Origin: Candidatus Omnitrophota bacterium
GTDB taxonomy: Bacteria; Omnitrophota; Gorgyraeia; Pluralincolimonadales; Pluralincolimonadaceae
Direction of reading: 5' to 3'
Length of the DNA stretch: 64,000 nt
NCBI GenBank assembly: GCA_041651455.1
Contig: JBAZJG010000001.1
Span: 146,535 to 210,534, forward strand
Below the pieces are notes generated by a model. That model had not been told where the DNA came from, did not search any database, and saw only the letters and a list, made by a program, of their open reading frames with translations. Below are positions 1 to 64,000 of the stretch, one piece after another. Every line of letters begins with the position of its first letter. Position 1 is the first letter of the stretch. Made by a program: the position numbers and the translations under genes.

Positions 1-46
1 CATAGTAAAGTTTTCCGGGTTATTCCTGATACCGGTCATAACCTGG

Positions 47-1237
47 GTGTTATACATCTGCAGGAAGGAGAAAGCAATATTTACACGCTTCAAGTATGCG
101 TGGATATACCCTTCGGTAGTCGGAGCCGCCGCCGTGTTATTCGCTGTTATCCTGCTCTGCGGGTATGTTCGCAAGTCGACTGGTATGACATGGTGCGACG
201 AGTACGGGCTATGGGGAGGGATAGTGCAGAGCAGGATAGGCATTATTGCGGTATTGATCGGGGCCCTGTCATTATTTCTATCGGCGGTATTCAAAGTAAT
301 GAAGATCGGCGATGACATTAATTCATCGGCCATGATCGTTACCGCGTATTTCGTTCTCTTCGTAATGGTGTTCGGCTTTAGGTGGCTGGTTGACCCTTCC
401 CACCTGATATTGTCCTACGCGCCTCTCGGAGCGGTATCCACAGGATCCCCTTTTGCTGCCGCGATAGCGCAAAAAGGGCTTATCGCGGCTCTCTTTGATA
501 ATTTCGCGTATAAGGTGCGCATATTGGACCCTATTATTTTCTGGTTGTTCGTGATGTATATGGTCCTGGAATTAATATCCCTGCGTAACGGCGGTTGGTA
601 TACGGACAAACAATCGAAGAAGAGGATAGCGCTGCTTGTATTCTGCCTCCCCGCATTGTTGCTTATGGTATCTATGCTAAAGTTCGAAAAGCACCATATG
701 GTCCCATTCTTTGTCGTGATGAGCATCCTCTCCATGAAGGGGATATCAATGGCGTGGTCGTACGCCGTAAAGGCGAAATGGCTGAAGCCCGCCCTCGCCG
801 CCGTTTTTACGATACTGCTCGCGTATGATGTTTACGGTAACGCGGAGGTTACTGTCAGGGATTGCCTCGTCCGATCAAAACAGCAATATGATGTTTCGTA
901 TGAAGTCGATAAATGGCTCGAAGAGAACATCGATGAGGATGCTGTTATAGCCGCAGGGCATTATATCCATGTCTATATACCTCCGCGGTATAAGAACGTA
1001 AAGGTATTCGAAGGTTACGGCAAGGATAGCGTAAAGGAACTGCGGAACATCGTAAAGGTATATAAACCTTCTGCGATATACTACAATGCCGGACCGAGCG
1101 GGGCTGAACCGCTGCCATCAGTCGGGGAGATGTTGCCGGAGGTGAAAGTAAGGTTATTGAAGGAGTTTGACGGCTCGGGCAGGATGTACCAGCGCAAGCA
1201 GGGCGACAGGTTCCTTATATATGAAATCGTACGTTAA
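47..1237 (+). CDS. Polytopic membrane protein with C-terminal soluble domain. It may be the C-terminal portion of a GT-C-type glycosyltransferase. The frame is open to the window edge, so the gene may be 5'-truncated.
   Basis: GTG at 47. There is no in-frame stop between nt 2 and 47. Several hydrophobic helices are followed by a ~150-aa hydrophilic tail. Confidence 0.4.
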   Translation: MLYICRKEKAIFTRFKYAWIYPSVVGAAAVLFAVILLCGYVRKSTGMTWCDEYGLWGGIVQSRIGIIAVLIGALSLFLSAVFKVMKIGDDINSSAMIVTAYFVLFVMVFGFRWLVDPSHLILSYAPLGAVSTGSPFAAAIAQKGLIAALFDNFAYKVRILDPIIFWLFVMYMVLELISLRNGGWYTDKQSKKRIALLVFCLPALLLMVSMLKFEKHHMVPFFVVMSILSMKGISMAWSYAVKAKWLKPALAAVFTILLAYDVYGNAEVTVRDCLVRSKQQYDVSYEVDKWLEENIDEDAVIAAGHYIHVYIPPRYKNVKVFEGYGKDSVKELRNIVKVYKPSAIYYNAGPSGAEPLPSVGEMLPEVKVRLLKEFDGSGRMYQRKQGDRFLIYEIVR

Positions 1238-1249
1238 CGGGGGTAAAAA

Positions 1250-1966
1250 TTGAAAAAAAAGGATGCGGAAGTCGTCATACTGTGCGGCGGTATGGGCACG
1301 CGCATGAAAGAGGAGACGGAATACAGGCCCAAACCTATGGTCGAGATAGGCGGAAAACCGATCATCTGGCATATAATCAGGCACTATTCACAGTTCGGGT
1401 TCGACAGGTTCATACTGGCACTCGGGTATAAGGGCGACCAGATAAGGGAATATTTCTCAGGTGACGGGAACGTCGTCTGCGTCGAAACGGGGCTTAAGAC
1501 GCTGAAGGGCGGAAGGATAAAGAGATTGGAACCCTTCATCCAGGGTGAGCATTTCCATCTTACATACGGCGACGGGCTGAGCGATGTTGATATCGGCCGG
1601 CTTGAGGCGTTCCACAGGAAGCACGGCAAGATATGCACGGTCACGGCCGTCAGGCCGCCGTCCCGCTTCGGGGAGATGGTGATAAAAGGAAGCAAGGTCA
1701 AGGAGTTCGAGGAGAAACCGCAGCTTTCGACCGGCCATATAAACGGCGGATATTTCGTGTTCAAGAGGGAGATATTCGATTACCTGACGCCTTCGAAGGA
1801 CTGTGATTTCGAGTTCGGGCCGCTTCAGAAGCTGTCGAGGAAAGGGCAGATGATGGCATACCGGCATTACGGGTACTGGCAGTGCATGGATACGGTCAGG
1901 GACGCGGAGTACCTTAACAAGCTGTGGAAGTCGGGAGCCGCGCCGTGGAAGACATGGAAGAGATGA
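1250..1966 (+). CDS. rfbF: Glucose-1-phosphate cytidylyltransferase (CDP-glucose pyrophosphorylase)
   Basis: N-terminus VVILCGGMGTRMKEET...KPMVEIGGKPIIWHII is closely RfbF/DdhA-like. TTG start at 1250. Confidence 0.75.
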   Translation: MKKKDAEVVILCGGMGTRMKEETEYRPKPMVEIGGKPIIWHIIRHYSQFGFDRFILALGYKGDQIREYFSGDGNVVCVETGLKTLKGGRIKRLEPFIQGEHFHLTYGDGLSDVDIGRLEAFHRKHGKICTVTAVRPPSRFGEMVIKGSKVKEFEEKPQLSTGHINGGYFVFKREIFDYLTPSKDCDFEFGPLQKLSRKGQMMAYRHYGYWQCMDTVRDAEYLNKLWKSGAAPWKTWKR

Positions 1967-3021
1967 AAGAAAAACGTACGGTACTGGTGACCGGCAACGC
2001 CGGATATATAGGCACCGTCATGACGGGATATTTAAGGGACAGGTCGTACAAGGTGTACGGGCTGGATACATGCTATTTCTCGAACGACCTGCTTTATCCG
2101 GTGCCCGAGGGTTCGAGGCCCGACAGGCAGGCGGTAAAGGACATACGCGATGTTTGCGCTGCGGACCTTGAAGGCGTCGATGCGGTCGTGCACCTCGCCG
2201 CGTTATCGAACGACCCTCTCGGGGAGATAAACCCGGGGTTGACCGAAGAGGTAAATTTCAGGTCAACAATAAGGCTTGCGGGACTCTGCAAGGACGCCGG
2301 GGTAAAGAGGTTCATATTCGCCTCCTCATGCAGCATATACGGCATATCGGGTACAGACGCCCCGGTCGACGAGAAGGGGAAGCTCAATCCGGTAACGGCA
2401 TACGCAAAAGCGAAAGTACAGGCGGAGGAGGGCCTCTCCAAACTCGCGGGCGCTGATTTTCACCCCGTCTTCATGCGCAACGCCACGGTATACGGGCTGT
2501 CCCCGCGGCTAAGGCTGGACCTCGTGGTCAATAACCTGCTGGCCTGGGCATACCTTACGAAGGAAGTGGCGATAATGAGCGACGGCAAGCCGTGGAGGCC
2601 GATATTGCATATTGAGGATTTCTGCGCGGCGTTCGCGGCCGCGCTTGAAGCGCCGGAAGACAGGGTGCATAACGAGGCCTTCAACGTTGGGCAGGACTCG
2701 GAGAATTACCGGGTGAAGGATATCGCCGCCGAAGTGCAGAAAGCGGTGCCCGGATCGGAGGTAAGGATACTGAACAAGACAGGCGCGGACGAACGCAGTT
2801 ATAAGGTTGATTTCTCGAAAATAAATAGAGTGCTGCCGGAATTCAGGCCCCGTTGGGACCTTAAGGCCGGCATCGGGCAGCTCCTTGAGGCGTACGCAGG
2901 GTACGGGCTGACGCGCGAAGGGTTCGATTCCGAGAGATATTTCCGCATAAGGGCCATAAGGTCGCTGATGAAGGAAGGGAAGGTAGATAATAACCTGAAG
3001 ATAACGGGAGGTAAAAGATGA
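1954..3021 (+). CDS. NAD-dependent epimerase/dehydratase (extended SDR; CDP-sugar 4,6-dehydratase or epimerase class)
   Basis: TVLVTGNAGYIG Rossmann motif, SSCSIYG and a YxxxK motif. Alternative ATG at 1963 gives an ATGA overlap with the upstream stop. The track ORF starts at GTG 1924. Confidence 0.65.
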   Translation: MEEMKEKRTVLVTGNAGYIGTVMTGYLRDRSYKVYGLDTCYFSNDLLYPVPEGSRPDRQAVKDIRDVCAADLEGVDAVVHLAALSNDPLGEINPGLTEEVNFRSTIRLAGLCKDAGVKRFIFASSCSIYGISGTDAPVDEKGKLNPVTAYAKAKVQAEEGLSKLAGADFHPVFMRNATVYGLSPRLRLDLVVNNLLAWAYLTKEVAIMSDGKPWRPILHIEDFCAAFAAALEAPEDRVHNEAFNVGQDSENYRVKDIAAEVQKAVPGSEVRILNKTGADERSYKVDFSKINRVLPEFRPRWDLKAGIGQLLEAYAGYGLTREGFDSERYFRIRAIRSLMKEGKVDNNLKITGGKR

Positions 3022-3467
3022 TAGACGGCGTAAAGGTAATACCGCTTAAGAAGATATCGGACGAGAGGGGCACGATCATGCACATGCTGAAGAATACGGA
3101 CCCCCATTTCGAGCAGTTCGGCGAGGTATATTTCTCGACCGCTTATCCCGGCGTGATCAAGGGATGGCATGAGCATACGAAACAGGTCCAGTTCTACGCA
3201 GTCATAAAGGGGATGATCAAGCTCGTTATGTGCGACAACAGGCCGAAATCCCCCACATACAAGGAGCTGATGGAGGTCTGCATCGGTGACGATAATTACC
3301 AGCTTGTAAGGATACCTGCCGGCGTCATAAACGGATATAAGAACATCGGCACCGGCACCGTGATAGTTGCCAACTGCTCCACGCTGCCGCATGAGCCTAA
3401 TGAGATGCTCCGGTACGACCCTCACGGGGACAAGGTCCCTTACGAATGGAAAAGAATAGATAAGTAG
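3018..3467 (+). CDS. Small cupin-fold NDP-sugar epimerase/isomerase (RmlC/FdtA/WxcM-like)
   Basis: 149 aa. WHEHTKQVQFYAVIKG His-containing cupin core. GGAGG RBS. ATGA overlap with the upstream gene. Confidence 0.5.
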   Translation: MIDGVKVIPLKKISDERGTIMHMLKNTDPHFEQFGEVYFSTAYPGVIKGWHEHTKQVQFYAVIKGMIKLVMCDNRPKSPTYKELMEVCIGDDNYQLVRIPAGVINGYKNIGTGTVIVANCSTLPHEPNEMLRYDPHGDKVPYEWKRIDK

Positions 3468-3468
3468 G

Positions 3469-4368
3469 ATGCAGACCGTAGATTTTCTCGTTATAGGGGC
3501 GAACGGATTGGTGGGGAGGCGCGTCCTGTCATTGCTGAAGGCAAAAGGGGAAAGCGCGTCAGGTACATATAACAGGCGCGCCGAGGGCGGGCTCATTCCC
3601 TTTGATATAACGGATGGGGCATCGGCCAGGCGGATATTCAAGGACCTTGCGCCGAGACGGGTGTACCTTTGTGCTAACCTGCCAGGCGGAGTTGACTATT
3701 GCGAGAAAAACCCGGCGCAAGCCCGCAGGTTCTATTATGACGCGACCGTGAATATCGGTAACTTGTGCGGCGAGTCCGGCGCATCCCTAATATTCATCTC
3801 CACGGACTATGTATTTGACGGATCTAAGGGGCCTTATAAGGAGGAGGACGGAAAGAACCCCCTCAATCTTTACGGCCGGCTGAAGCTTGAGGCCGAGGAA
3901 TGGATCCGGAAAAACATGGAAAAGCACATAATAGCCAGGACAACAAATGTTTTCGGATGGGATCCGCAGACCGTAACGCCTAATTATGTAATGAACCTTT
4001 ACATGACTTTAAGGTCAAGCAAATTATTCAATGCGCCGTCATATCTATGGGGTAACCCGACGTACGCGGGGGACCTTGCAGCAGCGCTCATAGAACTGTC
4101 GGATTGTAATGCCTCGGGCATATTTCATGTGGTCGGCGGCAGTTTCGTGAACAGGTATGAGTGGGCTCTCGAGGCATGCAGGGCGCTGGAGCTGGATGCA
4201 GGGCTTATAAAAGAAGTCAAGGATCCCCCGCAGAACGCAGTTCCGCGCCCGTTAAAATCATGGCTTGGAACGGATAAATTCCGCGGCTCTTTCAAGACGG
4301 TATTGCATGGCATGAAGGAAGGCCTTGCTCTTATGAAGGAAGAGTCAGATAAGGACGATGGGAGATAA
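3469..4368 (+). CDS. RmlD-like NAD(P)H-dependent 4-keto-6-deoxyhexose reductase
   Basis: ISTDYVFDG...LNLYGRLKLEAEE matches the RmlD substrate-binding region. N-terminal GANGLVG Rossmann motif. Confidence 0.65.
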   Translation: MQTVDFLVIGANGLVGRRVLSLLKAKGESASGTYNRRAEGGLIPFDITDGASARRIFKDLAPRRVYLCANLPGGVDYCEKNPAQARRFYYDATVNIGNLCGESGASLIFISTDYVFDGSKGPYKEEDGKNPLNLYGRLKLEAEEWIRKNMEKHIIARTTNVFGWDPQTVTPNYVMNLYMTLRSSKLFNAPSYLWGNPTYAGDLAAALIELSDCNASGIFHVVGGSFVNRYEWALEACRALELDAGLIKEVKDPPQNAVPRPLKSWLGTDKFRGSFKTVLHGMKEGLALMKEESDKDDGR

Positions 4369-5263
4369 TTTGCCCCTATTCACGGTGGTCATCTCGACCT
4401 ATAACAGGAAGCACGTCCTGCCGCGCGCGATATCGAGCGTGCTGGGGCAGACGTGCGGGGATTTCGAGCTCATAGTGATAGACAATGGCTCCACGGACGG
4501 CACGGAGGCCGCCGTCAGCGCGATAAAAGACCCGAGGATAAAATACATCAGGAACCCAGAACCGACCTCATCCTGCGACGGGCCGCGCAACATGGGCATA
4601 GAAATGGCCAAAGGAAGCTACATCGCGTTCCTCGATGACGATGACATCTGGTATCCGCAGCGCCTCGAGAAAGTAAAAGAAGCGTTCGATAGCGACCCGG
4701 GAGTATCCGCCGTATGCCACAACGAGAACAGGAATTACAAGGGCAAAGTCGACAAGGTACTCGAGTACGGGCCTTGGTCCGATGATATATATGAGCGGTT
4801 GCTTTATGATGGCAACTGCCTCTCGTCCTGCGCGACGACCGTGAAGAAGGGTGTGTTCGACAGGTTGGGAGGTTTTGACCTGAGGCAGGAATACGCAGCT
4901 GCGGCGGACTACGATTTCTGGCTTCGGATGACGGGCAACGGAGCGAAGGTATGTTTCATTAAGGAACCCCTCGGCGAGTTTGGCTATACGGGTAAGAATT
5001 GGAGCTCGGCGGATCCAGCTTTCCAATCAAGGATAGCGGCGTTAATAAGGGACCATATCGTCAATCATGAGAACAAACCGGTAAGCGGCATATCAGATAA
5101 GGGTATGCTGCGGCTGATCAAATTGTACATCATAGCATCGAAGTCTTTTTTATCGGCATTCAGGATAACAGATGCGCTCAAATACCTGATGATGGCATCG
5201 CAGCTCACCGTTAAAAGACCTCATCTGATCGTAAAATTGCCGTCAGGGGGCGGGAGAAAATGA
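4358..5263 (+). CDS. Glycosyltransferase family 2
   Basis: VVISTYNRKHVL...LIVIDNGSTDGT...FLDDDDIWYP. GT-A fold with DxD. Confidence 0.7.
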   Translation: MGDNLPLFTVVISTYNRKHVLPRAISSVLGQTCGDFELIVIDNGSTDGTEAAVSAIKDPRIKYIRNPEPTSSCDGPRNMGIEMAKGSYIAFLDDDDIWYPQRLEKVKEAFDSDPGVSAVCHNENRNYKGKVDKVLEYGPWSDDIYERLLYDGNCLSSCATTVKKGVFDRLGGFDLRQEYAAAADYDFWLRMTGNGAKVCFIKEPLGEFGYTGKNWSSADPAFQSRIAALIRDHIVNHENKPVSGISDKGMLRLIKLYIIASKSFLSAFRITDALKYLMMASQLTVKRPHLIVKLPSGGGRK

Positions 5264-6408
5264 AGAAACGCATGGCTATCGCTATAATATCGTGCTGCGC
5301 AGTTATAGCGGTTGTTTTCCCGTTTGCGATGCTTGCAAACAAGTATACTGCATATTTCGCCTACAAGGAAATAACCTATAAGACTATGGCCGATAGTATA
5401 GCCGGCGGGCCGGGTGGGCCCGAAGAAGAAGCGACTCGCATCAGCAGTTATCTTCACCGGCACTTGTTCACGCCTTTCGGGGCTCAGGCTGTAGATAAAG
5501 ACACCTATAACGATATCATCAGGGGAATAGCCTATTGTGACCAGAAAGCCTGGGGGATGTCCGCTTTTCTCGCGAAACGTGGTATAGACAGCAGGATGGT
5601 GATGACGGTAAATCCCGACGGCCAGTCTAACCATACCATTTTGGAGGTCGATATAGAGGAAGGATGGAGATATTATGATCCTCAGTACTCCCTTGTTATA
5701 CGCGGGAAGGACGATGAGCTTGCGTCATACAGTGATATATGCAGGGAACCGTCGCTACTGGTCAATTCTCACAGGATGCGCCTGCTGAAGAAGGCTTGCC
5801 CTGCGGAGTACGGGATTATTAGCAAGTACCTGGAAAAGAACGTGTTCAATCCGGGAATCATAAAACCGATAGTATGGAACAGCTCCGCCAAAAGCAAGGG
5901 AGGCGCAGCACGCGTTTTGTCGCGAGTATTAGATGTTTATGTCACGATCTTCGGTAGTAAATTTTCCCGCCTCTACCAGGATGCATATCTGGGCGTATAT
6001 TCCGGAAAGGGCGGCCATAATGCCGATTATCTGCTCGCGAGAAATTACGATATCTATGGAAGATATGATAAAGCGGTTCATTATTACAGGAAGTTCATCA
6101 GGAATTCTTCTTCAGATGACGAAAGGTATCCCGCTATGTTGTTCCTTTCGATCGTATATACAAAAAAAGGGGATTATAAAGCCGCGATTGACACCCTCAA
6201 GGCTATGATAGAGGAGACGGGGTCATCGAAATGGGCGTCGTCCATATATTATTGGCTCGGTTATAATTATGAGGCCCGGAATGAAGCGGAAAAAGCCGCT
6301 GATTGTTACAGAATCTCCATCAGGGAACACGTGAAGTCGGGGAACCCTTCTGACGCGATAAAACTGCTCGAACTGGATTCATTCGAAAGGCTTGCGGAAT
6401 TGGAATGA
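5260..6408 (+). CDS. Membrane-anchored transglutaminase-like (papain-like Cys-His-Asp) domain protein with C-terminal TPR repeats
   Basis: N-terminal TM helix. GIAYCDQKAWGMSAFLAKRGI...SNHTILEV...YYDPQY is the transglutaminase-like core. The C-terminus is TPR-like (YYRKFI..., YNYEARNEAEKAADCY). Confidence 0.55.
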   Translation: MKKRMAIAIISCCAVIAVVFPFAMLANKYTAYFAYKEITYKTMADSIAGGPGGPEEEATRISSYLHRHLFTPFGAQAVDKDTYNDIIRGIAYCDQKAWGMSAFLAKRGIDSRMVMTVNPDGQSNHTILEVDIEEGWRYYDPQYSLVIRGKDDELASYSDICREPSLLVNSHRMRLLKKACPAEYGIISKYLEKNVFNPGIIKPIVWNSSAKSKGGAARVLSRVLDVYVTIFGSKFSRLYQDAYLGVYSGKGGHNADYLLARNYDIYGRYDKAVHYYRKFIRNSSSDDERYPAMLFLSIVYTKKGDYKAAIDTLKAMIEETGSSKWASSIYYWLGYNYEARNEAEKAADCYRISIREHVKSGNPSDAIKLLELDSFERLAELE

Positions 6409-8234
6409 AGATAAAACCGTTTATCGTATCTTCAATTATATACGCATCGGCCTCGCTATTATTGCTTGTTAATGTGGCGGCTGGAGAAGGATTATACGAG
6501 AGCTGGGACACGGCCAGGTATATAGCCATATATTTGCTTATCTCGATACTGTATTTTACGAAGATAAGGTATTCTCGCGGGGTAAATATCGCAGAAGGAA
6601 TTATATCTTCCGTAATATTCAGCCTGGGAGCGATGCTTATAAGGATGAACGGCGTATTGCTGGACCTGTCATCTCCGATGAAGATACAGAAGGTATATTT
6701 CCTGGTCATGCTGTTCTCATTCATATGCTTAGTGTATGTTTTATCAATGAAAAATGCAGCTGCCGCGATTCGGCGGGCGCGCGGACACGGCTTCTACCTG
6801 ACGTTCCATTATATAGCGCTTATCCCGTATGCCATATATGAGTTGTGCGTGCAGGGAGGGTTTCGCGGTTGTATTGTATTGGGCGCCGCGCTAGGTATTT
6901 CGGTGGCGACTATATATTTATTGCGTATCAGGCGCATTCGCGAAGCGATAAAAGGGATGGCTTATTACCTTTGGGATGCAAAACGGTTTCTTGTGATCGT
7001 ATTTATATTCGCTATTGCGGCCAGGGTCATGTTCGCGTTCCAGCTCACAAGGAACCTTCCGGAGGGCTTTATGGAAGGCCCGGACACGCAGGAGATCCAC
7101 GATGAATCCGTCGAGTTGTCGAGGAACTGGGATATACTAGACGGCAAGCCGGTCTTCCTTAACCAGAAGGGTTCCGCGATAATATTCTACGCCGTTATAT
7201 ATAAGGTATTCGGCGCGGACCCTCTCTATGGCCGGCTCGCGGATGCGCTCCTCAACGCGCTATGCGTTCTGATGGCGTTCTATATCGCGGATAAACTGTT
7301 CGGGCGCGCCGCCGCAAGGATAGCCGCGCTGCTCGGGGCAGGCTACGGATACCTGATACAGTACGGGGTGTATATTGGGACGGAATCGATCGGGCTCTTT
7401 TCGCTGATGCTGTTCGTGTGCGGGATCATAGCGGCGGGGGAGTCAGGAGGGATATCCTGCGGGATATCCTGCGGGATAAGGTCGCATGCGCTCGCGGCGG
7501 TATCGGGGCTTGGCCTTGCAATATGCGTAATGGCCAGGTCGGAGTATTATTATGCGATAGTGCCTTCGCTCATATGGGCCGCCTGGTCGTTAAGGAGGCA
7601 AAAAGCTGCCATAGCGTCGTTCATAGTGAGCTTCGGAGTACTGGCGGCCTTATGGTCATGGAGGAACATGATTGCGTTCGGCGATTTTACCATCTCGCAA
7701 CTGCTGAGCCCCGCGTTCAAGGATGAATGGATGGGGCAGCTCTGGCAGTTCGAGAAAGGCAGGTTCGCGGAGGCTGGCATAGCGGTAACAGGCGTGGGGA
7801 GTATGTTCGCGCAGCTGCTCCTGCATCCGGAGGCCGCGTTCGGAATATTGATGCCGCACATCGCAAAAGGATTCTATAACTTCTGGGATTACAACGTATT
7901 CTTCACGCCGGCATTTATATTCCTTGAGCCGAAGAACTCCTGTTATAATATGACGCTGTGTTTGTACCTGTACATGTTCATGCTGCTCGGGATGCTGATC
8001 AGGCCATGCAGGAGGGGGGCGTCTCTTTTTCTCGCGTTCATCATAATCTTCAAGACGGTAAGCTACATATTCACTACTACGCCGACGTTTTATGAGAACG
8101 GCGCCGTCACGGCGCTATTCAAGGACTGGTACCGTTTCACGATAATCCCGTTCACTCATGTGTTCATGGGGGCCGGGATAGCGTGGCTGATATCAAGGGC
8201 GCGTGACGCAAAAACAGGGAAGGCAAAAGCATGA
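6405..8234 (+). CDS. Polytopic membrane protein. The C-terminal ~400 aa are GT-C-like (ArnT/PMT_2 layout). There is an extra ~200-aa N-terminal membrane domain.
   Basis: Periplasmic-loop acidic motif (GPDTQEIHDESVEL) followed by YAVIYKVFGADPLYGRLADALLNALCVLMAFYIADKLFG, as in GT39/GT83. Many TM helices. ATGA overlap with the upstream gene. Confidence 0.5.
   Translation: MKIKPFIVSSIIYASASLLLLVNVAAGEGLYESWDTARYIAIYLLISILYFTKIRYSRGVNIAEGIISSVIFSLGAMLIRMNGVLLDLSSPMKIQKVYFLVMLFSFICLVYVLSMKNAAAAIRRARGHGFYLTFHYIALIPYAIYELCVQGGFRGCIVLGAALGISVATIYLLRIRRIREAIKGMAYYLWDAKRFLVIVFIFAIAARVMFAFQLTRNLPEGFMEGPDTQEIHDESVELSRNWDILDGKPVFLNQKGSAIIFYAVIYKVFGADPLYGRLADALLNALCVLMAFYIADKLFGRAAARIAALLGAGYGYLIQYGVYIGTESIGLFSLMLFVCGIIAAGESGGISCGISCGIRSHALAAVSGLGLAICVMARSEYYYAIVPSLIWAAWSLRRQKAAIASFIVSFGVLAALWSWRNMIAFGDFTISQLLSPAFKDEWMGQLWQFEKGRFAEAGIAVTGVGSMFAQLLLHPEAAFGILMPHIAKGFYNFWDYNVFFTPAFIFLEPKNSCYNMTLCLYLYMFMLLGMLIRPCRRGASLFLAFIIIFKTVSYIFTTTPTFYENGAVTALFKDWYRFTIIPFTHVFMGAGIAWLISRARDAKTGKAKA
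7449..7478 (+). repeat. Perfect tandem 12-nt repeat (GGGATATCCTGC x2.5) inside the CDS, encoding GISCGISCGI
   Basis: Seen directly in the sequence at 7449-7478. Confidence 0.9.
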
Positions 8235-9190
8235 TAAAAGGCAGCAGAGTATTCCTGACGGGCGGGGCGGGGTTCATCGGTTCAGCACTGATAGGTCGGC
8301 TTATCGAAAACAACAAGGTCACCGTATATGATAACCTGCACCGGGACGCGCTCAAGCATACGGGTCTCGCCGAACACCCGAACCTGAAGTTCGTTCACGG
8401 GGACGTGCTCGACGCGGCGAGCGTCGAGAGGAGCATCGGTGATTCGGATATCATAGTCCACCTCGCGGCTATCGCCGGGGTCGATACCGTGCTTTCGATG
8501 CCGGTCAGGACGATGGAGGTGGCGCTGATAGGCTCGTATAACATGCTGAAGGCATGCGCCGGCCGCAAGGGGATAAAGAGGTTCATAGATTTCTCTACGA
8601 GCGAGGTATACGGCGCGGTCGCGAGGGACGTCAAGGAAAGCGATGCGACCCCGGTCGGCGCCGTAGGCGAGCCGAGATGGACGTACGCGGTAAGCAAGCT
8701 TGCCGCCGAGCATCTTGCGTTCAGCTATTACATGCAGCAGAAGCTGCCCGCCGTATCCATAAGGCCCTTTAACATATTCGGGCCTATGCAGGTGGGCGTT
8801 GGCGCTATACATATATTCATCAAGAAGGCGTTGAGGGGGGAGCCGATAACGCTCAATAACGGCGGCGGACAGGTAAGGTCGTGGTGCTATATTGACGACA
8901 TTGCGGACGCTGTCCTTCTTTGTATGGAGAAGGAAGCCGCCGTCGGGCAGGCGTTCAATATAGGCAACCCGCAGAACACCGTCACGATAAAGGAACTCGC
9001 GGAGATGGTAAAGAAGGTTACCGGGTCTGCGAGCGGCATAGTGCCGGTCAACAACGACCGCGCCGAGGTCGAAGTAAGGATACCCGATATAGAAAAAGCG
9101 AAGAAACTCCTGGGTTTCATGCCTAAGGTCGGGCTCGAGGAAGGCTTGTCCAGGACCGTCGACTGGTACAGAAAAGAACAGAAGGGGTGA
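8231..9190 (+). CDS. NAD-dependent epimerase/dehydratase (extended SDR)
   Basis: [27 protein letters not shown] motifs. Confidence 0.65.
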
Positions 9191-9194
9191 AGCG

Positions 9195-9713
9195 ATGAAA
9201 AGACCGGAATCCCACGGAAGCGGCGCATGCAAACGCTCGCAATTCGCGAAGATAGGCAAAGGAGTAGTGATCGAGAAAGGGGCGCTATTCTTCCATCCCG
9301 AGAATATCGAGATAGGGGATAACGTATATGTCGGGCATTACGCGATAATCAAGGGTTACTACAGGAACAGGATGAAGATAGGAAGCGGGACGTGGATAGG
9401 CCAGCAGGCGTTCCTGCACAGCGCTGGCGGCATCACGATCGGCAAAGGCGTGGGGATCGGACCGCATGTCCAGGTCCTGACATCGTCGCACGGAACCGGC
9501 GGCGCCGGGATCCCGGTAATGCGCAATAAGCTGGAATTCGAGCCTGTCATAATAGAGGACGGTTCGGATATCGGCACCGGGGCGGTCATACTGCCGGGAG
9601 TCAGGATCGGCAAGAACGCGATAATAGGCGCGGGAGCGGTGGTCACGAAGGATATCCCGGCATCATCGATCGCCGTCGGGAACCCGGCAAAGGTAATAAA
9701 GAAAAGGAAATGA
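9195..9713 (+). CDS. Hexapeptide-repeat (left-handed beta-helix) sugar O-/N-acetyltransferase
   Basis: Repeated [LIV]G hexapeptides: [47 protein letters not shown]. Confidence 0.7.
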
Positions 9714-10396
9714 AACCCGTCATCTCGGCCATAGTGATGGCATACAACGAGGCGGCGAGCATAGATGACACATGCCGCGAGATACACGGAGAATTATCCC
9801 GCATCGGAGACCCGTTCGAGCTCCTTATCATAGACGACGGCAGCACCGACGGGACGTCCGCGAAGGCCGACGCTATAGCTGTTTCACTGCCGTACTGCAG
9901 GGTCGTGCACCATGCGGTAAATTCGGGGCTCGGGGGCGTATACAGGACGGGCTTCTCGGCTGCAGCAGGTAATTATGTTACGTTCTTCCCGGCCGACGGG
10001 CAATTCCCCGCGGATATAATAGGGAAGTTCAGGCCCATGATGGCCGAATATGACATGGTACTCGGATACCTCCCGGAGAGGAAAGGGCAGGCGTTCGCGA
10101 AATTCCTGTCGAAGGCGGAGAGGTGCCTCTACGCCGCGCTGTTCGGAAAATTGCCGGTATTTCAGGGGGTAATGATGTTCAGGAGGGAACTGCCGGGTAT
10201 GTTCAGGCTGAAGTCATCCGGCAGGGGCTGGGCGGTCGTCATGGAGCTCATAATAAGGGTATCCCGCGCGGGTTTCAGGATAACGAGCGTCCCTACCGGA
10301 TACCGGCCGCGGAAAAGCGGCTCATCGAAGGTAAATAACCCGAGGAATATTATCGCAAACCTTCTCCAGGTCATCGTGCTAAGGTTCAATATATAA
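9710..10396 (+). CDS. GT2 polyprenyl-phosphate glycosyltransferase (DPM1-like, soluble)
   Basis: [11 protein letters not shown]...[12 protein letters not shown]. Short 228-aa DPM1-like architecture. Confidence 0.6.
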
Positions 10397-10397
10397 C

Positions 10398-11933
10398 ATG
10401 AAAAGGACCGTAGCCATAGCGCTGCTGTTGCTGATAAACCTTACGGCGCATTTCATGCCGTTCGAAAGGGCTGCGCTTGCTCCGGATGATTACGCGACGC
10501 TCGTAAGGTCGCTTCCGGCAGCGGAAGGCGGGGCCTCTCCCGTAAAGGCGTATGCCGACAGGCCCCTGAATTACGCGTTTTTGGCCTTTCAGGCAAAAAA
10601 CATAGGCGACAATGCCGGGCTTGCGTTCATCCTGCTGTTCCTGTCCGCCTGCGCGCTCCTGCTTGCCGTATTTATGCTGCTCGAAAGGATATTCGGGGAT
10701 ACAGCTGCGGCTTTCATAGGGGCGGCTGTATTCTGCCTGCTGCCGAACAAGCTTGAGACGTACCATACGCTTATATTCCTTAACATAAATCTCGTATCGC
10801 TTATATACGTCGTGAGTTTCGCGTTATTCATCGCACATGCCGGCACGGGCAGGAGGGGCGTCCTTCTTGCATCAGTGCTGTTGTACGCCGCGGGGATATT
10901 CTGGTACGAAGTGGGATTTTTCATGCCTTTGCTGATGTTATCCTATTGTTTCCTGGACAAGAGATGCAGGCCGGTATCGGTAATGCCTTTCATGGCGGCG
11001 GCGTTGTTTTATGCGGTCTACAGGTTCACGGGGGCTTACGGCATGGCCGCCGGGGCGGAAGGGCAGTCCCATTCCGTCTCATTGACTATGCTGCCGCTCA
11101 ACCTCAAGGAACTGTTCCATCATTATGCCGGCAGGTATGCGGCCCGCAGCGTATTATACGGTTTCTATAATTTCGCGGCTATGCAGACCGTATGGCTTGT
11201 CGCCGTATCGGCGGCGCTGATTGCGCTCATCGTTTCGGTGAGGTCCGCAGTCGCGGGCACTGGAACGCCGGAAATAAAAAAGGGCGTCCTGATGTTCGGG
11301 CTGGCAGCGTTCTTAACCATGATGCTGCCGATATTGTTCAATGACAAGGGAGGGATAGGCGGAAGGCACTTGATTCTTCCGTCGATAGGCGTGTCCATAA
11401 TGGCGGTGCCGGCGCTGATGTATGCGGGCAGGATGTGGAAACACATACTGATAGCGTTCATAGCGGTAATGTCGATCGTGGGAGCGGGGAATGCCTGGAC
11501 GCAGGTGGTCGCCTGCCGGATAAACGGCGCGGTGTTCGGGTATTTTAAGTCGAACATCCCGGCGCTGAGATCCGCAAAGGCCGTGGTAATAGATACGAAC
11601 AGTTTTGCCGAGAAGATCAAGTATACGCTGGTGAAGAGGGATTTCAACCTCTTTAACACATATTACGGCGCGCAGGCTTTCGAGGATTGGGGGCTCATAA
11701 GCATGGTAAGGTGGGCGGCAAAAGACAGAGGGAAAGAAGTATACATATCCATAAGCTCGCCGTATACCAAAAAGGGTGAGGTCAAGTTCTGCGTTTACGA
11801 ATATAAGGGATACCGTTCAAAGGACGTAAAGGACATACGCCTGCCCGCCGATGGGACGTTCGTGGTAGGAGCTAAAGAGGTATTCGGAGGCGATACGGAT
11901 GCAGGCATCAGAAAGCTGGGCATAAGGCAATGA
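10398..11933 (+). CDS. Polytopic membrane protein, GT-C-like glycosyltransferase candidate
   Basis: First-loop APDDYATL acidic motif then ...IGDNAGLAFILLFLSACALLLAVFMLLERIFG. More than 10 hydrophobic helices. C-terminal soluble domain. Confidence 0.45.
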   Translation: MKRTVAIALLLLINLTAHFMPFERAALAPDDYATLVRSLPAAEGGASPVKAYADRPLNYAFLAFQAKNIGDNAGLAFILLFLSACALLLAVFMLLERIFGDTAAAFIGAAVFCLLPNKLETYHTLIFLNINLVSLIYVVSFALFIAHAGTGRRGVLLASVLLYAAGIFWYEVGFFMPLLMLSYCFLDKRCRPVSVMPFMAAALFYAVYRFTGAYGMAAGAEGQSHSVSLTMLPLNLKELFHHYAGRYAARSVLYGFYNFAAMQTVWLVAVSAALIALIVSVRSAVAGTGTPEIKKGVLMFGLAAFLTMMLPILFNDKGGIGGRHLILPSIGVSIMAVPALMYAGRMWKHILIAFIAVMSIVGAGNAWTQVVACRINGAVFGYFKSNIPALRSAKAVVIDTNSFAEKIKYTLVKRDFNLFNTYYGAQAFEDWGLISMVRWAAKDRGKEVYISISSPYTKKGEVKFCVYEYKGYRSKDVKDIRLPADGTFVVGAKEVFGGDTDAGIRKLGIRQ

Positions 11934-13273
11934 AAAGGCTCTCGGTAAGGTTCCTGGCGGTCTGCGTAATGTTCGGCGCGTCGTATCTCATATCGCCGGG
12001 CCTCGCGGTATGCATATTGCTGTCCTCGGTGTTCTTTTACGCGATCCGAAGGAATACGGGCGAAGAGGACAGGAGGTTCGTATTATTCGTCTTATCGGTC
12101 GCTATCCTTATTAGGGCTGCGACACTAATTACGTTACAGTACAAGTGTATCTCGATGAACCAGCTGGATATATTCGGTGACGCGCAGGATAATATAATAC
12201 AGGGGATAAATATCAGCGAGTCCATCAGGCATATAAGGGACATCCCCGTGACGTTCCAATCGATTCTATCTAGCAGGTACAATACGCATTCGATGACCAT
12301 ATTCAACGGTATGTACTTCCTGCTGCTCGGTAACGATATCGTGTCGCTGAAATATATCAATGTGCTGGCGATATGCGCTACGGCTTGGTTGGCATATGAC
12401 ATCGCGAAGAAAATATATTCTTCAACGGCCGGCAGGATAGCGCTTATGATCGTGCTGTTCTGGCCAACGTCATTCCTGTGGTCGGTCACGGACCTTAAGG
12501 AAAGTCACCTGCTTTTCGCTATAACCTGCTCGTTTTGGCTGCTGTACAAGGCGGAAAGTGAAAAGGGAGTGCTCAGGAAGATGGCGTTAACGGGGATGTC
12601 GGTGCTGTTCGCGTCCTATTTCGTGTTATTGAAGGTAAAGCTAATGATGCCTATATTTGTCCTGTCCGTGGCGCTGATAGCATTGCATAGGATATTGTAT
12701 TACGGATTCTCGAAGAACGCTGCCTTGTCAAGGAAAATGCTATATTTATCGGTCATCCCTTTAACGGTCATCTTCATATCGTTCGGCGGATGGATACAGC
12801 AGGCCATCAGGGAAATGTACGCGCTCATAATCCATTATCATATAGGGTTCCTTAACAGCGGCGGGTGGAATATTGACCTGATAGGAGACCAGGCACAGAA
12901 CCATTTTACGATACAATTTATAATTAGTTATATCTCGAAGGCGTGGTTATTTTTCCTTTTTGAACCGCTTCCATGGCACTTTTATTCGTTCTCCCTTATG
13001 GTTACTTACCCGATGATGATCGCATGGTATATCATCGTGGCGTATTCTGTTATCGGTATCGGGAGGATATATTACACGGGAAAAACAAAGAAGATATTTG
13101 CAATGATCGTATTCACGGTTATATATGTCACGGTCGTCGGGATGTCTGTGGCGAATATCGGGACCTTAATACGTTTCAGGGATGTAATTGTACCTATAGT
13201 CGCGGTATTCGCGGGGATAGGGCTGTCAGGGGTGTCGCGGGCGAAGGAGGAGAGATGCAGGAACATACGATAA
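11930..13273 (+). CDS. Polytopic membrane protein, GT-C-like glycosyltransferase or polymerase candidate
   Basis: LDIFGDAQDN loop motif then a hydrophobic core (YFLLLGNDIVSLKYINVLAICATAWLAYDIAKKIY). ~12 predicted helices. Confidence 0.4.
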   Translation: MKRLSVRFLAVCVMFGASYLISPGLAVCILLSSVFFYAIRRNTGEEDRRFVLFVLSVAILIRAATLITLQYKCISMNQLDIFGDAQDNIIQGINISESIRHIRDIPVTFQSILSSRYNTHSMTIFNGMYFLLLGNDIVSLKYINVLAICATAWLAYDIAKKIYSSTAGRIALMIVLFWPTSFLWSVTDLKESHLLFAITCSFWLLYKAESEKGVLRKMALTGMSVLFASYFVLLKVKLMMPIFVLSVALIALHRILYYGFSKNAALSRKMLYLSVIPLTVIFISFGGWIQQAIREMYALIIHYHIGFLNSGGWNIDLIGDQAQNHFTIQFIISYISKAWLFFLFEPLPWHFYSFSLMVTYPMMIAWYIIVAYSVIGIGRIYYTGKTKKIFAMIVFTVIYVTVVGMSVANIGTLIRFRDVIVPIVAVFAGIGLSGVSRAKEERCRNIR

Positions 13274-14706
13274 GGAAGGCCTTGATACCGGCGGCCGGGA
13301 AAGGCATAAGGGCATATCCTAAGAGCAGGTATATTCCGAAGACACTCCTCGAGATAGAAGGAAAACCCCTGATCGAGAATAATATAGCGATATTGAGGGA
13401 CCAGCTAGGGATAAAGGACATTACCGTAATCGTGGGGCACCTTGCCGATAAGATAAAGGCACGGCTCGGGGATGGGAGCCGGCTTGGGGTGTCGGTAAAG
13501 TACGTGGATTGCGGCGATCCCGACGAGGGCCTCGCGAAAGGCATACTGCTGGCAGAGAAGGAGTTCAACGAGCCGTTCATATGTATGCTGGGCGATGAGT
13601 ACTACTTCGGCTCCAACCATTCCGGGCTCGCGAAGATCCCTGCGGATGCCGGCTATGTCTGCGCGGTCAAACATTCGTCCGACATAAAGTCCATCAAGAA
13701 AAATTATAACGTCGAGATAGAGGGCGGGTTCGTCAGCAGGATAATCGAGAAGCCGGCCGAGATCAGGCAATGGAACCTCGGGTGCGGGACATACCTGCTT
13801 AGGCCCGAGATATTCGGCCTGATACGCAGGACAAAGCCGTCCCACAGGAGCCATAAGGTCGAATTCATGGATTCGCTCGACCTCGCCGTGCAGGAAGGCG
13901 CGAAGGTGAAGCCGTACTACCTCGAAGGCATATACTATAACATCAATACCATCGAAGACGTGAACCAGTGCAATTATGATATCCGTTCGCTGAATTTCGG
14001 CAAATACAAGGTAAGCGTCGTGATACCCGCGCATAATGAGGAAGCGACCATAGCTACCGTCATCGAGGACCTGCGGCAGCACGTCGACGAGGTGCTTGTA
14101 GTCAATAACGGCTCGAACGACAGGACCTCCGAGGTCAGCAGGAAGGCCGGCGCGAGAGTCGAGGAGGTCTCGTTGAAGGGCTACGGCGACACTATAAAGC
14201 ACGGCCTCGAAAAGGCGTCCGGCGACATATTCATCGTGACCGAGGCGGATTATTCGTTCCGGTCTAAGGATATAGGCAAGTTCCTCGAGTACATAAAAGA
14301 TGCCGACATGGTCATTGGCACGCGGACGACGCGGCAGCTCGTTGAACAGGGGGCGAACATGAGCCTGATGCTGCTGCTCGGGAACCTTGTATACGCGAAG
14401 ATAGTCGAGATCCTCTGGTGGGGCATCGACCCGCCGCGTTTTACCGATGTCGGCTGCACCTACAGGGCCATTTGGAAGAGCTCTTTCGAGAAGATAAAAG
14501 GCGACCTGAGGTCTACGGGGCCGGAATTTTCCGTCGAGATGATGATAAAGACGCTCAAATACAAACTGCGCGTCCTTGAGATACCGATATCGTATTACCC
14601 GCGCCTCGAAGGCGTATCGAAACATTCGAAGAACTGGTTCGGCATCCTGAGGACCGCCTCGAGGATGATGCGCCTTATAATAAGAGAAAGGCTGGACAAC
14701 AGGTGA
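13255..14706 (+). CDS. Two-domain fusion: an N-terminal sugar-1-phosphate nucleotidyltransferase domain and a C-terminal GT2 (DPM1-like) domain
   Basis: LIPAAGKGIRAYPKSRYIPKTLLEIEGKPLI is the NTP-transferase G-loop. From ~aa 250: VSVVIPAHNEEATI...LVVNNGSNDRTSE...TEADYSF, a GT2 domain. ATG at 13255 with an AAGGAGG RBS. The longer 12973 start is rejected because it overlaps the upstream membrane-protein gene for 300 nt. Confidence 0.6.
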   Translation: MQEHTIRKALIPAAGKGIRAYPKSRYIPKTLLEIEGKPLIENNIAILRDQLGIKDITVIVGHLADKIKARLGDGSRLGVSVKYVDCGDPDEGLAKGILLAEKEFNEPFICMLGDEYYFGSNHSGLAKIPADAGYVCAVKHSSDIKSIKKNYNVEIEGGFVSRIIEKPAEIRQWNLGCGTYLLRPEIFGLIRRTKPSHRSHKVEFMDSLDLAVQEGAKVKPYYLEGIYYNINTIEDVNQCNYDIRSLNFGKYKVSVVIPAHNEEATIATVIEDLRQHVDEVLVVNNGSNDRTSEVSRKAGARVEEVSLKGYGDTIKHGLEKASGDIFIVTEADYSFRSKDIGKFLEYIKDADMVIGTRTTRQLVEQGANMSLMLLLGNLVYAKIVEILWWGIDPPRFTDVGCTYRAIWKSSFEKIKGDLRSTGPEFSVEMMIKTLKYKLRVLEIPISYYPRLEGVSKHSKNWFGILRTASRMMRLIIRERLDNR

Positions 14707-16151
14707 AGCGCGCGATAAGGAAAGCGCTGCTCTGCTATCCGCCGGTGGGGCTGTTCCAGAGGGGCGAGGAGAGGTGCCAGGCGGATATCGAGGGCTCGGC
14801 GACACAGGCGCCTCATGCACCGAACGACCTCGGGTATATCGCAGCGTGCCTCGGGAGGCTCGGGACCGGATGCGTCATAAGGGATTATCCGGCCGAGGGG
14901 ACGACCGAAGAGGCGGTACTGGAAGAGGTAAAGGCATACTCGCCGGACCTTGTGCTTATCAGTACGACTACGCCTACGTTCCCCGAGGATGTCCGGTTCC
15001 TCGAAAAAGTGAAGTCGGCGCTGCCGGGCGCGTTTACCGTCGCGAAGGGAAGCTGTTTCTGCTCGCTTCCTCTGGATGAACTGCGGAAGAGCGAATACAA
15101 GCCGCTCGACGCTGCCATTTACGGGGAAGCCGAGTTCATAATAGAAGACCTTGTGAATGCTCTCGCAGCGGGCGAGCCTATCGACGGCATAAGCGGGATA
15201 ATAGTAAATATAGGCGATAGGGGTGCGGCAAGGACCGCGCGCCCCCAGTTCCGCGAAGACCTCGATTCCCTTCCGTTCCCGGCGAGGGGCCTGATGAATA
15301 ACGGGCTCTACAGGAACCCGCTTACCGGCAGGCCGATGGCTACGATCCTTGTGTCCCGCGGGTGCCCGTCCCAGTGCATATTCTGCCTAACCCCGGTCAT
15401 ATCCGGGCATAAGTTCAGGAAGAGGTCCGTCGGCAACGTCCTCGATGAGATAAGGGATTGCGTCAAGAATTACGGCATCAGGGATTTCTTCTTCCGCGCC
15501 GACACCTTTACCATGGATAATGGATACGTGAAACAGCTGTGCGGCAGGATAATCGGGGAAGGCCTCAAGATAACATGGGTGGCCAACAGCAGGGCCGACG
15601 TCGTGGACAAGGAACTGCTCGCGGTGATGAAAGCGGCGGGATGCGCGCTCGTAGCGTTCGGGTTCGAGTCCGGCAACGAGGATATACAGCGCAAGGTCAA
15701 GAAGAACGCTTCCGCGGATGACGCGCGCCGCGCGGTAAGGTTATGCAAGGAAGCCGGCCTGAAGACACTCGGGTTCTTTATGATAGGTTTCCCTTGGGAC
15801 GACGAGAAGACGGTAGAGGACACGGCCGCTCTCGCAAGGGAGCTCGACTGCGATTTCATAGAAGTGCATATAGCGCTGCCGTTCGAGGGCACGGAGCTTA
15901 ACGACATATGCCGGGACCTCGGGCTAATAAAGGAGACATCGGTCGGGTACAACTATTTCTCCAATCCGTACGGCGGCGGGACACTGCACCTTAGCAGTGA
16001 ACGCCTGGTGCAACTCAGGAAGGATATCATAAAGAGGCAGTACCTGCGGCTGCCGTACATATTCCGCATGCTTACGAACTGCGGCTCTTTTTATGAATTC
16101 ATGAACTATATAAAGTACGGTTTCAGGCTCATCGGAAAGGTCGCGCGTTGA
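14703..16151 (+). CDS. B12-binding-domain radical SAM enzyme (class B; probable cobalamin-dependent methyltransferase)
   Basis: N-terminal B12-binding-like Rossmann domain. CPSQCIFC (CxxxCxxC) radical SAM motif. GTG start overlapping the upstream stop (GTGA). Confidence 0.7.
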   Translation: MKRAIRKALLCYPPVGLFQRGEERCQADIEGSATQAPHAPNDLGYIAACLGRLGTGCVIRDYPAEGTTEEAVLEEVKAYSPDLVLISTTTPTFPEDVRFLEKVKSALPGAFTVAKGSCFCSLPLDELRKSEYKPLDAAIYGEAEFIIEDLVNALAAGEPIDGISGIIVNIGDRGAARTARPQFREDLDSLPFPARGLMNNGLYRNPLTGRPMATILVSRGCPSQCIFCLTPVISGHKFRKRSVGNVLDEIRDCVKNYGIRDFFFRADTFTMDNGYVKQLCGRIIGEGLKITWVANSRADVVDKELLAVMKAAGCALVAFGFESGNEDIQRKVKKNASADDARRAVRLCKEAGLKTLGFFMIGFPWDDEKTVEDTAALARELDCDFIEVHIALPFEGTELNDICRDLGLIKETSVGYNYFSNPYGGGTLHLSSERLVQLRKDIIKRQYLRLPYIFRMLTNCGSFYEFMNYIKYGFRLIGKVAR

Positions 16152-17278
16152 GGAAGATATCGTTACCGGCATATGAGGCCTCGCGCTGCCGCCTGTACGC
16201 GCTGGGCAGGAACGCGATGTATGCCGCGTGCAGGGCCTTCGGCCTGAAGGAGGGCGACGAAATATTGACGCCCGCATTCGATTGCGACGGGTCCCTGCAG
16301 CCGTTCAGGGCGCTCGGGCTGAAACTGAAGTTTTACCGCTCGGACCCGTACACCTTCGAGGCGGATACGGGCGATATGGAGAAAAGGATGGGACCGTCAA
16401 CAAGGATGGTCCACGTAATCAACCATTTCGGGATGCCCCAGCCGTGGGGCAGGATAAAGGGGATCTGCGGGGCCTTAAGGGTCCCTGTCATGGAGGACTG
16501 CGCATATTCGCTGTTCTCAGACGGATTCGGAACGAACGGCGACGCCGCGATATTCTCGCTGAGGAAGAACCTGCCGATGGTAGACGGCGGGATGCTCCGT
16601 ATGAACAACGGAAATTTCGCGCTGGGCCGTCAGGCAGAACGCGCGCCTCTGTTCTACAGGACGGAATCGGCAAATGTCCTGACATTGATCAAATCGGCCA
16701 TGGGATATTATAAGGCGCCCGAAGGGCTCAGGCGTATTCTAAGGAAGGCCAATCCCGCGGTGGAACCTCCTCCGCCTTTGTATTCGGAGAAGGAGAAAGG
16801 GTATCCCGAGTGGCCCCTGCGCGACCATACGGGGGAAGAGTTTAGCTGCGGCTATGAAAGGCCCATCTCCGCGCTGGCGAGGTTCCAGCTGGAAGGCCTG
16901 CCGGAAGGATATTATAAAAATGCCGCGGAGACGAAACGGCGTTATTATTCGGAGCTCGCCGGGAAGTTCGCCGGATTGAACGGGATACGGGTTCTCTGGC
17001 CGGAACTTCCGGAAGGCATAGTCCCTTTTTGCCTTTCCGTATTAATTAACCGGGACAGGGACCGCATTTTCGCGGAATTGAGGAAGAAATATGATGTGAT
17101 GGCCTGGCCGACGCTTTCGCGGGAAGTCATCGACCGGCTTGGCGAATACCCGGAAGTGGAGATCCTCGGCAGGAAGGTCCTGCAGTTCAACCTGTCGGCA
17201 GACAAGGTCATGAGGCGGGATTACCCGCAGTATATAGGCAGGCTCGCGGACGATTTTACCGCGTTAACGGTGAGATAG
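16148..17278 (+). CDS. DegT/DnrJ/EryC1-type PLP-dependent sugar aminotransferase-like protein with a shortened N-terminus
   Basis: GRNAMYAACRAFGLKEGDEILTPAFDCDGSL...LKLKFY matches the DegT GRSAL...GDEVI.P.FTF motif but begins at aa ~18. A possible catalytic Lys is in FSLRKNLP. TTG start (TTGA overlap). Confidence 0.5.
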   Translation: MRKISLPAYEASRCRLYALGRNAMYAACRAFGLKEGDEILTPAFDCDGSLQPFRALGLKLKFYRSDPYTFEADTGDMEKRMGPSTRMVHVINHFGMPQPWGRIKGICGALRVPVMEDCAYSLFSDGFGTNGDAAIFSLRKNLPMVDGGMLRMNNGNFALGRQAERAPLFYRTESANVLTLIKSAMGYYKAPEGLRRILRKANPAVEPPPPLYSEKEKGYPEWPLRDHTGEEFSCGYERPISALARFQLEGLPEGYYKNAAETKRRYYSELAGKFAGLNGIRVLWPELPEGIVPFCLSVLINRDRDRIFAELRKKYDVMAWPTLSREVIDRLGEYPEVEILGRKVLQFNLSADKVMRRDYPQYIGRLADDFTALTVR

Positions 17279-18379
17279 ATGGAATACCGCTGGATCGAGG
17301 ATATAGAGGATTTCAGGAAGATAGCGGGAGAATGGGACATGCTCGCCTCCAGCGGAGACTCGCACCCTTTCCTGCTTTCGGATTTCATAATAACGTGGTG
17401 GAAGTACTTCGGGAAAGGCAAGAAACTCAGGATATTCGTCGTCGAAGAGGGCGGTAAGGTCAAAGGAGGCCTGCCGTTATGCCTGAACAGGGGCGGCGCA
17501 AGGGAGGGTTTCGCGGATTTCCTCCATTACATAGGAGAGGTCGCCGCGAATTACACGGAGCCGCTTTATTCAAACGGGAAGCAGGAGATATTCCCGTTGC
17601 TGGCCCTAGCGCTTTCAGAGAGGAACGACTGGGATGTTTTTTGCCTGACCGATATCAGGGAAGGCAACCGGTTCCTGAAGGAGCTCAAAGGCGCAACGGG
17701 GCAGAAGGGTTGTTCGATATTCCTCATAAGCGACCATATGAACTACGCGATCGACCTTGGCAAGGGGCTTGAAAGCTACCTCTCGTCCTTATCTCCTAAA
17801 CTAAAGAGGGACCTGAGGTCGAAGCGAAAGCATCTCACGCAGAAATGCGGGGCGATAACGCTCGAAAGGGCCTCGGGCGAAAAGGAAGTAGGGGCAAGCG
17901 CCGCCCTTTACAAGGAGTTCTCAAGGGAAGCGTTCGCAGCGAGGAACAGGAAGAGCAATTTCGAGAACGACAAATACGCGGATTTCTTCGGGGAATTCCT
18001 CGTCCTGATGGAAAAGGCCGGCCGTCTGGACGCGCACCTGCTCAAGGCGGGAGATACCGTGCTTGCTATTAGCTTCGCGTACAGGTTCGGCAGGGGTTTC
18101 AACTGGGTCCTTACGGCGTTCGATTACAAATATAAATATTACAGGCCGGGATATATCCTCATAGAGGAATTATTGAAGGAGATATGCGACAGGGGCGAGA
18201 CATATTACAACTGGTACGGGCACGGGCGCTTTTACAAGGACCAGCTCTGCAACCTGCTTGAGCCCCTGTATAAGGTAATGATGGTAAGGAAGACGTTAAA
18301 AGGTTCGTCGTACCTGCTGTCGCAAAAAGCCAAGAAGGCGGTCAAGTACCTGAAAGGGCTGGTCGACGGTGCAAAATAA
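17279..18379 (+). CDS. GNAT-fold acyltransferase of the CelD/BcsL (FemAB-like, Acetyltransf_6) type
   Basis: 366 aa. The C-terminal core LTAFDYKYKYYRPGYILIEELLKEICDRGETYYNWYGHG is typical of this family. Confidence 0.5.
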   Translation: MEYRWIEDIEDFRKIAGEWDMLASSGDSHPFLLSDFIITWWKYFGKGKKLRIFVVEEGGKVKGGLPLCLNRGGAREGFADFLHYIGEVAANYTEPLYSNGKQEIFPLLALALSERNDWDVFCLTDIREGNRFLKELKGATGQKGCSIFLISDHMNYAIDLGKGLESYLSSLSPKLKRDLRSKRKHLTQKCGAITLERASGEKEVGASAALYKEFSREAFAARNRKSNFENDKYADFFGEFLVLMEKAGRLDAHLLKAGDTVLAISFAYRFGRGFNWVLTAFDYKYKYYRPGYILIEELLKEICDRGETYYNWYGHGRFYKDQLCNLLEPLYKVMMVRKTLKGSSYLLSQKAKKAVKYLKGLVDGAK

Positions 18380-19340
18380 CCCGGTACGCCGCCGCCTGCG
18401 CAGGGATTACCATGCGGTGAGGCGCGTCGTCACGCATGTAAAAAATGCGCTTACGGACCCTTCGCCGAAACTCATAGTCCTTACATACCACAGGATATTG
18501 CCTGACTCAGGGCACAATCCGCTTAATACGGCCGTGTCTGAGCGCACCTTCATAAGGCATGTCGAGGGCGTTGCAAGGAAAGCGGGCATAATATCGCTGT
18601 CGGACGCGGCCGAACAGTGCAGGACCGGCCGCATCAAGCGGGCCCTGCAGGCGGTAATAAGCTTTGACGACGGGTATTCGGATAATTACGGGACGGCCTT
18701 CCCGTTATTGAAACGCAAGGGCTTGCCGGCGGTATTCTCCGTTTCGACCGGTTATATCGGCGCAGGCCGCCCGCTGTGGGATTCCGACGTGATAATGAGG
18801 ATAATCCGCGGTAATATAGGCCGCATAGACGCCGGAGGTTTCACTGCCGCAAGAGGCATGCCGGAATCGGCGTGTTCTTTCGCGTTCAGGGTCTTTGATG
18901 AGCTGAAGTCGAAGGACTTCACGGTGATAGGGAAAGTCCTGGAATTCCTGGTGGAGAAGGACCCGGGATACAGCAACGAAGAAGGGCACTGCATGACGTG
19001 GGAGCAGGTAAAGGAACTGTCCGATGCCGGGATGGAGATAGGGTCGCACGCAGTGACCCACAGGTCCCTCGCGAGGATACCTTTCGCTGAAGCGGAGTTC
19101 GAGGTGAACGCAAGCAAGGCCGAGATAGAGAAGAGGACCGGAAGGCGTTGCGCCCATTTCGCGTTCCCATTCGGGAGCGCAAGGGATTATAACGCAGGAC
19201 TGATAGAATGCGTAAAGAAGGCCGGGTACGGGACCTGCCTGCTCAATATACACGGCTACAACAGGATGACCGATGGCGTTTTCGCGCTGAAGAGGGCTAT
19301 AATGGAAGAAGATACGGACGTGAGGTTCATACTTGGCTGA
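18369..19340 (+). CDS. Polysaccharide deacetylase (NodB/CE4 domain)
   Basis: ISFDDGYSDNY...PAVFSV NodB motifs 1-2. HAVTHRSL is the His motif. GTG start. Confidence 0.65.
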   Translation: MQNNPVRRRLRRDYHAVRRVVTHVKNALTDPSPKLIVLTYHRILPDSGHNPLNTAVSERTFIRHVEGVARKAGIISLSDAAEQCRTGRIKRALQAVISFDDGYSDNYGTAFPLLKRKGLPAVFSVSTGYIGAGRPLWDSDVIMRIIRGNIGRIDAGGFTAARGMPESACSFAFRVFDELKSKDFTVIGKVLEFLVEKDPGYSNEEGHCMTWEQVKELSDAGMEIGSHAVTHRSLARIPFAEAEFEVNASKAEIEKRTGRRCAHFAFPFGSARDYNAGLIECVKKAGYGTCLLNIHGYNRMTDGVFALKRAIMEEDTDVRFILG

Positions 19341-20403
19341 AAATATGATGCCGGAAGTGGATGTCATGATCCTGAGCTATCTCCATTACGGAAGGCTTCA
19401 GAAATGCGCCGATTCCGTATTGGCGTCCACCTACCCGAACCTGAAACTGGTCATTGCCGATAACGGATCGGGGCCGAATGTCATCGCTGCCGTAAAGGAG
19501 AGGTATTCAGGGAATCCGAAAGTGGCCATAATAGAGAACAGGGAAAACCTCGGTTACGCCGAAGGCAATAACGTCGCGTTAAGGGCGACCGAAGGCAAAT
19601 ACTGCGTGATCCTCAACAACGACGCGATAGTCGACCGTAACTGGCTCGAGCCGATGGTCGAATATCTCGACAGGAACGCGAAAGCCGGCGCATGCCAGCC
19701 GAAGATACTCGATATAAAGGACCCGCGCAGGTTCGAGCATTCCGGCGCCGCCGGAGGGTACCTGGACAGGTACGGCTATCCGTTCATGAGGGGGAGGCTG
19801 TTCGATACGCTCGAGAACGACGAGGGCCAGTATGACGACCACGCGTCGCTCGACTGGTGCTCCGGGACCGCGTTCATGGCCAGGCGCGAAGTGCTCGGCA
19901 AAGTAGGCCTTTTCGACCCGATATTTTTCATGTATGGCGAAGAGAACGACCTCTGCTGGAGGATAAAGCGCTGCGGATATGACATCGCATTCGTGCCGAG
20001 GTCCAAGGTCTATCACGAGGGCATGGGCTCTATAGGGAAACGCCCGCTTTTCAAGCTGCACCTTAACTACAGGAACAATATAATTCTGCTCATGAAAAAT
20101 CTCAGCATAGCCCAGCTGGCCGTAAGGCTTCCGGTAAGGATGGCGCTGGATGCCGTGAATATCCTGTATTTTATATTCAGTAAACCAATGAGTTTCAGGT
20201 TTGTCAGCATCATCTGGGCTTATTGTGAGCTTGCGATCATGCTGCCTCGCGTAATCAGCGCCAGAATACGCACGCAGCGCCTGTTCCGCGAGCTGGGCAG
20301 CGAAAGCGCCCCTCAATACCCGATGTACCGGATAAGCGTCGTATTCCAGTATTTCCTGATGGGCAGGAAAAAGTTCAGCCAGCTGAAATTAAGGAGAACG
20401 TAA
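19333..20403 (+). CDS. Glycosyltransferase family 2
   Basis: VMILSY...LKLVIADNGSG...ILNNDAIV. DxD region around DRYGYP. TTG at 19333. Alternative ATG at 19345. Confidence 0.7.
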   Translation: MAENMMPEVDVMILSYLHYGRLQKCADSVLASTYPNLKLVIADNGSGPNVIAAVKERYSGNPKVAIIENRENLGYAEGNNVALRATEGKYCVILNNDAIVDRNWLEPMVEYLDRNAKAGACQPKILDIKDPRRFEHSGAAGGYLDRYGYPFMRGRLFDTLENDEGQYDDHASLDWCSGTAFMARREVLGKVGLFDPIFFMYGEENDLCWRIKRCGYDIAFVPRSKVYHEGMGSIGKRPLFKLHLNYRNNIILLMKNLSIAQLAVRLPVRMALDAVNILYFIFSKPMSFRFVSIIWAYCELAIMLPRVISARIRTQRLFRELGSESAPQYPMYRISVVFQYFLMGRKKFSQLKLRRT

Positions 20404-20404
20404 T

Positions 20405-21343
20405 ATGAATACGGGCCTTTCTATCGTTGTCCCGACGTATAACGAGGAAGATTCCATCGTTAAGCTGCATTCAAGGATAAAGGAAGCCCTCCGAGGCAAG
20501 GTAAAATACGAGATCATATTTGTCGATGACGGTAGTACCGACGGGACATACGGGATCCTGGACAAGCTGAACCGCGAAGACCCGGACGTAAAGGCCGTAA
20601 AGCTCTCGAGGAATTTCGGGCATGAGATAGCGACGTCCGCAGGGCTCAGGTATGCATCGGGAGAGGCCGTAGTCGTGATGGACTCCGACCTGCAGCATCC
20701 TCCCGAGACGATAAATGAACTGCTGGAGAAAATGAAGGAAGGTTATGATATCGTCTTCGCGGTGAGGCGCAACAGGGAAGCCGGGTCCGCGCTTAAAAAA
20801 TTCTGCTCGAAGGCCTTCTACGGCGTATTGGGCAGGCTGTCGGAGGTCAAACTGCCGGATGACGTGACGGATTTCATGATACTTAACAGGAAGGCGGTCG
20901 ACGCGTTCCTTAAGCTCAGGGAAAAGAGCCGATTCTTCAGGGCTATGATCTCATGGATGGGCTTCAGGACGGCATTCGTGCCGTTCGAGGAAGGAAAGAG
21001 GAGCAGCGGCAGCTCGAAATACGGCCTGCGTAAGCTCGCGGGCCTCTCGGTTGACGTAGTGACGGGATATTCGATAAAACCGCTGGCGTTCGTTTCGTGG
21101 GCAGGGGCCATAATTTCGGCGGCAAGCTTCGCGCTGCTGCTTTTCTACTTGGTTAAGACGATATTCTACGGCGCGTCCATGCCGGGTTATGCGTCGATGA
21201 TGATAACTATATTGTTCATAGGCGGCATTCAACTGCTGTCTATCGGGATAATAGGACAGTATATCGGCAGGATATACAAGGAGACGCAGAAGAGGCCGTT
21301 ATACCTCGTCGGCAGCCTTATAGGACTGGAAGAAAAGGAATGA
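20405..21343 (+). CDS. GT2 polyprenyl-phosphate hexose synthase (GtrB/ArnC-like, with C-terminal TM helices)
   Basis: LSIVVPTYNEEDSI...[12 protein letters not shown]...KLSRNFGHEIATSAGL...VMDSDLQHPPE. Two C-terminal hydrophobic helices. Confidence 0.7.
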   Translation: MNTGLSIVVPTYNEEDSIVKLHSRIKEALRGKVKYEIIFVDDGSTDGTYGILDKLNREDPDVKAVKLSRNFGHEIATSAGLRYASGEAVVVMDSDLQHPPETINELLEKMKEGYDIVFAVRRNREAGSALKKFCSKAFYGVLGRLSEVKLPDDVTDFMILNRKAVDAFLKLREKSRFFRAMISWMGFRTAFVPFEEGKRSSGSSKYGLRKLAGLSVDVVTGYSIKPLAFVSWAGAIISAASFALLLFYLVKTIFYGASMPGYASMMITILFIGGIQLLSIGIIGQYIGRIYKETQKRPLYLVGSLIGLEEKE

Positions 21344-23055
21344 CGCGTAAGAAGGCCGCCCTGCTATTGGCCGTCGTGATGATGGCGGCATTCCACATCT
21401 CCGCGAGCATTGCGCAGATGTCCAACAAGTTCGACGACGAACCAGCCGCAGGGCCGTTCGGCGGGATACGCCTGCATTACCTGAATGTCCTTAACTTCGA
21501 TTTCTCGCACGGGGTGTCGGCGCAGGATGGCACGTCGCATATACTGGACAATTTCATCAAGTCGGCGGTCAGCGGAACGCACGGGCTCCTTGATTTTGCG
21601 CACTGGTACGCATACGCGGGCATATACGACATGCTCGGGATACCGGTGAACGAGTTCTGGCTTTTGTTCGCGCAGACCGTGGTGATGTTCTGCGGCCTCA
21701 TGTTGATGGCATACGCGGTATACAGGCTCTACGATGATGCAGTAGCGGCGCTGGTATTCCTGGCGATAACGTCCCAGGCGTATGTGCAGCACTCCATCAG
21801 TTTCTATATAATACCGGTGAATACGTTATATGAAGGCCTCTTGCTTCTCTCGATATATTTTTACGACTGGAAGGAGAAGGGGTTTGCGCGGAAAATCCCG
21901 CTGCTCGTGATGTTATTCATAAACTCGGCCTGCGGCAATGTGATAAAAATGCCGGTATACCTGTATTTCGCATGGGCCGCGGCGTATAAACGGGACAATT
22001 ACGGGCCGCTTGGCTCGGCCAGGGAATACTTCGTAAAGAATCCCGCGAACCTGACGCTTGCGGTCCCGGTCATTGCCGCGGCCGTCGCGCACCTCTATGT
22101 ATACAAGAGGATAGGAGAGAGCAACCTGGGGCTTTTGGGCTGGGTCTCGCAGAAGATAGGCATAGGAGCTCCGCTCGTATCGAAATTCGCAGCGATAGGA
22201 AGTTCGCTGAAGAGCATGTTGCTGTCAGGCATGTGGCAGTGGTGGGCGTTTGCAGCCCTTGCGGCATTTTACGCGATAGCCGTAATGCGGGGGAAGAAAC
22301 AAACACCGCTGCTGTTATTTCCCGTCGTATATTACCTGTATCTCATAAATCTTGAGCCGTATTCGGCGATGCTTCCCTACATGATTATTGCGTCTATAGC
22401 GATAGCGCAGGCCTTCAGGATGGCATCCGATAAAACACGGAATGCGGCCGCGAGGTATGCTTCGACAGCGGCAGTCGCGGTCTTTACGGCATACATACTT
22501 TCGGTTTCGGCATCTGCGAACGTGGCTTCCCTCGTTTCGCCGAGGCAACGGTCACCCAATTACCTGAAGAGCGTCGGTTATTACCTTAGGGAGCATATGA
22601 GCAAGGATGATAAGATCGCAAGCTTGCTCGACCAGAGGGAGAACATCCTGAACGAATATTATTACGGAAAGAACTTCTTCAAGAGCCCGGTATTCGGGAA
22701 ATATATCTATGACATGAGGAACATTTCGGAGCCGCCATCTTCAACGAACCCGGTGGCCGAAGGCGAGGCGGACATGGAATTCCCTTTTTATGTCGTATCT
22801 GCGTCGTGTTATAAAAAGGACGCGGGATATGCCTCATTTGTAGATAGGCTCGCAAAGAAATACTCTCTCAAGAAGGTCGCCGATATCGCCTCGGGCGGCA
22901 CCGTCTACGCGTCGGTGTATTCTTCGAGGCCTCTGCAATACGAGAGGTTAGAGGCCGAGAATGCCAATGGGAAATTTGATAGGAAATACGCAAATTTAAA
23001 GAAACTGTTCTACAACAGGCATGTCGGCGTAGCCTCGACCTGGGGGTTCTATTGA
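21340..23055 (+). CDS. Polytopic membrane protein, GT-C-like glycosyltransferase candidate (GtrC/ArnT-type partner of the upstream GtrB-like gene)
   Basis: KFDDEP first-loop acidic motif then ...AYAGIYDMLGIPVNEFWLLFAQTVVMFCGLMLMAYAVYRLY. More than 10 helices and a C-terminal soluble domain. ATGA overlap. Confidence 0.45.
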   Translation: MTRKKAALLLAVVMMAAFHISASIAQMSNKFDDEPAAGPFGGIRLHYLNVLNFDFSHGVSAQDGTSHILDNFIKSAVSGTHGLLDFAHWYAYAGIYDMLGIPVNEFWLLFAQTVVMFCGLMLMAYAVYRLYDDAVAALVFLAITSQAYVQHSISFYIIPVNTLYEGLLLLSIYFYDWKEKGFARKIPLLVMLFINSACGNVIKMPVYLYFAWAAAYKRDNYGPLGSAREYFVKNPANLTLAVPVIAAAVAHLYVYKRIGESNLGLLGWVSQKIGIGAPLVSKFAAIGSSLKSMLLSGMWQWWAFAALAAFYAIAVMRGKKQTPLLLFPVVYYLYLINLEPYSAMLPYMIIASIAIAQAFRMASDKTRNAAARYASTAAVAVFTAYILSVSASANVASLVSPRQRSPNYLKSVGYYLREHMSKDDKIASLLDQRENILNEYYYGKNFFKSPVFGKYIYDMRNISEPPSSTNPVAEGEADMEFPFYVVSASCYKKDAGYASFVDRLAKKYSLKKVADIASGGTVYASVYSSRPLQYERLEAENANGKFDRKYANLKKLFYNRHVGVASTWGFY

Positions 23056-23056
23056 T

Positions 23057-24001
23057 ATGGCTCTGATAAGCGTAGTCATACCCACATACAACAGGGCCGG
23101 TTACCTCAAGGAAGCGGTAGACAGCGTCCTCGCGCAGACGCATAAGGATATCGAGGTGATCGTCGTGGATGACAGTTCCACCGACAGGACAGCGGGTGTA
23201 GCCGCATCGTTCGGAGAAAGGATCAGGTATATACTCCAGGACAACCGTGAGCGAGGAGCGGCAAGGAACAGGGGAATAAAGGATTCAAAAGGTGAGTATG
23301 TCGCGTTCCTTGATTCCGACGACCTTTGGCTGCCGGAGCATCTTGAGTCGTGCCTGTGCGCGTGCGAGTCGTCTGGAGCGGAGGTCTCTTATTCGGGCTC
23401 ATACCTTATAGACGAGTCCGGCGGGACCATAGGAAAGCTTGAGGCGTCATCGTTCGGGAAAGACCCGCTGCGGGAGATGGTCGCAGGTTATTCGTCGCGC
23501 GGATGCAACGCCTCGTCCTGCCTCGTTAATAAGAGCGCGTTCGGGAAGGCGGGATATTTCAGCGAGAAGAGGGAACTCTCCGGATCTGAGGATTGGGAGA
23601 TGTGGGCAAGGCTTGCGTCATGCTGCCGGATGGCCTTTACGGGGGATTATACGGCGAAGGTCAGGTTCCATCCGGGGAAATCATCTATAGTCCCCGAGCG
23701 GATGGCCGGGTCTATGAAGCTTGCGCTGGATATGGCCTTCGGGAACGAAATGCTCGCGCCGAAGATCGAAGGCCTGAAAGGAAAAGCATATTCGCGTCTG
23801 TATACGGTGACCGCCATCAATTATTATGCCGCCGGAAGGATGAAGGACGCAAGGCGATACCTTGCGCTTGCATTGCGGAGCCGCCCGGCTGCGTTAGCCG
23901 AGGATCCTCTCGTGGCATATACATTCCTTAGGAGTATTCTCGGAGCGCGTGCGGCAACGGCGCTCAGGAATGCGAAATGGGGGACGGACAAACGGGCATG
24001 A
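23057..24001 (+). CDS. Glycosyltransferase family 2
   Basis: ISVVIPTYNRAGYL...VIVVDDSSTDRT...VAFLDSDDLW. Confidence 0.7.
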   Translation: MALISVVIPTYNRAGYLKEAVDSVLAQTHKDIEVIVVDDSSTDRTAGVAASFGERIRYILQDNRERGAARNRGIKDSKGEYVAFLDSDDLWLPEHLESCLCACESSGAEVSYSGSYLIDESGGTIGKLEASSFGKDPLREMVAGYSSRGCNASSCLVNKSAFGKAGYFSEKRELSGSEDWEMWARLASCCRMAFTGDYTAKVRFHPGKSSIVPERMAGSMKLALDMAFGNEMLAPKIEGLKGKAYSRLYTVTAINYYAAGRMKDARRYLALALRSRPAALAEDPLVAYTFLRSILGARAATALRNAKWGTDKRA

Positions 24002-25233
24002 AGGTCCTCTTTATAACATATAACGGCGCGACCGAACCTCTGATAAGGTCCCAGGGCATACCATACCTGAAGGGCTTATCGAAGAAAGGCGTCGGATGCG
24101 CGATAATGAGCTTCGAGAAATCGCGGCCCGACGCGGCATCAGGTCTGCTTGAGGATGAATTAAGGGAATCGGGCATAACATGGAAGAAGCTCAGGTACCA
24201 TAAAAGCCCCTCGCTTCCGGCCACGGTATTTGATATACTTACCGGTATTGCCGCAGGCGTAAAGCTGGCGATATCCCATAAGGCGGACATTATACATGCG
24301 CGGGCGACGGTCCCGGCCGTAATGGCATATGCCATAGCCTCTATCACGAGGAAGAAGTTCGTGTATGACGAGAGGGGCCTCATGGCGGAGGAATACGCCG
24401 ACGGCGGTATCTGGAAGAGGGACGGTTTCATATACAGGGCCGTACGGCGTATCGAGAAATACCTCCTGTTGAAAGCCGAAGCCGTCGTGGTCCTTACGGA
24501 GAACATAAGGAAATTCCTTGTCGACGGGGATTACCTCGGCGGCGGTGGCAAAGGGCTCAACATACACGTGATACCGTGCTGTGTTGACCTGGAGAAGTTC
24601 AAAAGCCCCGATACGGAAAGACAGGCACTAAGGGAGAGGATAGCCCCGGGTTTTGGCGGCAGGTTCATGTTCATTTATACCGGCTCCATAGGCACATGGT
24701 ACATGCCTTCTGAGATGCTTGATTTTATCGCGGCGGCCAAGGAAGAGATCCCGGGTGCTTGCATGATGTTCGTCACTCATATAGATAAGGAAGCGGTCAT
24801 CAGGGAGAGGGATAAAAAGGGCCTTACGTCCGGGGACGTTATAGTAACGGGCGCAGAGTATGACAGGATGCCGGAATACCTGTGCGCAGCCGATGCCGGC
24901 ATATTCTTCATCAGGCCCGTCCTGTCGAAGAGGTCTTCGTGCCCGATAAAGTTCGCGGAATACCTTTCGTGCGGGCTGCCTGTGGTAATAAACTCCGGCA
25001 TAGGCGATACCGTGCAGACGGTGGAGGAGAACTCCGCCGGTGCCGTGGTCAAGGGATTCAGCCGCATGGAATATAAGGAAGCTGCGCGAAGGATCGCCTC
25101 GATAGCGGCCGAGGGCCCGGAGGCATCAAAACGCTGCCGCAAAGCTGCCGAGAGCGGTTTTTCGCTCGGTTCGGGAGTAGAAAAATATATGGATGTTTAC
25201 GATAGCGTGTTTAAAACTAGGAAAGGGAATTAA
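23998..25233 (+). CDS. Glycosyltransferase family 4 (GT-B)
   Basis: MKVLFITYNGATEP. C-terminal GT4 nucleotide-binding region (FAEYLSCGLPVVINS...GDT). ATG 23998 overlaps the upstream stop (ATGA). The longer 23977 start is rejected. Confidence 0.65.
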   Translation: MKVLFITYNGATEPLIRSQGIPYLKGLSKKGVGCAIMSFEKSRPDAASGLLEDELRESGITWKKLRYHKSPSLPATVFDILTGIAAGVKLAISHKADIIHARATVPAVMAYAIASITRKKFVYDERGLMAEEYADGGIWKRDGFIYRAVRRIEKYLLLKAEAVVVLTENIRKFLVDGDYLGGGGKGLNIHVIPCCVDLEKFKSPDTERQALRERIAPGFGGRFMFIYTGSIGTWYMPSEMLDFIAAAKEEIPGACMMFVTHIDKEAVIRERDKKGLTSGDVIVTGAEYDRMPEYLCAADAGIFFIRPVLSKRSSCPIKFAEYLSCGLPVVINSGIGDTVQTVEENSAGAVVKGFSRMEYKEAARRIASIAAEGPEASKRCRKAAESGFSLGSGVEKYMDVYDSVFKTRKGN

Positions 25234-26111
25234 TGATGAAAAAGAAAGCCATGGTCACCGGAGCGAACGGGATGCTCGCGGACGCATTATGCCCGCTGCT
25301 CATAAAGAACGGTTACGAGCTCATACTTACCGATATCGCAGGCGAGGAAGGTATAACGAAATGCGATATCAGGGACATAAACGGCATGCTATCAGTCGTG
25401 AAGGAGGCGCGTCCCGAGATAATATTCCATCTCGCCGCGGAGACCGACGTCGACAAGTGCGAGCTCCAGCCGGAGCACGCTTACGCGACGAACTGGCAGG
25501 GGACGGAGAATATCGCGCAGATCTGCAAGGAACTGGATATTGCGATGGTGTACATAAGCACGGGCGCCGTATTTGACGGCGAGAAGGAAGGCGGGTATAA
25601 AGAGACGGACAAGCCCAACCCGATAAGCATATACGGCATGAGCAAGCTCAAAGGCGAGGAATCCGTACGGTCGCTTCTTAAAAGGTACTTTATCGTGCGC
25701 GCCGGATGGATGATCGGCGGGCATAACAAGGACAAGAAGTTCGTGTGGAAGATAGTCCAGCTCCTGAACACCAAGAAGGAGATATCGGTCGTCACGGATA
25801 AGACGGGAAGCCCGACATTCACTACGGATTTCTCGCAGGGCATAGTAGATATAGTCAAGAGCGGGAAATACGGGCTTTACCACTGCGTGAATAAAGGGAT
25901 ATGCACTCGGTATGACATAGCCGTGAAGATCGCCGAATTCCTCGGCAGGAAGGACGTCGTGATAAAGCCGGTCACATCGGACGCTTTCCCGCTTCCCGCG
26001 CCAAGAGGCAAGTCCGAGGCGATGCTGAACAATAACCTCTCGAAGCTCGGCCTGGACAAGACGAGGCCGTGGCAGGACGCGCTGAAGGAGTACCTGAAAG
26101 CCATAAAATGA
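25233..26111 (+). CDS. RmlD-like NAD(P)H-dependent sugar-nucleotide reductase (second copy)
   Basis: VTGANGMLADAL Rossmann motif. YISTGAVFDGEKEGGYKETDKPNPISIYGMSKLKGEE. SPTFTTDFSQGIVDIV. Confidence 0.6.
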   Translation: MMKKKAMVTGANGMLADALCPLLIKNGYELILTDIAGEEGITKCDIRDINGMLSVVKEARPEIIFHLAAETDVDKCELQPEHAYATNWQGTENIAQICKELDIAMVYISTGAVFDGEKEGGYKETDKPNPISIYGMSKLKGEESVRSLLKRYFIVRAGWMIGGHNKDKKFVWKIVQLLNTKKEISVVTDKTGSPTFTTDFSQGIVDIVKSGKYGLYHCVNKGICTRYDIAVKIAEFLGRKDVVIKPVTSDAFPLPAPRGKSEAMLNNNLSKLGLDKTRPWQDALKEYLKAIK

Positions 26112-27211
26112 GAGTCCTTTTCCTGGAACCGTATCCTACGGAAGGGCCCAGCAGCAGGTACAGGGTCGAGCAGTATATACCTTACCTGAGGCAGAACGGC
26201 ATCGACTGCGAAGTAAGGCCGTTCGTTAGTTCTCCGTTTTACAGGATACTGTACAAGAAGGGGATGTATCTCAGGAAGCTTGCGTATTTTGCAGCCGGCA
26301 CGTTCAGGAGGATGTCAGACCTGTTTACCGCGTTCTCGTCCGATGCGGTTTTTATACACCTTGAGGCGTTCCCATTCGGTCCGCCGGCCATCGAATGGCT
26401 TCTCGCCGCGGCAGGAAAGAAGATAATATACGACCTCGACGACGCGATATACCTCGGTGCGGCGAGCAGTACGAACAGCTTTCTGAAAGGGCTGAAATGC
26501 CCGTGGAAGATACCGAAGATAATAGCGATGAGCAGGCGCGTAATAACCTGCAACGAATATCTTGCTGAATACGCATCAAAGTATAATAAGAACGTGACGG
26601 TCATACATACATCGGTCGACACCGAGAAATTTAGGCCAACAGGCCGTCCCGCAGGCCAGTCCGGAGGACGGCCTGAGGGCCAGATAACAATAGGATGGAT
26701 AGGCAGCCACAGCACCGCGAAGTATCTCGAATCGCTGAAGGGTGTTTTTGAAGAGCTCGTGAAAAGGGGTTTTAAGTTCAGGCTGAAGATCATAGGCGCA
26801 TCAGGCAGGATCATGGAGGTGCCGGGAGCCGAGGTCATATACAAGGATTGGAGCCTGAAGGATGAGATAGCCGAATTCCAGTCGATAGATATAGGCGTCT
26901 ATCCTCTTACGGATGACGAATGGACCGCAGGCAAGACGGGGTTCAAGACGATACAGTATATGAGCGTCGGCATACCGTGCGTCGCTTCGAACGCGAGCCC
27001 TAACAGGGTGATAATAGAGGAAGGCAGGAACGGTTTTCTCGCGAAGGACGCGGGAGAATGGGTCGAGAAATTATCAATACTTATCGGGGATTCCGGATTA
27101 AGGCGAAGGATAGGCGAAGCCGGCCGCAGGACCGTCCTGGAAAGGTATTCGCTCGAGGTCAACGCTCCTAAGATAATGGGGATAATCAAGACAACGGCGG
27201 GAGAGGAATAA
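26108..27211 (+). CDS. Glycosyltransferase family 4 (GT-B)
   Basis: ATGA overlap start. MRVLFLEPYP. C-terminal SVGIPCVASNASPNRVIIEEGRNGFLA (E-x7-E-like region). Confidence 0.65.
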   Translation: MRVLFLEPYPTEGPSSRYRVEQYIPYLRQNGIDCEVRPFVSSPFYRILYKKGMYLRKLAYFAAGTFRRMSDLFTAFSSDAVFIHLEAFPFGPPAIEWLLAAAGKKIIYDLDDAIYLGAASSTNSFLKGLKCPWKIPKIIAMSRRVITCNEYLAEYASKYNKNVTVIHTSVDTEKFRPTGRPAGQSGGRPEGQITIGWIGSHSTAKYLESLKGVFEELVKRGFKFRLKIIGASGRIMEVPGAEVIYKDWSLKDEIAEFQSIDIGVYPLTDDEWTAGKTGFKTIQYMSVGIPCVASNASPNRVIIEEGRNGFLAKDAGEWVEKLSILIGDSGLRRRIGEAGRRTVLERYSLEVNAPKIMGIIKTTAGEE

Positions 27212-27213
27212 CC

Positions 27214-29121
27214 ATGTGCGGGATCTGCGGTATCATAGACATCTCCGGAAGGCCTGTCAACGCAGATACTGTAAAAGCCATGTGCTCGGAGATGAAGCAC
27301 AGGGGCCCTGACGACGAAGGGATATACCTGAACGCGGCTTGCGAACGCAGCTCCGGCAGAGGCCCCTCTGCCGCGCTCGGACACAGGAGGCTGAGCATCA
27401 TTGACCTCTCGTCGTGCGCGAAGCAGCCGATGTCAAACGAGGACGGTTCGGTATGGCTTGTCCTGAACGGCGAGATATATAATTACAACGAACTGAGGCC
27501 CGGGCTTGAGAGCAAGGGCCATAAGTTCAGGTCGCATTCCGATACAGAAACGCTCGTGCACCTGTACGAGGAGTACGGCGGGAAATGCGTCGACAAGCTC
27601 AGGGGGATGTTCGCGTTCGCGATCTGGGATGATAATAAGAAGGAGCTTTTTGCGGCCAGGGACAGGGTCGGGAAGAAGCCGTTCGTATACCAGCATAAGG
27701 ACGGAAGGTTCGTGTTCGCGTCGGAGTTCGCGGCGCTCCTGAAGAGCGGCGAGATATCACGGAAAGTAAGCGATGACGCGATACACTATTACATGAGCCT
27801 CGGTTACGTCCCGGCCCCGGCGTCGGCGCTGGAAGGCGTAAACAAGCTGCCGCCGGCCCATTGCCTTACGCTTTCAAAATCCGGCCTGAAGGTGGAACGT
27901 TACTGGGAACTGGATTATTCCAGGAAGCTGAAGATAAGCGAGGAAGACGCCGCCGCCGAGGTCAAAAGGCTTTCGGAGGAAGCAGTAAAGATAAGGCTGT
28001 TCAGTGACGTACCGCTCGGAGCGTTCCTTAGCGGAGGGGTCGACTCAAGCTGCGTAGTGGCGATGATGAGCAAGCTCTCCCCGGGAAAGGTCAGGACCTT
28101 TACGATAGGCTTCGAGGAGAAGGACTACAGCGAACTCGAATACGCAAGGAAGATATCCGGCATTTTCGGCACCGAACACCGCGAGTTTATCGTGAAGCCG
28201 AACGCGCTCGATATAATAGGCATGCTCGCGGAAAGGTACGGCGAACCGTATGCCGACTCTTCGTGCATACCGACATACTACGTATCGAAGGAGACGCGCG
28301 CATTCGTGACGGTCGCCCTGAACGGAGACGGCGGCGACGAATCCTTCGCCGGATACGAACGTTACCAGGCGATGAGCGCGGCGGAAAAGATCCGCGGCCT
28401 CGGGATGGGCGCGGCGGCCAGGGCTGCCTCGTCTTTATTGCCGGACTCTACGAACCCTAAAGACCTGGCGCGCAGGGCCAGGAGGTTCCTGACTAACGCC
28501 GGCCTGCCCGCGGCCGAAAGGTATTTGAGGTGGGTAGGAATTGCAGGGGAGGTGAAACCGGAGAAACTGTATTCCGGGGACTACCTCGGCCGGATAGATA
28601 AGGCCGGCCCGTTGCGCCTTTTAAAACCGTATATAGACGGCAAGTCGTGCCCGGAGTTCCTCGACAGGCTGCTGAAGGCCGACGTAAATACGTCGCTGCC
28701 GAACGACCTGCTCGTAAAGGTCGATATCGCGGGCATGGCAGCGTCGCTCGAAGGGCGTTCGCCGTTCCTCGACCATAAACTTATGGAATTTGCGGCTTCG
28801 CTTCCCTCGTCCTATAAGATAAAAGGAAACACCAAGAAGTACATACTTAAGAAGGCCTTCTCAGGGGTGATACCCGACGATATATTATCGAGGAGGAAGA
28901 TGGGTTTCGGCGTGCCGGTAAGCGCGTGGTTCAGGGGGGAGCTTAAGGGCATGCTGACGGAGACGCTTCTTTCAAGGGCGTCGCTATCGAGGGGATATTT
29001 CAGGCAGGAGGCGGTAAAAGGGATGGTCGATAACCATACCTCCGGAAGGAAGGATTATTCGTTCCAGTTGTGGGCTATGTTGATGCTCGAGCTGTGGCAT
29101 AAGAGGTTCATCGACGGATGA
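27214..29121 (+). CDS. asnB: Asparagine synthetase B-type glutamine amidotransferase (WbpS-like, in the glycan cluster)
   Basis: MCGICGI N-terminal Ntn-Cys. SGGVDSS PP-loop. Full-length 635 aa. Confidence 0.8.
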   Translation: MCGICGIIDISGRPVNADTVKAMCSEMKHRGPDDEGIYLNAACERSSGRGPSAALGHRRLSIIDLSSCAKQPMSNEDGSVWLVLNGEIYNYNELRPGLESKGHKFRSHSDTETLVHLYEEYGGKCVDKLRGMFAFAIWDDNKKELFAARDRVGKKPFVYQHKDGRFVFASEFAALLKSGEISRKVSDDAIHYYMSLGYVPAPASALEGVNKLPPAHCLTLSKSGLKVERYWELDYSRKLKISEEDAAAEVKRLSEEAVKIRLFSDVPLGAFLSGGVDSSCVVAMMSKLSPGKVRTFTIGFEEKDYSELEYARKISGIFGTEHREFIVKPNALDIIGMLAERYGEPYADSSCIPTYYVSKETRAFVTVALNGDGGDESFAGYERYQAMSAAEKIRGLGMGAAARAASSLLPDSTNPKDLARRARRFLTNAGLPAAERYLRWVGIAGEVKPEKLYSGDYLGRIDKAGPLRLLKPYIDGKSCPEFLDRLLKADVNTSLPNDLLVKVDIAGMAASLEGRSPFLDHKLMEFAASLPSSYKIKGNTKKYILKKAFSGVIPDDILSRRKMGFGVPVSAWFRGELKGMLTETLLSRASLSRGYFRQEAVKGMVDNHTSGRKDYSFQLWAMLMLELWHKRFIDG

Positions 29122-29133
29122 GTGAGGGTAAAA

Positions 29134-30978
29134 ATGCTTAAGAACCATGACATAATATGCATATCTTCGATCGACTGGGATTTTATATGGCAGGGGCACC
29201 AGGAGATCATGTCCGCGTTCGCCGCGAACGGCAACCGCATCCTGTTCATCGAGAACACGGGAGTGCGCGCTCCGAAGATAAGGGACATATCCCGCCTGCG
29301 TAAAAGGTTCAAGGATTACTTCAGGGGCGTCAAGGGAATCAGGGAAGAGGCGAAGAACCTTTATATATACTCCCCTATAGTCCTGCCGTTCCCGTACTCT
29401 CGAATAGCGAGGATGGTCAATAAGTTCATCCTGCTTTCGGTCATCAAGAAATGGATGAGGGCGATGAATTTCGCGAACCCGGTCATATGGACGTTCCTCC
29501 CTACGGGGACCGCGATGGATATCATAGAGAATATAGACAAGAAGCTGCTGATATATTATTGCATAGATAATTTCGCGGTCAGCTCCGCAGCCGCGAAGAA
29601 GATAATCGCGTACGAAAAAAAGCTTATAGGCATCGCGGACCGCGTGTTCGTGACGTCGCAGGCGCTGTATGACCACTGCGCGAGGTTCAACGATAACGTG
29701 ACGCTCTTCCCGTTCGGAGTGAACATAGAAAATTTCGAGAAGGTCAGGAAGGAGCGGACGGAGATACCCGCGGAGCTGAAGGACTTGAAGCCGCCGGTCA
29801 TCGGTTATGTCGGAGGGGTGCACAAGTGGATAGATTTCGAGCTTGTCAAATATGCCGCTTCCGCGCATCCGGAGATGCAGTTCGTCTTCGTGGGTCCGGT
29901 GCAAACGGACGTGTCGCAGCTGTCCGGCTGTCCCAACATCCGCCTTTTAGGCGGACGCAAGCATTCCGAGCTTCCGAACCTCGTGAAGCATTTTACCGCG
30001 GCCGTAATACCTTACCTGTTGACCGAATATACGAAGAACGTATACCCGACAAAGCTTAACGAATACCTTGCAATGGGAAAGCCGGTAATATCATCATATC
30101 TTCCCGAGGTGGATACCTTCAACGGGAGGTATGGCGGTATCGTATATATTGGCAGGGACAAACAGGAGTTCTCATCGTTGTTGTCCAGGGCGATAGCTGA
30201 GGATAACGACGCCCTGAAGGAGAAAAGGATATCGGCGGCGTCGGAGAACAGCTGGAAGTCGCGCATAGAACTAATGAGCGCGGCCATAGAAGAAGCTATT
30301 GAGGAGAAAACAAAGAAGAGCGAAGCCGGCTGGAAGGACAGCCTCGCGGGATTGTTTGCCGCGGCAACGCGCAGGATCGCGCGGCCGGTAGTATATATCG
30401 CCGCGGCACTGCTGTTGGTATTCTGCACACCCGCGGTATGGTTCCTTGCGGAGCCGTTGAAGATAAGCGAGCAGCCTCAAAAGGCCGACGCGATAGTTGT
30501 ATTCGCCGGAGGCACCGGGGAATCGGGAAAGAGAGGGCAAGGATACGAAGAGAGGGTCGAATACGCGGTCGAACTTTATAAGAAAGGCTATGCGGAAAAC
30601 ATTGTATTCTCGTCGGGATATTCATATGCGATAAAGGAAGTCGATATCATGAAAGCGTTGGCGGTGTCGATGGGAGTGCCCGCAAGCGCGATTACGTTGG
30701 AAGACAGGTCCGGATATACGTATGAATTCGTGAAGAACACGAACGATATCGTGCGCAGGAACGGCTGGAAGAAGATACTGCTCGTCAGTTCACCTTATCA
30801 TATGAGGCGCGCCTCGCTGGTTTATGGTAAACTGGGAGGAAGCATAGACGTCATATATACGCCTATCAGGGACAGCAAGTTCTATAAGCACGGGTTCGGT
30901 GCGTCCCCGAGGCAGATAAAGGGCATTTTACACGAGTATGCGGGAATAGTATATTACCTGGTAAAGGGGTATATCTAA
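29134..30978 (+). CDS. Fusion: N-terminal GT-B glycosyltransferase domain, a TM helix, and a C-terminal DUF218 (YdcF/SanA/ElyC-like) domain
   Basis: Rossmann-like GT-B halves (ICISSIDWDF..., VIGYVGGVHKWIDFELV..., LAMGKPVISS). Hydrophobic segment VVYIAAALLLVFCTPAVWF. Then ADAIVVFAGGTG...IVFSSGY...LVSSPYHMRRA, typical DUF218. ATG 29134 with a GAGGG RBS. GTG 29122 is an alternative. Confidence 0.55.
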   Translation: MLKNHDIICISSIDWDFIWQGHQEIMSAFAANGNRILFIENTGVRAPKIRDISRLRKRFKDYFRGVKGIREEAKNLYIYSPIVLPFPYSRIARMVNKFILLSVIKKWMRAMNFANPVIWTFLPTGTAMDIIENIDKKLLIYYCIDNFAVSSAAAKKIIAYEKKLIGIADRVFVTSQALYDHCARFNDNVTLFPFGVNIENFEKVRKERTEIPAELKDLKPPVIGYVGGVHKWIDFELVKYAASAHPEMQFVFVGPVQTDVSQLSGCPNIRLLGGRKHSELPNLVKHFTAAVIPYLLTEYTKNVYPTKLNEYLAMGKPVISSYLPEVDTFNGRYGGIVYIGRDKQEFSSLLSRAIAEDNDALKEKRISAASENSWKSRIELMSAAIEEAIEEKTKKSEAGWKDSLAGLFAAATRRIARPVVYIAAALLLVFCTPAVWFLAEPLKISEQPQKADAIVVFAGGTGESGKRGQGYEERVEYAVELYKKGYAENIVFSSGYSYAIKEVDIMKALAVSMGVPASAITLEDRSGYTYEFVKNTNDIVRRNGWKKILLVSSPYHMRRASLVYGKLGGSIDVIYTPIRDSKFYKHGFGASPRQIKGILHEYAGIVYYLVKGYI

Positions 30979-30993
30979 AAAGGAGCGGGCAAA

Positions 30994-31485
30994 ATGAAGA
31001 TGATAGACGAGAAGGGAAGGATCTTCGGAAAGCTTAACATAATTGATTTCATCTTTGTTGTCCTGCTATTGAGCGTCATCCCGGTATTTTATTACGGCAA
31101 CAGGCTTACGGCAATGAAGAAGCCGGCGGTAAAGAGGTACGAGAAGGTCATCGCCGAGATTAAATTCCTGAAAATAATGCCAGAACTGGCGTCGGTGATC
31201 AGGGAGGGGGATATCGACAAGGATTCTGGGGGAGACACGGCCGGCGTTCTTAAAAAGATTATCTCCAGCAAGAACAGCCAGTTCGTGGCGATGGGCAATA
31301 GTGAGCAGGTTATAATCATGGAAGACCCGATGACGAGAGATGTACAGGCGTCCTTCGAGCTGAACTGTGTAAACGATAACGGCGTGCTCAGTTTTGAGGG
31401 GTATCCCGTAAAGATCGGAAGCGATATCGCATTCACTACCGACCTCTATAGCATGCAGGGTATTGTAGTGAAGATAGAGAGATGA
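30994..31485 (+). CDS. Hypothetical small protein with an N-terminal TM anchor
   Basis: Strong AAAGGAG RBS. IIDFIFVVLLLSVIPVFYY hydrophobic helix. No recognisable catalytic motif. Confidence 0.4.
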   Translation: MKMIDEKGRIFGKLNIIDFIFVVLLLSVIPVFYYGNRLTAMKKPAVKRYEKVIAEIKFLKIMPELASVIREGDIDKDSGGDTAGVLKKIISSKNSQFVAMGNSEQVIIMEDPMTRDVQASFELNCVNDNGVLSFEGYPVKIGSDIAFTTDLYSMQGIVVKIER

Positions 31486-31907
31486 ATAAGGGTAGAGCGG
31501 CCGGAAGCGGGCTGATAAGAACTGCCTACTATATTTGGGGCTTCTACGGCCGTTGCGTCGATCGTTTTGAATCGGTATTCCTGCAAAGCTTTGCGATGAA
31601 GATGTTAAAGGGGTCTGCGGATATGATGTCAGCATGCCTGGAAGGAAGTATTTTATTGAGGATGTCAAGGGCATCGAACAGATACGTTTATTCAGATAGT
31701 GCGTTGTTCGGGAACATAAAGAAATTGTTCTGCCGCTGTGAAACCCTGATGGAATCATATTATGAAGGAAGCGGTTTTCAGAGTATTGCGGCAGAGATTA
31801 ATACCCTTTTCACTGTTCTTGATGGATTCCTGTCCGGGGTCCGATGGGACAGAATGAAGGGTAGCAGTAAGATTATCGGTATCTTGAAAAGATGCGGCAG
31901 AAAATAA
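31482..31907 (+). CDS. Hypothetical protein (141 aa)
   Basis: ATGA-coupled to the upstream ORF. Codon usage is consistent with neighbours. No recognisable domain. Confidence 0.35.
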   Translation: MNKGRAAGSGLIRTAYYIWGFYGRCVDRFESVFLQSFAMKMLKGSADMMSACLEGSILLRMSRASNRYVYSDSALFGNIKKLFCRCETLMESYYEGSGFQSIAAEINTLFTVLDGFLSGVRWDRMKGSSKIIGILKRCGRK

Positions 31908-33085
31908 AGGTATTAAGGATAATCGCCCGCCTTAACGTAGGCGGGCCCGCCATACATACGATCCTTTTGACGTCGGCACTGAACGACGCGGAGTATGCCT
32001 CGGTCCTTGTCTGCGGGAACGTGGACAGGTCCGAGAAGGATATGTCCTACCTTGCGGATACAAAAGGGGTCAAGCCGGTCATAATCCCGGAGCTGTGCAG
32101 GAGCATAAACCCGGTAAAGGACCTGCGGGCGTTTATTGCCATATTCAGGGCCATAAAGGAATTCAAGCCGGATATAGTCCATACCCACACAGCTAAGGCG
32201 GGGGCGTTAGGAAGGGCCGCGGCGGTGCTTGCCGGCGTCCCGGTAAGGATACATACTTTCCACGGCCATATATTCGACGGATATTTCAGCAAGCTGCAGG
32301 CGGCGGTATTTCTCGCGATAGAGAGGGTTCTGGCCTGTTTCACGAAATATATAATTGTCGTCAGCGAGGCGCAAAAGTCCGATATAGCGGAAAAATACCG
32401 TATTGCCGGCGAAAACAAGATAAAAGTCGTCCCTCTCGGCTTGGAACTGGAAAAATACGCGGCAATCGGCGGAAGGGACGGGAATCTGAGGAAGGAGCTT
32501 GGCATCGGAGACGGCGCTGTCCTGGTCTCCATAATAGGCAGGCTTGTCCCCGTAAAGAACCACAGGATGTTCGTCGACGCGGCGAAGATAGCGTTGTCGG
32601 GGACGCCCGCCCCGGACATGAGGTTCGTTATAGTGGGAGACGGGGAAGAAAGGACAGAGTTGGAGGCTTATGCGGCCGGCGCCGGTTTGGAGGGCAGGAT
32701 CGTGTTTCACGGGTGGAAGGAGGATATGGCCGGCGTCTATGCGGATTCGGATATAGTAGCCCTCACGTCTTTGAACGAGGGTACTCCCGTGGCATTGATA
32801 GAGGCCCTGGCCTCAGGGAGGCCGGTTGTTTCGACCGATGTGGGCGGCGTAAGGGATGTAGTGCAGGACGGCAGGACCGGATACCTCGTCGCATCCGGAG
32901 ATGCCCGGACGTTTGCTGGAAAGCTCTGTGAGCTCGCGGCCGACTCCTCGAAACGCGCATCGTTCGGGGCGGCGGGAAAGGCCTCGGTAATGGGGAAGTA
33001 TTCAAGCGAGAGGCTCATATCCGACATAAAACGGCTTTACACAGATTCGCTTATAGATTATAATAAGGGCAAAAAAGGAGTATGA
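31892..33085 (+). CDS. Glycosyltransferase family 4 (GT-B)
   Basis: KVLRIIARLNVGGPAIH N-terminus. C-terminal EGTPVALIEALASGRPVVSTDVGG. Confidence 0.65.
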   Translation: MRQKIKVLRIIARLNVGGPAIHTILLTSALNDAEYASVLVCGNVDRSEKDMSYLADTKGVKPVIIPELCRSINPVKDLRAFIAIFRAIKEFKPDIVHTHTAKAGALGRAAAVLAGVPVRIHTFHGHIFDGYFSKLQAAVFLAIERVLACFTKYIIVVSEAQKSDIAEKYRIAGENKIKVVPLGLELEKYAAIGGRDGNLRKELGIGDGAVLVSIIGRLVPVKNHRMFVDAAKIALSGTPAPDMRFVIVGDGEERTELEAYAAGAGLEGRIVFHGWKEDMAGVYADSDIVALTSLNEGTPVALIEALASGRPVVSTDVGGVRDVVQDGRTGYLVASGDARTFAGKLCELAADSSKRASFGAAGKASVMGKYSSERLISDIKRLYTDSLIDYNKGKKGV

Positions 33086-33089
33086 ATAA

Positions 33090-34055
33090 GTGCATTATCT
33101 CATAACGGGCGGCGCCGGCTTTATAGGATCCCACCTGACCGATAAGCTGATAAAGGAAGGGCACAGAGTCACGGTGCTCGACGACCTGTCTACGGGAAAG
33201 GTCGATAACGTAAGGCATCTCGAAGGGAACCCCGATTTCAAGCTTGTAGTTGGGACTATTCTGGATGAGTTCCTCGTAGATAAGCTGGCGGAGCGCTGCG
33301 ACGCGATATTCCACCTCGCGGCGGCGGTGGGAGTGGAGCTTATAGTCAACCATCCCCTGGAATCGCTTACCACTAACATAAAAGGGAGCGAGATAGTCCT
33401 CGGGATGGCGTGCCGATACCATAAAAAAGTGCTGATAACCTCCACGTCGGAGATATACGGGAAGAATACCCAGGGCCCGCTGAAAGAGGACCAGGACAGG
33501 ATTCTCGGATCGCCGTTGAAGTCGAGATGGAGCTATTCCACGGCTAAGGCGGTCGACGAGATGCTCGCCTATACATACTGGAAGACGAAGGATGTCCCGG
33601 CGGTAATAGTCCGCCTTTTTAATACCGTGGGCCCGAGGCAGTCCGGGATGTACGGTATGGTCGTCCCGAGGTTCGTCAGGCAGGCGGTCGAAGGCAAGGA
33701 CATCACCGTATACGGCTCGGGAAAACAGTCAAGATGCTTCCTGCACGTGAAGGATGTCGTCTCCGCACTACCGAAACTGATAGAAGAGCCCAAGGCCTAC
33801 GGCCAGGTATTCAATATAGGCAGCCAGGAAGAAGTCACGATAGAAGGCCTTGCGCGTAAGGTCATCGAGATAACAAAGAGCAGGTCCAGGGTCGTAAATA
33901 TCCCTTATGAAAAAGCGTATGAAGAAGGTTTCGAGGACATGGAGAGAAGGGTGCCCGATACCACGAAGATACGCAACCTGATCGGATTCAACCCCACCGC
34001 AGACCTAAAGACGATAATAGAGGACGTTGTAGGTTATATAAAAGGGAACAAGTAA
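33090..34055 (+). CDS. NAD-dependent epimerase/dehydratase (UDP-glucuronate decarboxylase / UXS-like extended SDR)
   Basis: GTG start 10 nt after an [35 protein letters not shown] motifs. Confidence 0.65.
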   Translation: MHYLITGGAGFIGSHLTDKLIKEGHRVTVLDDLSTGKVDNVRHLEGNPDFKLVVGTILDEFLVDKLAERCDAIFHLAAAVGVELIVNHPLESLTTNIKGSEIVLGMACRYHKKVLITSTSEIYGKNTQGPLKEDQDRILGSPLKSRWSYSTAKAVDEMLAYTYWKTKDVPAVIVRLFNTVGPRQSGMYGMVVPRFVRQAVEGKDITVYGSGKQSRCFLHVKDVVSALPKLIEEPKAYGQVFNIGSQEEVTIEGLARKVIEITKSRSRVVNIPYEKAYEEGFEDMERRVPDTTKIRNLIGFNPTADLKTIIEDVVGYIKGNK

Positions 34056-34058
34056 CCA

Positions 34059-35849
34059 GTGGCTTATGTTTACCTTTTTTTAACCGCTTTTTCAATAGCG
34101 TTCCTTGCGACCCCGGTCGTTAAGGCGGCGGCATGCCGCCTCGGTATCGTCGCGAAGCCGAAAGAAGACAGGTGGCATAAGAAAGTGATACCGCTGATGG
34201 GCGGCATCGCGATATTCGCGGCGTTCATGGCGACCTACCTTGTATTCATGCGCGGCGGGAAGATCAATATGGGGCTCGTAGTGGGCGGCACATCGATATT
34301 CCTGCTTGGTGTTGTAGACGATATCAGGGGCCTGAGCCCCCAGTCGAAGCTTGTCGGGCAGATCATATGCGCCTCGCTGGCAGTGATGTTCGGCGTCTCG
34401 ATAAAGGTAATACCGTTCGCCGCGATATCGGTCCCGCTTACGATCCTCTGGATGGTCGGGATCACGAATTCATTCAACCTTCTTGATAACATGGACGGGC
34501 TGTCGGCGGGCGTTACGGCGATAGCGTCGTTGACGATCTTCGCATGCTCGCTCGCGCTGCACAATTACGAGATAGCGATGGTATCGCTGATAATGGCCGG
34601 CGCCTCGCTCGGTTTCCTGCCGCATAATTTCTATCCCGCGAGGATCTTTATGGGCGACTGCGGCGCGATGTTCCTCGGTTTTACGCTGTCGGCGCTTACG
34701 ATAATGGGCACATGGAAAGAGGTCTCGCACCTTTTCCTCGTCCTGCTCGTCCCTGTGCTCGCGCTGGCCGTCCCGATATTCGATACGCTCTTCGTCGCTA
34801 TAACGCGCACGATAGACGGCAGGTCTGTCGCAAAAGGCGGCAAGGACCATACGTCGCACAGGATGGTCTTCCTCGGATGGCAGGAGAGGAAGGCGGTCAT
34901 GGTGCTTTACTCGATATCGATCCTGTTCGGCGCCGCGGCATATATATCGCTCCACGTGAAGATATACGTAAGCGCCGTCATTATGTCGCTGCTCGTGCTG
35001 GTCATCTCGGTGTTCGCGATATTCCTGAACCATTCCACTATGTCAAGGCGCTCATCGAGGCAGCCCGGCGATAAAGAAGTCTCGTTTTACAAGAACGAAT
35101 CCGAGCTGATAGAAGCCCTGGTAAAATACAAGAGGGTCATATTCGAGGTAATATGCGATTTCATCCTGATATGCCTCGCGTACATGTCGAGCTATATAAT
35201 GAGGTACGAGGGGATAATAGACCATTATAATTTCGGGCTTATAGCTAAATCGCTGCCGATAATTATCGTGATAAAGCTGCTGGCCTTTTCCGTAAGCGGC
35301 GTATACGGGAACATCTGGCGGTATATAGGGCTCAACGAGTTGATCAATATCGTGAAGGGCATAACATTGGGCTCTATAGCGTCGGTCGTGGTCATGGTCA
35401 TCGCATTCAGGTTCGAAGGATTTTCGAGGATGATATTCGTACTCGACGCGATGGTCCTGCTGATACTGATGTCGGCCGTAAGGATAGCTTTCAGGATATT
35501 CAGGGAACAGCTGTTCGTCTCATTCGAAGGCCAGGGCAGGAGGGTCCTCATATTCGGCGCCGGGGACGCGGGTGACGCGTTCCTGCGCGAGATAAGGAAG
35601 AACAGGTCGCTGAACTACCGCCCGATAGGTTTTATCGACGACGACCTCTCGAAACAGGGACGAAGGATACAGGCCGTCCCGGTGCTCGGCGTGAGGTCGG
35701 ATATACCGAGGCTCGTGGAGGAGAAGAATATAGACGAGATAATTCTTGCGATCCCGTCCGCGGACAATAAGACCAAGGATGATATTGAAGCCATATGCAG
35801 GGAGAGCGGCGCGGAGTACCACCAGATAAGCGGGATATACCTTAAGTGA
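34059..35849 (+). CDS. Fusion: WecA/MraY-family polyprenyl-phosphate N-acetylhexosamine-1-phosphate transferase (PNPT) with the WbpM/PglF-type N-terminal 4-TM plus Rossmann-like (CoA-binding-like) domain
   Basis: NSFNLLDNMDGLSAG is the PNPT signature. The C-terminal 260 aa have TM helices then RVLIFGAGDAGDAFLREIRKNRSLNYRPIGFIDDDLSKQGRRIQAVPVLG...IILAIPSA. GTG start. Confidence 0.65.
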   Translation: MAYVYLFLTAFSIAFLATPVVKAAACRLGIVAKPKEDRWHKKVIPLMGGIAIFAAFMATYLVFMRGGKINMGLVVGGTSIFLLGVVDDIRGLSPQSKLVGQIICASLAVMFGVSIKVIPFAAISVPLTILWMVGITNSFNLLDNMDGLSAGVTAIASLTIFACSLALHNYEIAMVSLIMAGASLGFLPHNFYPARIFMGDCGAMFLGFTLSALTIMGTWKEVSHLFLVLLVPVLALAVPIFDTLFVAITRTIDGRSVAKGGKDHTSHRMVFLGWQERKAVMVLYSISILFGAAAYISLHVKIYVSAVIMSLLVLVISVFAIFLNHSTMSRRSSRQPGDKEVSFYKNESELIEALVKYKRVIFEVICDFILICLAYMSSYIMRYEGIIDHYNFGLIAKSLPIIIVIKLLAFSVSGVYGNIWRYIGLNELINIVKGITLGSIASVVVMVIAFRFEGFSRMIFVLDAMVLLILMSAVRIAFRIFREQLFVSFEGQGRRVLIFGAGDAGDAFLREIRKNRSLNYRPIGFIDDDLSKQGRRIQAVPVLGVRSDIPRLVEEKNIDEIILAIPSADNKTKDDIEAICRESGAEYHQISGIYLK

Positions 35850-37324
35850 GCGCCGGGAAAAGCAGGGTATGTTCCGGATGCGACAAATTCATAGAGTACC
35901 TGCTCTACACGCTCTTCTTCTTCATCTCATCGTCAAAGAGCGTCCTCGAAGTGTTCGCTACGATAGCTATCCTCATATGGTTATTCAAGAAATCCTATGA
36001 ACTAAGGGAGCGGATAAGGGCAAAGGCGGAATCGTTCAGCATGACGCGTGCAAGCGCAAGATCTTCCGTCATCTTCGCGCTTATAGGCGTCCTGACGATG
36101 GTAATGGTCTATGTCGCTATCGTGGTCACGATGGGGATAGCTACAAAACATACCGCGCCCGGCGTTAACCTTCTGGCGCCCGCACATTTCATTCCTATCG
36201 TGCTGATCGCGGCGGTCCTGCTGGCGATGTTCTATATAGTCATATCCTCGGTCATGCACTCCTTGCGACTGGATGCCGGCATAAAGGCGTCGTCCGTCTG
36301 CTACCTGCTCGTGGCTATAATCACGTCGGCATTTACCACCGGAAATCTTGCCATAAGCGCAGGGGCCCTTATGTTCAAGACGATGGAATATTTCCTGCTG
36401 TTTATCGTGATAGCGGATGTCATAAATACGAGGGAGAAGCTAGCGCGTTCCGTACTGGCCTTCATATTCCCGGCATCGATAGTGGGACTGGACGGCCTCT
36501 ATCAGTATTATTCCGGCCACGACCTGTTCAGGCATTTCCCGCTCTTCGAGAAGATAAAGGTCACCGCTACTTTCAAGTTCTCGAACAGCGCGGGAACCTT
36601 CTTCGCAACGGTACTGCCGCTTCCGCTTTCGCTATTCATGATGAACACATTCCGAGGCAGTAAGAGGGCGCTGCTTGCGGTTTCGATCGCCGTCATATTC
36701 GCGTGCCTGATGCTGACACAGGCAAGGGCCGCCTGGCTCGGGTTCGCCTCCGCCTTCATATTCCTCTGCGTTATTTCCGGCAAGAAGAGGTTCTATGCGC
36801 TGCTCGCATCGTTACTGGTAGTAGTAGCGCTGCTTGCCGTCGCCGGGCCGCAATCGCTGAAGGACCAGATAGGTTCGCTTGTGAATATAGGAAGGGACCA
36901 GTCGAGCAAGGACAGGCTTCTGATCTGGGAGACGGGCTGGAGGATGTTCATGGACAGGCCTGTATTCGGGCACGGGCTGGGAACGTTCATGAGCGTCTTT
37001 GAAAAATACAGGCCGGCAGGATACAGCGAGATCGTTTATGCGCATAACTGCCTGCTGCAGGTGGCGGCGGAAACGGGTATTGCCGGCGTCCTCGCGTCCT
37101 TATGGATAGCGGCAGCAATGTTCATATCGGGATTGAAGAATTATTTCAGGGAAAAGGACGTTTCTACAAGGGCAGCGTATATAGGGTTCATCGGCGGCCT
37201 GCTCGCAACGATGGTCAACAGCCTTTTTGACACAAACCTGTATTCACTTCCGCTGGCAGTCCTGTTCTGGTCGGTCGCTGGGTTGTCGGTGGCTAAGACT
37301 GAATACGGACAGCCGGAAAATTGA
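35846..37324 (+). CDS. O-antigen ligase / Wzy_C-domain polytopic membrane protein (WaaL-like)
   Basis: AAWLGFASAFIFL...RLLIWETGWRMFMDRPVFGHGLGTF is the characteristic Wzy_C periplasmic loop. GTG start (GTGA overlap). Confidence 0.6.
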   Translation: MSAGKSRVCSGCDKFIEYLLYTLFFFISSSKSVLEVFATIAILIWLFKKSYELRERIRAKAESFSMTRASARSSVIFALIGVLTMVMVYVAIVVTMGIATKHTAPGVNLLAPAHFIPIVLIAAVLLAMFYIVISSVMHSLRLDAGIKASSVCYLLVAIITSAFTTGNLAISAGALMFKTMEYFLLFIVIADVINTREKLARSVLAFIFPASIVGLDGLYQYYSGHDLFRHFPLFEKIKVTATFKFSNSAGTFFATVLPLPLSLFMMNTFRGSKRALLAVSIAVIFACLMLTQARAAWLGFASAFIFLCVISGKKRFYALLASLLVVVALLAVAGPQSLKDQIGSLVNIGRDQSSKDRLLIWETGWRMFMDRPVFGHGLGTFMSVFEKYRPAGYSEIVYAHNCLLQVAAETGIAGVLASLWIAAAMFISGLKNYFREKDVSTRAAYIGFIGGLLATMVNSLFDTNLYSLPLAVLFWSVAGLSVAKTEYGQPEN

Positions 37325-38301
37325 AACCTCAAAACATCCTTCTCATAAGGACCGACAGGATTGGGGAGTTCATCCTGACGACGCCCGCAATAAGTGCTTT
37401 CCGCGCAGGATTCCCCGACGCCAGGATAACACTTGCCGTATCCGAGGCTTCATACGAGGCGGCGGAAGGTAATCCCTCCGTAGACTCAATAATAAAGCTA
37501 GATCCCCAAAGCGACCTTGATTCACCGGCCAAAATGGCAAGGTTCATAATCTCGTTGAGGAAGCAGCGGTACGAGATGTGCGCGGTATTCAACCCGAACA
37601 AAGCGGTGAATGCCGCCGTATTCCTTGCGGGTATACCGGTAAGGATAGGGTATGACAGGAAGCTGGGATTTCTGCTGAACAGGGCCATAGAAGACAAAAA
37701 ATACCTGTGCGAAAAGCACGAGGTGGAATATAACCTCGACATCGCAAAGGCCGCGGGAATAGACGCGAAGCCGTCAAGGCCGGTATTTACGGTAAGTGCG
37801 GAGGACGAAAAGGCCGCGGCGCGCATTGTTGAAGAGAACGGTATCCATGCGGGAGAGAAATTCATAGCCGTGCATCCCGGCACGAGCAATCCCGAGAAAC
37901 TCTGGCCGGCCGAGAGATTCGGACGGCTTTGCGCGATGATTGAAAATGAAGCAGGCGCCAGCGCTGTCCTTGTCGGCGGGAAGGAGGAGAAGCCCATATC
38001 CCTCGAAGCGACCAAATGCTCAGGGAAACGGCTTTCCGATCTTACGGGGAAACTGGGGCTGAAGGAATTCGGCTCGGTCCTCAAGAAAGCAAAGGCGCTA
38101 ATATCCTGCGATTCGGGTCCGGTGCATATATCGGCCGCAGTTGGGACCCCGGTCATCGCATTGTTCGGGGAATCGAGGAAAGGCGGCTCATCCGTAAGGT
38201 GGGGGCCGTACGGCCGGGGGCACACGGTCATAGGCAGGCCAATGGTATGCGACATAACGGTCGAGGAAGTGTTCGAGGCGGTCAAAGGGATAAATGGCTA
38301 A
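37321..38301 (+). CDS. Glycosyltransferase family 9 (ADP-heptose:LPS heptosyltransferase-like)
   Basis: ILLIRTDRIGEFILTTPAISA. C-terminal GKLGLKEFGSVLKKAKALISCDSGPVHISAAVGTPVIALFG. TTG start (TTGA overlap). Confidence 0.7.
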   Translation: MKPQNILLIRTDRIGEFILTTPAISAFRAGFPDARITLAVSEASYEAAEGNPSVDSIIKLDPQSDLDSPAKMARFIISLRKQRYEMCAVFNPNKAVNAAVFLAGIPVRIGYDRKLGFLLNRAIEDKKYLCEKHEVEYNLDIAKAAGIDAKPSRPVFTVSAEDEKAAARIVEENGIHAGEKFIAVHPGTSNPEKLWPAERFGRLCAMIENEAGASAVLVGGKEEKPISLEATKCSGKRLSDLTGKLGLKEFGSVLKKAKALISCDSGPVHISAAVGTPVIALFGESRKGGSSVRWGPYGRGHTVIGRPMVCDITVEEVFEAVKGING

Positions 38302-39379
38302 GCAAAGGAAAATACTGATAATTAACCCGTTCGGCATCGGAGATGTGCTGTTCACGACGCCGGTCATAGAGTCGATAAAGCATGAGATAAAGGACTGCAG
38401 TATCGGATACCTCTGCAACCGCAGGACGGAACCGGTGCTGAGAGCCAACCCGAATGTCGAATGGGTATTCGTATACGAAAAGGATGAATTCAGGGAGCTC
38501 CGGAGGAAGTCGTTGTTCGGCTATATAAGGAAGCTGGTGTCCTTTATGATGGACATAAGGAGGAAAGGGTTCGATACCTCAATAGACCTCTCGCTTAACA
38601 GGGAATATGGCCTTATATGCCTGCTCGCGGGAATAAAGGAAAGGATAGGTTTCAATTACAGGAACAGGGGGTCATATCTTACAAAGAAGACCGATATTGA
38701 AGGCTACAGCGGAAAGCATGTCATCGAATATTATCTCGGCCTTCTGGAATCGGCGGGGATCAAACCTTCAGTGAAGAATATCGCCCTGTATATACCGGAT
38801 GAAGACAGGCAATGGGCGAAGAGATTCCTTGGCTCCAACGGTTTTATCGAAGGCGAGGTACTTGTTGGAATCGCCCCCGCCGGCGGGGAGAGCTGGGGCA
38901 AGGATGCCGGGATAAAGCATTGGAGGAGCGACGGCTATGCCGCGGCCGCCGACAGGCTTATAGAGGAAGCCAAGGCGAAAGTAATATTGCTTGGCAGCGC
39001 CGGTGAATCGTCTATCTGCGACGGGATCAAGGCCTCTATGCGCAACAGGCCGATCGAGGCGTACGGCAAGACGTCGTTGCTGCAGGCTGCTGCGTTGATG
39101 GCAGCATGCAGGCTCGTGATAGCGAATGACGGGGGCCCCCTTCATCTGGCCGTGGGCGCCGGGACACGGACTGTCGGGATATTCGGGCCGGTTGACGAGA
39201 ATGTTTACGGGCAATACCCGCGCGATTACGGCCGCCATAAGGCCGTGAAGGAGGAGATGTCGTGCCGCCCGTGCTACAGGGATTTCAGGATGAAGGATTG
39301 CGCCGAAAGGGTATGCCTGAGCAGGATAGAACCGGAAACGGTGTTCAAGGCGGCAATGGAGGCCCTGCAGAAAGGATGA
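38294..39379 (+). CDS. Glycosyltransferase family 9 (heptosyltransferase-like), second copy
   Basis: KILIINPFGIGDVLFTTPVI. LVIANDGGPLHLAVGAGTRTVGIFGP. Confidence 0.7.
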   Translation: MAKQRKILIINPFGIGDVLFTTPVIESIKHEIKDCSIGYLCNRRTEPVLRANPNVEWVFVYEKDEFRELRRKSLFGYIRKLVSFMMDIRRKGFDTSIDLSLNREYGLICLLAGIKERIGFNYRNRGSYLTKKTDIEGYSGKHVIEYYLGLLESAGIKPSVKNIALYIPDEDRQWAKRFLGSNGFIEGEVLVGIAPAGGESWGKDAGIKHWRSDGYAAAADRLIEEAKAKVILLGSAGESSICDGIKASMRNRPIEAYGKTSLLQAAALMAACRLVIANDGGPLHLAVGAGTRTVGIFGPVDENVYGQYPRDYGRHKAVKEEMSCRPCYRDFRMKDCAERVCLSRIEPETVFKAAMEALQKG

Positions 39380-40209
39380 GACTCGCACTGATATTCAATA
39401 AGGACAGGGAAGACACGATCGGCTGTTATTTTGAGTCGGCGGCAAGGTCGCTCGGGATCGATTTCGGGCATTTCTGGACAAACGACCCGAATATACCGGC
39501 GGGATACGACCTTTATTTAAGGATAGACCACGGAGATTATAAATACGACATACCCGCCCACCTGAAACCATGCGCATTCTATGCGATAGATACGCACCTC
39601 GAGAAACCGTACAGGAAGATAAGGGCGCAGGCCGCGCACTACGATTATCTTTTTTGCGCGCAGAAGACGGGGGCGACGAAACTGAGCAAGGATACCGGAA
39701 AGGCCGCGGTGTGGGTGCCGATCGCCTGCGACCCGGATAAGCACTTGGACCTTGGCATAGAGAGAAGGTTCGATATCGCGTTCGTCGGCACCGAAGGAAA
39801 GAAGAACCCGAGGGGAGAGCTGCTAAAACGGCTTGCCGTCAGGTATCCCGACAGTTTTATAGGCAGGGCGGATTCAGGCCTGATGTCTAACATATACAGC
39901 AGCGCGAAGATCGGGTTCAACTATTCGATAAACAACGATATTAATATGAGGATGTTCGAGGTGCTTTCATGCGGAGCGATGCTCTTGACGAACGTCATTA
40001 AGGATAACGGTTTCGAGGAGCTGTTTTCAGACGGGAAAAACGCCGTCGTATACAGGGATGAGGCGGACCTTTTAAGGAAGGCGGATTATTTCCTCAATGA
40101 CCCGGCAATGAGGCAGAAGATTGCCGGGGAAGGGCATAGTCTCGCCGTTTCAGAGTATACGTATAGTAAACGGCTCGCCCAAATGCTGGAGGCGAGCGGA
40201 TGGAAGTAA
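39376..40209 (+). CDS. CgeB-like / DUF3880-type GT-B glycosyltransferase
   Basis: ATGA overlap start. The C-terminal region NMRMFEVLSCGAMLLTN...YRDEADL resembles CgeB-family proteins. Confidence 0.45.
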   Translation: MRLALIFNKDREDTIGCYFESAARSLGIDFGHFWTNDPNIPAGYDLYLRIDHGDYKYDIPAHLKPCAFYAIDTHLEKPYRKIRAQAAHYDYLFCAQKTGATKLSKDTGKAAVWVPIACDPDKHLDLGIERRFDIAFVGTEGKKNPRGELLKRLAVRYPDSFIGRADSGLMSNIYSSAKIGFNYSINNDINMRMFEVLSCGAMLLTNVIKDNGFEELFSDGKNAVVYRDEADLLRKADYFLNDPAMRQKIAGEGHSLAVSEYTYSKRLAQMLEASGWK

Positions 40210-41192
40210 AGTGCGACCTTGTGCTGCTGAGCTGGAATAACCTCGCGATACTAAAGAAGTGCGTCGAATCGATTTTGCGGTGCACGAAAGTGCGCTGCCG
40301 GCTCATTATAGTTGATAACGCGTCCACGGAACACGGCCTGAAGGAGTACCTGATCGCGCTGAAAGGCAACGAATATATCACGGTAGAGGCCATATTCAAC
40401 TGCGTGAACGAGGGTTTCGCGCGCGGCATGAATAAGGGCCTCAAAGCGTCTGATGCGGAGTATGCCTGCATCCTGAACAATGATATTATCGTGACGGAAG
40501 GATGGCTATCGGAGATGATCAAGGTCGCCGGGAGCGACGCCTCGATAGGGATAGTAAACCCGTCATCGAATAACTTCGGCGCAAGTAAGCGTGTCGGCTC
40601 CGGCGGATGGGTAGAGATGAACGCAGGGGTGGGATTCTGCATGCTGATAAAACGCGAAGTCATAAGGAAGATCGGTTATCTCGACGATGAGTTCGGCTAC
40701 GCTTATTTCGAGGATACAGATTACAGCCGCCGCGCGCAGGCGGCGGGATACAAATGCGTGATGGCGAAGGGATGTTATGTATTCCACGAGGAAGGCAGGT
40801 CGGGGAAGTTCCTCAGGGACAAGAAACGGACATTCGACAGGAGCGCGGGGATCTTCGCGTTGAAATGGGGAAAAGTGTCGCGGGTCGTGTATATATTGTC
40901 GCGGAATGACGCAGGGCGGATGGATAAGATGGCAGAGAGCGTCAGGCATGAACTCGGCAACCATAACCGGATATGGCTCTTCATAGAGAAGGGGCTCGAG
41001 ACCGGCCCGCTCCCTGAGCACCTCGACCTCATGGTGCAGGAAAAGCCCAAAAACTTCTTTAAATTGAAATCATTTTGGAATATCATAAAAAAGAAGAAAA
41101 GCTTCGACAGGATCTACACGGCAGACCCCGCGCTAAGGACCGCGCTTTCCGCGTACGGACTGGTCCGTAATTCGAAAATAAAGAGGATATGA
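40200..41192 (+). CDS. Glycosyltransferase family 2
   Basis: LVLLSWNNLAIL...LIIVDNASTE...ILNNDIIV...FEDTDYS. Confidence 0.65.
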   Translation: MEVKCDLVLLSWNNLAILKKCVESILRCTKVRCRLIIVDNASTEHGLKEYLIALKGNEYITVEAIFNCVNEGFARGMNKGLKASDAEYACILNNDIIVTEGWLSEMIKVAGSDASIGIVNPSSNNFGASKRVGSGGWVEMNAGVGFCMLIKREVIRKIGYLDDEFGYAYFEDTDYSRRAQAAGYKCVMAKGCYVFHEEGRSGKFLRDKKRTFDRSAGIFALKWGKVSRVVYILSRNDAGRMDKMAESVRHELGNHNRIWLFIEKGLETGPLPEHLDLMVQEKPKNFFKLKSFWNIIKKKKSFDRIYTADPALRTALSAYGLVRNSKIKRI

Positions 41193-41193
41193 T

Positions 41194-41970
41194 TTGGAAA
41201 AGATACCCGTATCGGTCGTCGTCATAGTCAGGAACGAAGAGAAGCGTCTCGCGCAGTGCCTCGAGAGCGCGGCATGGTCCGACGATATCGTTATAGTCGA
41301 CGACATGAGCACCGACAGGACGGTAGAGATAGCGCGCCGGTATACGGACAGGGTCTTCGAGAAGAAGATGGAGGTGGAAGGAACCCACCGGAATTACGCG
41401 TATTCGCTGGCACGCAACGAATGGGTCCTGAGCCTCGACGCAGATGAGGTCGTCACGCCGGAATTGGCGTCGGAGATATCGCAGGTCGTTAAGGGCGATG
41501 CCGCGGGCAAGCTGGACGAATATGTAGTATTCGCCATACCTCTCAGGAATTTTGTAGGCAAGTACTGGGTGCGCCATGGAGGATGGTATCCCGCATATAA
41601 GGACAGGCTTTTCCGGAAAGGGCGTTTCAAATACGAAGAAGCGGGGGTGCATCCACGTGTCATATATGAGGGAAGGTGCGGACGGCTGAAGTCGGACATA
41701 ATCCATTATTCATACGAGGATTTCTCGGAGCTTGTCGCATCCATGAACGGGCAGACCACGAAAGAAGCGCAAAAGTGGGTGTCGGACGGCAGGAAGATGA
41801 CCCTCGGTAAGGCCCTTTGGAGGGCGTTCGACAGGTTCTACCGCTGTTATTTCACGAAGAAAGGCGGGCGCGACGGCGTTATAGGGCTGATGATCGCGGT
41901 CAACAGCGGCATCTACCAGGTGCTCAGCTATGCGAAATACTGGGAGACAAATGCAAGAACCAAGACTTAG
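41194..41970 (+). CDS. Glycosyltransferase family 2, WaaE/KdtX-like (LPS core type)
   Basis: VSVVVIVRNEEKRLAQCLES...IVIVDDMSTDRT...LSLDADEVV. TTG start after an AAGAGGA RBS. Confidence 0.6.
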   Translation: MEKIPVSVVVIVRNEEKRLAQCLESAAWSDDIVIVDDMSTDRTVEIARRYTDRVFEKKMEVEGTHRNYAYSLARNEWVLSLDADEVVTPELASEISQVVKGDAAGKLDEYVVFAIPLRNFVGKYWVRHGGWYPAYKDRLFRKGRFKYEEAGVHPRVIYEGRCGRLKSDIIHYSYEDFSELVASMNGQTTKEAQKWVSDGRKMTLGKALWRAFDRFYRCYFTKKGGRDGVIGLMIAVNSGIYQVLSYAKYWETNARTKT

Positions 41971-42721
41971 CGTCGTGATACTTACGAAGAACGCCGAGGA
42001 TTGCGTAGGCGCGTGCCTTGAAAGCGTGAAGTGGGCGGACGAGATAATAATCGTCGACGGCTTCTCCACCGACGGGACGCTCGATATCTGCAGGAAATAT
42101 ACCGGCAGGATAATACAGAGCGAGTTCAAGGGTTTCGCGCAGGAGAGGAACAAGGGGATAGATAATTCAAAGGGTGACTGGGTCCTGCAGCTCGACGCGG
42201 ATGAGGTCGTTACACCCGGGCTCGCTGCGGCGCTTAAAAAAGCCATGTCCGCATCCGGGGAGATTGCCGGATACAAGTTCAGGAGGAAGAACTATTTCCT
42301 CGGCCGTCCGATGAGGTACGGGGGATGGTACCATTATTCGGCGCATTTCTTCAAAAAAGGGTGCGGAAGGTATGAGGGCCTCATACACGAGAGGCTGAAG
42401 CTGACTGGCCCGCAAGGCGTCATCGAAGAGGAGATAGAGCACCGGCCGTTCAAGTCGATGGAACAGTTCATCGAGAGGCAGAACAGGTATACGGGTTACG
42501 AGGCGATGGATATACTGAACGAAAAATGGGTCCTTCCCGAAAAGGAGGTCATGTACAACCTCAAGGTGAAGCCGCTGAAGTTGTTCTGGAAGTTGTACGT
42601 TAAGAAGCAGGGATTCAGGGAAGGCAGGATAGGGCTCATATTTTCCGTCATGTATTCGTACGTGCATTTCATGAAATGGGCAAAATACTGGGAGCTGACG
42701 TATGGCAAGAAAGCAGCATAA
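41951..42721 (+). CDS. Glycosyltransferase family 2, WaaE/KdtX-like, tandem paralogue of the preceding gene
   Basis: LSVVILTKNAEDCVGACLES...IIIVDGFSTDGT...LQLDADEVV. ATG 41951 with a GGGAG RBS. The track start 41930 is possible. Confidence 0.6.
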   Translation: MQEPRLSVVILTKNAEDCVGACLESVKWADEIIIVDGFSTDGTLDICRKYTGRIIQSEFKGFAQERNKGIDNSKGDWVLQLDADEVVTPGLAAALKKAMSASGEIAGYKFRRKNYFLGRPMRYGGWYHYSAHFFKKGCGRYEGLIHERLKLTGPQGVIEEEIEHRPFKSMEQFIERQNRYTGYEAMDILNEKWVLPEKEVMYNLKVKPLKLFWKLYVKKQGFREGRIGLIFSVMYSYVHFMKWAKYWELTYGKKAA

Positions 42722-43295
42722 GGTCATATTCCTCGACAGGGACGGCGTCATAAATGTCGACCCCGAGTTCATAAACGAGTATATGTATGTGACGAAGTGG
42801 GAGGAGTTCAGGTTCATCCCGCGCGCGAAGCAGGCGATGAAGAAGCTCGCCGACAACGGTTATTCCGTATACATAATCTCGAACCAGGCGGGCATAGGCA
42901 AGGGGTATTTTACCTTGAACGCGCTGTCGGATATCACGAGGAAGATGCGCTCCGAGATAAGGAAAGCAGGCGGCAGGATAGCGGGTGCCTACTATTGCCC
43001 GCACAGAAAAGAGCAGCGGTGCGCGTGCAGGAAACCGAAAACGGGCCTTTTCAGAAAGGCGTTGAAACGCGGAAAGATCGATTTCGGAGGCACGTATTTC
43101 ATCGGGGACAATATCAGGGATGTGGTAGCCGGGAAGGCCATCGGCTGCGCCACGATACTCGTCCTCTCGGGCAAGACGAAGAGATCTGACGTGAAACGAA
43201 ACTCGGCAAAGTGGGAAGCGAAGCCGGATTTCATCAAACGCGACTTGTATGACGCGGTGAACCTGGTCCTTAGGAGGGACGAGAAAAGAACATGA
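42702..43295 (+). CDS. gmhB: D-glycero-D-manno-heptose 1,7-bisphosphate phosphatase (HAD family, GmhB-type)
   Basis: VIFLDRDGVIN is HAD motif I. CPHRKEQRCACRKPKTG is the GmhB Zn-binding Cys cluster. GDNIRD is motif IV. Confidence 0.7.
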   Translation: MARKQHKVIFLDRDGVINVDPEFINEYMYVTKWEEFRFIPRAKQAMKKLADNGYSVYIISNQAGIGKGYFTLNALSDITRKMRSEIRKAGGRIAGAYYCPHRKEQRCACRKPKTGLFRKALKRGKIDFGGTYFIGDNIRDVVAGKAIGCATILVLSGKTKRSDVKRNSAKWEAKPDFIKRDLYDAVNLVLRRDEKRT

Positions 43296-44419
43296 AGATA
43301 TTCATAGTCCATGCGCCGGCCGGAGCCGGGCACAAGAGCGCCGCATTCGCAATAAAGGACGCATTCGATAAGGCCAAGACGGGGCATGACGTTAGGGTCA
43401 TCGATTCGCTCGAGTATATGAACTGGTTCTTCAGGAAGACGTATATATGGGGGTATAACTTCATGGTTTCGAGGGCCCCGTTCCTCTGGAGCTTCTCGTT
43501 CTACCTGACGGATTTCAAGCCGATACGGCCGCTCATAAGGTCGATAAGGCGAATGACAAATTTCCTTAACGGCTATGCGTTCTATAAGTTCATACGAAAG
43601 GAGAACCCCGATTGCATAGTGTCGACGCATTTCCTGTCGACGGAGATAATATCGAACCTTAAACTGTCGAAGATGTACGGCGGTGAGCTGATAACCGTCA
43701 TTACCGATTACGGCGTGCATGATTTCTGGATATCCGCGCAGGTGGACATATACGTCGTAGCGTCGGAATATACGAAGAAAGAGCTTGTATCTAAGGGCAT
43801 ACCCGCCGAGAGGATCAGGGTCCTCGGCATCCCGGTGCAGGAGAAGTTCACCCGCAGGTGGGAGAGGGGCGAAGCCGCGAGCAACCTGGGACTCAAGGAG
43901 GGATTGTTCACGGTCCTTATAATAGGAGGCGGCCTCGGGGTTGGACCGATTCCGCAGATGGTCGAGACGATATCGAAGACGCAGGAGCCGTTCCAGATCA
44001 TGGTGGTCTGCGGCAAGAACGAGGCGCTGCGCAGGCATATAGAAGGGATAGCCAAGGGGTCGAAGACGGCGATGAAGATCTACGGTTTCGCCGATAACGT
44101 GAACGAGCTTATGGACGCATCCGATGTCATGATATCGAAACCCGGAGGGCTCAGCATCTCCGAGGCGATGGTAAAGGGGGTGCCGGTCATAGTGAACACT
44201 TTCATTCCCGGCCAGGAAGAGAATAACCTGATGTTCCTTGAAAAGAACGGCGTAGGTATCGGGACGAAGACGATCGCCGAGACCCTTGATAAGCTGGAGT
44301 ACCTGTTCAGGCACAAGGAAGTGCTTGAAACGATGCGGTCTAAAGCGAAACAGCTCGGTAAGCCCTCATCGGCCGGCGATATAGCCCTTCTCGTCCTGCA
44401 GACTGTGGAGAAGAGATGA
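43292..44419 (+). CDS. GT28 glycolipid synthase (MGDG-synthase N-domain plus Glyco_tran_28_C; diacylglycerol glycosyltransferase-like)
   Basis: APAGAGHKSAAFAI N-terminus. ISKPGGLSISEAMVKGVPVI C-terminal region. AGGAGG RBS. Confidence 0.6.
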   Translation: MKIFIVHAPAGAGHKSAAFAIKDAFDKAKTGHDVRVIDSLEYMNWFFRKTYIWGYNFMVSRAPFLWSFSFYLTDFKPIRPLIRSIRRMTNFLNGYAFYKFIRKENPDCIVSTHFLSTEIISNLKLSKMYGGELITVITDYGVHDFWISAQVDIYVVASEYTKKELVSKGIPAERIRVLGIPVQEKFTRRWERGEAASNLGLKEGLFTVLIIGGGLGVGPIPQMVETISKTQEPFQIMVVCGKNEALRRHIEGIAKGSKTAMKIYGFADNVNELMDASDVMISKPGGLSISEAMVKGVPVIVNTFIPGQEENNLMFLEKNGVGIGTKTIAETLDKLEYLFRHKEVLETMRSKAKQLGKPSSAGDIALLVLQTVEKR

Positions 44420-45084
44420 GCAAGGCCGGATCGAGGAAAGAACTGCTCGATATCGTAAAGGGCGTCAAGTCATATATAGAACTCGAGAGGAATGGCGGGG
44501 TGGATTCGATCATGGTCGCGGCGCCGGCGGGAAAAGCAGGGCTTTCCGATATAAAGTCGGAAGTATTCCGCTGCAAGGCATGCCCTCTCTATAGGACAAA
44601 GACGAATTACGTATTCTCAGACGGCAGCGACAATGCCAGGCTGATGTTCGTGGGCGAGGCCCCCGGGGCGGACGAAGACGCGCAGGGCGTACCGTTCGTA
44701 GGAAGGGCCGGGCAGCTGCTTACCAAGATGATAGAGGCGATGGGGCTCAGGAGGCAGGAAGTATATATATGCAATGTCCTTAAATGCCGCCCCCCCGAGA
44801 ACAGGAGCCCTCTTCCCGAAGAGGTTAAGGCCTGTAAGGGCTACCTGATGCGGCAGATCGAGCTCGTATCGCCTAAGGTCATATGCTGCCTCGGAAAACA
44901 TGCAGCTCAGGCGCTGCTCGATATGGATGTCCCCATTACAAAGGTCAGGGGGAAGGAAATGGAATTCAACGGGAGGATCATGATACCGACCTACCATCCC
45001 GCATACCTGCTCAGGAACCCGCCGGCGAAGAAAGAGGTCTGGGAAGACCTGAAGAAGATCATGAAAATATTATCGGAGGATTGA
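44416..45084 (+). CDS. Uracil-DNA glycosylase, family 4 (Fe-S type)
   Basis: CKACPL...[12 protein letters not shown]...FVGRAGQLL...[11 protein letters not shown] motifs. Confidence 0.8.
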
Positions 45085-45085
45085 T

Positions 45086-47092
45086 TTGGCGTCGAAGGAT
45101 TATGCCGAGATAGCCGTGGGGCTTCCCGTGAGGAAGCCCTTTCATTACCGGATACCTCCCGAGCTTGCCGGTATGGCCGAAGCCGGTAAAAGGGTTTGGG
45201 TGCCTTTCGGGCCGAGGAAACTCGTCGGTTATATAACGGGTTTTACCGACAGGCCTGGCGTCGAAGGCATAAAGGACATAATATCCGTAATAGACAGCGA
45301 AGGCCCGGCCATTAGTTCCGAGCTGCTGTTGCTGACGAAATGGATATCGGAATATTACCACTCCTCGTGGGGCGAGGCGATAGAGGCAGCATTGCCGGGC
45401 CCGCTGAAAAAAGGCAAGATAAAAGCAGCGCCGAGGAATCCCGCGCCCGAAGAGGAATATAAACCCACCAGGAATCTCAAGCTTACGCAGGAGCAGGCCT
45501 CCGCGCTTAAACCCATCCTCGAATCGGTATCCAAAGGGAAGAGCGACGTCTACCTGCTTCACGGTATTACCGGCAGCGGAAAGACCGAGGTTTACCTGCA
45601 GTCGATCGAGTACGCGCTCGGGCAGGGGAAGGGCGCAATAGTACTTGTCCCTGAGATATCGCTTACGCCGCAGACGGTCGAGTGGTTCAAGTCGAGGTTC
45701 GGAGGGATCGTCGCGGTCCTGCACAGCCGGTTGCTCGAGACGGAAAGGTTCGTGGAATGGAAGAAACTTAAGGATGGGAAGGCGAGGATAGCGGTCGGAG
45801 CGCGTTCGGCGATATTCGCGCCGGTGGCCGACCTCGGGCTCATAGTCATCGACGAGGAACATGAGACCTCGTACAAACAGGATGACGCGCCCCGCTATAA
45901 CGCGAGGGACGTCGCGATCGAAAGGGCTCGGATAACCGGAGCGGCCGTCATTCTCGGCGGCGCAACCCCGTCGGTAGAGACCTACCGGAAAGCCCTGAGC
46001 GGCGAATATAAGCTGTTGAGGATGGCGGAGCGCATAGAAAAGAGGTCCCTCCCGAAGGTCGATATCATTGATATGCGCCAGGAGATGATAGACACAAAGG
46101 GCAACAGGATATTCTCTCGCGCGCTGGAGCATGCAGTATCGCAGGTGCTTAACAAGGGCGGGCAGGTGATGCTGCTGATGAACCGCCGCGGGTTTTCCAC
46201 ATTCGTGAACTGCAAGAGATGCGGATATACGGTCAAGTGCAGGCACTGCAGCGTATCGATGACATACCATTACGACACGAAGAAACTGAACTGCCATTAC
46301 TGCAATTATGAGTCGCTGCCTCCGGAGAAGTGCCCGAAATGCCGGAACGGCCAGATGCAATATTACGGTGCGGGGACGCAGAAGGTGGAGAGCGAGGCCT
46401 CTCGCATTTTTCCGGCCGCGCGCATAGCGAGGATGGATACCGACTCGACGGCAAAAAGGGGCTCCCACAGGCAGATACTCGGGGATTTCAGGAAACACAG
46501 GATAGATATCCTTATAGGCACGCAGATGATAGCAAAAGGCCACGATTTCCCGCGCGTCATGCTTGTCGGGGTGATATCTGCGGACACTGCGCTGAACCTT
46601 CCGGATTTCAGGTCGGGAGAGAGGACCTTTAACCTGCTGACCCAGGTGGCCGGAAGGGCGGGCCGCGGGCCCGAGCCCGGCAGGGTGATCGTACAGACGT
46701 TCTCACCCGAGCATTACGCAGTAGAGAAGAGCGTTACCCATGATTATGCGGGCTTCTTTGAGCAGGAGATAAAGTTCAGGAAGGAGCTCGGTTATCCGCC
46801 TTTCAGCCATATCGTCGATATAAAGCTCAGGGGAAGGAATGAGGATAGGGTCATTAGGGCGGCGCATGACCTCGCGTCGCTTCTCGGGCCGTTCATAGAG
46901 GGCAAGGATGCCGCGCTCGTCGGTCCGGCGCCGGAGTTCATCGCGAGGATAAAAGGACAATACAGGTGGAGCATGTTCCTGAAGGGCGCAAGGCCGGACG
47001 AGATGTGCGTTTATATAGACAAAGCGCTTGCGTTGCTGAAAGGGAAGTCCGGGGTCACAATAACAGTAGACGTTGACCCGGTGGGATTGTGA
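45086..47092 (+). CDS. priA: Primosomal protein N' (PriA helicase)
   Basis: GITGSGKTEVYL Walker A. Cys-rich CKRCGY...CRHCS...CHYC...CPKC zinc-binding region. TTG start after a GGAGGA RBS. Confidence 0.85.
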   Translation: MASKDYAEIAVGLPVRKPFHYRIPPELAGMAEAGKRVWVPFGPRKLVGYITGFTDRPGVEGIKDIISVIDSEGPAISSELLLLTKWISEYYHSSWGEAIEAALPGPLKKGKIKAAPRNPAPEEEYKPTRNLKLTQEQASALKPILESVSKGKSDVYLLHGITGSGKTEVYLQSIEYALGQGKGAIVLVPEISLTPQTVEWFKSRFGGIVAVLHSRLLETERFVEWKKLKDGKARIAVGARSAIFAPVADLGLIVIDEEHETSYKQDDAPRYNARDVAIERARITGAAVILGGATPSVETYRKALSGEYKLLRMAERIEKRSLPKVDIIDMRQEMIDTKGNRIFSRALEHAVSQVLNKGGQVMLLMNRRGFSTFVNCKRCGYTVKCRHCSVSMTYHYDTKKLNCHYCNYESLPPEKCPKCRNGQMQYYGAGTQKVESEASRIFPAARIARMDTDSTAKRGSHRQILGDFRKHRIDILIGTQMIAKGHDFPRVMLVGVISADTALNLPDFRSGERTFNLLTQVAGRAGRGPEPGRVIVQTFSPEHYAVEKSVTHDYAGFFEQEIKFRKELGYPPFSHIVDIKLRGRNEDRVIRAAHDLASLLGPFIEGKDAALVGPAPEFIARIKGQYRWSMFLKGARPDEMCVYIDKALALLKGKSGVTITVDVDPVGL

Positions 47093-47102
47093 GGATACGC
47101 AA

Positions 47103-47705
47103 TTACTGGTTCTCGAAATTGCCCTTTAGCGTTTTTATAGCGTCGAGTTCCTTTATGCCGTGCTCGGCTTCCATGTCGTTCGGGTTGGCCTTCAGCGCAG
47201 CGCTGTAGTAGGCCCTGGCCTTATCGTAATTCTCCATGGTCCTGTAAAGCCCCGCGAGTTTTTTCAATGACGCAAAATCCGCATTATTAATTAACGGTAC
47301 GCCTTCTAGTATCTTTATTGCGTTCCAAGTCTGTCCTTCGCTGATGAAGCAATCGGCTATGGCATTTAAGATGGTGCCGTTTCCGGGGTCGGCCCTCATG
47401 GCTTTCTCGTAGGTATATATCGCCTGCGAGGTCTTGCCTGTCTTGCGCATCGAAAGGGCCTGCATATTAAGGATCCCGGACGTAATCTTCCCGACCAGCA
47501 AGGTAAATATGTTGGAATGGCGTTTGCTGTTCTCCCAGAGCGAGAACCACAAATAATAGCGTGCTTCCGCGAAATCCTCTTTCAGTGCGAGCGCGGCCCC
47601 GAAGAGCTCGATCGCATAAGCATAATTCTCCCTTTGTATCGCAGCAATACCCTTGTCATAGTAATCCCTTATTTCTTTTGGAATGTTTTGCGGGGCATCG
47701 TTCAT
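47103..47705 (-). CDS. TPR-repeat protein
   Basis: It is the only clear minus-strand gene. Repeated A..Y/W..G...A TPR consensus. AAGGAG RBS and a promoter-like element upstream. Confidence 0.6.
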   Translation of the reverse strand: MNDAPQNIPKEIRDYYDKGIAAIQRENYAYAIELFGAALALKEDFAEARYYLWFSLWENSKRHSNIFTLLVGKITSGILNMQALSMRKTGKTSQAIYTYEKAMRADPGNGTILNAIADCFISEGQTWNAIKILEGVPLINNADFASLKKLAGLYRTMENYDKARAYYSAALKANPNDMEAEHGIKELDAIKTLKGNFENQ

Positions 47706-47725
47706 TAAAAGGCTCCTTTTAGAGA

Positions 47726-47755
47726 ATTATAGCCCTTTTTGCGGAGGGGTGTCAA
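47726..47755 (-). promoter_or_regulatory. Sigma70-like promoter for the TPR gene: TTGACA, 18-nt spacer, TATAAT (read on the minus strand)
   Basis: Plus-strand tgtcaa at 47750-47755 and attata at 47726-47731. The spacing is appropriate and the ATG is at 47705. Confidence 0.4.
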
Positions 47756-47803
47756 CCCTTTTTTGGAATTGGATTTTCAGACGATTTATAGTAGAATAAT
47801 GCC

Positions 47804-48298
47804 ATGCCTACATTGAAGATAAGGAAATATCCGGACCCGGTGCTCAGGAAGAAAGCCGCCGCCGTAAAAGAAGTTACGGACGCCGAGAGGCGTCTCGTAG
47901 AGGAGATGATAGAGACGATGAAGGTCTCCGACGGCGTAGGGCTCGCCGCAAACCAGGTGGGGGTACTGAAAAGGGTGTTCGTCTTCAACCCTTCCCCGGA
48001 TGGATGGCGCGCCGACGCGATGATCAACCCGGTCATACTGAAGAGGCGCGGCAGCGAGTGCAAGGAAGAAGGATGCCTCAGCCTGCCAGGGGTGAACGGC
48101 GTCGTGCGAAGGAGCACTTATATCGTGGTCGAAGGCCTGGATATAAAGGGAAAGCCCGTATGCTACGAGGCGAAAGGCCTGCTCGCGAGGGTATTCCAGC
48201 ATGAGATAGACCACCTTGACGGGGTCGTATTCATAGACAGGCTGAACCCGATCAAGCGCATGATGGCGAAACGCAGCTTAAAAAAAGAATCCGCATGA
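47804..48298 (+). CDS. def: Peptide deformylase
   Basis: GVGLAANQVG, EGCLSLP, QHEIDHLDG motifs. Confidence 0.9.
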   Translation: MPTLKIRKYPDPVLRKKAAAVKEVTDAERRLVEEMIETMKVSDGVGLAANQVGVLKRVFVFNPSPDGWRADAMINPVILKRRGSECKEEGCLSLPGVNGVVRRSTYIVVEGLDIKGKPVCYEAKGLLARVFQHEIDHLDGVVFIDRLNPIKRMMAKRSLKKESA

Positions 48299-49230
48299 AG
48301 ATAGTATTCCTGGGGACGTCGGAATTCGCGGTCCCAAGCCTGAAAAAACTCAATAGCACATACGGGATAACCGCGGTCATCACGAAGCGGGACAAGCCCC
48401 AGGGAAGGCGCCTTGTCAGCGCTCCGTCGCCGGTAAAGGCGGCCGCGCAGGAGCTTGGGCTGCCGGTATCCTCGGTAGAAGGGTTACCGGCCGATAAGGC
48501 CGCCGAAGCGCTCTCAGGTTACGGCGCGGACATATTCATAGTGATTGCTTACGGGCAGATACTCCCGGCGAAGATACTGTCGCTGCCTAATATGGGTTCC
48601 GTAGGCCTGCACGCGTCGTTGCTGCCGAAATACAGGGGGCCGTCCCCGATAAACTGGGCGATAATCAACGGCGAGACGGAGACCGGCGTTACAGTATTCC
48701 GGCTTAACGAGAGGATGGACGCGGGAGAGATAGTCTCGCAGTGTCAGGTGGAGATACTTCCGGACGATAACACGCAGACGCTTTCCGGAAAGCTTGCAGC
48801 TGCGGGCGCGGAGCTTCTTTCGGGTTCAGTCGGGGATATAGCATCGGGCAAGGCGGTTTTTACGGAGCAGGACGCGAAGGAAGCGACGGTCACCGGTAAA
48901 CTTAAGAAGGAAGAGGGAAGGATCGACTGGTCTCAGCCTGCCGCCGCTGTACATAACAGGATAAGGGGATTATACGGATGGCCGGGTGCTTTTTCCGTGC
49001 TTTCCGGCAAGACCCTGAAGATATGGAGCTCCGGATTGCCGGGGACCGCAGAGGTCAAGCCATCCGGCCCGGGAAGGATAGCGGCCATAGACAAGGACGG
49101 CATAACGGTAAGCTGCGGCGAAGGGTCGGTCATCATAATAGAATTGCAGGCGGAGGGTGGCAGGCGAATGAGGGCTTCCGAATACGCGCTGGGGCATAAC
49201 GTCCGTACAGGCGACAGTTTTGTCAAATGA
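48295..49230 (+). CDS. fmt: Methionyl-tRNA formyltransferase
   Basis: KIVFLGTSEFAVPSL. HASLLPKYRGPSPINWAIINGE. ATGA-coupled to def. Confidence 0.9.
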   Translation: MKIVFLGTSEFAVPSLKKLNSTYGITAVITKRDKPQGRRLVSAPSPVKAAAQELGLPVSSVEGLPADKAAEALSGYGADIFIVIAYGQILPAKILSLPNMGSVGLHASLLPKYRGPSPINWAIINGETETGVTVFRLNERMDAGEIVSQCQVEILPDDNTQTLSGKLAAAGAELLSGSVGDIASGKAVFTEQDAKEATVTGKLKKEEGRIDWSQPAAAVHNRIRGLYGWPGAFSVLSGKTLKIWSSGLPGTAEVKPSGPGRIAAIDKDGITVSCGEGSVIIIELQAEGGRRMRASEYALGHNVRTGDSFVK

Positions 49231-49231
49231 C

Positions 49232-49259
49232 TTGCATTGGTGCATAATTGTGATATAAT
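49232..49259 (+). promoter_or_regulatory. Sigma70-like promoter: TTGCAT, 16-nt spacer, extended -10 TGaTATAAT
   Basis: ttgcat at 49232-49237 and tgatataat at 49251-49259, about 30 nt upstream of the ATG at 49289. Confidence 0.45.
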
Positions 49260-49288
49260 ATTTTCCTGTTTATCCAAAACCTACATAT

Positions 49289-50608
49289 ATGATCAACAAT
49301 AAAGTCGCGCCAAGCGAATTAATTCGTCGGGATTTCCAGCACTTAAAAGAGACCGAGGAATTAAATACAACGAGTGAGATAGCGGACCTGTTGTTCGTCC
49401 AATCTCTCGAAGGAAGGGCCCATAACGGTGCGGGCGCCTTCCAGAAGAGCTTTTATGTCAATACTACGATAGACGACATCGTGAAGGCGCTCAGGCTTGA
49501 CCCGGACAAAGTGAAGTCAAGGCGCCAGATGCTCATTGACGATATCGCCCGGTTCGTTGACGATACCATAAAGGGCAAGCCGAGGCTCAGGCTCGTAAAT
49601 GAGAAGGGAGAGCCGTTCATAGGCGTGCCGGACCTGCTCGAGATAGAGGTCAACGCCGCGGACGTGCTTAAAGGGATATATATCGGAGGGCTTAGGGACG
49701 ATCCGGGGCCCCGGGCGGCCGCGGAAGAGAAGTACGGGATCACGATCGGATACGGGAAATGCTACCCGGTGAACATCGACGTCATGGAAAAGATGGCGCT
49801 TGACGGCGAGGTGCTCGCTCACCGCGAGAATGCCGGCTCTATAGAGGCGTTCAAGAGGGCCGGGCTCATAATCCAGGAGGAAGACCTGGGCAAGACAGCT
49901 CCCGAGAAGATCAGGTATCTTTATATACGCCATAAGATAGGTCCCGGCCAGTCCGACGACGGCGCACTTGTCGCGAGCGGGATGATCTACAACAAGGACG
50001 TAGCGCTCGGGATATTCCTCGCGGATGCCATAGATACGCTGGAAAAATATGTGCACGCGTATAAGGACCAGGACGATGAGCTGGGTTACCGGATACAGAA
50101 GGATTTCAAGGGGCTCAACGTCACGATGGACGAGGTGCTCGAGATAACGTACCTGGCGGCTGTGCCCGAAGAGCTGGACGCGCAGACGCCGGACAGCTCA
50201 TTGAGGTATTTCCTTACGATAGACAGGCAGGCCGGGCAATGCGCGCTGCAGAGCCATTTTAATTTCATCGACAAGAAGCCGTATTTCCCGATGTTCATAA
50301 GTTTCAACAGGGTCCTGTCGACGGAATTCTACGCTTATATCAGGAACAAGGTCATGGCGCTGAGGAACCTCAAGGCCGTCGTGACCTCGGATACGGTGCT
50401 GAAAGGGCTCGAGGCCCCCGTAGACGATTTCCTGAAGCGATCCGCCGTGATAGTGAAGTCCGGTGTATCGCTGAAGGATGCCGTCGCGAAGATGCGCTCG
50501 AGCGGCGCGGAATTTCTCGTGATTCAGGATGACTGCAATACGGTGCAGGGGGTCATATCGATGAACGACCTTCTTAAGCTGATGATGGAAAACGGGAGAA
50601 AGGACTGA
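49289..50608 (+). CDS. Hypothetical protein with a C-terminal CBS domain
   Basis: 439 aa. The last ~60 aa (VKSGVSLKDAVAKMRSSGAEFLVIQDDCNTVQGVISMNDLLKLM) are CBS-like. The N-terminal 370 aa have no recognisable motif. Confidence 0.5.
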   Translation: MINNKVAPSELIRRDFQHLKETEELNTTSEIADLLFVQSLEGRAHNGAGAFQKSFYVNTTIDDIVKALRLDPDKVKSRRQMLIDDIARFVDDTIKGKPRLRLVNEKGEPFIGVPDLLEIEVNAADVLKGIYIGGLRDDPGPRAAAEEKYGITIGYGKCYPVNIDVMEKMALDGEVLAHRENAGSIEAFKRAGLIIQEEDLGKTAPEKIRYLYIRHKIGPGQSDDGALVASGMIYNKDVALGIFLADAIDTLEKYVHAYKDQDDELGYRIQKDFKGLNVTMDEVLEITYLAAVPEELDAQTPDSSLRYFLTIDRQAGQCALQSHFNFIDKKPYFPMFISFNRVLSTEFYAYIRNKVMALRNLKAVVTSDTVLKGLEAPVDDFLKRSAVIVKSGVSLKDAVAKMRSSGAEFLVIQDDCNTVQGVISMNDLLKLMMENGRKD

Positions 50609-51642
50609 TGCCCGAGTTCAGGAAAGACCCGATAATCGGAAGGTGGGTCATAGTCGCGACCGAGAGGGCACGCAGGCCGAGCGATTTCGTTCCGCATTCG
50701 GTGTCGGAGGAGAAATATACCGAGCCGGAATGCCCGTTCTGCGAAGGCAAGGAAGACAAAACACCGCCTCCCGAGATCTATGCGATAAGGGACCCCGGCA
50801 CAAAACCGGGTTCGCCCGGCTGGAAGGTCAGGGTAGTCCCGTCGGTCTCGCCGGTCCTGAAGATAGAAGGCAAGATAGAGCGCCGCGGCAGGGGCATATA
50901 CGACGTCATCAACGGCATAGGCGCGCACGAGATAATAGTCGAAACGCCGCAGCACATATATAACATGGCAGACCTTCCCGAAGAGCAGATCACCTGCGCG
51001 ATAACGGCTTATATAGAACGCATGACGGACCTCGGTAGGGACCCCCGTTTCAAGTACGCTCTCCTGTTCAAAAATTACGGGTCCGCAGCGGGTTCCGGAA
51101 AGGTAAGGCACGCGCACTCTCAGCTTATAGCGATGCCGGTCAACCCGATAAGGCTGAAAGACGAGCTTGTCGGCTCGAGGCAGTATTTCGAATATAAGGA
51201 ACGCTGCATATTCTGCGATATCATAAAGCAGGAGACGGATACCGGCAAGAGGATCGTGGCCGATATAGACGGATTCCTCGCGTTTGCGCCGTTCGCGTCG
51301 AGGTTCCCGTTCGAGATGTGGGTGCTCCCAAAGAAGCACAGCTCTGATTTCTGCAACCTCACGAAGGACAAAAGGGCGGACCTTGCAAGGATACTGAAGG
51401 TCGTCCTCACCAAATTGAAGAAGGCGCTGGTGGACCCACCGTACAATATAATACTGCATACGGCGCCGTTCAGGGTGCCGAAAGCCGGGTACTGGAGGAC
51501 GATAGAAGAGGATTTCCACTGGCATATCGAGATAATGCCGAGGCTTACGAGGGTAGCAGGTTTCGAATGGGGCAGCGGTTTCTATATCAACCCGACGCCT
51601 CCCGAGGACGCTGCGAAATACCTTAACGAGATGGAAATATAA
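50608..51642 (+). CDS. galT: GalT-type HIT-family hexose-1-phosphate nucleotidyltransferase / NDP-sugar phosphorylase, copy 1
   Basis: CPFCEG zinc knuckle. HAHSQL is the HxHxQ active site. ~340 aa class I GalT length. Confidence 0.75.
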   Translation: MPEFRKDPIIGRWVIVATERARRPSDFVPHSVSEEKYTEPECPFCEGKEDKTPPPEIYAIRDPGTKPGSPGWKVRVVPSVSPVLKIEGKIERRGRGIYDVINGIGAHEIIVETPQHIYNMADLPEEQITCAITAYIERMTDLGRDPRFKYALLFKNYGSAAGSGKVRHAHSQLIAMPVNPIRLKDELVGSRQYFEYKERCIFCDIIKQETDTGKRIVADIDGFLAFAPFASRFPFEMWVLPKKHSSDFCNLTKDKRADLARILKVVLTKLKKALVDPPYNIILHTAPFRVPKAGYWRTIEEDFHWHIEIMPRLTRVAGFEWGSGFYINPTPPEDAAKYLNEMEI

Positions 51643-52641
51643 ATGGCCGAGCTGAGAAGGGATCCTATAACGGGAAGATGGGTCATCATCGAGATAGACA
51701 GGGCGAAGAACCCGTCCGATTACGAGGTCGAGCCGCATAAGAAGAGGGAAGGCATATGCCCGTTCTGCCCCGGCAACGAGCGCATGACGCCTCCGGAGAT
51801 ATTCGCGCACCGCGAGGGCGCAGCGAAGCCGAACGAGCCGGGCTGGCAGACGCGCGTAATACCGAACAAGTTCCCTGCGTTGAGGGTAGAAGGCGACCTC
51901 GACAGGATCGGGATCGGCATGTACGATATGATGAACGGCATCGGCGCCCATGAGGTCATAATAGAGAATCCCGACCACAACAAAGAGCTTTGCGACCTGA
52001 TGGACCACGAGGTCGAACAGGTCATATGGGCGTACCGCAACAGGAGCCTCGACCTCATTGGAGACAAGCGTTTCAAATACATTTTGATATTCAAGAATTA
52101 CGGTGTATCGGCCGGCGCGTCGCTCGAGCACCCGCATTCGCAGCTTATCGCGCTGCCGATAATCCCGAAGAGGGTCGTGGAGGAGCTGCGCTGGTCGGAA
52201 AGGTATTACGATTACAGGGAGAGATGCGTCTTCTGCGACATGATACACCAGGAGATAGACGAAAGGGAAAGGGTCATTACGGAGAACAAGAGCTTCATCG
52301 CGTTCGCGCCGTTCGTCTCGAGGTTCCCTTTCGAATTCTCGATATTCCCGAAGATACACAGCGCGGAGTTCAGCTATATACAAAAGGAAGAAGTAGTGGA
52401 CCTCGCGAGGATACTGAAGGAGACCCTTTTAAGGATGAAGATCGCGCTGAAGGACCCTTCATATAATTTTATCGTACATACGTCGCCCATAGATTCAAAA
52501 GAACGCGTGGATTACCACTGGCATATCGAGATAATGCCGAGGCTCGGCAGGACGGCCGGCTTCGAATGGGGGACAGGATTTTATTTGAACCCGACGCCGC
52601 CGGAGATAGCGGCCTGGGCTTTAAGGGAAGTGTCACTGTAA
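51643..52641 (+). CDS. galT: GalT-type HIT-family hexose-1-phosphate nucleotidyltransferase / NDP-sugar phosphorylase, copy 2 (tandem paralogue)
   Basis: CPFCPG. HPHSQL. About half the residues are identical to copy 1 by eye. Confidence 0.75.
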   Translation: MAELRRDPITGRWVIIEIDRAKNPSDYEVEPHKKREGICPFCPGNERMTPPEIFAHREGAAKPNEPGWQTRVIPNKFPALRVEGDLDRIGIGMYDMMNGIGAHEVIIENPDHNKELCDLMDHEVEQVIWAYRNRSLDLIGDKRFKYILIFKNYGVSAGASLEHPHSQLIALPIIPKRVVEELRWSERYYDYRERCVFCDMIHQEIDERERVITENKSFIAFAPFVSRFPFEFSIFPKIHSAEFSYIQKEEVVDLARILKETLLRMKIALKDPSYNFIVHTSPIDSKERVDYHWHIEIMPRLGRTAGFEWGTGFYLNPTPPEIAAWALREVSL

Positions 52642-52655
52642 AATGTTAAAAGGAC

Positions 52656-52696
52656 ATCCGCCCTGTGGGCGGATACAATTCGCCCCCTTTGGGGGC
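52656..52696 (+). terminator. Two adjacent GC-rich stem-loops (ATCCGCCC-tgt-GGGCGGAT and GCCCCC-ttt-GGGGGC) between galT copy 2 and gap. Possible terminator or 5'-leader structure.
   Basis: Perfect inverted repeats read directly. There is no strong T-tract after either hairpin. Confidence 0.3.
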
Positions 52697-52714
52697 TCAT
52701 TAGGGAGGTAAGAA

Positions 52715-53767
52715 ATGGCGGTAAAGGTAGGTATCAACGGTTTCGGAAGGATAGGTCGTCTTGTAGCCAGGGCAATTCTCGAGAAGAAGAGCAAGGACCT
52801 GGAACTCGTAGCAATCAATGATATAACCGATTCAAAAACGAACGCATACCTGTTCCAGTATGATTCGGTCCACGGAAGGTTCCCCGGCATCGTCAAGGCG
52901 GTTTCCGAGGACACGATCTCCGCCGACGGCAAGATGATAAAGGTGCTCGCCAAGAGGGACCCGGGCGAGCTGCCGTGGAAAGACCTCGGTGTTGAGATCG
53001 TAGTCGAGTCGACAGGACTCTTCACCATCAAGAAGGACGGCGTGAACAAGAAGGGCAAGGAAGTAAAGGGCGCCGAGAACCATATAACGAAAGGCGGGGC
53101 GAAGAAGGTCATCATATCTGCACCTGCGCAGGATGAGGACATCACCATTGTCATGGGCGTCAATGACGACAAGTACGACCCGAAGGCGCATAACGTCATC
53201 TCGAACGCGTCATGCACGACGAACTGCCTCGCGCCTATCACGAAGGTGCTCAACGACAAATACGGCATCGTCAAGGGGCTCATGACGACGATCCACGCAT
53301 ATACGAACGACCAGAGGGTTCAGGACCAGGCTCACTCCGACCTGCGCAGGTCGCGCGCCGCGGCGGTATCGATGATACCGACGACGACGGGCGCCGCGAA
53401 GGCGATATCGCTGGTCATACCCGAACTTAAGGGCAAGCTCGACGGTTTCTCGATGAGGGTCCCGGTCGCGAACGTCTCTGTGGTCGACCTGACCTGCCAG
53501 CTTTCGAAGAAAGCGACAGCGGAAGAGATAAACGCGGCGCTGAAGGCGGCTTCGGAAGGCGCGATGAAGGGCATACTCGGATACACCGAAGACCCGGTCG
53601 TCTCGGTAGACTTCAACCATTGCGCGCTGAGCTCGATCGTCGACGCGAAGAGCACTAAGGTCATGGGTGACGACCTAATCAAGGTCCTCTCGTGGTATGA
53701 CAATGAGTGGGGCTACTCGAACAGGGTCGTGGATCTTTGCGAGTATATCGTAAAGAAAGGCCTTTAA
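52715..53767 (+). CDS. gap: Glyceraldehyde-3-phosphate dehydrogenase
   Basis: [21 protein letters not shown] active-site Cys. Confidence 0.9.
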
Positions 53768-53786
53768 GGACAGGAGCCGACGATAA

Positions 53787-55019
53787 ATGGACAAACTGAC
53801 AATAAAGGACCTTGACCTCAAGGGAAAACGCGTGATCATGCGCGTGGACTTCAACGTCCCTCTGGATGACAAATTGAGCATCACGGACGATACGAGGATC
53901 AGGGCGACGGTACCTACTATAAAATACGCGCTGGATAAGGGCGCGAAACTTGTGCTGATGAGCCATCTCGGCAGGCCGGACGGCAAGGCCGTAGCGAAAT
54001 ACAGCCTGGCCCCATGCGCCGATAGGTTAAGCAATCTGCTCGGCAAACCCGTAAAGATGGCGAAGGACTGCGTAGGCCCGGAAGTAAAGGCGACGGCCGA
54101 CGCGCTCAAGCCCGGCGAATGCATGCTGCTTGAGAACCTGCGTTTCCACGCAGAAGAGGAAGCCAACGATGCCGGTTTCGCGAAAGAGCTCGCGGGCCTC
54201 GGCGACGTATATGTCAACGACGCGTTCGGCACAGCGCACCGCGCGCATGCCTCGACCGAGGGTGTGACGAAGTACCTGAAATCAGCCTCAGCGGCGGGAT
54301 TCCTCCTCGAGAAAGAGATAGAGTACCTCGAGGGCAAGGTCAGTAACCCGGCGAAGCCGTTCGTGACTATACTTGGCGGCGCGAAGGTATCGGACAAGAT
54401 AGGCGTCATAGATAATCTGCTCAACAAAGCGGATTCTATACTTATCGGCGGCGGTATGGCGTATACTTTCTATGCCGCGCAGGGAAAATCGATCGGCGCA
54501 TCCAAGGTGGAGAAGGACAAGATAGAGGTCGCGAAGTCCCTTCTCGAGAAGGCAAAGCAGAAGAAGGTCAACATCGTGCTTCCGGTGGATAACGTTATTG
54601 CCGACAAGTTCGACGCCAACGCAAACACCAAGACGGTAGGCGACCAGATACCCGACGGTTGGATGGGTCTGGATGTCGGCCCGAAGACGGTCGAGGCCTT
54701 CAAGGCCGTGCTCAAGGGCGCTAAGACGATCGTCTGGAACGGCCCTCTCGGGGTCTTCGAGATGGATAAGTTCTCGAAGGGCACCGAGGAAGTCGCGAAA
54801 TACATCGCTTGCCTGTCCGGCGGAAGCAGCTCTTGCTGCTCATGCTGCGGCGGCGGAGCCAAGGTGATATCCATAATCGGCGGCGGAGATACGGCCGCGG
54901 CCGTGGCAAAGTTCAAATTGGAAGATAAGATGACGCATATATCGACCGGCGGCGGCGCATCGCTCGAGTACCTTGAGGGCAAGGTCCTTCCCGGCATAAA
55001 AGCGTTGACGGATAAATAA
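53787..55019 (+). CDS. pgk: Phosphoglycerate kinase (with an unusual Cys/Ser/Gly-rich ~15-aa insertion near the C-terminal domain)
   Basis: [34 protein letters not shown]. Confidence 0.9.
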
Positions 55020-55020
55020 T

Positions 55021-55779
55021 ATGAGAAAACCGATAATCGCAGGGAACTGGAAGATGTACAAGACCTCGGGCGAGGCGCTCGAACTTGTAAACGGCCTAAA
55101 AGCGGAACTGAAAGGCGAGTCGGCAGTCGATATTGTCGTCTGCCCTCCGTTCACCGCAATAGCTAAGGTCGCGGACGCGCTGAAGGGGTCGAACATCGGC
55201 TACGGCGCCCAGGACATGTATTGGGAGGAAGAGGGCGCGTTCACCGGCGAGGTCGCGCCGAAGATGATAACGGATCTCGGCTGCGGGTATTGCATAATAG
55301 GGCATTCCGAGCGCAGGACCTATTTCCATGAGACGAACGATACGGTAAATAAGAAGGTCAAGGCAGCCCTGAAGCACGGGCTTACGCCGATAATGTGCGT
55401 CGGAGAGCGGCTCGAAGAGCGCGATTCCGGCAAGACGTTCGATGTCGTGAAGGACCATGTCGAAGGCGGGCTGGCCGGCCTCACAAAAGAGGACGCGGTG
55501 AAAGTCATTATCGCCTACGAACCGGTCTGGGCGATAGGCACCGGCAGGACGGCAACGCCTGAGCAGGCTCAGGAAGTCCACAAGTTTATCCGCGACCTGC
55601 TTAAGAAGATGTTCGGTGAGGAGATATCCTCGAAGGTAAGGATACAGTACGGCGGAAGCGTGAAGCCGGATAACGTAAAAGCGATCATGGCGGGGCCGGA
55701 TATCGACGGCGCGCTGGTCGGCGGCGCGAGCCTTAAGGTAAAGGATTTCGCCGAGATAGTCAGACAGAGCAAAAGGTAA
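55021..55779 (+). CDS. tpiA: Triosephosphate isomerase
   Basis: IAGNWKM. IGHSERR. AYEPVWAIGTG. Confidence 0.9.
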   Translation: MRKPIIAGNWKMYKTSGEALELVNGLKAELKGESAVDIVVCPPFTAIAKVADALKGSNIGYGAQDMYWEEEGAFTGEVAPKMITDLGCGYCIIGHSERRTYFHETNDTVNKKVKAALKHGLTPIMCVGERLEERDSGKTFDVVKDHVEGGLAGLTKEDAVKVIIAYEPVWAIGTGRTATPEQAQEVHKFIRDLLKKMFGEEISSKVRIQYGGSVKPDNVKAIMAGPDIDGALVGGASLKVKDFAEIVRQSKR

Positions 55780-55796
55780 AGGAGCAGCGTAATAAG

Positions 55797-56150
55797 ATGT
55801 ATGGAGTATTGATAGCATTGCACGTGATCTCGTGCCTGGTTCTTATAATGGTCATATTGCTGCAGGCGGGCAAAGGCGGCGGTATATCGGAGACGTTCGG
55901 CGGAAGCGGCGGGCTGCAGTCGATGCTCGGCACGAAGGCCTCATCGTTCCTGACAAAGGCGACGGCGGCTTGCGCTGTATTGTTCCTCGCGACATCTTTG
56001 ACGCTTGCGCTCGTATCCATGAACAAGAGCGGCTCGATAGTGGAAAAGGAATTGTCGAAGCCTGGCGCCGAGGCGCAGACCGCGGTGCCGGCGACTAAGC
56101 CCGCAGCGGAAGTGCCTGCGGCCGCAGGGGAAGAAGCTCCTAAAAAGTAG
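55797..56150 (+). CDS. secG: Preprotein translocase subunit SecG
   Basis: LLQAGKGGG...FGG motif. Two TM helices. Conserved position after tpiA. Confidence 0.75.
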   Translation: MYGVLIALHVISCLVLIMVILLQAGKGGGISETFGGSGGLQSMLGTKASSFLTKATAACAVLFLATSLTLALVSMNKSGSIVEKELSKPGAEAQTAVPATKPAAEVPAAAGEEAPKK

Positions 56151-56165
56151 ACAGGAGAGCAAGAT

Positions 56166-57761
56166 ATGCATATAAAAATATCCCGATTTGTCGGGATATT
56201 TTTATTTATAGTTTGGGGCCATGCACCGTTAGGATGGTCCCAGTATGGCGATGCGATTGTCACCGCCTCGATAGGCGACGCGAGCACGCTTATCCCCATA
56301 CTCGCATCGGATTCGTCCTCGGCAGAAATATGCGGCCTCATCTATAACGGCCTTATAAAATATGATAAAAACCTGAACCTTGAAGGCGAGCTCGCAGAAA
56401 GCTGGGAGATCAAGGACGGGGGCCTCGTAATAATATTCCATTTGCGTAAAGGTGTAAGGTGGCATGACGGAGAGCCCTTCACCGCTCGCGACGTGGAGTT
56501 CACCTACCTGAAACTCATCGATCCGAATGTAAAGACGCCCTACAGCGGCGATTTCGAAAGGGTAAAGTCGCTTGAGGTACTCGATGAACATACCGTAAAG
56601 GTGACCTACAAGGAGCCTTTCTCACCCGGATTATCGAGCTGGGGCATGGGCATCATGCCGAAGCATCTTCTCGAAAATGAGGACCTGAGCAGCACGAAAT
56701 ACGCGCGCGACCCCGTCGGCACCGGGCCTTACCGTTTCAAGGAGTGGAAGACGGGCGAGAAGATAGTCCTTGTCTCGAACCCGGATTATTACGAAGGGCG
56801 GCCGTTCATCAACAGGTATATATACAGGATAATACCAGACCAGGCAACGACGTTCCTCGAGCTGCAGACTCAGGGCGTGGACCAGATCGGACTTACGCCG
56901 CTGCAGTATTCCCGTCAGACGGATACGCCATTCTTCAGGAAATATTACAGGAAATACAAATATCCGTCGTTCGGGTATGCTTATATGGGCCTCAACCTCA
57001 GGGACGCGAAATTCTCCGACGCGAGGGTCAGGCTCGCGCTCGACTACGCCATCGACAAGGACGAGATAATTACCGGGGTCCTGCTGGGCCTCGGGCGCGT
57101 ATCGACGGGCCCATTCCCGCCGGAGTCGTGGGCGTGCAATAAGGATATAAAGCCGGTTCCATACGATCCGGTTAAGGCAAAGGAACTGTTGAGGGAAGCG
57201 GGATGGGAAGACCGCGACGGAGACGGCATCCTAGACAAGGACGGGCAGAAATTCAAATTTACCATTATGACGAACCAGGGCAACGATCCGAGGAAGACCG
57301 CGTCCGAGATAATACAGCGCAGGCTCAGGGATATCGGCATCGAGGCCGAGGTCAGGATAATCGAATGGGCGACGTTCCTTTCGGAATTCATAGATAAAGG
57401 CAAGTTCGAGGCCGTAATAATGGGCTGGAGCCTTTCGAGGGACCCGGACTGCTACGACATATGGCATTCGTCGAAGACGCGACCCGGAGAATTCAATTTT
57501 GTCGGATACAATAACGCTGAAGTGGACAAGCTGCTGCTCGAGGGCCGCAGGGAGTACGGCCAGGAGAAAAGGCGTGAGATATATAACAGGATAAACAAGC
57601 TGATATTCGACGACCACCCGTACATATTCCTTTATGTCCCCGATGCCCTGCCTATAGTCCACGAAAGGTTCAAGGGGATAGAGCCCGCGCCGGCCGGCAT
57701 CGGTTATAATTTCATCAAATGGTACGTCCCGAAGCGGGAACAGAGGTACACGAGATGGTGA
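56166..57761 (+). CDS. ABC transporter substrate-binding protein, family 5 (peptide/nickel type)
   Basis: N-terminal signal peptide. SBP_bac_5-like core over 531 aa. Confidence 0.8.
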
Positions 57762-58732
57762 ATTATATAGCGAGAAGGCTAATAGGGATACTCCCTGTGC
57801 TGATCGGCATAACGCTGATCACTTTTTTCGTGATCCACCTGTCGCCCGGCAAACCGACGCGCCTGCAGGCGGAGATGTCGCCTAAGATATCCCTCGAGGC
57901 GCGCGAGAAGCTGGACAAGCTCTACGGGCTCGACAAACCCGTGCATATCCAGTATTGGGAATGGGTCAGGAGGCTCGCAAGGTTCGACCTTGGAAAGTCC
58001 TTCGTTGATGACAGGCCGGTATCGCAAAAAATAGGCGAGAGGCTCCCCGTCACGATAGCTATAAACGTTCTGTCGCTCGCGCTGATATTTTTGGCTGCCG
58101 TCCCGATAGGCATAACAAGCGCCGTAAAGGAGGGTACCGCATACGACAGGATATCCACCGTATTCGTCTTCATCGGTTTCGCTATGCCGACGTTCTGGCT
58201 CGCATTGCTTTTAATGAACCTTTTCGGCGTCCATCTCGGATGGCTTCCGATATCCGGGATAAAATCGATAGATTTCGAGGATTATAACCTGCTGGAAAAA
58301 TTCATGGACCTGGCAAGGCATCTCGCGCTTCCGGTCTTCGTATCGGCGTTCGTCGGGCTCGCGGGGATATCGCGCTACATGAGGACGAGCATGCTCGAGG
58401 TGCTCAACAAGGATTTCATTAGGACCGCCCGGGCGAAGGGCCTGCCCGAGAATATAGTCATATATAAACACGCGCTAAAGAATGCGCTGCTTCCCATAGT
58501 AACGATAATAGGGTTATCAATCCCGGGGCTGATAGGCGGCAGTGTCATATTCGAATCGATATATGCGATACCCGGAATGGGCAAGCTCTTTTACGATTCG
58601 GTAATGGCAAGGGATTACCCTGTCATAATGGGCGTGCTATTCATCGGCGCGATCCTGACGCTCATCGGCAACCTGGTCGCGGATGTCGTATATGCGTACG
58701 TCGACCCAAGGATAAGGGTTTCGGGAAGATGA
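57755..58732 (+). CDS. ABC transporter permease (DppB/OppB-like)
   Basis: The ATG at 57755 overlaps the upstream stop. BPD_transp_1 EAA-like region [11 protein letters not shown]. Confidence 0.8.
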
Positions 58733-59541
58733 AGAACCTTAACAGGCTCACGGTATTCGGCATTATTGTCGTGGTCGTAATGGCGGCCGCCGCGCTCTTC
58801 GCGCCGTTCATAGCGGAACATGACCCGGGTGCTATAGAACTTGGGAGCGTGCTTATGCCGCCGTCCGCAGAACATATAATGGGCACTGACTCGCTCGGGA
58901 GAGACCTCTTCAGCAGGATGGTCTACGGCGCGAGGATATCGCTTAGCGTCGGTTTCGTCGCTGTAGGAATATCGGTAATTGCGGGCGTAATCTTCGGTTC
59001 GCTTGCCGGTTATTACGGGGGCTGGATAGACAGCGTGATATCCCGGTTCATAGACATAATGCTCTGTTTCCCGACGTTCTTCCTGATACTCGCGACCATA
59101 GCCGTTCTCGGCCCGGGGATATGGAACATAATGGTGATAATAGGGCTTACGAGCTGGATGGGAGTCGCGCGGCTCATCAGGGCGGAGATATTGAGTTTAA
59201 GGGAGAGGGAATTCGTAGAGGCGGCACGCGCTGTCGGCGCGAGCGATTTCAGGATAATAACGCGGCATCTTATACCGAACGGCCTCGGCCCGGTGCTCGT
59301 CAGTGCGACGCTCGGCGTGGCGGGCGCGATACTCACGGAATCGGGCCTGAGCTTCCTCGGGCTTGGGGTACAGCCGCCGGTCCCGAGCTGGGGAAATATA
59401 CTTACAGAGGCGAAATCGACGCTCGGAATAGCATGGTGGATAACGGTCTTCCCGGGCCTCGCAATACTCATTACGGTGCTGGGCTATAACCTTCTCGGGG
59501 AAGGCCTGCGCGAACATTTCAACCCCCACAGGAAACAATGA
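58729..59541 (+). CDS. ABC transporter permease (DppC/OppC-like)
   Basis: [15 protein letters not shown] motif. 6 TM helices. Confidence 0.8.
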
Positions 59542-60338
59542 GCAGAGAACCCCTTTTAGAGATAAAAGGCCTGCGGCTGGATTTCAGCCAGGAAGGGAAG
59601 GTCATCGAGGCGGTCCGCGGGGCCGACCTGAAGGTCTTCGAAGGCGAGATCCTAGGCCTCGTCGGGGAATCAGGTTCCGGAAAATCCGTCACAGCGCTTT
59701 CAATAACCGGCCTTCAGCCTAAGGCGGCCTCGGTCAGGTCGGGAAGCATAATATTCGACGGAATGGAGCTGTTGGGCATGACCGAAGAGGGCCTGAGGAA
59801 GATAAGGGGCGCAAAGATATCATACGTATTCCAGGATCCTGCAACCTCGCTGAACCCCGTGTTTACGATAGGAGAACAGCTTATCGAAGCCGTTACGCTG
59901 CACCGGGAGGCCTCGGGAGCGGGCGCGTTCGATATAGCCGTATCGTCGCTGAAGGATGTCGGGATGCCGTCCCCGGAGGAACTGATGCACGCTTATCCGC
60001 ACCAGCTCTCGGGAGGCATGAGGCAGAGGGCCATGATAGCGATGGCTATCTCATGCAAGCCAAAGCTCTTGATCGCCGACGAGCCGACGACGGCACTTGA
60101 CGTGACCGTGCAGGCGCAGATACTCGATCTCCTTGTAAAACTTAAAGAGGATATGAAGCTTACGGTCATATTGATAACGCACGACCTGTCGATAGTATCG
60201 CAGGTCGCCGAAAAGACCGCCGTAATGCAGCAGGGAAAGATAGTCGAATACGGGGATACCGAGCTCGTATACAGGAAGCCGTCGCATCCTTATACGAAAA
60301 AACTTATAGATTGCATACCGAGGATGGGAAAGGGATAA
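59538..60338 (+). CDS. ABC transporter ATP-binding protein (DppD/OppD-like)
   Basis: GESGSGKS Walker A. LSGGMRQR signature. Confidence 0.85.
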   Translation: MSREPLLEIKGLRLDFSQEGKVIEAVRGADLKVFEGEILGLVGESGSGKSVTALSITGLQPKAASVRSGSIIFDGMELLGMTEEGLRKIRGAKISYVFQDPATSLNPVFTIGEQLIEAVTLHREASGAGAFDIAVSSLKDVGMPSPEELMHAYPHQLSGGMRQRAMIAMAISCKPKLLIADEPTTALDVTVQAQILDLLVKLKEDMKLTVILITHDLSIVSQVAEKTAVMQQGKIVEYGDTELVYRKPSHPYTKKLIDCIPRMGKG

Positions 60339-60339
60339 G

Positions 60340-61323
60340 ATGCCGGCGCTATTGTCCGTCGAGGGCGTAAAGAAATATTTCCCGGTCGAGAGGGGGCTCG
60401 CCAAAAGAATCGTCGGGACCGTCAGGGCGGTCGACGGGGTCTCGTTCGAGATAAACAAGGGCAGGACCCTCGGGCTCGTCGGGGAATCCGGATGCGGAAA
60501 AACGACATTATCGCGGATAATACTGAACCTTGTAAAGCCCACGGCCGGCAATGTGGTATTCGAAGGCGTCCGGATAAGCGGCATGCCGCAGGACAGGATG
60601 AGGCCGCTGAGGAAGGTCCTGCAGGCGGTCTTCCAGGACCCGTATAATTCGCTTAACCCCAGGATGAAGATAGGCGAGATACTTGCCGAACCGTTGCTCG
60701 TGCACGGACTCGGCAACCCGGCCAGGAGGAAAGAGCTCATCTCCGCGTCGCTGTCGAGGGTCGGATTGCAGCCGGGATACGTAAACAGGTATCCGCACCA
60801 GTTCAGCGGAGGAGAGAGGCAGAGGATAGGCATCGCAAGGGCGCTGATGACCGCCCCGAAGCTCGTCATATGCGACGAGCCGGTATCTTCGCTCGACCTC
60901 TCTATACAGGCGCAGATACTCGAACTGCTTGCGTCCGTGCAGAAGGAGTCGGGGCTATCGTACCTGTTCATATCCCATGACCTTCGCGTGATAGAGTCGA
61001 TATCCGACGACGTGGTAGTCATGTACCTCGGAAGGGTCTTTGAGAGCGCGCCTACCGGCGAGCTCTATGCGCAGCCCCTGCACCCGTATACCGAAGCGCT
61101 CTTCTCGGCCGTGTCGATCGGGCCTGAAAGGAAGAAGAGGAAACTTACGGTAAAAGGGGAGCCGCCATCGCCGATATCCCCGCCCCAGGGATGCAAATTC
61201 CATCCGCGCTGCCCGTACGCGGAACCGAAATGCAGGGTCGAGGAACCCGTTTTGGAGGAAGCAGGGCCCGGGCATTTTGTAGCATGCCCTCCGAGGGTAA
61301 GGCATTTCCGGCAGGGCAAATGA
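60340..61323 (+). CDS. ABC transporter ATP-binding protein (DppF/OppF-like)
   Basis: GESGCGKTT Walker A. FSGGERQR signature. C-terminal oligopeptide-type extension with Cys residues. Confidence 0.85.
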   Translation: MPALLSVEGVKKYFPVERGLAKRIVGTVRAVDGVSFEINKGRTLGLVGESGCGKTTLSRIILNLVKPTAGNVVFEGVRISGMPQDRMRPLRKVLQAVFQDPYNSLNPRMKIGEILAEPLLVHGLGNPARRKELISASLSRVGLQPGYVNRYPHQFSGGERQRIGIARALMTAPKLVICDEPVSSLDLSIQAQILELLASVQKESGLSYLFISHDLRVIESISDDVVVMYLGRVFESAPTGELYAQPLHPYTEALFSAVSIGPERKKRKLTVKGEPPSPISPPQGCKFHPRCPYAEPKCRVEEPVLEEAGPGHFVACPPRVRHFRQGK

Positions 61324-61325
61324 GA

Positions 61326-61354
61326 TTGCTTTTTTGGCCGCGTTCTTATATAAT
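61326..61354 (+). promoter_or_regulatory. Possible sigma70-like promoter (TTGCTT, 17-nt spacer, TATAAT) upstream of marC
   Basis: ttgctt at 61326-61331 and tataat at 61349-61354. AAGGGGA RBS before the ATG at 61375. Confidence 0.3.
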
Positions 61355-61374
61355 GGACGGGAAAGGGGAAAAAT

Positions 61375-62004
61375 ATGATCAGCGGGATACTTAAGATACT
61401 GTCGCCGATAGCGCCTTTCGTTCTTACTTTCATACCCGTATTCATGGCGGTGAACGCGTTCGGGAACCTGCCGCTCTACCTGATGCTGACAGAAGGCATG
61501 AAGCCCGAAGCGCGCCAAAAAGTGATCCTGAACAGTATATTTATAGCGACGATGGTCGCCCTTGGATTCATGTTCCTCGGTAACCTGGTGCTGCGGCTCA
61601 TGGGCGTGACCGTCCCGGATTTCAGGATAGCCGGCGGCGTGCTGCTTCTTGTCCTTTCGGTGCACTTGCTGCTGCCGGGGGAGGACAAGAGGGCGAAACC
61701 TACGACGGATATCGGCGTATTCCCATTGGGTACGCCCCTGATAACAGGCCCGGCAGTGCTTACGACCATACTGATACTCCGGGAAGCGTACGGGCTCATA
61801 CCCACGGTCATATCGGTCATATTAAACATGCTTTTGATGTGGCTTGTGCTCGCGAAGGCGGACCTTTTCATAAAGGTCCTCGGAAAGGGCGGTTCGAGGG
61901 CGCTGGCCAAGGTGTCGGATATATTCCTGGCCGCAATAGCGGTCATGATGATACGGATAGGCATAACCGAGATAGTAGCGGCGTTTACATTGGTAAAAAA
62001 ATAA
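61375..62004 (+). CDS. MarC-family (UPF0056 / NAAT) integral membrane protein
   Basis: 209 aa with 6 TM helices. N-terminal FIPVFMAVNAFGNLPLYL motif is typical of MarC. Confidence 0.7.
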   Translation: MISGILKILSPIAPFVLTFIPVFMAVNAFGNLPLYLMLTEGMKPEARQKVILNSIFIATMVALGFMFLGNLVLRLMGVTVPDFRIAGGVLLLVLSVHLLLPGEDKRAKPTTDIGVFPLGTPLITGPAVLTTILILREAYGLIPTVISVILNMLLMWLVLAKADLFIKVLGKGGSRALAKVSDIFLAAIAVMMIRIGITEIVAAFTLVKK

Positions 62005-62005
62005 T

Positions 62006-63235
62006 ATGAAGAATGTGGTAGCGTTCATAATGGCCGGCGGAAAGGGCGAGAGGTTGTATCCGCTCACCCGCGACCGCACCAAGCCCGCAGTCCCGTTCGG
62101 CGGGATTTACAGGATCATAGATATCACGCTGTCGAACTGCATAAATTCGGATATACGCAGGATACACGTGCTGCTGCAGTATAAGTGCAATTCACTGATC
62201 AGGCATCTCAGGCTAGGATGGAATATCTTTGACGCCGAACTCGGCGAGTATATCGACATTGTCCCGGCGCAGATGAGGACAGGCGATACCTGGTATATGG
62301 GCACCGCGGATTCCATATTCCAGAACCTGTATTTCATAGAGACCGAGAAGCCGGAATACGTGCTGATACTTGCGGGCGACCATATATACAAGATGGACTA
62401 TTCCGAGATGGTCGAATACCATAAGGCGAAAGGCGCGGACTGCACGGTCGCGGTCGTCGAGGTGAACAAGAAGGAAGCTCGCCATTTCGGGATCGTCGAG
62501 GTAGACCGCAACGAGAGGATACAAGGTTTTGAGGAGAAACCGCAGGTCCCCTCGAAGACGATCCCCGGCGACCAGGAACATGTCTATGCCTCCATGGGGA
62601 TATACGTTTTCAGCACGAACGTGCTCAAGGAAGAGCTCGGAATAGACGCCCAGAAGGCCGACAGCAAGCACGATTTCGGCAGAAACATACTCCCGTCGAT
62701 GGTCGCGAGGAAAGCGAAGGTATTCGCCTACAATTTCAAGGACGAGAACAAGAAGGAAGCCAAGTACTGGCGTGATATAGGGACGCTTGACGCGTTCTTT
62801 GACGCGAATATGGACCTCGTGAACGTGACGCCGGTATTCAACCTTTACGATAACGAATGGCCGATAAGGACGTATATGGAGAAGTTCCCGCCGGCGAAGT
62901 TCGTTTTCGCCGGGGGCGATGACGGGATGCGCATAGGCGTCGCGCTTGATTCGATGGTAGCCAACGGCTGCATAATCTCGGGCGGGCGCGTAGAGCGTTC
63001 GATACTCTCCAACAACGTCAGGATAAACAGCTATTCGAGCGTTATGGATTCGATAATAATGGAAGGCGTGGATATAGGACGGAACGCGAAGATCAGGCGG
63101 GCGATAGTGGACAAGGATGTAAAGATCCCGTCCGGTACCGAGATAGGTTACGATCTCGAGGAAGACAAGAAGAGGTTCACGGTGACGGAGTCCGGGCTTG
63201 TCGTCGTCGCAAAAGGGACGGTCATCGAGAGATAG
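62006..63235 (+). CDS. glgC: Glucose-1-phosphate adenylyltransferase
   Basis: FIMAGGKGERLYPLT...PAVPFGG..YRIID. C-terminal left-handed beta-helix. Confidence 0.85.
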   Translation: MKNVVAFIMAGGKGERLYPLTRDRTKPAVPFGGIYRIIDITLSNCINSDIRRIHVLLQYKCNSLIRHLRLGWNIFDAELGEYIDIVPAQMRTGDTWYMGTADSIFQNLYFIETEKPEYVLILAGDHIYKMDYSEMVEYHKAKGADCTVAVVEVNKKEARHFGIVEVDRNERIQGFEEKPQVPSKTIPGDQEHVYASMGIYVFSTNVLKEELGIDAQKADSKHDFGRNILPSMVARKAKVFAYNFKDENKKEAKYWRDIGTLDAFFDANMDLVNVTPVFNLYDNEWPIRTYMEKFPPAKFVFAGGDDGMRIGVALDSMVANGCIISGGRVERSILSNNVRINSYSSVMDSIIMEGVDIGRNAKIRRAIVDKDVKIPSGTEIGYDLEEDKKRFTVTESGLVVVAKGTVIER

Positions 63236-63931
63236 ATGCGGCGCAATAAAGTCGTCGGCGTGAGGGACCTGCTGTTGGAAAGGTTCGGCCGGCTGAAGAT
63301 CGCGGCCGAAGGCGATGCGGCAGGGGAACTCGTCAAGACCATCCTTTCACAGAATACCTCGGATATAACCTCGCTTCGGGCGTTCGGTAACCTGAAAAGG
63401 CGTTTCCGGAGCTGGGAAGGCCTCAGGAAGGCCCCGCTGCCTGCGATAAAGCGGGAGATAAGGATTGCGGGGCTCTCTAACATCAAGGCGCCGAGGATAA
63501 AGGGCGCGCTTAACGAGATAAAGAAGCGCACGAATTCTCTGAGCCTCGAATTCCTGAAAGACAGGGGGCTCGACGAAGGTTACAGGTTCCTCAGGTCTAT
63601 ACAAGGTGTCGGGCCGAAGACGGCCGCAGTCGTGTTGTTATTTTCTTTTGGGAAGCCGATAATGCCGGTAGACACGCATATATTCAGGATAATGAAGCGG
63701 CTGGGTTTTATAAGCCCGGGCGCGACACGGGAGAAAGCGCAGGAGTACCTTACTTCGGAGTCCCCGGCGCATGCCATAAAGGAGTTCCACCTGCACCTTA
63801 TCATGCTCGGCAGGCAGGTATGCACTGCGCGCGAGCCGAAATGCCCGGCGTGCAACCTGAAGAAAATGTGCAAATATTACGGAGACAGGAATGGAAGACA
63901 AGGCGTTAAGGATAGGAAAAAAAGAATTTAG
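63236..63931 (+). CDS. nth: Endonuclease III-like HhH-GPD DNA glycosylase with a 4Fe-4S cluster loop
   Basis: LRSIQGVGPKTAAVVL is the HhH-GPD motif. CTAREPKCPACNLKKMC is Cx6Cx2Cx5C. Confidence 0.7.
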   Translation: MRRNKVVGVRDLLLERFGRLKIAAEGDAAGELVKTILSQNTSDITSLRAFGNLKRRFRSWEGLRKAPLPAIKREIRIAGLSNIKAPRIKGALNEIKKRTNSLSLEFLKDRGLDEGYRFLRSIQGVGPKTAAVVLLFSFGKPIMPVDTHIFRIMKRLGFISPGATREKAQEYLTSESPAHAIKEFHLHLIMLGRQVCTAREPKCPACNLKKMCKYYGDRNGRQGVKDRKKRI

Positions 63932-64000
63932 ATCGAGGCTGCTTGTCGGGACCGGCAAGTATGCCGCGTTCGATATAATGGAAAAGGCGCTGGAGGCATC
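63891..64000 (+). CDS. thiG: Thiazole synthase ThiG, 5' part only (runs off the window)
   Basis: MEDKALRIGKKEFRSRLLVGTGKYAAFDIMEKALEA is the ThiG N-terminal consensus (SRLLVGTGKY). GGAG RBS at 63881. Overlaps the nth end by 41 nt. Confidence 0.6.
   Translation, partial: MEDKALRIGKKEFRSRLLVGTGKYAAFDIMEKALEA

Follow-up and report, generated by a model that had tools for sequence, protein, structure and literature searches.

The addition of sugars outside the cytoplasm by way of a lipid-phosphate-linked sugar and a GT-C glycosyltransferase is already known, and three-component glycosylation systems provide the precedent (PMC11127046). They include GtrA/GtrB/GtrC of Shigella and Salmonella phages, variants in Klebsiella and Citrobacter, and CsbB/GtcA/YfhO and CsdAB/CD/EF with CflA in Gram-positives (PMC11127046, PMC9574508). 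There is also precedent for GT-C components that are not conserved in sequence and for a common flippase whose gene lies at another locus: in L. lactis three synthase/GT-C pairs share one such flippase (PMC9574508).

Here we describe an unusually elaborate version of this logic. The 64,000-nt stretch analysed (the window) starts at position 5861 of a 70-kb Omnitrophota metagenome contig and holds the variable part of a Candidatus Omnitrophota surface-glycan locus, most probably one for LPS O-chain and core. An array of 29 kb holds four lipid-phosphate-sugar synthases and five GT-Cs. An earlier note on this DNA had recognized three such synthases and four or five GT-C-like proteins, and had proposed that together they replace the usual assembly routes; the enzyme classes hold, with one synthase more and all five candidates GT-C, while the pathway drawn from them is not supported. 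We consider it probable that the glycan is built conventionally and tailored in the periplasm by synthase and GT-C modules. All genes located below lie on the + strand.

For the three GT2 genes named in the earlier note, the best matches are indeed solved GtrB, ArnC or DPMS structures. GT2c (20405..21343), an undecaprenyl-phosphate sugar synthase of the GtrB/ArnC type that carries a TM hairpin towards its C terminus (two helices, residues ~226-287), aligns over its full length with GtrB including both C-terminal helices (PDB, E 7e-92) and over its full length with ArnC (PDB, E 3e-50). Its NCBIfam scores are 281 bits for PgfS and 191 bits for ArnC. GT2a (9710..10396, 228 aa) is a DPM1/PpgS-like polyprenyl-phosphate sugar synthase candidate; its top PDB matches are DPMS 5MLZ and ArnC (residues 5-213, E about 5e-9), and it shares 31% identity with GT2c over 212 aa (pairwise BLAST). 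In GT2b (13255..14706; Pfam) the N-terminal half is a sugar-1-phosphate nucleotidyltransferase, fused to a DPMS/AglJ-like polyprenyl-phosphate sugar synthase (residues 244-473) that has DPMS as best PDB match (E 3.6e-13) and is also matched by AglJ and Dol-P-hexose transferase. On NCBIfam models the fusion protein scores 103 bits (AglF), 102 bits (AglJ) and 74 bits (Dol-P-hexose transferase). A GT2b start at 12973 is disfavoured, the 481-482 aa orthologues of relatives backing the start at 13255. GT2a and GT2b reach only E 1e-9 to 1e-13 against the solved synthases and have no TM helices; from their family and their adjacency to GT-Cs we infer that they use polyprenyl phosphate as acceptor. 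A fragment of the fourth GtrB/ArnC-type gene opens the contig, shortly before the window begins; it aligns with the TM hairpin of GtrB (E 5e-10), and its full-length orthologues precede the same epimerase-aminotransferase pair in three related loci (L006-L008).

The five polytopic candidates could all be assigned to GT-C, two by fold, two by PMT_2/GT39 family and one by weaker profile links. M2 (10398..11933, 511 aa, C-terminal periplasmic beta-rich domain) and M4 (21340..23055, 571 aa, C-terminal periplasmic alpha/beta domain) are the two that were modelled, and are GT-Cs according to high-scoring matches of their predicted folds. M0 (1..1237 in the window, ORF 47-1237) is cut by the window edge: the gene call on the contig (L001:5313-7097) starts 548 nt upstream, so that the window retains the C-terminal two thirds, 411 aa of a 594-aa PMT_2-type GT-C. 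PMT_2 is matched by 46 of 52 members of its family (best 2.9e-12; M0 itself 0.0088). M1 (6405..8234, 609 aa, GT39/PMT_2-like) carries an extra N-terminal 4-TM extension of ~190 aa; its homologues bear a GT39 annotation and a PMT_2 domain (PF13231), with P0113 scoring 28.0 bits against a cut-off of 26.1. M3 (11930..13273, 447 aa, without a large soluble domain) is a probable GT-C on sub-threshold profile evidence: its own PMT_2 match has E 7e-4, all four homologues compared match PMT_2 below threshold (best 4.7e-5), hhalign aligns the M3 and M1 families over 348 columns (73%, E 3e-5), and a distant homologue (L093) matches both the M3 and the M1 profile.

The acidic first-loop motif reported by the earlier note is borne out: in each of the five families invariant acidic residues come right behind the first TM helix (or its equivalent) and are preceded by Lys/Arg-rich cytoplasmic segments. 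In the M0 family D38 is invariant and E39 nearly so, in the M3 family D80, G83 and D84 are invariant, and the M1 family has an invariant L-P-x-G-x-M-x-G-P-D after a TM helix at ~residues 195-214. The five GT-Cs are barely detectable as one another's relatives.

PMT_2/PMT is the sole family link of these proteins, and Pmt4 and STT3/PglB are among the top fold matches, as would be expected of bacterial PMT-like protein O-glycosyltransferases acting on secreted or surface proteins independently of LPS. However, PMT_2 is a broad family that includes ArnT-like lipid/glycan transferases and whose members can glycosylate proteins or lipid A, and ArnT, Aft (AftA, AftB, AftD) and ALG enzymes score nearly as high as folds, with PimE also among the matches. 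O-oligosaccharyltransferases do occur among Wzy_C proteins such as the one encoded here, and streptococcal membrane proteins are reported to be glycosylated by GtrB-type synthase/GT-C systems (PMC12041528). Yet the genes sit among LPS-core genes (GT9 heptosyltransferases, a GmhB-like phosphatase) and the array has no obvious Ser/Thr-rich target protein. We regard protein O-glycosylation as unlikely.

Sugar-tailoring genes are interleaved with each synthase/GT-C module. A deoxy-sugar nucleotide module (1250..4368; Pfam; NCBIfam G1P_cyt_trans 281 bits, rmlD 159 bits) comprises a glucose-1-P cytidylyltransferase-like gene (1250-1966), an epimerase/dehydratase (1924-3021), an RmlC/FdtA-like cupin (3018-3467) and an RmlD-like reductase (3469-4368). 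It is followed by a GT2 (4358..5263; Pfam) of the conventional cytoplasmic and not the polyprenyl-phosphate type, which aligns at full length only with the GT2 at 23057 and with synthase-type GT2s only over its N-terminal ~100 aa, and by a signal-anchored transglutaminase-core and TPR protein (5260..6408; Pfam; one N-terminal TM) that is missing at this position in two relatives (L004, L005). Between M1 and GT2a lie an NDP-sugar 4,6-dehydratase/decarboxylase-like SDR (8231-9190) and a WcaF-like hexapeptide acetyltransferase (9195-9713; both Pfam, NCBIfam). An amino-sugar tailoring module (14703..19340; Pfam, NCBIfam) consists of a B12-radical SAM (14703-16151), a DegT-like aminotransferase (16148-17278), a FemAB/GNAT-like acyltransferase (17279-18379) and a polysaccharide deacetylase (18369-19340), with a conventional GT2 (19333..20403; Pfam, pairwise BLAST) behind it. 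These genes suggest that the module sugars are deoxy, amino, N-acylated or deacylated, and methylated.

Alternatively, the GT-Cs may act as in the Arn pathway and place cationic amino sugars on lipid A phosphates or core, altering surface charge. This is a sub-case of our preferred explanation in which the acceptor alone differs. We give it little credence, as an ArnA-type formyltransferase and ArnE/F genes were not found, none of the five GT-Cs matches the NCBIfam ArnT/GT83 models, and the extra methyltransferase, radical-SAM and FemAB-like genes indicate other sugars.

The arrangement of a synthase followed by a GT-C was found as adjacency and not as strict pairing, the genes being interleaved: GT2b is followed by the radical-SAM gene and not by a GT-C, and M1 has no synthase directly upstream. 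The gene order recurs in at least seven related contigs, among which modules have been gained or dropped. In 5 of 6 loci GT2a immediately precedes the M2 homologue, and the DegT-Fem-deacetylase genes lie directly 3' of M3 in three relatives (L088, L091, L092). Four or five synthase/GT-C pairs had been proposed, but pairs are not kept as pairs across relatives, where GT2b and GT2c are gained or lost while M1-M4 are retained. Some relatives have four GT-Cs and a single in-locus synthase, and several GT-Cs are probably served by one synthase.

Downstream of M4, the array turns to cytoplasmic glycan assembly (23057..34055; Pfam: GT2, GT4, RmlD, GT1, asparagine synthase-like amidotransferase, GT1-DUF218, DUF4330, GT4, epimerase). 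A WecA/MraY-type initiating phospho-sugar transferase (34059..35849; Pfam; residues 366-589 score 107 bits on NCBIfam wecA and 88 bits on EPS_sugtrans) is fused to a WbaP-N-terminal-like TM and CoA_binding_3 region. The polytopic protein at 35846..37324 (Pfam Wzy_C 88 bits; NCBIfam IctB 85 bits, RfaL 37 bits) has no PDB sequence match; with two GT9 heptosyltransferases directly 3', it is most likely a WaaL-type O-antigen ligase, and it may instead be a polymerase or O-oligosaccharyltransferase. The LPS-core-type genes (37321..44419; Pfam) comprise these two heptosyltransferases, four more glycosyltransferases, a GmhB-like HAD phosphatase and an MGDG-synthase-like GT28. A co-directional array of an initiator, ~12 cytoplasmic GT-A/GT-B glycosyltransferases, two heptosyltransferases and a Wzy_C/WaaL-type protein is the signature of an Und-PP glycan made in the cytoplasm and flipped by a protein encoded elsewhere. 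This makes conventional assembly the most likely origin of the backbone, to which the GT-Cs would add tailored sugars in the periplasm.

These same genes counter the pathway of the earlier note, in which GT-Cs extend the glycan stepwise at the periplasmic face from lipid-linked monosaccharides in place of a Wzx/Wzy or ABC route. Such a pathway would accord with the presence of four synthases and five GT-Cs in 29 kb and with the lack of Wzx, Wzz and ABC exporters in the contig and in relatives' loci, and mycobacterial arabinan is polymerised by GT-Cs from polyprenyl-P-monosaccharides (PMC11127046). However, the PNPT initiator, the cytoplasmic glycosyltransferases and the Wzy_C/WaaL-type protein all act on Und-PP-linked glycans, and each module has genes to tailor its own, different rare sugar, which suits the decoration of side chains more than a repeating polymer. 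Flippase genes outside the glycan locus are on record (PMC9574508), and the visible genome amounts to only ~70 kb. Stepwise extension is thus an improbable reading.

The reported lack of a flippase, Wzz or ABC exporter in the array extends to the whole 70-kb contig, where we found no Wzx, GtrA, SMR, MATE, Wzz or ABC glycan exporter, and to the syntenic relatives, apart from one small EamA/SMR-like ORF in one of them. No array ORF matches Pfam flippase or exporter families, and no frame holds an unassigned polytopic ORF. The claim that Wzx and Wzy are both missing stands for Wzx, with the Wzy_C-family gene as a caveat for Wzy. With no known flippase type in the contig, flipping would depend on a gene outside it; by analogy with lactococci, a missing in-locus flippase is not diagnostic.

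It is conceivable that a GtrB-type product is elongated in the cytoplasm by adjacent GT2/GT4 enzymes, flipped, and then transferred or polymerised en bloc by the GT-Cs, as in Lactococcus Wps (WpsA/B-WpsC-F-WpsG-WpsJ/WpsI; PMC9574508). Conventional glycosyltransferases (19333-20403, 23057-24001, 23977-25233) do flank GT2c and M4. But this Und-P-oligosaccharide route requires a Wzx-type flippase, in-cluster in lactococci and not found here, and GacJ/WpsB-type small activator genes are also missing, leaving it a slim prospect.

The analysis shows the enzyme classes, the GT-C folds, the conserved motifs and a gene order that is kept in relatives. For conventional assembly with periplasmic tailoring, we infer donors, flipping step, acceptor and a role of the GT-Cs as decorators, not builders of the backbone, as follows. 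In each module cytoplasmic enzymes would produce an unusual nucleotide sugar, and one of the four GtrB/ArnC/DPM1-class GT2s would load this single sugar onto undecaprenyl phosphate. A flippase encoded outside the contig would flip the lipid-linked monosaccharide, and one of the five divergent GT-Cs, its acidic first loop periplasmic, would pass the sugar to the acceptor. The latter would most likely be the Und-PP glycan made by the WecA-like initiator and the ~12 cytoplasmic glycosyltransferases, which the Wzy_C/WaaL-type enzyme would finally ligate.

The array shares with three-component systems a GtrB-class GT2 that loads undecaprenyl phosphate with one sugar, a GT-C, divergent in sequence and acidic in its outer loop, that transfers this sugar outside the cytoplasm, the adjacency of synthase and GT-C genes, and a flippase that may be shared and encoded elsewhere (PMC11127046, PMC9574508). 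It differs in that 29 kb hold four synthases and five GT-Cs where those systems have one pair, in the lack of a flippase gene from the contig, in two TM-less DPM1-like synthases, of which one is a fusion with a nucleotidyltransferase, in separate sugar-tailoring genes for each module, and in a host from an uncultured phylum. With the Arn pathway (ArnB, ArnC, ArnA, ArnD, ArnT, ArnE/F), which adds Ara4N to lipid A, it has in common an aminotransferase, an SDR, an ArnC-type synthase, a PF01522 deacylase and a GT-C, whereas it lacks the formyltransferase domain and ArnE/F, its GT-Cs are not GT83/ArnT by sequence, and it adds methyltransferases, B12-radical-SAM and FemAB-like enzymes.

The mycobacterial arabinogalactan/LAM machinery (DPA or PPM donors; Emb, Aft, PimE; PpgS/Rv3779) likewise clusters many GT-Cs with polyprenyl-phosphate sugar synthesis; GT2a and GT2b are similar to its PpgS/Ppm1-type synthase, which has no TM helices either, and its AftA, AftB, AftD and PimE recur among the fold matches. 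In contrast, the array has no UbiA-type DPPR synthase or DprE1/E2 and belongs to a diderm with LPS-type genes, in which the GT-Cs would decorate rather than polymerise. In Rhizobium leguminosarum, the dodecaprenyl-P-GalA synthase RgtE feeds four ArnT-like GT-Cs, RgtA/B/C/D, on LPS core and lipid A. There too several GT-Cs depend on fewer synthases and decorate LPS in the periplasm, a logic that fits the relatives with four GT-Cs and a single in-locus synthase. The Rgt proteins are mutually similar ArnT-like paralogues that use one donor, while kinship among the five GT-Cs of the array is barely detectable and several donors are implied.

The window spans positions 5861-69860 of a 69,985-bp metagenome contig (ENA ERZ27247363, k141_3025038), and proteins that equal its own, or nearly so, carry the annotation Candidatus Omnitrophota. 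The first ~47 kb of the window form a single glycan-biosynthesis array. All genes but one lie on the + strand, most of them overlapping or abutting, and GC skew is positive throughout the window. Pfam scans covered all + strand ORFs between 47 and 63931, plus the single minus-strand gene, which encodes a TPR protein. Housekeeping genes (def, fmt, gap, pgk, tpi and an Opp peptide importer) follow after PriA (45086).

Nucleotide-sugar tailoring genes interleave with every group of polyprenyl-phosphate-sugar synthase and GT-C membrane protein. An upstream module lies before the window (L001:1-5316, on the contig that holds the window). It opens with a GtrB-type synthase that the contig start truncates, continues with an SDR, a DegT aminotransferase (369 bits), a pair of SAM methyltransferases and a B12-radical SAM enzyme, and leads to the membrane protein M0. 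The module leading to M1 (6405-8234) consists of CDP-glucose-type deoxy-sugar genes, including a G1P cytidylyltransferase (281 bits), a conventional GT2 and a transglutaminase-TPR protein. M2 (10398-11933) and M3 (11930-13273) share a module with a dehydratase/decarboxylase-like SDR, an acetyltransferase and the synthase GT2a (9710-10396), while M4 (21340-23055) is preceded by the synthase GT2b (13255-14706), a B12-radical SAM enzyme, a DegT-like protein, a FemAB/GNAT-like acyltransferase, a PF01522 deacetylase, a GT2 and the synthase GT2c (20405-21343).

Several features of this arrangement deserve mention in their own right. The two B12-binding radical-SAM enzymes inside sugar modules (14703-16151, which scores 211 bits against HpnJ, far under the cut-off, and L001:3847-5316, with Pfam matches only) suggest C-methylation or rearrangement of sugars. 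The signal-anchored protein with a transglutaminase core and TPR (5260-6408) sits between the GT2 and M1 and is missing from that position in the related loci L004 and L005. A fusion of a GT1 domain with DUF218 (29122-30978) is followed by a single-TM DUF4330 protein (30994-31485); the sole large gap between genes of the array (31486-31891) comes directly after it and may be an operon boundary. An Rfam scan of the window gave no match. Beyond the array, two GalT/HIT-like (DUF4921) genes stand in tandem (50608-52641) between a CBS-domain protein and gap-pgk-tpi.

The earlier note had proposed three synthases of DPM1/GtrB/ArnC architecture together with GT-C-like polytopic transferases, and both halves of this machinery were borne out: GT2a, GT2b and GT2c match GtrB/ArnC/DPMS, and M0 to M4 are GT-C by fold or profile, M3 more weakly than the others. 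PF00535 (Glycos_transf_2) scores 75 bits for the gene at 9710, 74 bits for the C-terminal half of the one at 13255 and 124 bits for the one at 20405. GT2c aligns with solved GtrB over its full length, C-terminal TM hairpin included (E 7e-92), and with ArnC (E 3e-50), matches PgfS (281 bits) and ArnC (191 bits) in NCBIfam, and has its hairpin at about 226-287 by hydropathy and GtrB alignment. GT2a (228 aa, no TM) aligns over residues 5-213 with DPMS 25-233 and ArnC 10-217, the solved proteins closest to it, at about E 5e-9. For the GT2 half of GT2b the best matches are DPMS, whose residues 16-248 align with its residues 244-473 (E 3.6e-13), AglJ (102 bits) and a haloarchaeal Dol-P-hexose transferase. 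Both GT2a and GT2b are without the C-terminal TM hairpin and resemble the TM-less DPM1/PpgS subtype. The three proteins align mutually over ~210 aa, compared with only ~100-150 aa, the nucleotide-binding half, for the remaining GT2s of the locus. Judged by sequence, GT2c is a textbook GtrB/ArnC enzyme with strong evidence, and GT2a and GT2b are candidate polyprenyl-phosphate synthases with moderate evidence.

The N-terminal half of GT2b is an RmlA/AglF-like sugar-1-phosphate nucleotidyltransferase. Because its orthologues are 481-482 aa long, the start at 13255 that the earlier note had chosen is favoured over a longer ORF from 12973. The fusion (13255-14706) is conserved in relatives, with lengths of 481-483 aa, and would couple sugar activation straight to lipid loading. 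We know of no characterised example of a nucleotidyltransferase fused to a DPMS/AglJ-like synthase.

A fourth synthase of the GtrB/ArnC type lies at the contig start, upstream of the window. The contig begins inside this ORF (L001:1-303), whose last 100 residues align with GtrB hairpin residues 244-331 (E 5e-10) and also with ArnC. A full-length GtrB-type gene precedes the same epimerase-aminotransferase pair in three further Omnitrophota genomes. When genomes were searched with the upstream epimerase, most matches belonged to unrelated phyla, and these three were the useful Omnitrophota loci, none of the same species. Several large polytopic proteins are found near the trio there.

Searched directly against Pfam and NCBIfam, the five membrane proteins showed either no match or sub-threshold PMT_2 only, so family-wide scans and structure prediction were needed. 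All five are polytopic, in the range of ~8-13 or more TM helices found in GT-Cs (hydropathy scan and AF2 secondary structure). The ORF at 47-1237, listed earlier as a possible GT-C, proved to be the C-terminal part of M0, a 594-aa protein cut by the window edge and starting 548 nt upstream of it. An exhaustive search with the window part of M0 yielded a family of ~90 representatives, and 46 of the 52 aligned members match Pfam PMT_2 (best 2.9e-12). Homologues of M1 are annotated as "glycosyltransferase family 39" and contain PMT_2. For M3, all four first homologues show the same sub-threshold PMT_2 match (best 4.7e-5), a nine-sequence profile aligns with the M1 family's GT-C core over 348 columns (hhalign 73%, E 3e-5) and with the M0 family's PMT_2 core at 39%, and a distant homologue (L093) matches both the M3 and M1 HMMs. 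M2 and M4 have fold matches to GT-C in structure comparison, and M0, M1 and M3 are supported by profile. Among the five, M3 is the weakest assignment as a putative GT-C. As to the PMT- and ArnT-type enzymes with which the earlier note compared them, PMT_2/GT39 links exist for M0 and M1 and, below threshold, for M3, and none of the five matches NCBIfam ArnT.

The alternative that M0 to M4 are transporters or Wzx/Wzy proteins was rejected on the fold matches of M2 and M4 and the PMT_2 links of M0, M1 and M3; a transporter identity is also countered by zero matches to transporter or MOP families. Taking the five as GT-Cs, we infer from the fold and from their adjacency to synthases that they use a lipid-phosphate-linked sugar donor. 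Profile searches of PDB sequences with all five family alignments gave no match. By hhalign and HMM cross-comparison the only detectable paralogies are M1 with M3 (the 73% match) and M0 with M4 (63%, E 2e-5), every other pair being undetectable. The five GT-Cs are barely detectable as mutual relatives and therefore represent deeply divergent lineages, not recent duplicates.

Two further conserved elements were observed in these proteins. M1 carries a four-TM N-terminal extension (residues 1-190, 6405-7000) ahead of its GT-C core, with an invariant S-W-D-T-x-R-Y motif after the first helix; the N-terminal 200 aa have no Pfam match. A motif N(I/V)LN(E/T)YY(Y)G is conserved in the periplasmic C-terminal domains of both M2 (residues ~415-430, 11600-11800) and M4 (residues ~435-447, 22640-22700), which are otherwise unrelated families.

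Each of the five families has conserved acidic residues directly following a TM helix, with a Lys/Arg-rich segment ahead of that helix. They fall within FNADEGG in M0 (D38 invariant, E39 nearly invariant), LPxGFMEGPD in M1 (D227 invariant, E224 nearly invariant), FERAALAPDDY in M2 (E23 and D30 invariant), LDIFGDAQDN in M3 (D80 and D84 invariant) and FDDEP in M4 (E34 invariant). In the M2 and M4 models, the conserved acidic residues are located between TM1 and the short loop helices before TM2. This is the site that catalytic carboxylates of GT-C enzymes occupy in the structures of PglB, ArnT and Pmt. By the positive-inside rule the acidic loops are predicted to face the periplasm; of the first-periplasmic-loop motif proposed earlier, the position after a TM helix with basic residues before it is seen directly, and the side of the membrane comes from that rule.

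The absence of any flippase, Wzz or ABC exporter from the array, as first noted from the sequence, was confirmed. Among the ORFs of the 64-kb window there is no Pfam match to Wzx/MOP, GtrA, SMR, MATE, Wzz or ABC-2, and a six-frame hydropathy scan found no unassigned polytopic ORF in any frame of the window. The sole antisense polytopic candidate of that scan (25481-25858) was judged spurious. The same exporter families are absent among the called genes of the 5.9 kb upstream (precomputed Pfam table), and a Wzx/Wzy pair just upstream of the window, which would have spoken against the earlier proposal, is likewise not found in this visible stretch. Over the whole contig, no flippase (GtrA, SMR/EamA, MATE or Wzx) is encoded alongside synthase and GT-C. 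The RmlC/FdtA-like cupin at 3018-3467 matches Polysacc_synt_C at 38.3 bits, over the Pfam threshold of 28.7 bits, which the orthologues of the cupin in L001 and L004 also exceed; this match is probably a model artefact and not a flippase fragment. The syntenic loci of relatives contain no exporter or flippase except for one small ORF (L005:3892-4278), which encodes 128 aa with 4 TM between the M1 homologue and an SDR, matches EamA (E 0.0011) and SMR (E 0.031) weakly and may be an ArnE/F-like flippase subunit. By tblastn, nothing in the window corresponds to it. The missing flippase gives concrete form to a question of long standing, namely by what means Und-P-monosaccharides cross the membrane.

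The earlier note further held that the locus works in place of a Wzx/Wzy or ABC route. This part is not supported, as the array holds an initiator, cytoplasmic glycosyltransferases and a Wzy_C protein. Additional GT2, GT4 and GT1 enzymes are encoded at 23-34 kb, followed by a WecA/MraY-type initiating transferase (34059-35849), a Wzy_C-family protein (35846-37324), two GT9 heptosyltransferases, a GmhB-like phosphatase and several more glycosyltransferases. The initiating transferase is itself a fusion of WecA/MraY-type residues 5-326 with a WbaP/WcaJ N-terminal TM and CoA_binding_3-like region (residues 366-589), without the catalytic Bac_transf domain of WbaP/WcaJ. Parts of a Wzx/Wzy pathway in the 70-kb contig amount to the initiator at 34059 and the one Wzy_C-family protein at 35846, Wzx and Wzz not being found. 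The latter protein, which has no PDB sequence match, could be WaaL or Wzy; because heptosyltransferases adjoin it, a ligase is the likeliest reading. The genes at 23-34 kb and from 34 kb onward act on Und-PP-linked glycans and LPS core, which argues that the backbone is conventionally assembled and that its flipping has to depend on a gene beyond the contig.

Comparison with relatives reveals a common order, M1 ... GT2a-M2-M3 ... DegT-Fem-deacetylase-GT2 ... M4-GT2-GT4-RmlD-GT1-AsnB, within which GT2a directly precedes M2 in five of six loci. GT2b and its radical-SAM gene are missing from L005/L087, L088 and L091, and GT2c is missing from L002 and L087; the L087 genome retains four GT-Cs with GT2a as sole in-locus synthase. 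M0 and M3 alone are present on a 1.87-Mb contig (L092). This gain and loss of modules is therefore that of a modular, recombining toolkit. Speaking of synthase/GT-C "pairs", as the earlier note did, is accordingly too strict, since relatives lose GT2b or GT2c yet keep their GT-Cs, and one synthase probably feeds several GT-Cs. In GCA_043798215.1, the cluster has a DNA methyltransferase and an rve transposase directly in front of it (L003:110-3529) and ends at the defence genes GmrSD and another methyltransferase (L002:18562-21734), an island-like, hypervariable context.

Taken together, these results lead us to favour, with some confidence, a function in which rare sugars are added in the periplasm at multiple sites of an LPS-type glycan. 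A more radical hypothesis, which we regard as improbable, is that a substantial part of the surface glycan is built on the periplasmic face without a canonical flippase. It would join four tailored Und-P-monosaccharides, five unrelated-looking GT-C lineages, a novel translocator and a GT2b that channels sugar-1-phosphate to the lipid carrier, a combination that strikes us as a long shot; in that case the translocator would be, for example, the M1 4-TM extension (invariant SWDTxRY) or the GT-Cs themselves.

In this locus the synthase/GT-C logic is multiplied and joined to dedicated sugar-tailoring genes. It comes from a phylum, Omnitrophota, that to our knowledge is without cultured members and without described glycan chemistry. 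The locus provides five GT-C lineages without sequence-level relatives among solved structures and a new fused nucleotidyltransferase-synthase architecture, and its natural variants in module gain and loss are a resource for working out synthase-to-GT-C specificity. Many "hypothetical membrane proteins" in candidate-phylum glycan loci are GT-Cs visible only by fold-level comparison.

Extracytoplasmic glycosylation by a synthase/GT-C pair is known as a one-sugar add-on. Three-component systems combine a synthase of polyprenyl-phosphate sugars with a flippase (GtrA, SMR or MATE) and a GT-C to glycosylate O antigens after polymerisation (PMC11127046). Whereas Gtr systems encode the flippase with the synthase and GT-C, this contig has none. 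In L. lactis, one flippase at another locus serves three synthase/GT-C pairs, and the GT-C components of Gram-positive rhamnopolysaccharide systems are not conserved in sequence (PMC9574508). The array also resembles the Arn pathway in its logic of aminotransferase, acyltransferase, ArnC-type synthase, deacylase and GT-C, with ArnB-, ArnC- and ArnD-like components present. Unlike Arn, it has no formyltransferase (ArnA), the sole formyltransferase being fmt at 48295, no GT83 ArnT by NCBIfam and no ArnE/F. Searches of the literature turned up no account of arrays of this kind in Omnitrophota. The mechanism class of synthase, flippase and GT-C is already established; what is new here is a flippase-free arrangement in cis, TM-less synthases, one of them nucleotidyltransferase-fused, the dedicated tailoring genes, the 4-TM extension on M1, and the multiplicity of four synthases and five GT-C lineages within 29 kb.

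Follow-up and report, generated by a model that had tools for sequence, protein, structure and literature searches.

A transglutaminase-like/TPR protein family in a surface-glycan cluster of Omnitrophota: candidate periplasmic enzymes of amide chemistry

What does a membrane-anchored transglutaminase-like protein do in the middle of a bacterial glycan-assembly cluster? Chemical editing of bacterial surface glycans after export is poorly mapped, and WbmE, the periplasmic O-antigen uronamide deamidase of Bordetella bronchiseptica (King et al. 2009, PMC2615507), is essentially the sole example with a transglutaminase fold. The window, a stretch of 64,000 nucleotides from a Candidatus Omnitrophota bacterium, carries a gene for such a protein (hereafter TGL) between genes of a GT2 glycosyltransferase and a GT-C-like membrane protein (Table 1).

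Table 1. Features of TGL and of the surrounding glycan cluster, in positions of the window
Feature	Position	Strand	Basis or remark
GT2 glycosyltransferase, 301 aa, directly upstream of TGL	4358..5263	+	Pfam Glycos_transf_2, 115.5 bits
TGL gene, 382-aa membrane-anchored transglutaminase-like/TPR protein	5260..6408	+	Feature under study
N-terminal hydrophobic helix, about aa 5-25, behind MKKR	5272..5334	+	Hydropathy; positive-inside statistics; predicted models
Transglutaminase-like catalytic core, aa 42-141	5383..5682	+	C93 5536-5538, H125 5632-5634, D140 5677-5679
Family-specific helical subdomain of TGL, aa 150-250	5707..6009	+	Ends in the conserved FGxxF...QDxYL helix
TPR repeats of TGL, aa 254-361	6019..6342	+	Pfam TPR_2, TPR_8, TPR_6, TPR_14
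Putative GT-C-fold membrane protein, 609 aa (PMT_2-like, 'GT39')	6405..8234	+	Start overlaps TGL stop (ATGA)
NAD-dependent sugar epimerase/dehydratase, 319 aa; hexapeptide acyltransferase, 172 aa; GT2, 228 aa	8231..10396	+	Pfam; also in syntenic loci
Two further GT-C-like membrane proteins, 511 aa and 447 aa	10398..13273	+	
AsnB-like glutamine-dependent amidotransferase, 635 aa	27214..29121	+	Pfam Asn_synthase, 329 bits, and GATase_7
WecA-like initiating transferase; Wzy_C/O-antigen-ligase family protein; two GT9 heptosyltransferases	34059..39379	+	Pfam

The catalytic core of TGL matched the Pfam profile Transglut_core (PF01841) at 26.5 bits (gathering score 23), and the C-terminal part matched TPR_2 at 32.8 bits (threshold 27), with the three other TPR models likewise above threshold. 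In a Foldseek comparison with the PDB, the full-length model retrieved TPR matches only (the CTPR, YbgF, MamA and LapB structures), and the transglutaminase fold was examined with a domain-only model. This predicted model of the core shows the three-dimensional fold of the transglutaminase superfamily, and C93, H125 and D140 superpose in the alignment on the triad of 3ISR. The helical subdomain between core and TPR repeats was confidently modelled and is covered by no Pfam model. The N-terminal helix, which spans residues 2-26 in the models, has a net charge of +3.7 ahead of it and +0.7 behind it (n=103 family members) and lacks a good cleavage site. It would act as a signal anchor or, possibly, as a signal peptide that is cleaved off, and by the positive-inside rule the remainder of the protein is predicted to be periplasmic (N-in/C-out). 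A lipoprotein reading of the sequence IISC at residues 9-12 was rejected: this Cys is not retained across the family, and hydrophobic residues continue beyond it. The membrane anchor, the Cys-His-Asp core, the TPR tail and the ATGA overlap with the GT-C-like gene, as described in the original prediction from the bare sequence, were all borne out.

The alignment set beforehand as the decisive test of the triad included 152 diverse family members, and the catalytic residues are conserved in 94-99% of them (Cys in 150, His in 147 and Asp in 143). The flanking active-site residues D94, G89 and P141 are conserved along with the triad, the position two residues before the Cys is Gly or Ala in 143/152, the position preceding the Asp is mostly F/Y/V/L, and the spacing from His to Asp is 15 in 138 of 140 members. 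The helical subdomain is covered end to end in most members, with Q240 and D241 conserved where aligned. Among 108 members examined by profile, PF01841 was matched at E<=1e-3 by 61 and TPR models by about half, and the TPR residues R261, A272 and Y276 are at least 90% conserved. For back-translation a subset (A5) replaced the diverse alignment (A4), which proved too variable.

The family comprises 457 representative clusters, all members being derived from metagenomes, and ranges over Omnitrophota, Acidobacteriota, Gemmatimonadota, Elusimicrobiota and Planctomycetota-labelled genomes together with Firmicutes MAGs. One locus (L017), which gave a weak tblastn match, was dropped for want of a TGL open reading frame. 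The profile search with the family returned neither WbmE nor any Bordetella relative, and the literature searched yielded nothing specific on a polysaccharide system combining a transglutaminase-like protein with GT-C enzymes or with TPR repeats. Nor did the papers searched bear out the statement of the original prediction that such folds had been noted with multi-TM glycosylation proteins. Judged by sequence, the TGL proteins form a sizeable undescribed family of fixed architecture (anchor, transglutaminase core, helical subdomain and TPR repeats) with an intact active site.

How closely is TGL tied to its neighbours? The stop codon of the upstream GT2 gene overlaps the TGL start (ATGA), and orthologs of this GT2 precede TGL at four other loci (L001, L004, L005 and L009). 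Overlaps of 4 nt are the usual junction in this operon, with three in a row, including those on both sides of TGL. Translational coupling with the 609-aa GT-C gene had been proposed from the ATGA overlap. The overlap stands, but since it is the operon's normal junction it marks no special tie between the two genes.

The 609-aa protein consists of an N-terminal extension of about 190 aa followed by a GT-C-like core (aa 191-541, nt 6975-8027), with about 11 hydrophobic segments in all. It scored 17.4 bits with PMT_2, under the gathering score of 26.1. PMT_2 was matched by 9/9 of its homologs (best 2.8e-7), and hhalign aligned its family with above-threshold PMT_2+TPR proteins at 96% probability (E=3.6e-9). 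The family profile gave no match to PDB chain sequences. D227 (7083-7085), invariant in the family, corresponds in the alignment to the likewise invariant Asp in loop 1 of PMT_2 proteins and is a putative catalytic residue. The long GT-Cs adjacent to TGL at L036, L037 and L041 were rejected as members of this subtype (hhalign probability 0.7%).

Downstream, the epimerase, the acyltransferase and the 228-aa GT2 may together supply the GT-C enzymes with a polyprenyl-phosphate sugar as donor, by analogy with GtrB/ArnC. Both further GT-C-like proteins have 9 TM segments, the 511-aa protein without Pfam match and the 447-aa protein with a weak match to PMT_2. The WecA-like, Wzy_C and GT9 genes, hallmarks of LPS and O-antigen synthesis, share the unidirectional cluster of TGL, a glycan cluster of the LPS/O-antigen type.

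Comparison of related loci separates TGL from any one partner. Homologous clusters at L006-L008 carry a 609-aa ortholog (45-60% identical) and lack the TGL gene altogether. At L010, L018 and L019, where the TGL relatives are 66% identical, the epimerase gene comes next and the 609-aa gene is absent, and at L005 a relative of 47% identity is followed by a homolog of the 511-aa membrane protein, not of the 609-aa protein. An obligate pairing of TGL with the 609-aa GT-C was therefore discarded. GT-C genes are nevertheless enriched near TGL, even against the glycan-rich local background. What is conserved of the association originally predicted is a looser tie, to the GT-C class in general.

In 5 other lineages an AsnB-like gene is found 2-6 genes away from TGL, and neighbourhoods with both GT-C and AsnB recur across unrelated phyla. 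The AsnB-like gene of the window is 21 kb (about 17 genes) away from TGL, no AsnB gene was found within 6-8 kb of the close relatives at L010, L018 and L019, and in about half of the lineages neither GT-C nor AsnB is near TGL; these neighbourhood statistics cover about 20 lineages, with open reading frames called heuristically and TM segments predicted crudely. A LysM-amidase gene adjoins TGL at L021. A clostridial subfamily is found outside glycan clusters, behind an SLH/CLIPPER surface protein, a setting suggesting that some of the family, at the least, may act on proteins and not on glycans.

For TGL we give about even odds to an active periplasmic Cys enzyme that tailors the cluster's glycan after export through an amide substrate; its most likely role, on the model of WbmE, is the editing of amide bonds, either in the exported glycan or in the carrier of that glycan. 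TGL would be tethered at the inner membrane by its single N-terminal helix with the catalytic domain in the periplasm, and the TPR module would serve as docking part. TPR modules commonly bind peptides or proteins rather than glycans. In the proposed mechanism Cys93 would be the nucleophile, forming a thioester by attack on the carbonyl of an amide in the exported glycoconjugate, while His125 would serve as base and be oriented by Asp140. Either water (giving deamidation or amide hydrolysis) or an amine would then resolve the thioester. The likeliest substrate would be a sugar carboxamide or an N-acyl amide that had been introduced in the cytoplasm, perhaps by the AsnB-like amidotransferase of the cluster; from the precedent of WbmC/I/Z (PMC2615507), this protein is a candidate for the synthesis of sugar carboxamides and hence of a possible TGL substrate. 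TGL may work alongside GT-C enzymes, which would use lipid-linked donors to decorate the same polymer at the periplasmic face.

A less probable reading, to which we give perhaps one-fifth of the weight, is that TGL is a cysteine protease of the HvyA or LapG kind with a regulatory or processing function, switching or trimming the production of surface glycan. It would cleave a periplasmic or membrane protein, perhaps the GT-C encoded next door, a component of glycan assembly, or an acceptor glycoprotein bound by the TPR repeats. Three observations argue against it: TGL did not match the BTLCP profile (PF06035) at E<=0.1, no conserved candidate protein substrate was found beside TGL in diderm lineages, and the recurrent AsnB-like genes would be left unexplained.

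It is rather unlikely that TGL is a true transamidase, using the sugar carboxamide made by AsnB as a glutamine-like, pre-activated acyl donor to be joined to an amine. The amine could be a protein lysine, an amino acid, a sugar with a free amino group or a diamino acid of peptidoglycan, with TGL placed next to GT-C enzymes and the acceptor held by the TPR tail; AsnB would spend ATP on the uronic-acid carboxamide in the cytoplasm and the extracytoplasmic step would be ATP-free. This scheme is entirely inferential, its candidate acceptors are hypothetical, and for WbmE, the only precedent acting on a glycan, hydrolysis is the one activity demonstrated (PMC2615507). If it were true, amide cross-links, amide-linked substituents or anchors, or amino-acid-amidated uronic acids would be formed outside the cell without ATP, and deamidation by WbmE would be just the hydrolytic side of the same chemistry.

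Similarly improbable is an incidental adjacency, in which TGL would serve another envelope process, such as remodelling of peptidoglycan or S-layer, and be inserted in a variable glycan island. The clusters that dispense with TGL (L006-L008), the varying partner at L005 and at L010, L018 and L019, the LysM-amidase neighbour, the clostridial subfamily, and the transglutaminase-fold isopeptidases PeiW and PeiP, which act on the cell wall, are all consistent with it. The 4-nt overlaps on both operon sides of TGL, the enrichment of GT-C genes and the recurrence of GT-C and AsnB in unrelated phyla speak against it. Least plausible is a non-catalytic scaffold or chaperone, an option allowed by the original prediction, in which the TPR tail and an inactive transglutaminase fold would organise or stabilise the GT-C enzymes: the TPR module, the membrane anchor, the GT-C adjacency and yeast Cyk3, whose transglutaminase-like domain reportedly regulates the chitin synthase Chs2, could be cited for it, but inactive transglutaminase-like domains typically lack the triad, and that of TGL is conserved together with D94, G89 and P141.

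Under the preferred reading, a post-export tailoring enzyme, the occurrence of this family beside GT-C and AsnB-like genes offers a concrete hypothesis of periplasmic amide chemistry on glycans, and may bear on the making or tuning of amide-substituted uronic acids in O-antigens. It would also allow a better annotation of proteins now called merely 'tetratricopeptide repeat protein'.

Among known systems, peptide:N-glycanase (PNGase), a cytosolic eukaryotic enzyme acting on the GlcNAc-Asn linkage, is kin to TGL in fold only. TgpA of Pseudomonas aeruginosa (PMC3507681; PDB 6G49/6G4H) has six TM helices with a central periplasmic transglutaminase domain, an architecture not shared by TGL; it is a 688-aa essential protein without TPR, encoded outside glycan clusters, whereas TGL has 382 aa and a single N-terminal helix. 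The small 228-aa GT2 and the GT-C enzymes of the window would fit the model of donor synthesis and periplasmic transfer known from GtrABC and ArnC-ArnT. In contrast to the window cluster, those systems have no transglutaminase-like component; the GT-Cs of the window match PMT_2 weakly, and the 609-aa protein differs by its additional N-terminus.

The precedents WbmE and HvyA, like the co-occurrence of AsnB-like genes, were absent from the original prediction. HvyA, a regulator of the Caulobacter capsule in the BTLCP family together with LapG, needs its triad for function (PMC4241560). It resembles TGL as an accessory or regulatory Cys-His-Asp enzyme of a surface-polysaccharide locus, periplasmic in its case and predicted so for TGL, and differs in being a soluble PF06035 protein without TPR. 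WbmE (triad C165/H201/D216) can be compared with TGL at the level of the transglutaminase superfamily, with the same His-to-Asp spacing of 15. Its signal peptide is cleaved to give a soluble protein, while the helix of TGL has no good cleavage site; WbmE has no reported TPR tail and no reported GT-C partner, and the amidotransferase gene of the window lies 21 kb from TGL. Both genes lie within an LPS O-antigen locus that also carries glutamine-dependent amidotransferase(s), WbmE is exported to the periplasm by an N-terminal hydrophobic segment, as is predicted for TGL, and the accessory tailoring by WbmE, dispensable for polymer synthesis, is the step to which the action of TGL may be likened.

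Both predicted reading frames, for the 382-aa protein (hereafter TGL) and the 609-aa membrane protein directly 3' of it, were found as originally given, in a window rich in plus-strand genes arranged in a long run (ORF listing). The record identical to TGL, on a 230-kb contig of a Candidatus Omnitrophota MAG, is annotated merely as 'tetratricopeptide repeat protein'. A transglutaminase (TGase)-like Cys-His-Asp core had been proposed, and on every feature tested TGL belongs to the transglutaminase-like superfamily. In Pfam, Transglut_core matched aa 42-141 with 26.5 bits (gathering score 23), and several TPR models scored above threshold over aa 254-361. The proposed triad C93/H125/D140 is invariant across eight close homologs, with identity down to 47%. 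At E<=1e-3, an exhaustive profile search using the N-terminal 250 aa as query gathered a family of 457 representative clusters, 160 of them also at <=1e-10; most members are 340-410 aa long and aligned over the entire module. Among 152 aligned members, the triad Cys is retained in 150, the His in 147, Asp140 in 143, and Asp94, next to the catalytic Cys, in 148; Gly or Ala occupies position Cys-2 in 143, and His and Asp are spaced 15 apart in 138 of 140. With a 27-sequence profile, the triad aligned in a match (E=2.8e-5) to PDB 3ISR, a putative cysteine protease of TGase-like type. Transglut_core was found in 61 of 108 members and TPR models in about half of them (Pfam). TGL falls outside BTLCP (PF06035) in Pfam and does not have the TgpA-type architecture.

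The predicted N-terminal membrane helix and C-terminal TPR also hold for the family, 136 of the 152 members carrying a lone N-terminal hydrophobic helix. The net charge is +3.7 in the short N-tail versus +0.7 in the 15 residues past the helix (103 members); under the positive-inside rule, this charge difference would place the catalytic core and the TPR in the periplasm. No good AXA site is conserved; an anchor and a cleaved signal both fit. A family-specific helical subdomain (aa 150-250), for which there is no Pfam model, sits between core and TPR and closes with a conserved FGxxF...QDxYL helix; in the TPR, R261, A272 and Y276 each reach at least 90% conservation across 108 members. Since helix, core, subdomain and TPR features recur across members, their arrangement (anchor, TGase core, helical linker, TPR) is a trait of the family. 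All members are metagenomic or unannotated, save a 167-aa fragment of the clostridial subfamily in cultured Pseudobacteroides cellulosolvens.

The overlap of the TGL stop with the ATG of the GT-C-like gene is real but is no special mark of this pair, because three successive junctions share it; ATGA is the operon's ordinary junction. Co-occurrence of the pair was likewise upheld in part. Among loci of relatives in other genomes and metagenomes (L and P numbers), the order GT2, TGL, 609-aa GT-C, epimerase, hexapeptide transferase, GT2 (228 aa) and the 511-aa and 447-aa GT-C-like proteins is preserved, with the same overlaps, in the nearest relatives (L001, L002, L004 and L009; 65-78% identity), but the pair is broken elsewhere. 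L006-L008 keep 609-aa orthologs (45-60% identity) in unchanged gene order with the TGL gene missing, GT2 overlapping GT-C directly in L006. In L010, L018 and L019 (66% identity) GT2 and TGL are followed by the epimerase, the 609-aa homolog being missing, and in L005 (a 47% relative) the gene after TGL encodes a homolog of the 511-aa membrane protein (50% identity) and not of the 609-aa protein. TGL is therefore a dispensable, accessory and movable component of the window-type cluster. In L007, genes for an rve-family transposase and an N6/N4 DNA methylase immediately precede the TGL-less GT-C cluster, a border that fits mobile or variable glycan islands.

The GT-C-like identity proposed for the 609-aa partner is supported by its family. 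Its own PMT_2 score lies below threshold (17.4 versus 26.1); all nine family members matched PMT_2 (best 2.8e-7), and in one source a homolog is labelled 'glycosyltransferase family 39'. By hhalign, the family aligned with above-threshold PMT_2+TPR proteins (96% probability, E=3.6e-9, aa 191-541), its invariant D227 falling on their invariant loop-1 Asp. About 11 hydrophobic segments were counted in the protein, which also bears an additional N-terminal extension of about 190 aa; it had no sequence match in the PDB and is best called a putative divergent GT-C-fold enzyme.

Neighbourhoods were compared at 9 loci from species-representative genomes (labelled Omnitrophota, Planctomycetia, Acidobacteriota, Gemmatimonadales, Elusimicrobia and Syntrophomonadaceae) and 31 from metagenomes, forming 23 lineages at 60% identity, 20 of them informative. 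In 10 of the 20, a gene no more than two positions from TGL encodes a protein of 400 aa or longer with six or more TM segments (nine GT-C-like, one flippase-GT2 fusion). Against the 26% expected from the loci's own glycan-rich genes (7.2% multi-TM, 4 slots), the binomial p is 0.018, a value to be read in light of the small sample, the heuristic calling of ORFs and the crude prediction of TM segments. The GT-C gene is found upstream or downstream of TGL, often overlapping it, and these GT-Cs do not form a single orthologous subtype (hhalign). In Acidobacteria-type loci a GDSL/SGNH-like hydrolase gene lies between the two, a hint that the glycan may be edited at both acyl and amide groups.

In Pfam, about 1-44 kb of the window forms a single unidirectional surface-glycan cluster, including nucleotide-sugar enzymes, B12/radical-SAM proteins, DegT, FemAB-like GNAT, polysaccharide deacetylase, many GT2 and GT4 genes, an AsnB-like gene, a WecA-like initiating transferase, a Wzy_C/O-antigen-ligase family protein and two GT9 heptosyltransferases. 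It represents an LPS/O-antigen-type region in a diderm genome. Within it, the epimerase, hexapeptide transferase, 228-aa GT2 and GT-C proteins form a block that resembles, and may perform, Gtr/Arn-type periplasmic decoration from polyprenyl-phosphate donors. The first ORF, listed from 47 and open to the first base, represents the 3' portion of a gene for a larger multi-TM protein, probably a fourth GT-C-like gene; the same position is taken by a 631-aa relative in L009 (26% identity, 9 TM) and by a 611-aa PMT_2 protein in L001. The B12-binding radical-SAM enzymes, whose copy number differs among otherwise syntenic clusters, may be sugar C-methyltransferases. A row of DegT aminotransferase, FemAB-like GNAT (Acetyltransf_6), polysaccharide deacetylase and GT2 recalls the Arn logic (acylate, lipid transfer, de-acylate), and its product could be a sugar that is aminoacylated or has a free amino group. 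Also inside the cluster, a 571-aa protein with roughly five hydrophobic segments had no Pfam match. An unusual GT1-DUF218 fusion (618 aa) precedes a DUF4330 protein. Nearly all long ORFs of the window (1-64000) are on the plus strand, GC skew is positive in all 2-kb bins and cumulative skew climbs monotonically; the cluster ends at about 44.4 kb, followed by housekeeping genes (PriA, PGK, SBP_bac_5 protein).

Coordinates of TGL, its partner and neighbouring features in the window and in related loci
Feature	Location	Strand	Basis or remark
TGL gene	window 5260-6408	+	382 aa
609-aa protein gene	window 6405-8234	+	GT-C-like
ATGA, GT2/TGL	window 5260-5263	+	direct sequence reading
ATGA, TGL/GT-C	window 6405-6408	+	direct sequence reading
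ATGA, GT-C/epimerase	window 8231-8234	+	direct sequence reading
C93 codon	window 5536-5538	+	proposed triad Cys
H125 codon	window 5632-5634	+	proposed triad His
D140 codon	window 5677-5679	+	proposed triad Asp
First ORF	window 1-1237
B12-binding radical-SAM	window 14703-16151; L001 1135-2604, 7557-9101		extra copies in L001
DegT to GT2 row	window 16148-20403
571-aa protein	window 21340-23055
AsnB-like amidotransferase	window 27214-29121		Asn_synthase 329 bits + GATase_7 (Pfam)
GT1-DUF218, DUF4330	window 29122-31485
Transposase/methylase border	L007 110-3529
PMT_2+TPR neighbour	L014/L030/L047		Pfam, above threshold
PMT_2 neighbour	L041; L012, L028, L037		Pfam; weaker in last three
GT87 neighbour	L029		Pfam
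GDSL/SGNH-like hydrolase	L012 9058-10161; L023 7058-8161; L028 1042-2064
AsnB-like homolog	L012/L023/L028 (L012 12548-14659)		+4 from TGL
AsnB-like homolog	L041/L043 (L041 7006-8832)		+4 from TGL, +1 from second paralog
AsnB-like homolog	L037/L046 (L037 10435-12330)		+6/+2 from TGL
Asn_synthase-domain protein	L036 8680-10041		+3 from TGL
AsnB-like gene	P0181		-3 from TGL; independent locus
TGL paralogs	L041 2182-2940, 5965-6990		252 aa, 341 aa
Clostridial subfamily	L049 838-4554; L050 5827-9504; L051 755-4503; L052 3439-7155

The TgpA paper (PMC3507681) led to WbmE (PMC2615507), a periplasmic TGase-superfamily protein (C165/H201/D216) encoded in a Bordetella O-antigen locus, which deamidates uronamide residues on completed LPS and whose locus has three Gln-dependent amidotransferases; AsnB-like genes were therefore predicted to accompany TGL. 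Homologs of the window AsnB-like protein near TGL share 34-46% identity with it, and an AsnB-like gene lies within six genes of TGL in 5 of about 25 lineages, 4 of these 5 also having a GT-C neighbour. AsnB-family genes usually number just a few per genome, and those near TGL thus look enriched. Their position 2-6 genes off TGL in unrelated lineages suggests a conserved GT-C/TGL/amidotransferase module. In L041, and equally in L043, two TGL paralogs of one operon bracket genes for a GT4 and a PMT_2 GT-C; an AsnB-like gene comes next.

By analogy with all characterised members of the TGase fold, which act on peptide, isopeptide, glycosyl-amide or carboxamide bonds, Cys93 would form a thioester with an amide substrate. 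We put at about even the chance that TGL is an accessory enzyme which works after export, as an amidase or transamidase, on the cluster's glycoconjugate. WbmE-like carboxamide deamidation would be the likeliest single chemistry, and the TPR tail would dock a partner (acceptor, carrier protein or GT-C). An HvyA/LapG-like protease with a protein target is rather unlikely; protein substrates are kept in play by a clostridial subfamily (about 320 aa) that always lies just downstream of a CLIPPER+SLH surface protein of about 856 aa, and substrates therefore probably vary among family members. These clostridial loci (L049-L052) lack a nearby GT-C or AsnB gene, and a sulfatase/LtaS-like gene recurs around them. 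A true cross-linking transamidase is improbable, and we assign a similarly low chance to TGL being an incidental neighbour in service of another envelope process. The non-catalytic module entertained in the original prediction, a mere scaffold, is disfavoured by the conserved triad and highly improbable.

No description of a TGase-like/TPR family tied to GT-C enzymes was found in the literature searched; the family is real, sizeable and uncharacterised, and yields a testable hypothesis. Periplasmic TGase-fold enzymes in surface-glycan loci already have precedents, of which TGL is a variant. Like WbmE, TGL is a TGase-superfamily protein encoded in an O-antigen-type locus together with amidotransferase gene(s), and it is this genomic context that argues for a possible WbmE-like role.

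Follow-up and report, generated by a model that had tools for sequence, protein, structure and literature searches.

The locus examined here, in a window of 64,000 nucleotides from a Candidatus Omnitrophota bacterium, raises the question of whether a single gene encodes both the synthesis of a nucleotide sugar and its transfer to a lipid carrier, and, if so, which pathway such a protein would serve. A preliminary description had proposed that a nucleotidyltransferase domain and a DPM1-like GT2 domain are fused in one polypeptide, whose gene starts 19 nt within the preceding membrane-protein gene behind a strong ribosome-binding site. The features concerned are:

13255..14706, + strand: fusion gene, 483 aa; a sugar-1-phosphate nucleotidyltransferase domain precedes a DPM1-like GT2 domain that lacks transmembrane (TM) helices
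13245..13250, + strand: Shine-Dalgarno sequence AGGAGG, with a 4-nt spacer to the ATG at 13255, lying within the upstream GT-C gene at its 3' end
11930..13273, + strand: upstream GT-C partner, 447 aa, PMT_2/ArnT-like, about 10 TM segments, overlapping the fusion gene by 19 nt

We found that the translation of 13255-14706 (+) was uninterrupted over 483 aa, and that a Pfam search located NTP_transferase (PF00483; residues 8-222, E 1.3e-14) and Glycos_transf_2 (PF00535; residues 254-379, E 1.6e-20), the two domains expected, in the same protein. The N-terminal G-loop motif quoted earlier, LIPAAGKGIRAYP...TLLEIEGKPLI, was present, and Pfam, NCBIfam and the alignments agreed on the two halves; the fusion is one genuine gene with two domains in a single polypeptide. 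The proposed start was also borne out by the AGGAGG and by the stop of the 447-aa membrane ORF at 13273; the longest mechanical ORF of the fusion extends 5' to 12973, and homologues all begin at the position equivalent to 13255. An AlphaFold2 (AF2) model of the protein had a pLDDT of 86 and a pTM of 0.83.

The fusion architecture was not confined to the window. Relatives are encoded in 303 species genomes, all of them metagenome-assembled, from many phyla that include Omnitrophota, Planctomycetota, Acidobacteriota, Gemmatimonadota, Binatia, Nitrospirota and others, mostly uncultivated. Nearly all of the best 120 homologues listed were 472-558 aa long (one, truncated, had 459 aa), most of them falling at about 478-500 aa, and carried both Pfam domains, and more than 100 of those listed were colinear with the window protein, as the claim that related genomes carry the same fusion had anticipated. 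Split versions occur in other lineages: in two loci (L090/L091) separate NTP_transferase and GT2 genes lie in the same order as in the fusion, followed by a gene for an 8-TM protein, and in a third (L088) the two parts are separated by a single in-frame stop. These loci would favour the reading that the long frame in the window arose from a frameshift, a misassembly or a chimeric contig, the organism truly having two genes. The probability of such an artefact is nevertheless negligible, since the uninterrupted architecture recurs in independent assemblies at 95-98% identity (in one, L007, the protein is 98% identical across residues 1-483) as well as in the 303 species genomes, and the domain junction is free of gaps and indels in a 29-sequence alignment. 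The frameshift or assembly error near nt 14000 that was to have undone the fusion was not seen, and the artefact can be regarded as ruled out as far as sequence data allow. No curated family for the fusion was found in the NCBIfam comparison, nor any published work on this architecture in full-text searches of open-access papers and bioRxiv.

The N-terminal half was delimited as follows.

13276..13992, + strand: RmlA-like nucleotidyltransferase domain, residues 8-246, with the motifs PAAGxGxRAYP...K29 loop, LGDE (112-115), EKP (165-167) and YxNIN (227-231)

This half scored 54.9 bits against PF00483, for which the cut-off is 21.2, and has the Rossmann-like fold of the sugar-1-phosphate nucleotidyltransferase superfamily, of which it is, judged by sequence, a member. 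The stretch P12-A-A-G15-x-G17-x-R19...K29 was at least 90% conserved and aligned with RmlA GGSGTRLYP...SKQLL, and LGD(E) and EKP, containing metal and sugar-phosphate residues, were invariant and aligned with the catalytic motifs of RmlA. The signature loop, the catalytic Lys/Arg, LGD and EKP are shared with RmlA, GalU, MurU, the N-domain of archaeal GlmU/ST0452 and AglF, whereas RmlA N111 is replaced by an invariant E115, the base-contacting Q83 position is variable, and the WxDxG motif is replaced by YxNIN. No specific equivalog (RmlA, GalU, AglF, GlmU or MurU) could be assigned, NCBIfam scores being at most 112 bits against cut-offs of 250-400, and neither NCBIfam, PDB alignments nor gene context yielded an assignment of sugar or nucleotide specificity. 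This half may alternatively be a regulatory or NDP-sugar-binding module comparable to GMPPA or the eIF2B subunits, with catalysis left to the GT2 half. We consider this very improbable, as G15, G17, R19, K29, D114 and E165-K166 show little or no variation between phyla and align with active RmlA.

In the C-terminal half, which comprises residues 252-483 overall, the catalytic features are:

14008..14628, + strand: GT2/GT-A catalytic domain, residues 252-458, with the motifs VIPAxNEE, NxSxD, GYGD, GTR357, RFTDVGCTYR and GPE
14242-14250, + strand: EAD metal-site motif, residues 330-332
14602-14622, + strand: acceptor loop R450..S455-K456

This half matched the GT2 profile, with a GT-A fold nearest to that of a Pren-P glycosyltransferase. 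Its top match in both sequence and structure was dolichyl-phosphate mannose synthase (DPMS), and its leading NCBIfam families were AglJ, Dol-P-hexose transferase and PpgS. The fusion aligned over the whole catalytic domain with PfDPMS (PDB 5mlz) and with human and yeast DPM1, and five PfDPMS residues had aligned equivalents that were invariant or nearly so: E12 (E262), D91 (D332), R117 (R357), R202 (R450) and K208 (K456). S455, in the R...SK of the acceptor loop, was conserved to the same degree. R357 corresponds to the acceptor-phosphate Arg that follows beta5 (PfDPMS R117, GtrB R122), and E330-A-D332, of which E330 and D332 are invariant, aligned with D89-A-D91 as a DxD-type site. Comparison with RmlA and 5mlz thus upheld the claim that both halves retain their catalytic motifs.

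The fusion nevertheless differs from PfDPMS at several positions. Specifically, the guanine-binding D39 is replaced by an invariant N285, K178 by an invariant E424, Q93 by S334 and D89 by E330, so that DADLQH of DPMS reads EADYSF. In addition, the region of the PfDPMS IFH1 Ser/Arg pair (R131/S135) aligned poorly, the window protein reading LLLGN against a family consensus of LRWGN; N377 within this region is invariant. The exchanges at K178 and D39 indicate that the active site differs from that of a bona fide DPMS, and, together with those at Q93 and D89 and the unmapped R131/S135, suggest that the donor is probably not GDP-mannose. We therefore rejected the identification as a bona fide dolichyl-phosphate mannose synthase, the D39, DADLQH and K178 signatures having been replaced, and a DPMS label would be wrong for this protein.

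Three further segments of the protein were distinguished:

13951..14010, + strand: domain junction, residues 233-252, in which helix 233-246 runs directly into the first GT2 strand
14365..14421, + strand: hydrophobic helix at the IFH1 position of DPMS, residues 371-389, mean hydrophobicity 0.40
14629..14694, + strand: C-terminal basic amphipathic helix, equivalent to IFH2, residues 459-480

Y241, R244 and F248 in the junction are conserved in the 29-sequence alignment, the secondary structure being taken from the model. As for the channelling of the two steps proposed in the preliminary description, the one feature that may bear on it is this rigid and conserved junction. The helix at the IFH1 position lies between low-confidence loops of the model, as aligned to 5mlz, and helix 459-480, whose hydrophobic moment (0.72) exceeds that of any other segment of the protein, is a putative membrane-interface anchor. 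A TM scan found no TM helix in the fusion protein, including the part after the catalytic domain, whereas PfDPMS has four. GtrB, ArnC, PfDPMS and yeast DPM1 are attached to the membrane by TM helices; human DPM1, which like the fusion lacks a transmembrane anchor, provides a precedent for a TM-less member of the DPM1/GtrB/ArnC-type enzymes.

The lack of TM helices would also fit a soluble enzyme resembling GpgS or MpgS, which would pass the NDP-sugar to a small phosphorylated acceptor, 3-phosphoglycerate for example, and yield a compatible solute or a primer, its membrane-protein neighbours being coincidental. Matches to GpgS (E about 5e-6) point the same way, but they are confined to the nucleotide-binding part (the first ~80 residues), and no full-length similarity of the GT2 half to the GT81/GT78 glucosyl- and mannosyl-3-phosphoglycerate synthases was found, whereas the alignment with DPMS continues through the R..G.SK loop and the interface helix, and hydrophobic or amphipathic helices occupy the IFH positions. 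The neighbouring genes bear on the same question.

10398..11933, + strand: polytopic membrane ORF, 511 aa, 9 TM segments, part of the same closely spaced operon
9710..10396, + strand: TM-less GT2, 228 aa, paralogue of the C-terminal half of the fusion
14703..16151, + strand: gene for a B12-binding radical SAM protein, downstream, its GTG start overlapping the fusion stop by 4 nt

The fusion gene had been placed before its GT-C partners, but the demonstrable GT-C gene (11930-13273) lies immediately upstream, not downstream; the physical and translational coupling itself stands, by way of the 19-nt overlap. The 447-aa protein has a GT-C fold, and D84 of its FGDAxDN loop is invariant; as in three-component periplasmic glycosylation systems, a GT-C transferase is encoded alongside the putative synthase. 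The 511-aa ORF, which lacked Pfam and NCBIfam matches, gave an hhalign probability of only 42-44% against a PMT_2 cluster and is kept beside the fusion in four related loci (L007, L008, L010 and L011); possibly it represents another GT-C-like enzyme. For the 511-aa, 609-aa and 571-aa membrane ORFs, hhalign GT-C probabilities ranged from 3 to 60%. The 228-aa GT2, identified by Pfam and with NCBIfam matches to ArnC, PpgS and AglJ, is 26% identical to the C-terminal half of the fusion (BLASTP E 7e-14), keeps R..G.SK and may be a second lipid-sugar synthase. The operon includes a polysaccharide deacetylase (Pfam), and the cluster a WecA-like transferase, an O-antigen ligase and a heptosyltransferase. 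Apart from the large proteins, the window contained no ORF of at least 80 aa with at least three TM segments that might encode a small flippase of the GtrA or ArnE/F type.

When the 26 window proteins were compared by tblastn with 80 related loci, the conservation of most neighbours did not extend beyond the closest clade (L007-L011), and the context argument was therefore rebuilt from de novo clustering. No universal partner emerged, as no BLAST-level cluster occurred in more than 14 of the 80 loci; what recurs is a type of protein (large and polytopic, or GT-C) and no single orthologue. Of the 80 loci, 40 had an ORF of 400 aa or more, with five or more TM segments, within 400 nt of the fusion; such ORFs numbered 6.8 per 10 kb near the fusion, compared with 0.4-0.5 per 10 kb at a distance of 3-10 kb, an approximately 14-fold enrichment seen in several phyla. 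Neighbours in representatives of Acidobacteriota, Planctomycetota and Nitrospiraceae matched PMT_2 above the Pfam cut-off, and that of a Chloroflexota representative reached 24.5 bits for GT87, slightly under the cut-off of 25 bits. About half of the related loci have no adjacent polytopic membrane gene, and the cyanobacterial loci (L004-L006), whose upstream side is cut off, have none downstream, which is in favour of the soluble enzyme. Against this stand the enrichment of adjoining polytopic ORFs and, in the window, the translational coupling to the GT-C gene, and a soluble GpgS/MpgS-like enzyme appears improbable. In other loci, small ORFs that overlap the start of the fusion were considered as DPM3-like tethers but rejected, being Arg/Pro-rich and apparently spurious.

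The reading that we favour, and hold to be reasonably probable, is that the fusion is a bifunctional peripheral enzyme, which makes an NDP-sugar, transfers the sugar to a polyprenyl phosphate and in this way supplies a periplasmic GT-C enzyme encoded in an LPS-type cluster. Judging from its fold and conserved catalytic residues, the RmlA-type domain would join a sugar-1-phosphate and an NTP into an NDP-sugar. The GT-A domain, held at the cytoplasmic membrane face by its two interface helices without a transmembrane anchor, would then move the sugar onto polyprenyl (undecaprenyl) phosphate, a step that we infer from homology to DPMS, AglJ, PpgS and ArnC, from the conservation of residues that bind phosphate and donor, and from the genes nearby. 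As the context suggests, the lipid-linked monosaccharide would next be flipped and used by the coupled upstream GT-C enzyme, perhaps with a second membrane protein, for decorating an envelope glycan, the product of the surrounding LPS/O-antigen-type cluster. Joining the two steps would give the pathway a private supply of donor sugar. Counting against this reading are the differences from the DPMS active site, the lack of a TM anchor, the loci in which no polytopic membrane gene adjoins the fusion and the absence of a GtrA-like flippase ORF from the window.

The radical SAM gene allows other interpretations. Its nearest NCBIfam family is HpnJ (E 2.6e-62), it was also identified by Pfam, and it immediately adjoins the fusion in L007-L011 as well as in L080, while in L089 its neighbour is a stand-alone GT2 relative. 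HpnI, HpnK and HpnJ act on bacteriohopanetetrol and provide a model in which the GT2 half would glycosylate another lipid or lipid-linked intermediate, for example a membrane lipid, the sugar then being remodelled by the HpnJ-like enzyme and the deacetylase of the operon. That the substrate of HpnJ is a lipid-linked glucosamine (PMC9204698) also counts for this model. We nevertheless consider it unlikely: at 211 bits, the match to HpnJ falls far short of the family cut-off of 577 bits, HpnI is absent among the 25 NCBIfam families listed for the fusion, the GT2 half matches the phosphate-acceptor enzymes DPMS, AglJ, PpgS and ArnC and conserves the equivalent of the phosphate-binding R117, and a radical SAM neighbour is present in only about 14 of the 80 loci, polytopic or GT-C neighbours being far more general. 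The two models are compatible, as a polyprenyl-P-sugar could itself be the substrate of the radical SAM enzyme. Human DPM1 has DPM3 as its membrane tether, and a bolder variant, which seems distinctly unlikely, is that the TM-less fusion docks on its GT-C partner as on a DPM3-like tether and, with the HpnJ-like enzyme, forms an assembly that produces its own NDP-sugar, charges the lipid carrier with it and remodels the lipid-linked sugar in a flippase-free route; the remodelling would be a ring contraction or C-methylation ahead of GT-C transfer, and would amount to a new chemistry of lipid-linked sugars in the Omnitrophota envelope.

The favoured model, a peripheral synthase and transferase supplying a GT-C enzyme, follows the genomic logic of GtrB, ArnC, PpgS, CsbB and LgmA/FlmF2, in which a lipid-sugar synthase is encoded beside a GT-C transferase. 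Periplasmic GT-C glycosylation needs a lipid-linked monosaccharide donor, which GtrB-, ArnC- or DPM1-type enzymes make from the general NDP-sugar pool. These systems differ from the fusion in having C-terminal TM helices and in receiving NDP-sugars from separate enzymes; the sequence identity of the fusion to the GtrB/ArnC-type three-component systems is low, and a GtrA- or ArnE/F-type gene was not found in the window. The fusion shares with DPMS the DxD-type site (EAD), the R117/R202/K208 equivalents and two interface helices, but to our knowledge no DPMS has an N-terminal nucleotidyltransferase domain. GlmU, IPCT/DIPPS (PDB 4mnd) and PntC-AEPT (PDB 6pd1) are also activate-then-use fusions, with other partner domains and chemistry. 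Where the nucleotidyltransferase domain of the fusion is joined to a glycosyltransferase, that of GlmU has an acetyltransferase as its partner, and other nucleotidyltransferases have a left-handed helix. We know of none among these three that combines a nucleotidyltransferase with a GT-A polyprenyl-phosphate glycosyltransferase.

The fusion would thus represent an NDP-sugar synthase built into a lipid-sugar synthase predicted to be free of TM helices, in at least 303 species. If this is correct, a large family would gain a specific function and offer a natural test case for the coupling of donor synthesis and lipid loading, and the fusion and split gene pairs would form a Rosetta-stone link for pairing orphan GT-C enzymes with donor pathways. 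The chemistry predicted here combines known steps in an ordinary way, and no concept would be overturned. Homologues are currently annotated generically, as 'glycosyltransferase' or 'sugar phosphate nucleotidyltransferase'. In Blastocatellia, the loci carry deacetylase, aminotransferase, 3-dehydrogenase and acetyltransferase neighbours, with the deacetylase between or beside the partners as in ArnC/ArnD/ArnT, which hints, for that lineage only, at an N-acetyl-hexosamine derivative as the sugar.

Translation showed that the fusion gene runs uninterrupted on the plus strand from the ATG at 13255 to the TGA at 14704-14706, encoding 483 residues, with an AGGAGG consensus at 13245-13250 ahead of the start codon. 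The preceding ORF, for a 447-aa polytopic protein, stops at 13273, so the 19-nt overlap given in the preliminary description was correct. This 447-aa protein is 100% identical to one deposited as Candidatus Omnitrophota, the lineage of the MAG to which the window belongs. The domain pair proposed there was also recovered: in Pfam searches, NTP_transferase (residues 8-222, E 1.3e-14) and Glycos_transf_2 (residues 254-379, E 1.6e-20) both scored far over the curated cut-offs. In NCBIfam, the families nearest to the N-terminal half were archaeal GlmU-N, AglF and long RmlA, and those nearest to the C-terminal half were AglJ, dolichyl-phosphate hexose transferase and PpgS; all scores for both halves fell far short of the equivalog thresholds, which rules out assigning the fusion the named function of any one family.

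Related genomes carry the same fusion. A search over about 5.8 billion proteins gave 1162 matches, and every one of the best 120 contained both Pfam domains; nearly all of these 120 were 472-558 aa long, with one truncated entry of 459 aa, and they included 95-96% identical fusion proteins from independent assemblies. A cross-phylum alignment of 29 sequences was colinear with zero indels at the domain junction, and the junction helix and first GT2 strand were conserved, including Y241, R244 and F248. When one genome per species was scanned, 303 genomes encoded relatives; the 80 loci kept, all in MAGs, came from Omnitrophota, Planctomycetota, Acidobacteriota, Gemmatimonadota, Binatia, Deltaproteobacteria, Nitrospiraceae, Chloroflexota and other lineages. 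The related locus L007 encodes a protein 98% identical to the fusion and is syntenic with the window. Because the two-domain architecture is shared, the junction is free of indels and L007 is syntenic, a frameshift or misassembly near nt 14000, which had been named as the event that could make two genes appear as one, is not supported; the gene encodes a single polypeptide, and an artefact is effectively excluded.

An exhaustive HMMER search with the C-terminal half alone revealed three kinds of relatives: fused forms of about 480-510 aa, which ranked first; TM-less GT2 proteins standing alone, 224-260 aa long and sharing these motifs, which ranked next; and proteins built in other ways. Two of the stand-alone GT2 genes directly follow a separate NTP_transferase gene in loci from different assemblies (L090, 4199-7324; L091, 2181-5306), where a 269-aa nucleotidyltransferase, 28% identical to the N-terminal half and retaining the family-specific NININT motif, shares 8 nt with the gene for the 241-aa GT2, and the next gene encodes a 528-aa protein with 8 TM segments. 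In locus L088 (1580-3067), the two parts lie in-frame with one stop codon between them; this stop may reflect a nonsense mutation or an error in sequencing, or it may mark a true gene boundary. Fused and split states in the same gene order are a classical sign of a functional link. The TM-less GT2 module was also present in the larger proteins P0176, P0181, P0184 and P0192; their lengths are 670-950 aa, in some cases with a pair of GT2 stretches, except for one protein of 2742 aa that has four.

Judged from conserved residues, both halves look CATALYTICALLY competent. In the N-terminal half, the PAAGxGxRAYP...K29 loop, LGDE (112-115) and EKP (165-167) were invariant or nearly so in the 29-sequence alignment and aligned with GGSGTRLYP, SKQLL, LGDN and EKPA of RmlA; these motifs make a non-catalytic N-terminal half improbable, and both halves are very probably active enzymes of the nucleotidyltransferase and GT2 classes. 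For the C-terminal half, PfDPMS (5mlz) was the sole PDB sequence aligning across the whole domain (E 3e-13). Based on the residue roles described by Gandini et al. 2017 (PMC5526996), PfDPMS E12 mapped to E262, D89/D91 to E330/D332, the acceptor-phosphate residue R117 to R357, and the acceptor-loop residues R202 and K208 to R450 and K456, all invariant in the family. In contrast, D39, which contacts guanine, corresponds to an invariant N285, Q93 to S334 and K178 to an invariant E424, and R131 and S135 of interface helix IFH1 could not be mapped. On this comparison, the protein resembles DPM1 without being a mannose-specific DPMS.

The AF2 model, with the 29-sequence alignment as input, had a mean pLDDT of 86 and a pTM of 0.83; its low-confidence stretches (360-368, 391-397 and 457-459) border the IFH1-like helix or come right after the SK motif of the acceptor loop, elements that are mobile in DPMS. 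In structural comparisons, the N-terminal half matched RmlA (4ecm) with a score of 28.6 and UGPases, ST0452 and MurU with 25-26, and the C-terminal half matched PfDPMS (221 residues, 26% identity) with 23.9, GpgS with 21.5, MpgS with 20.3, ArnC with 18.7 and GtrB with 16.7; Foldseek against the PDB listed RmlA-type matches alone because these dominate the ranking. Less probably, the GT2 half may be a soluble GpgS/MpgS-like transferase. The protein lacks transmembrane helices; residues 371-389 form a hydrophobic helix, and amphipathicity is highest in the C-terminal helix, 459-480 (hydrophobic moment 0.72). These features point to a peripheral, interface-bound enzyme resembling human DPM1. The rigid conserved junction and high pTM hint that the halves may channel their intermediate.

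The fusion sits in a tightly packed operon, in which consecutive genes overlap by 4-19 nt. The order is WcaF-like acetyltransferase, 228-aa GT2, 511-aa and 447-aa polytopic proteins, fusion, B12/radical SAM, DegT-like, GNAT, polysaccharide deacetylase and further GT2 genes, including:

9710-10396, plus strand: 228-aa TM-less GT2, a paralogue of the fusion's C-terminal half (26% identity) with R..G.SK kept
10398-11933, plus strand: 511-aa 9-TM protein without a family match, directly behind the 228-aa GT2
14703-16151, plus strand: B12-binding radical SAM gene with a GTG start, overlapping the fusion stop codon by 4 nt

The first two may represent a second pair of lipid-sugar synthase and membrane transferase in the same operon. 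The curated family closest to the radical SAM protein is HpnJ, which catalyses ring contraction of hopanoid glucosamine (E 2.6e-62), although the score of 211 bits is far below the cut-off of 577. Less probably than polyprenyl phosphate, the GT2 half may use a different lipid as acceptor, whose sugar would then be remodelled in the manner of HpnI/K/J. Radical SAM neighbours occur in about 14 related loci, directly adjoining the fusion in L007-L011 and L080, and in L089 a B12-binding ORF comes after a stand-alone GT2 relative. The DegT/DnrJ/EryC1-like gene (16148-17278, plus strand, 376 aa, TTG start) matched the aminotransferase profile weakly and over residues 21-157 only, and its product may have diverged from the family or depart from its canonical form. 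A 609-aa protein (6405-8234, plus strand) with 11-12 TM segments and no family assignment (PMT_2 at E 0.005), present also in L007, L008, L010 and L011, is possibly a further enzyme of GT-C type or else a polymerase.

Across the 80 related loci, the window's own neighbours were kept in the closest clade only, whereas large polytopic proteins as a class recurred far more widely. In 40 of the 80, an ORF encoding 400 aa or more, with five or more hydrophobic segments, lay within 400 nt of the fusion, and the density of such ORFs was 6.8 per 10 kb near the fusion versus 0.4-0.5 per 10 kb at distances of 3-10 kb. PMT_2 was matched by clusters from 10 Acidobacteriota loci (representative E 1e-16) and 8 Planctomycetota loci (representative E 1e-7) and by one protein each from Solibacteraceae (E 3e-12) and Nitrospiraceae (E 9e-9), and a Chloroflexota neighbour matched GT87 just under its cut-off. 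The large neighbour was absent at about half of the 80 loci, and the cyanobacterial loci, cut on the upstream side, had none downstream. In Blastocatellia, the order deacetylase, fusion, PMT_2 protein (the last with weak matches, under cut-off, to the WsfD and Agl23 families), preceded by aminotransferase, 3-dehydrogenase and acetyltransferase genes, resembles the ArnC/ArnD/ArnT logic. The Blastocatellia locus L033 also encodes (1950-3695, plus strand) a 581-aa protein that unites an XrtA-type polysaccharide deacetylase domain with an ArnC/PpgS-like GT2 domain, a second, different fusion with a putative lipid-sugar synthase. In Planctomycetota (cluster c13; for example, L021 3612-5588), the fusion and PMT_2 protein are followed by a 658-aa sulfatase/phosphodiesterase-family protein of LtaS/EptA-like architecture, an order conserved in about 8-12 loci.

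This neighbour pattern fits the three-component periplasmic glycosylation paradigm, in which a lipid-linked donor serves a GT-C transferase (PMC11127046). In the most likely mechanism, the N-terminal domain would convert sugar-1-P and NTP into NDP-sugar, the interface-bound GT-A domain would move the sugar onto polyprenyl phosphate, the lipid-linked sugar would be flipped across the membrane, and the adjoining GT-C enzyme would pass the sugar to an envelope glycan. The first two steps are predicted from conserved residues, homology and modelled structure, and flipping and GT-C transfer from gene context; the chain as a whole is somewhat favoured. No GtrA-like flippase ORF was found within the 64-kb window.

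Each part of the fusion comes from a well-known superfamily, and the predicted pathway follows known GT-C donor-supply logic. Unlike every characterised GtrB/ArnC/DPM1/PpgS/AglJ enzyme, the fusion has a built-in nucleotidyltransferase, is a bacterial member wholly without TM helices and is frequently coupled translationally to a GT-C gene. We found no curated family for this architecture in NCBIfam, no solved structure in the PDB and no paper in the open-access literature and bioRxiv, and public annotations of its homologues are generic. The fusion is thus real, widespread, testable and mechanistically unsurprising.

Farther along the window, genes for a WecA/MraY-type transferase, an O-antigen-ligase/Wzy_C protein and a GT9 heptosyltransferase mark the region as an LPS/O-antigen-type locus. 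An asparagine synthase (glutamine-hydrolysing) homologue followed by a 618-aa GT4-DUF218 fusion lies within the glycan cluster (27214-30978, plus strand). A polytopic 596-aa protein (34059-35849, plus strand) combines a WecA/MraY-type Glycos_transf_4 domain (72-217) with a C-terminal CoA_binding_3 domain (420-576), a pairing that looks unusual; CoA_binding_3 usually accompanies WbaP-type Bac_transf initiating transferases.
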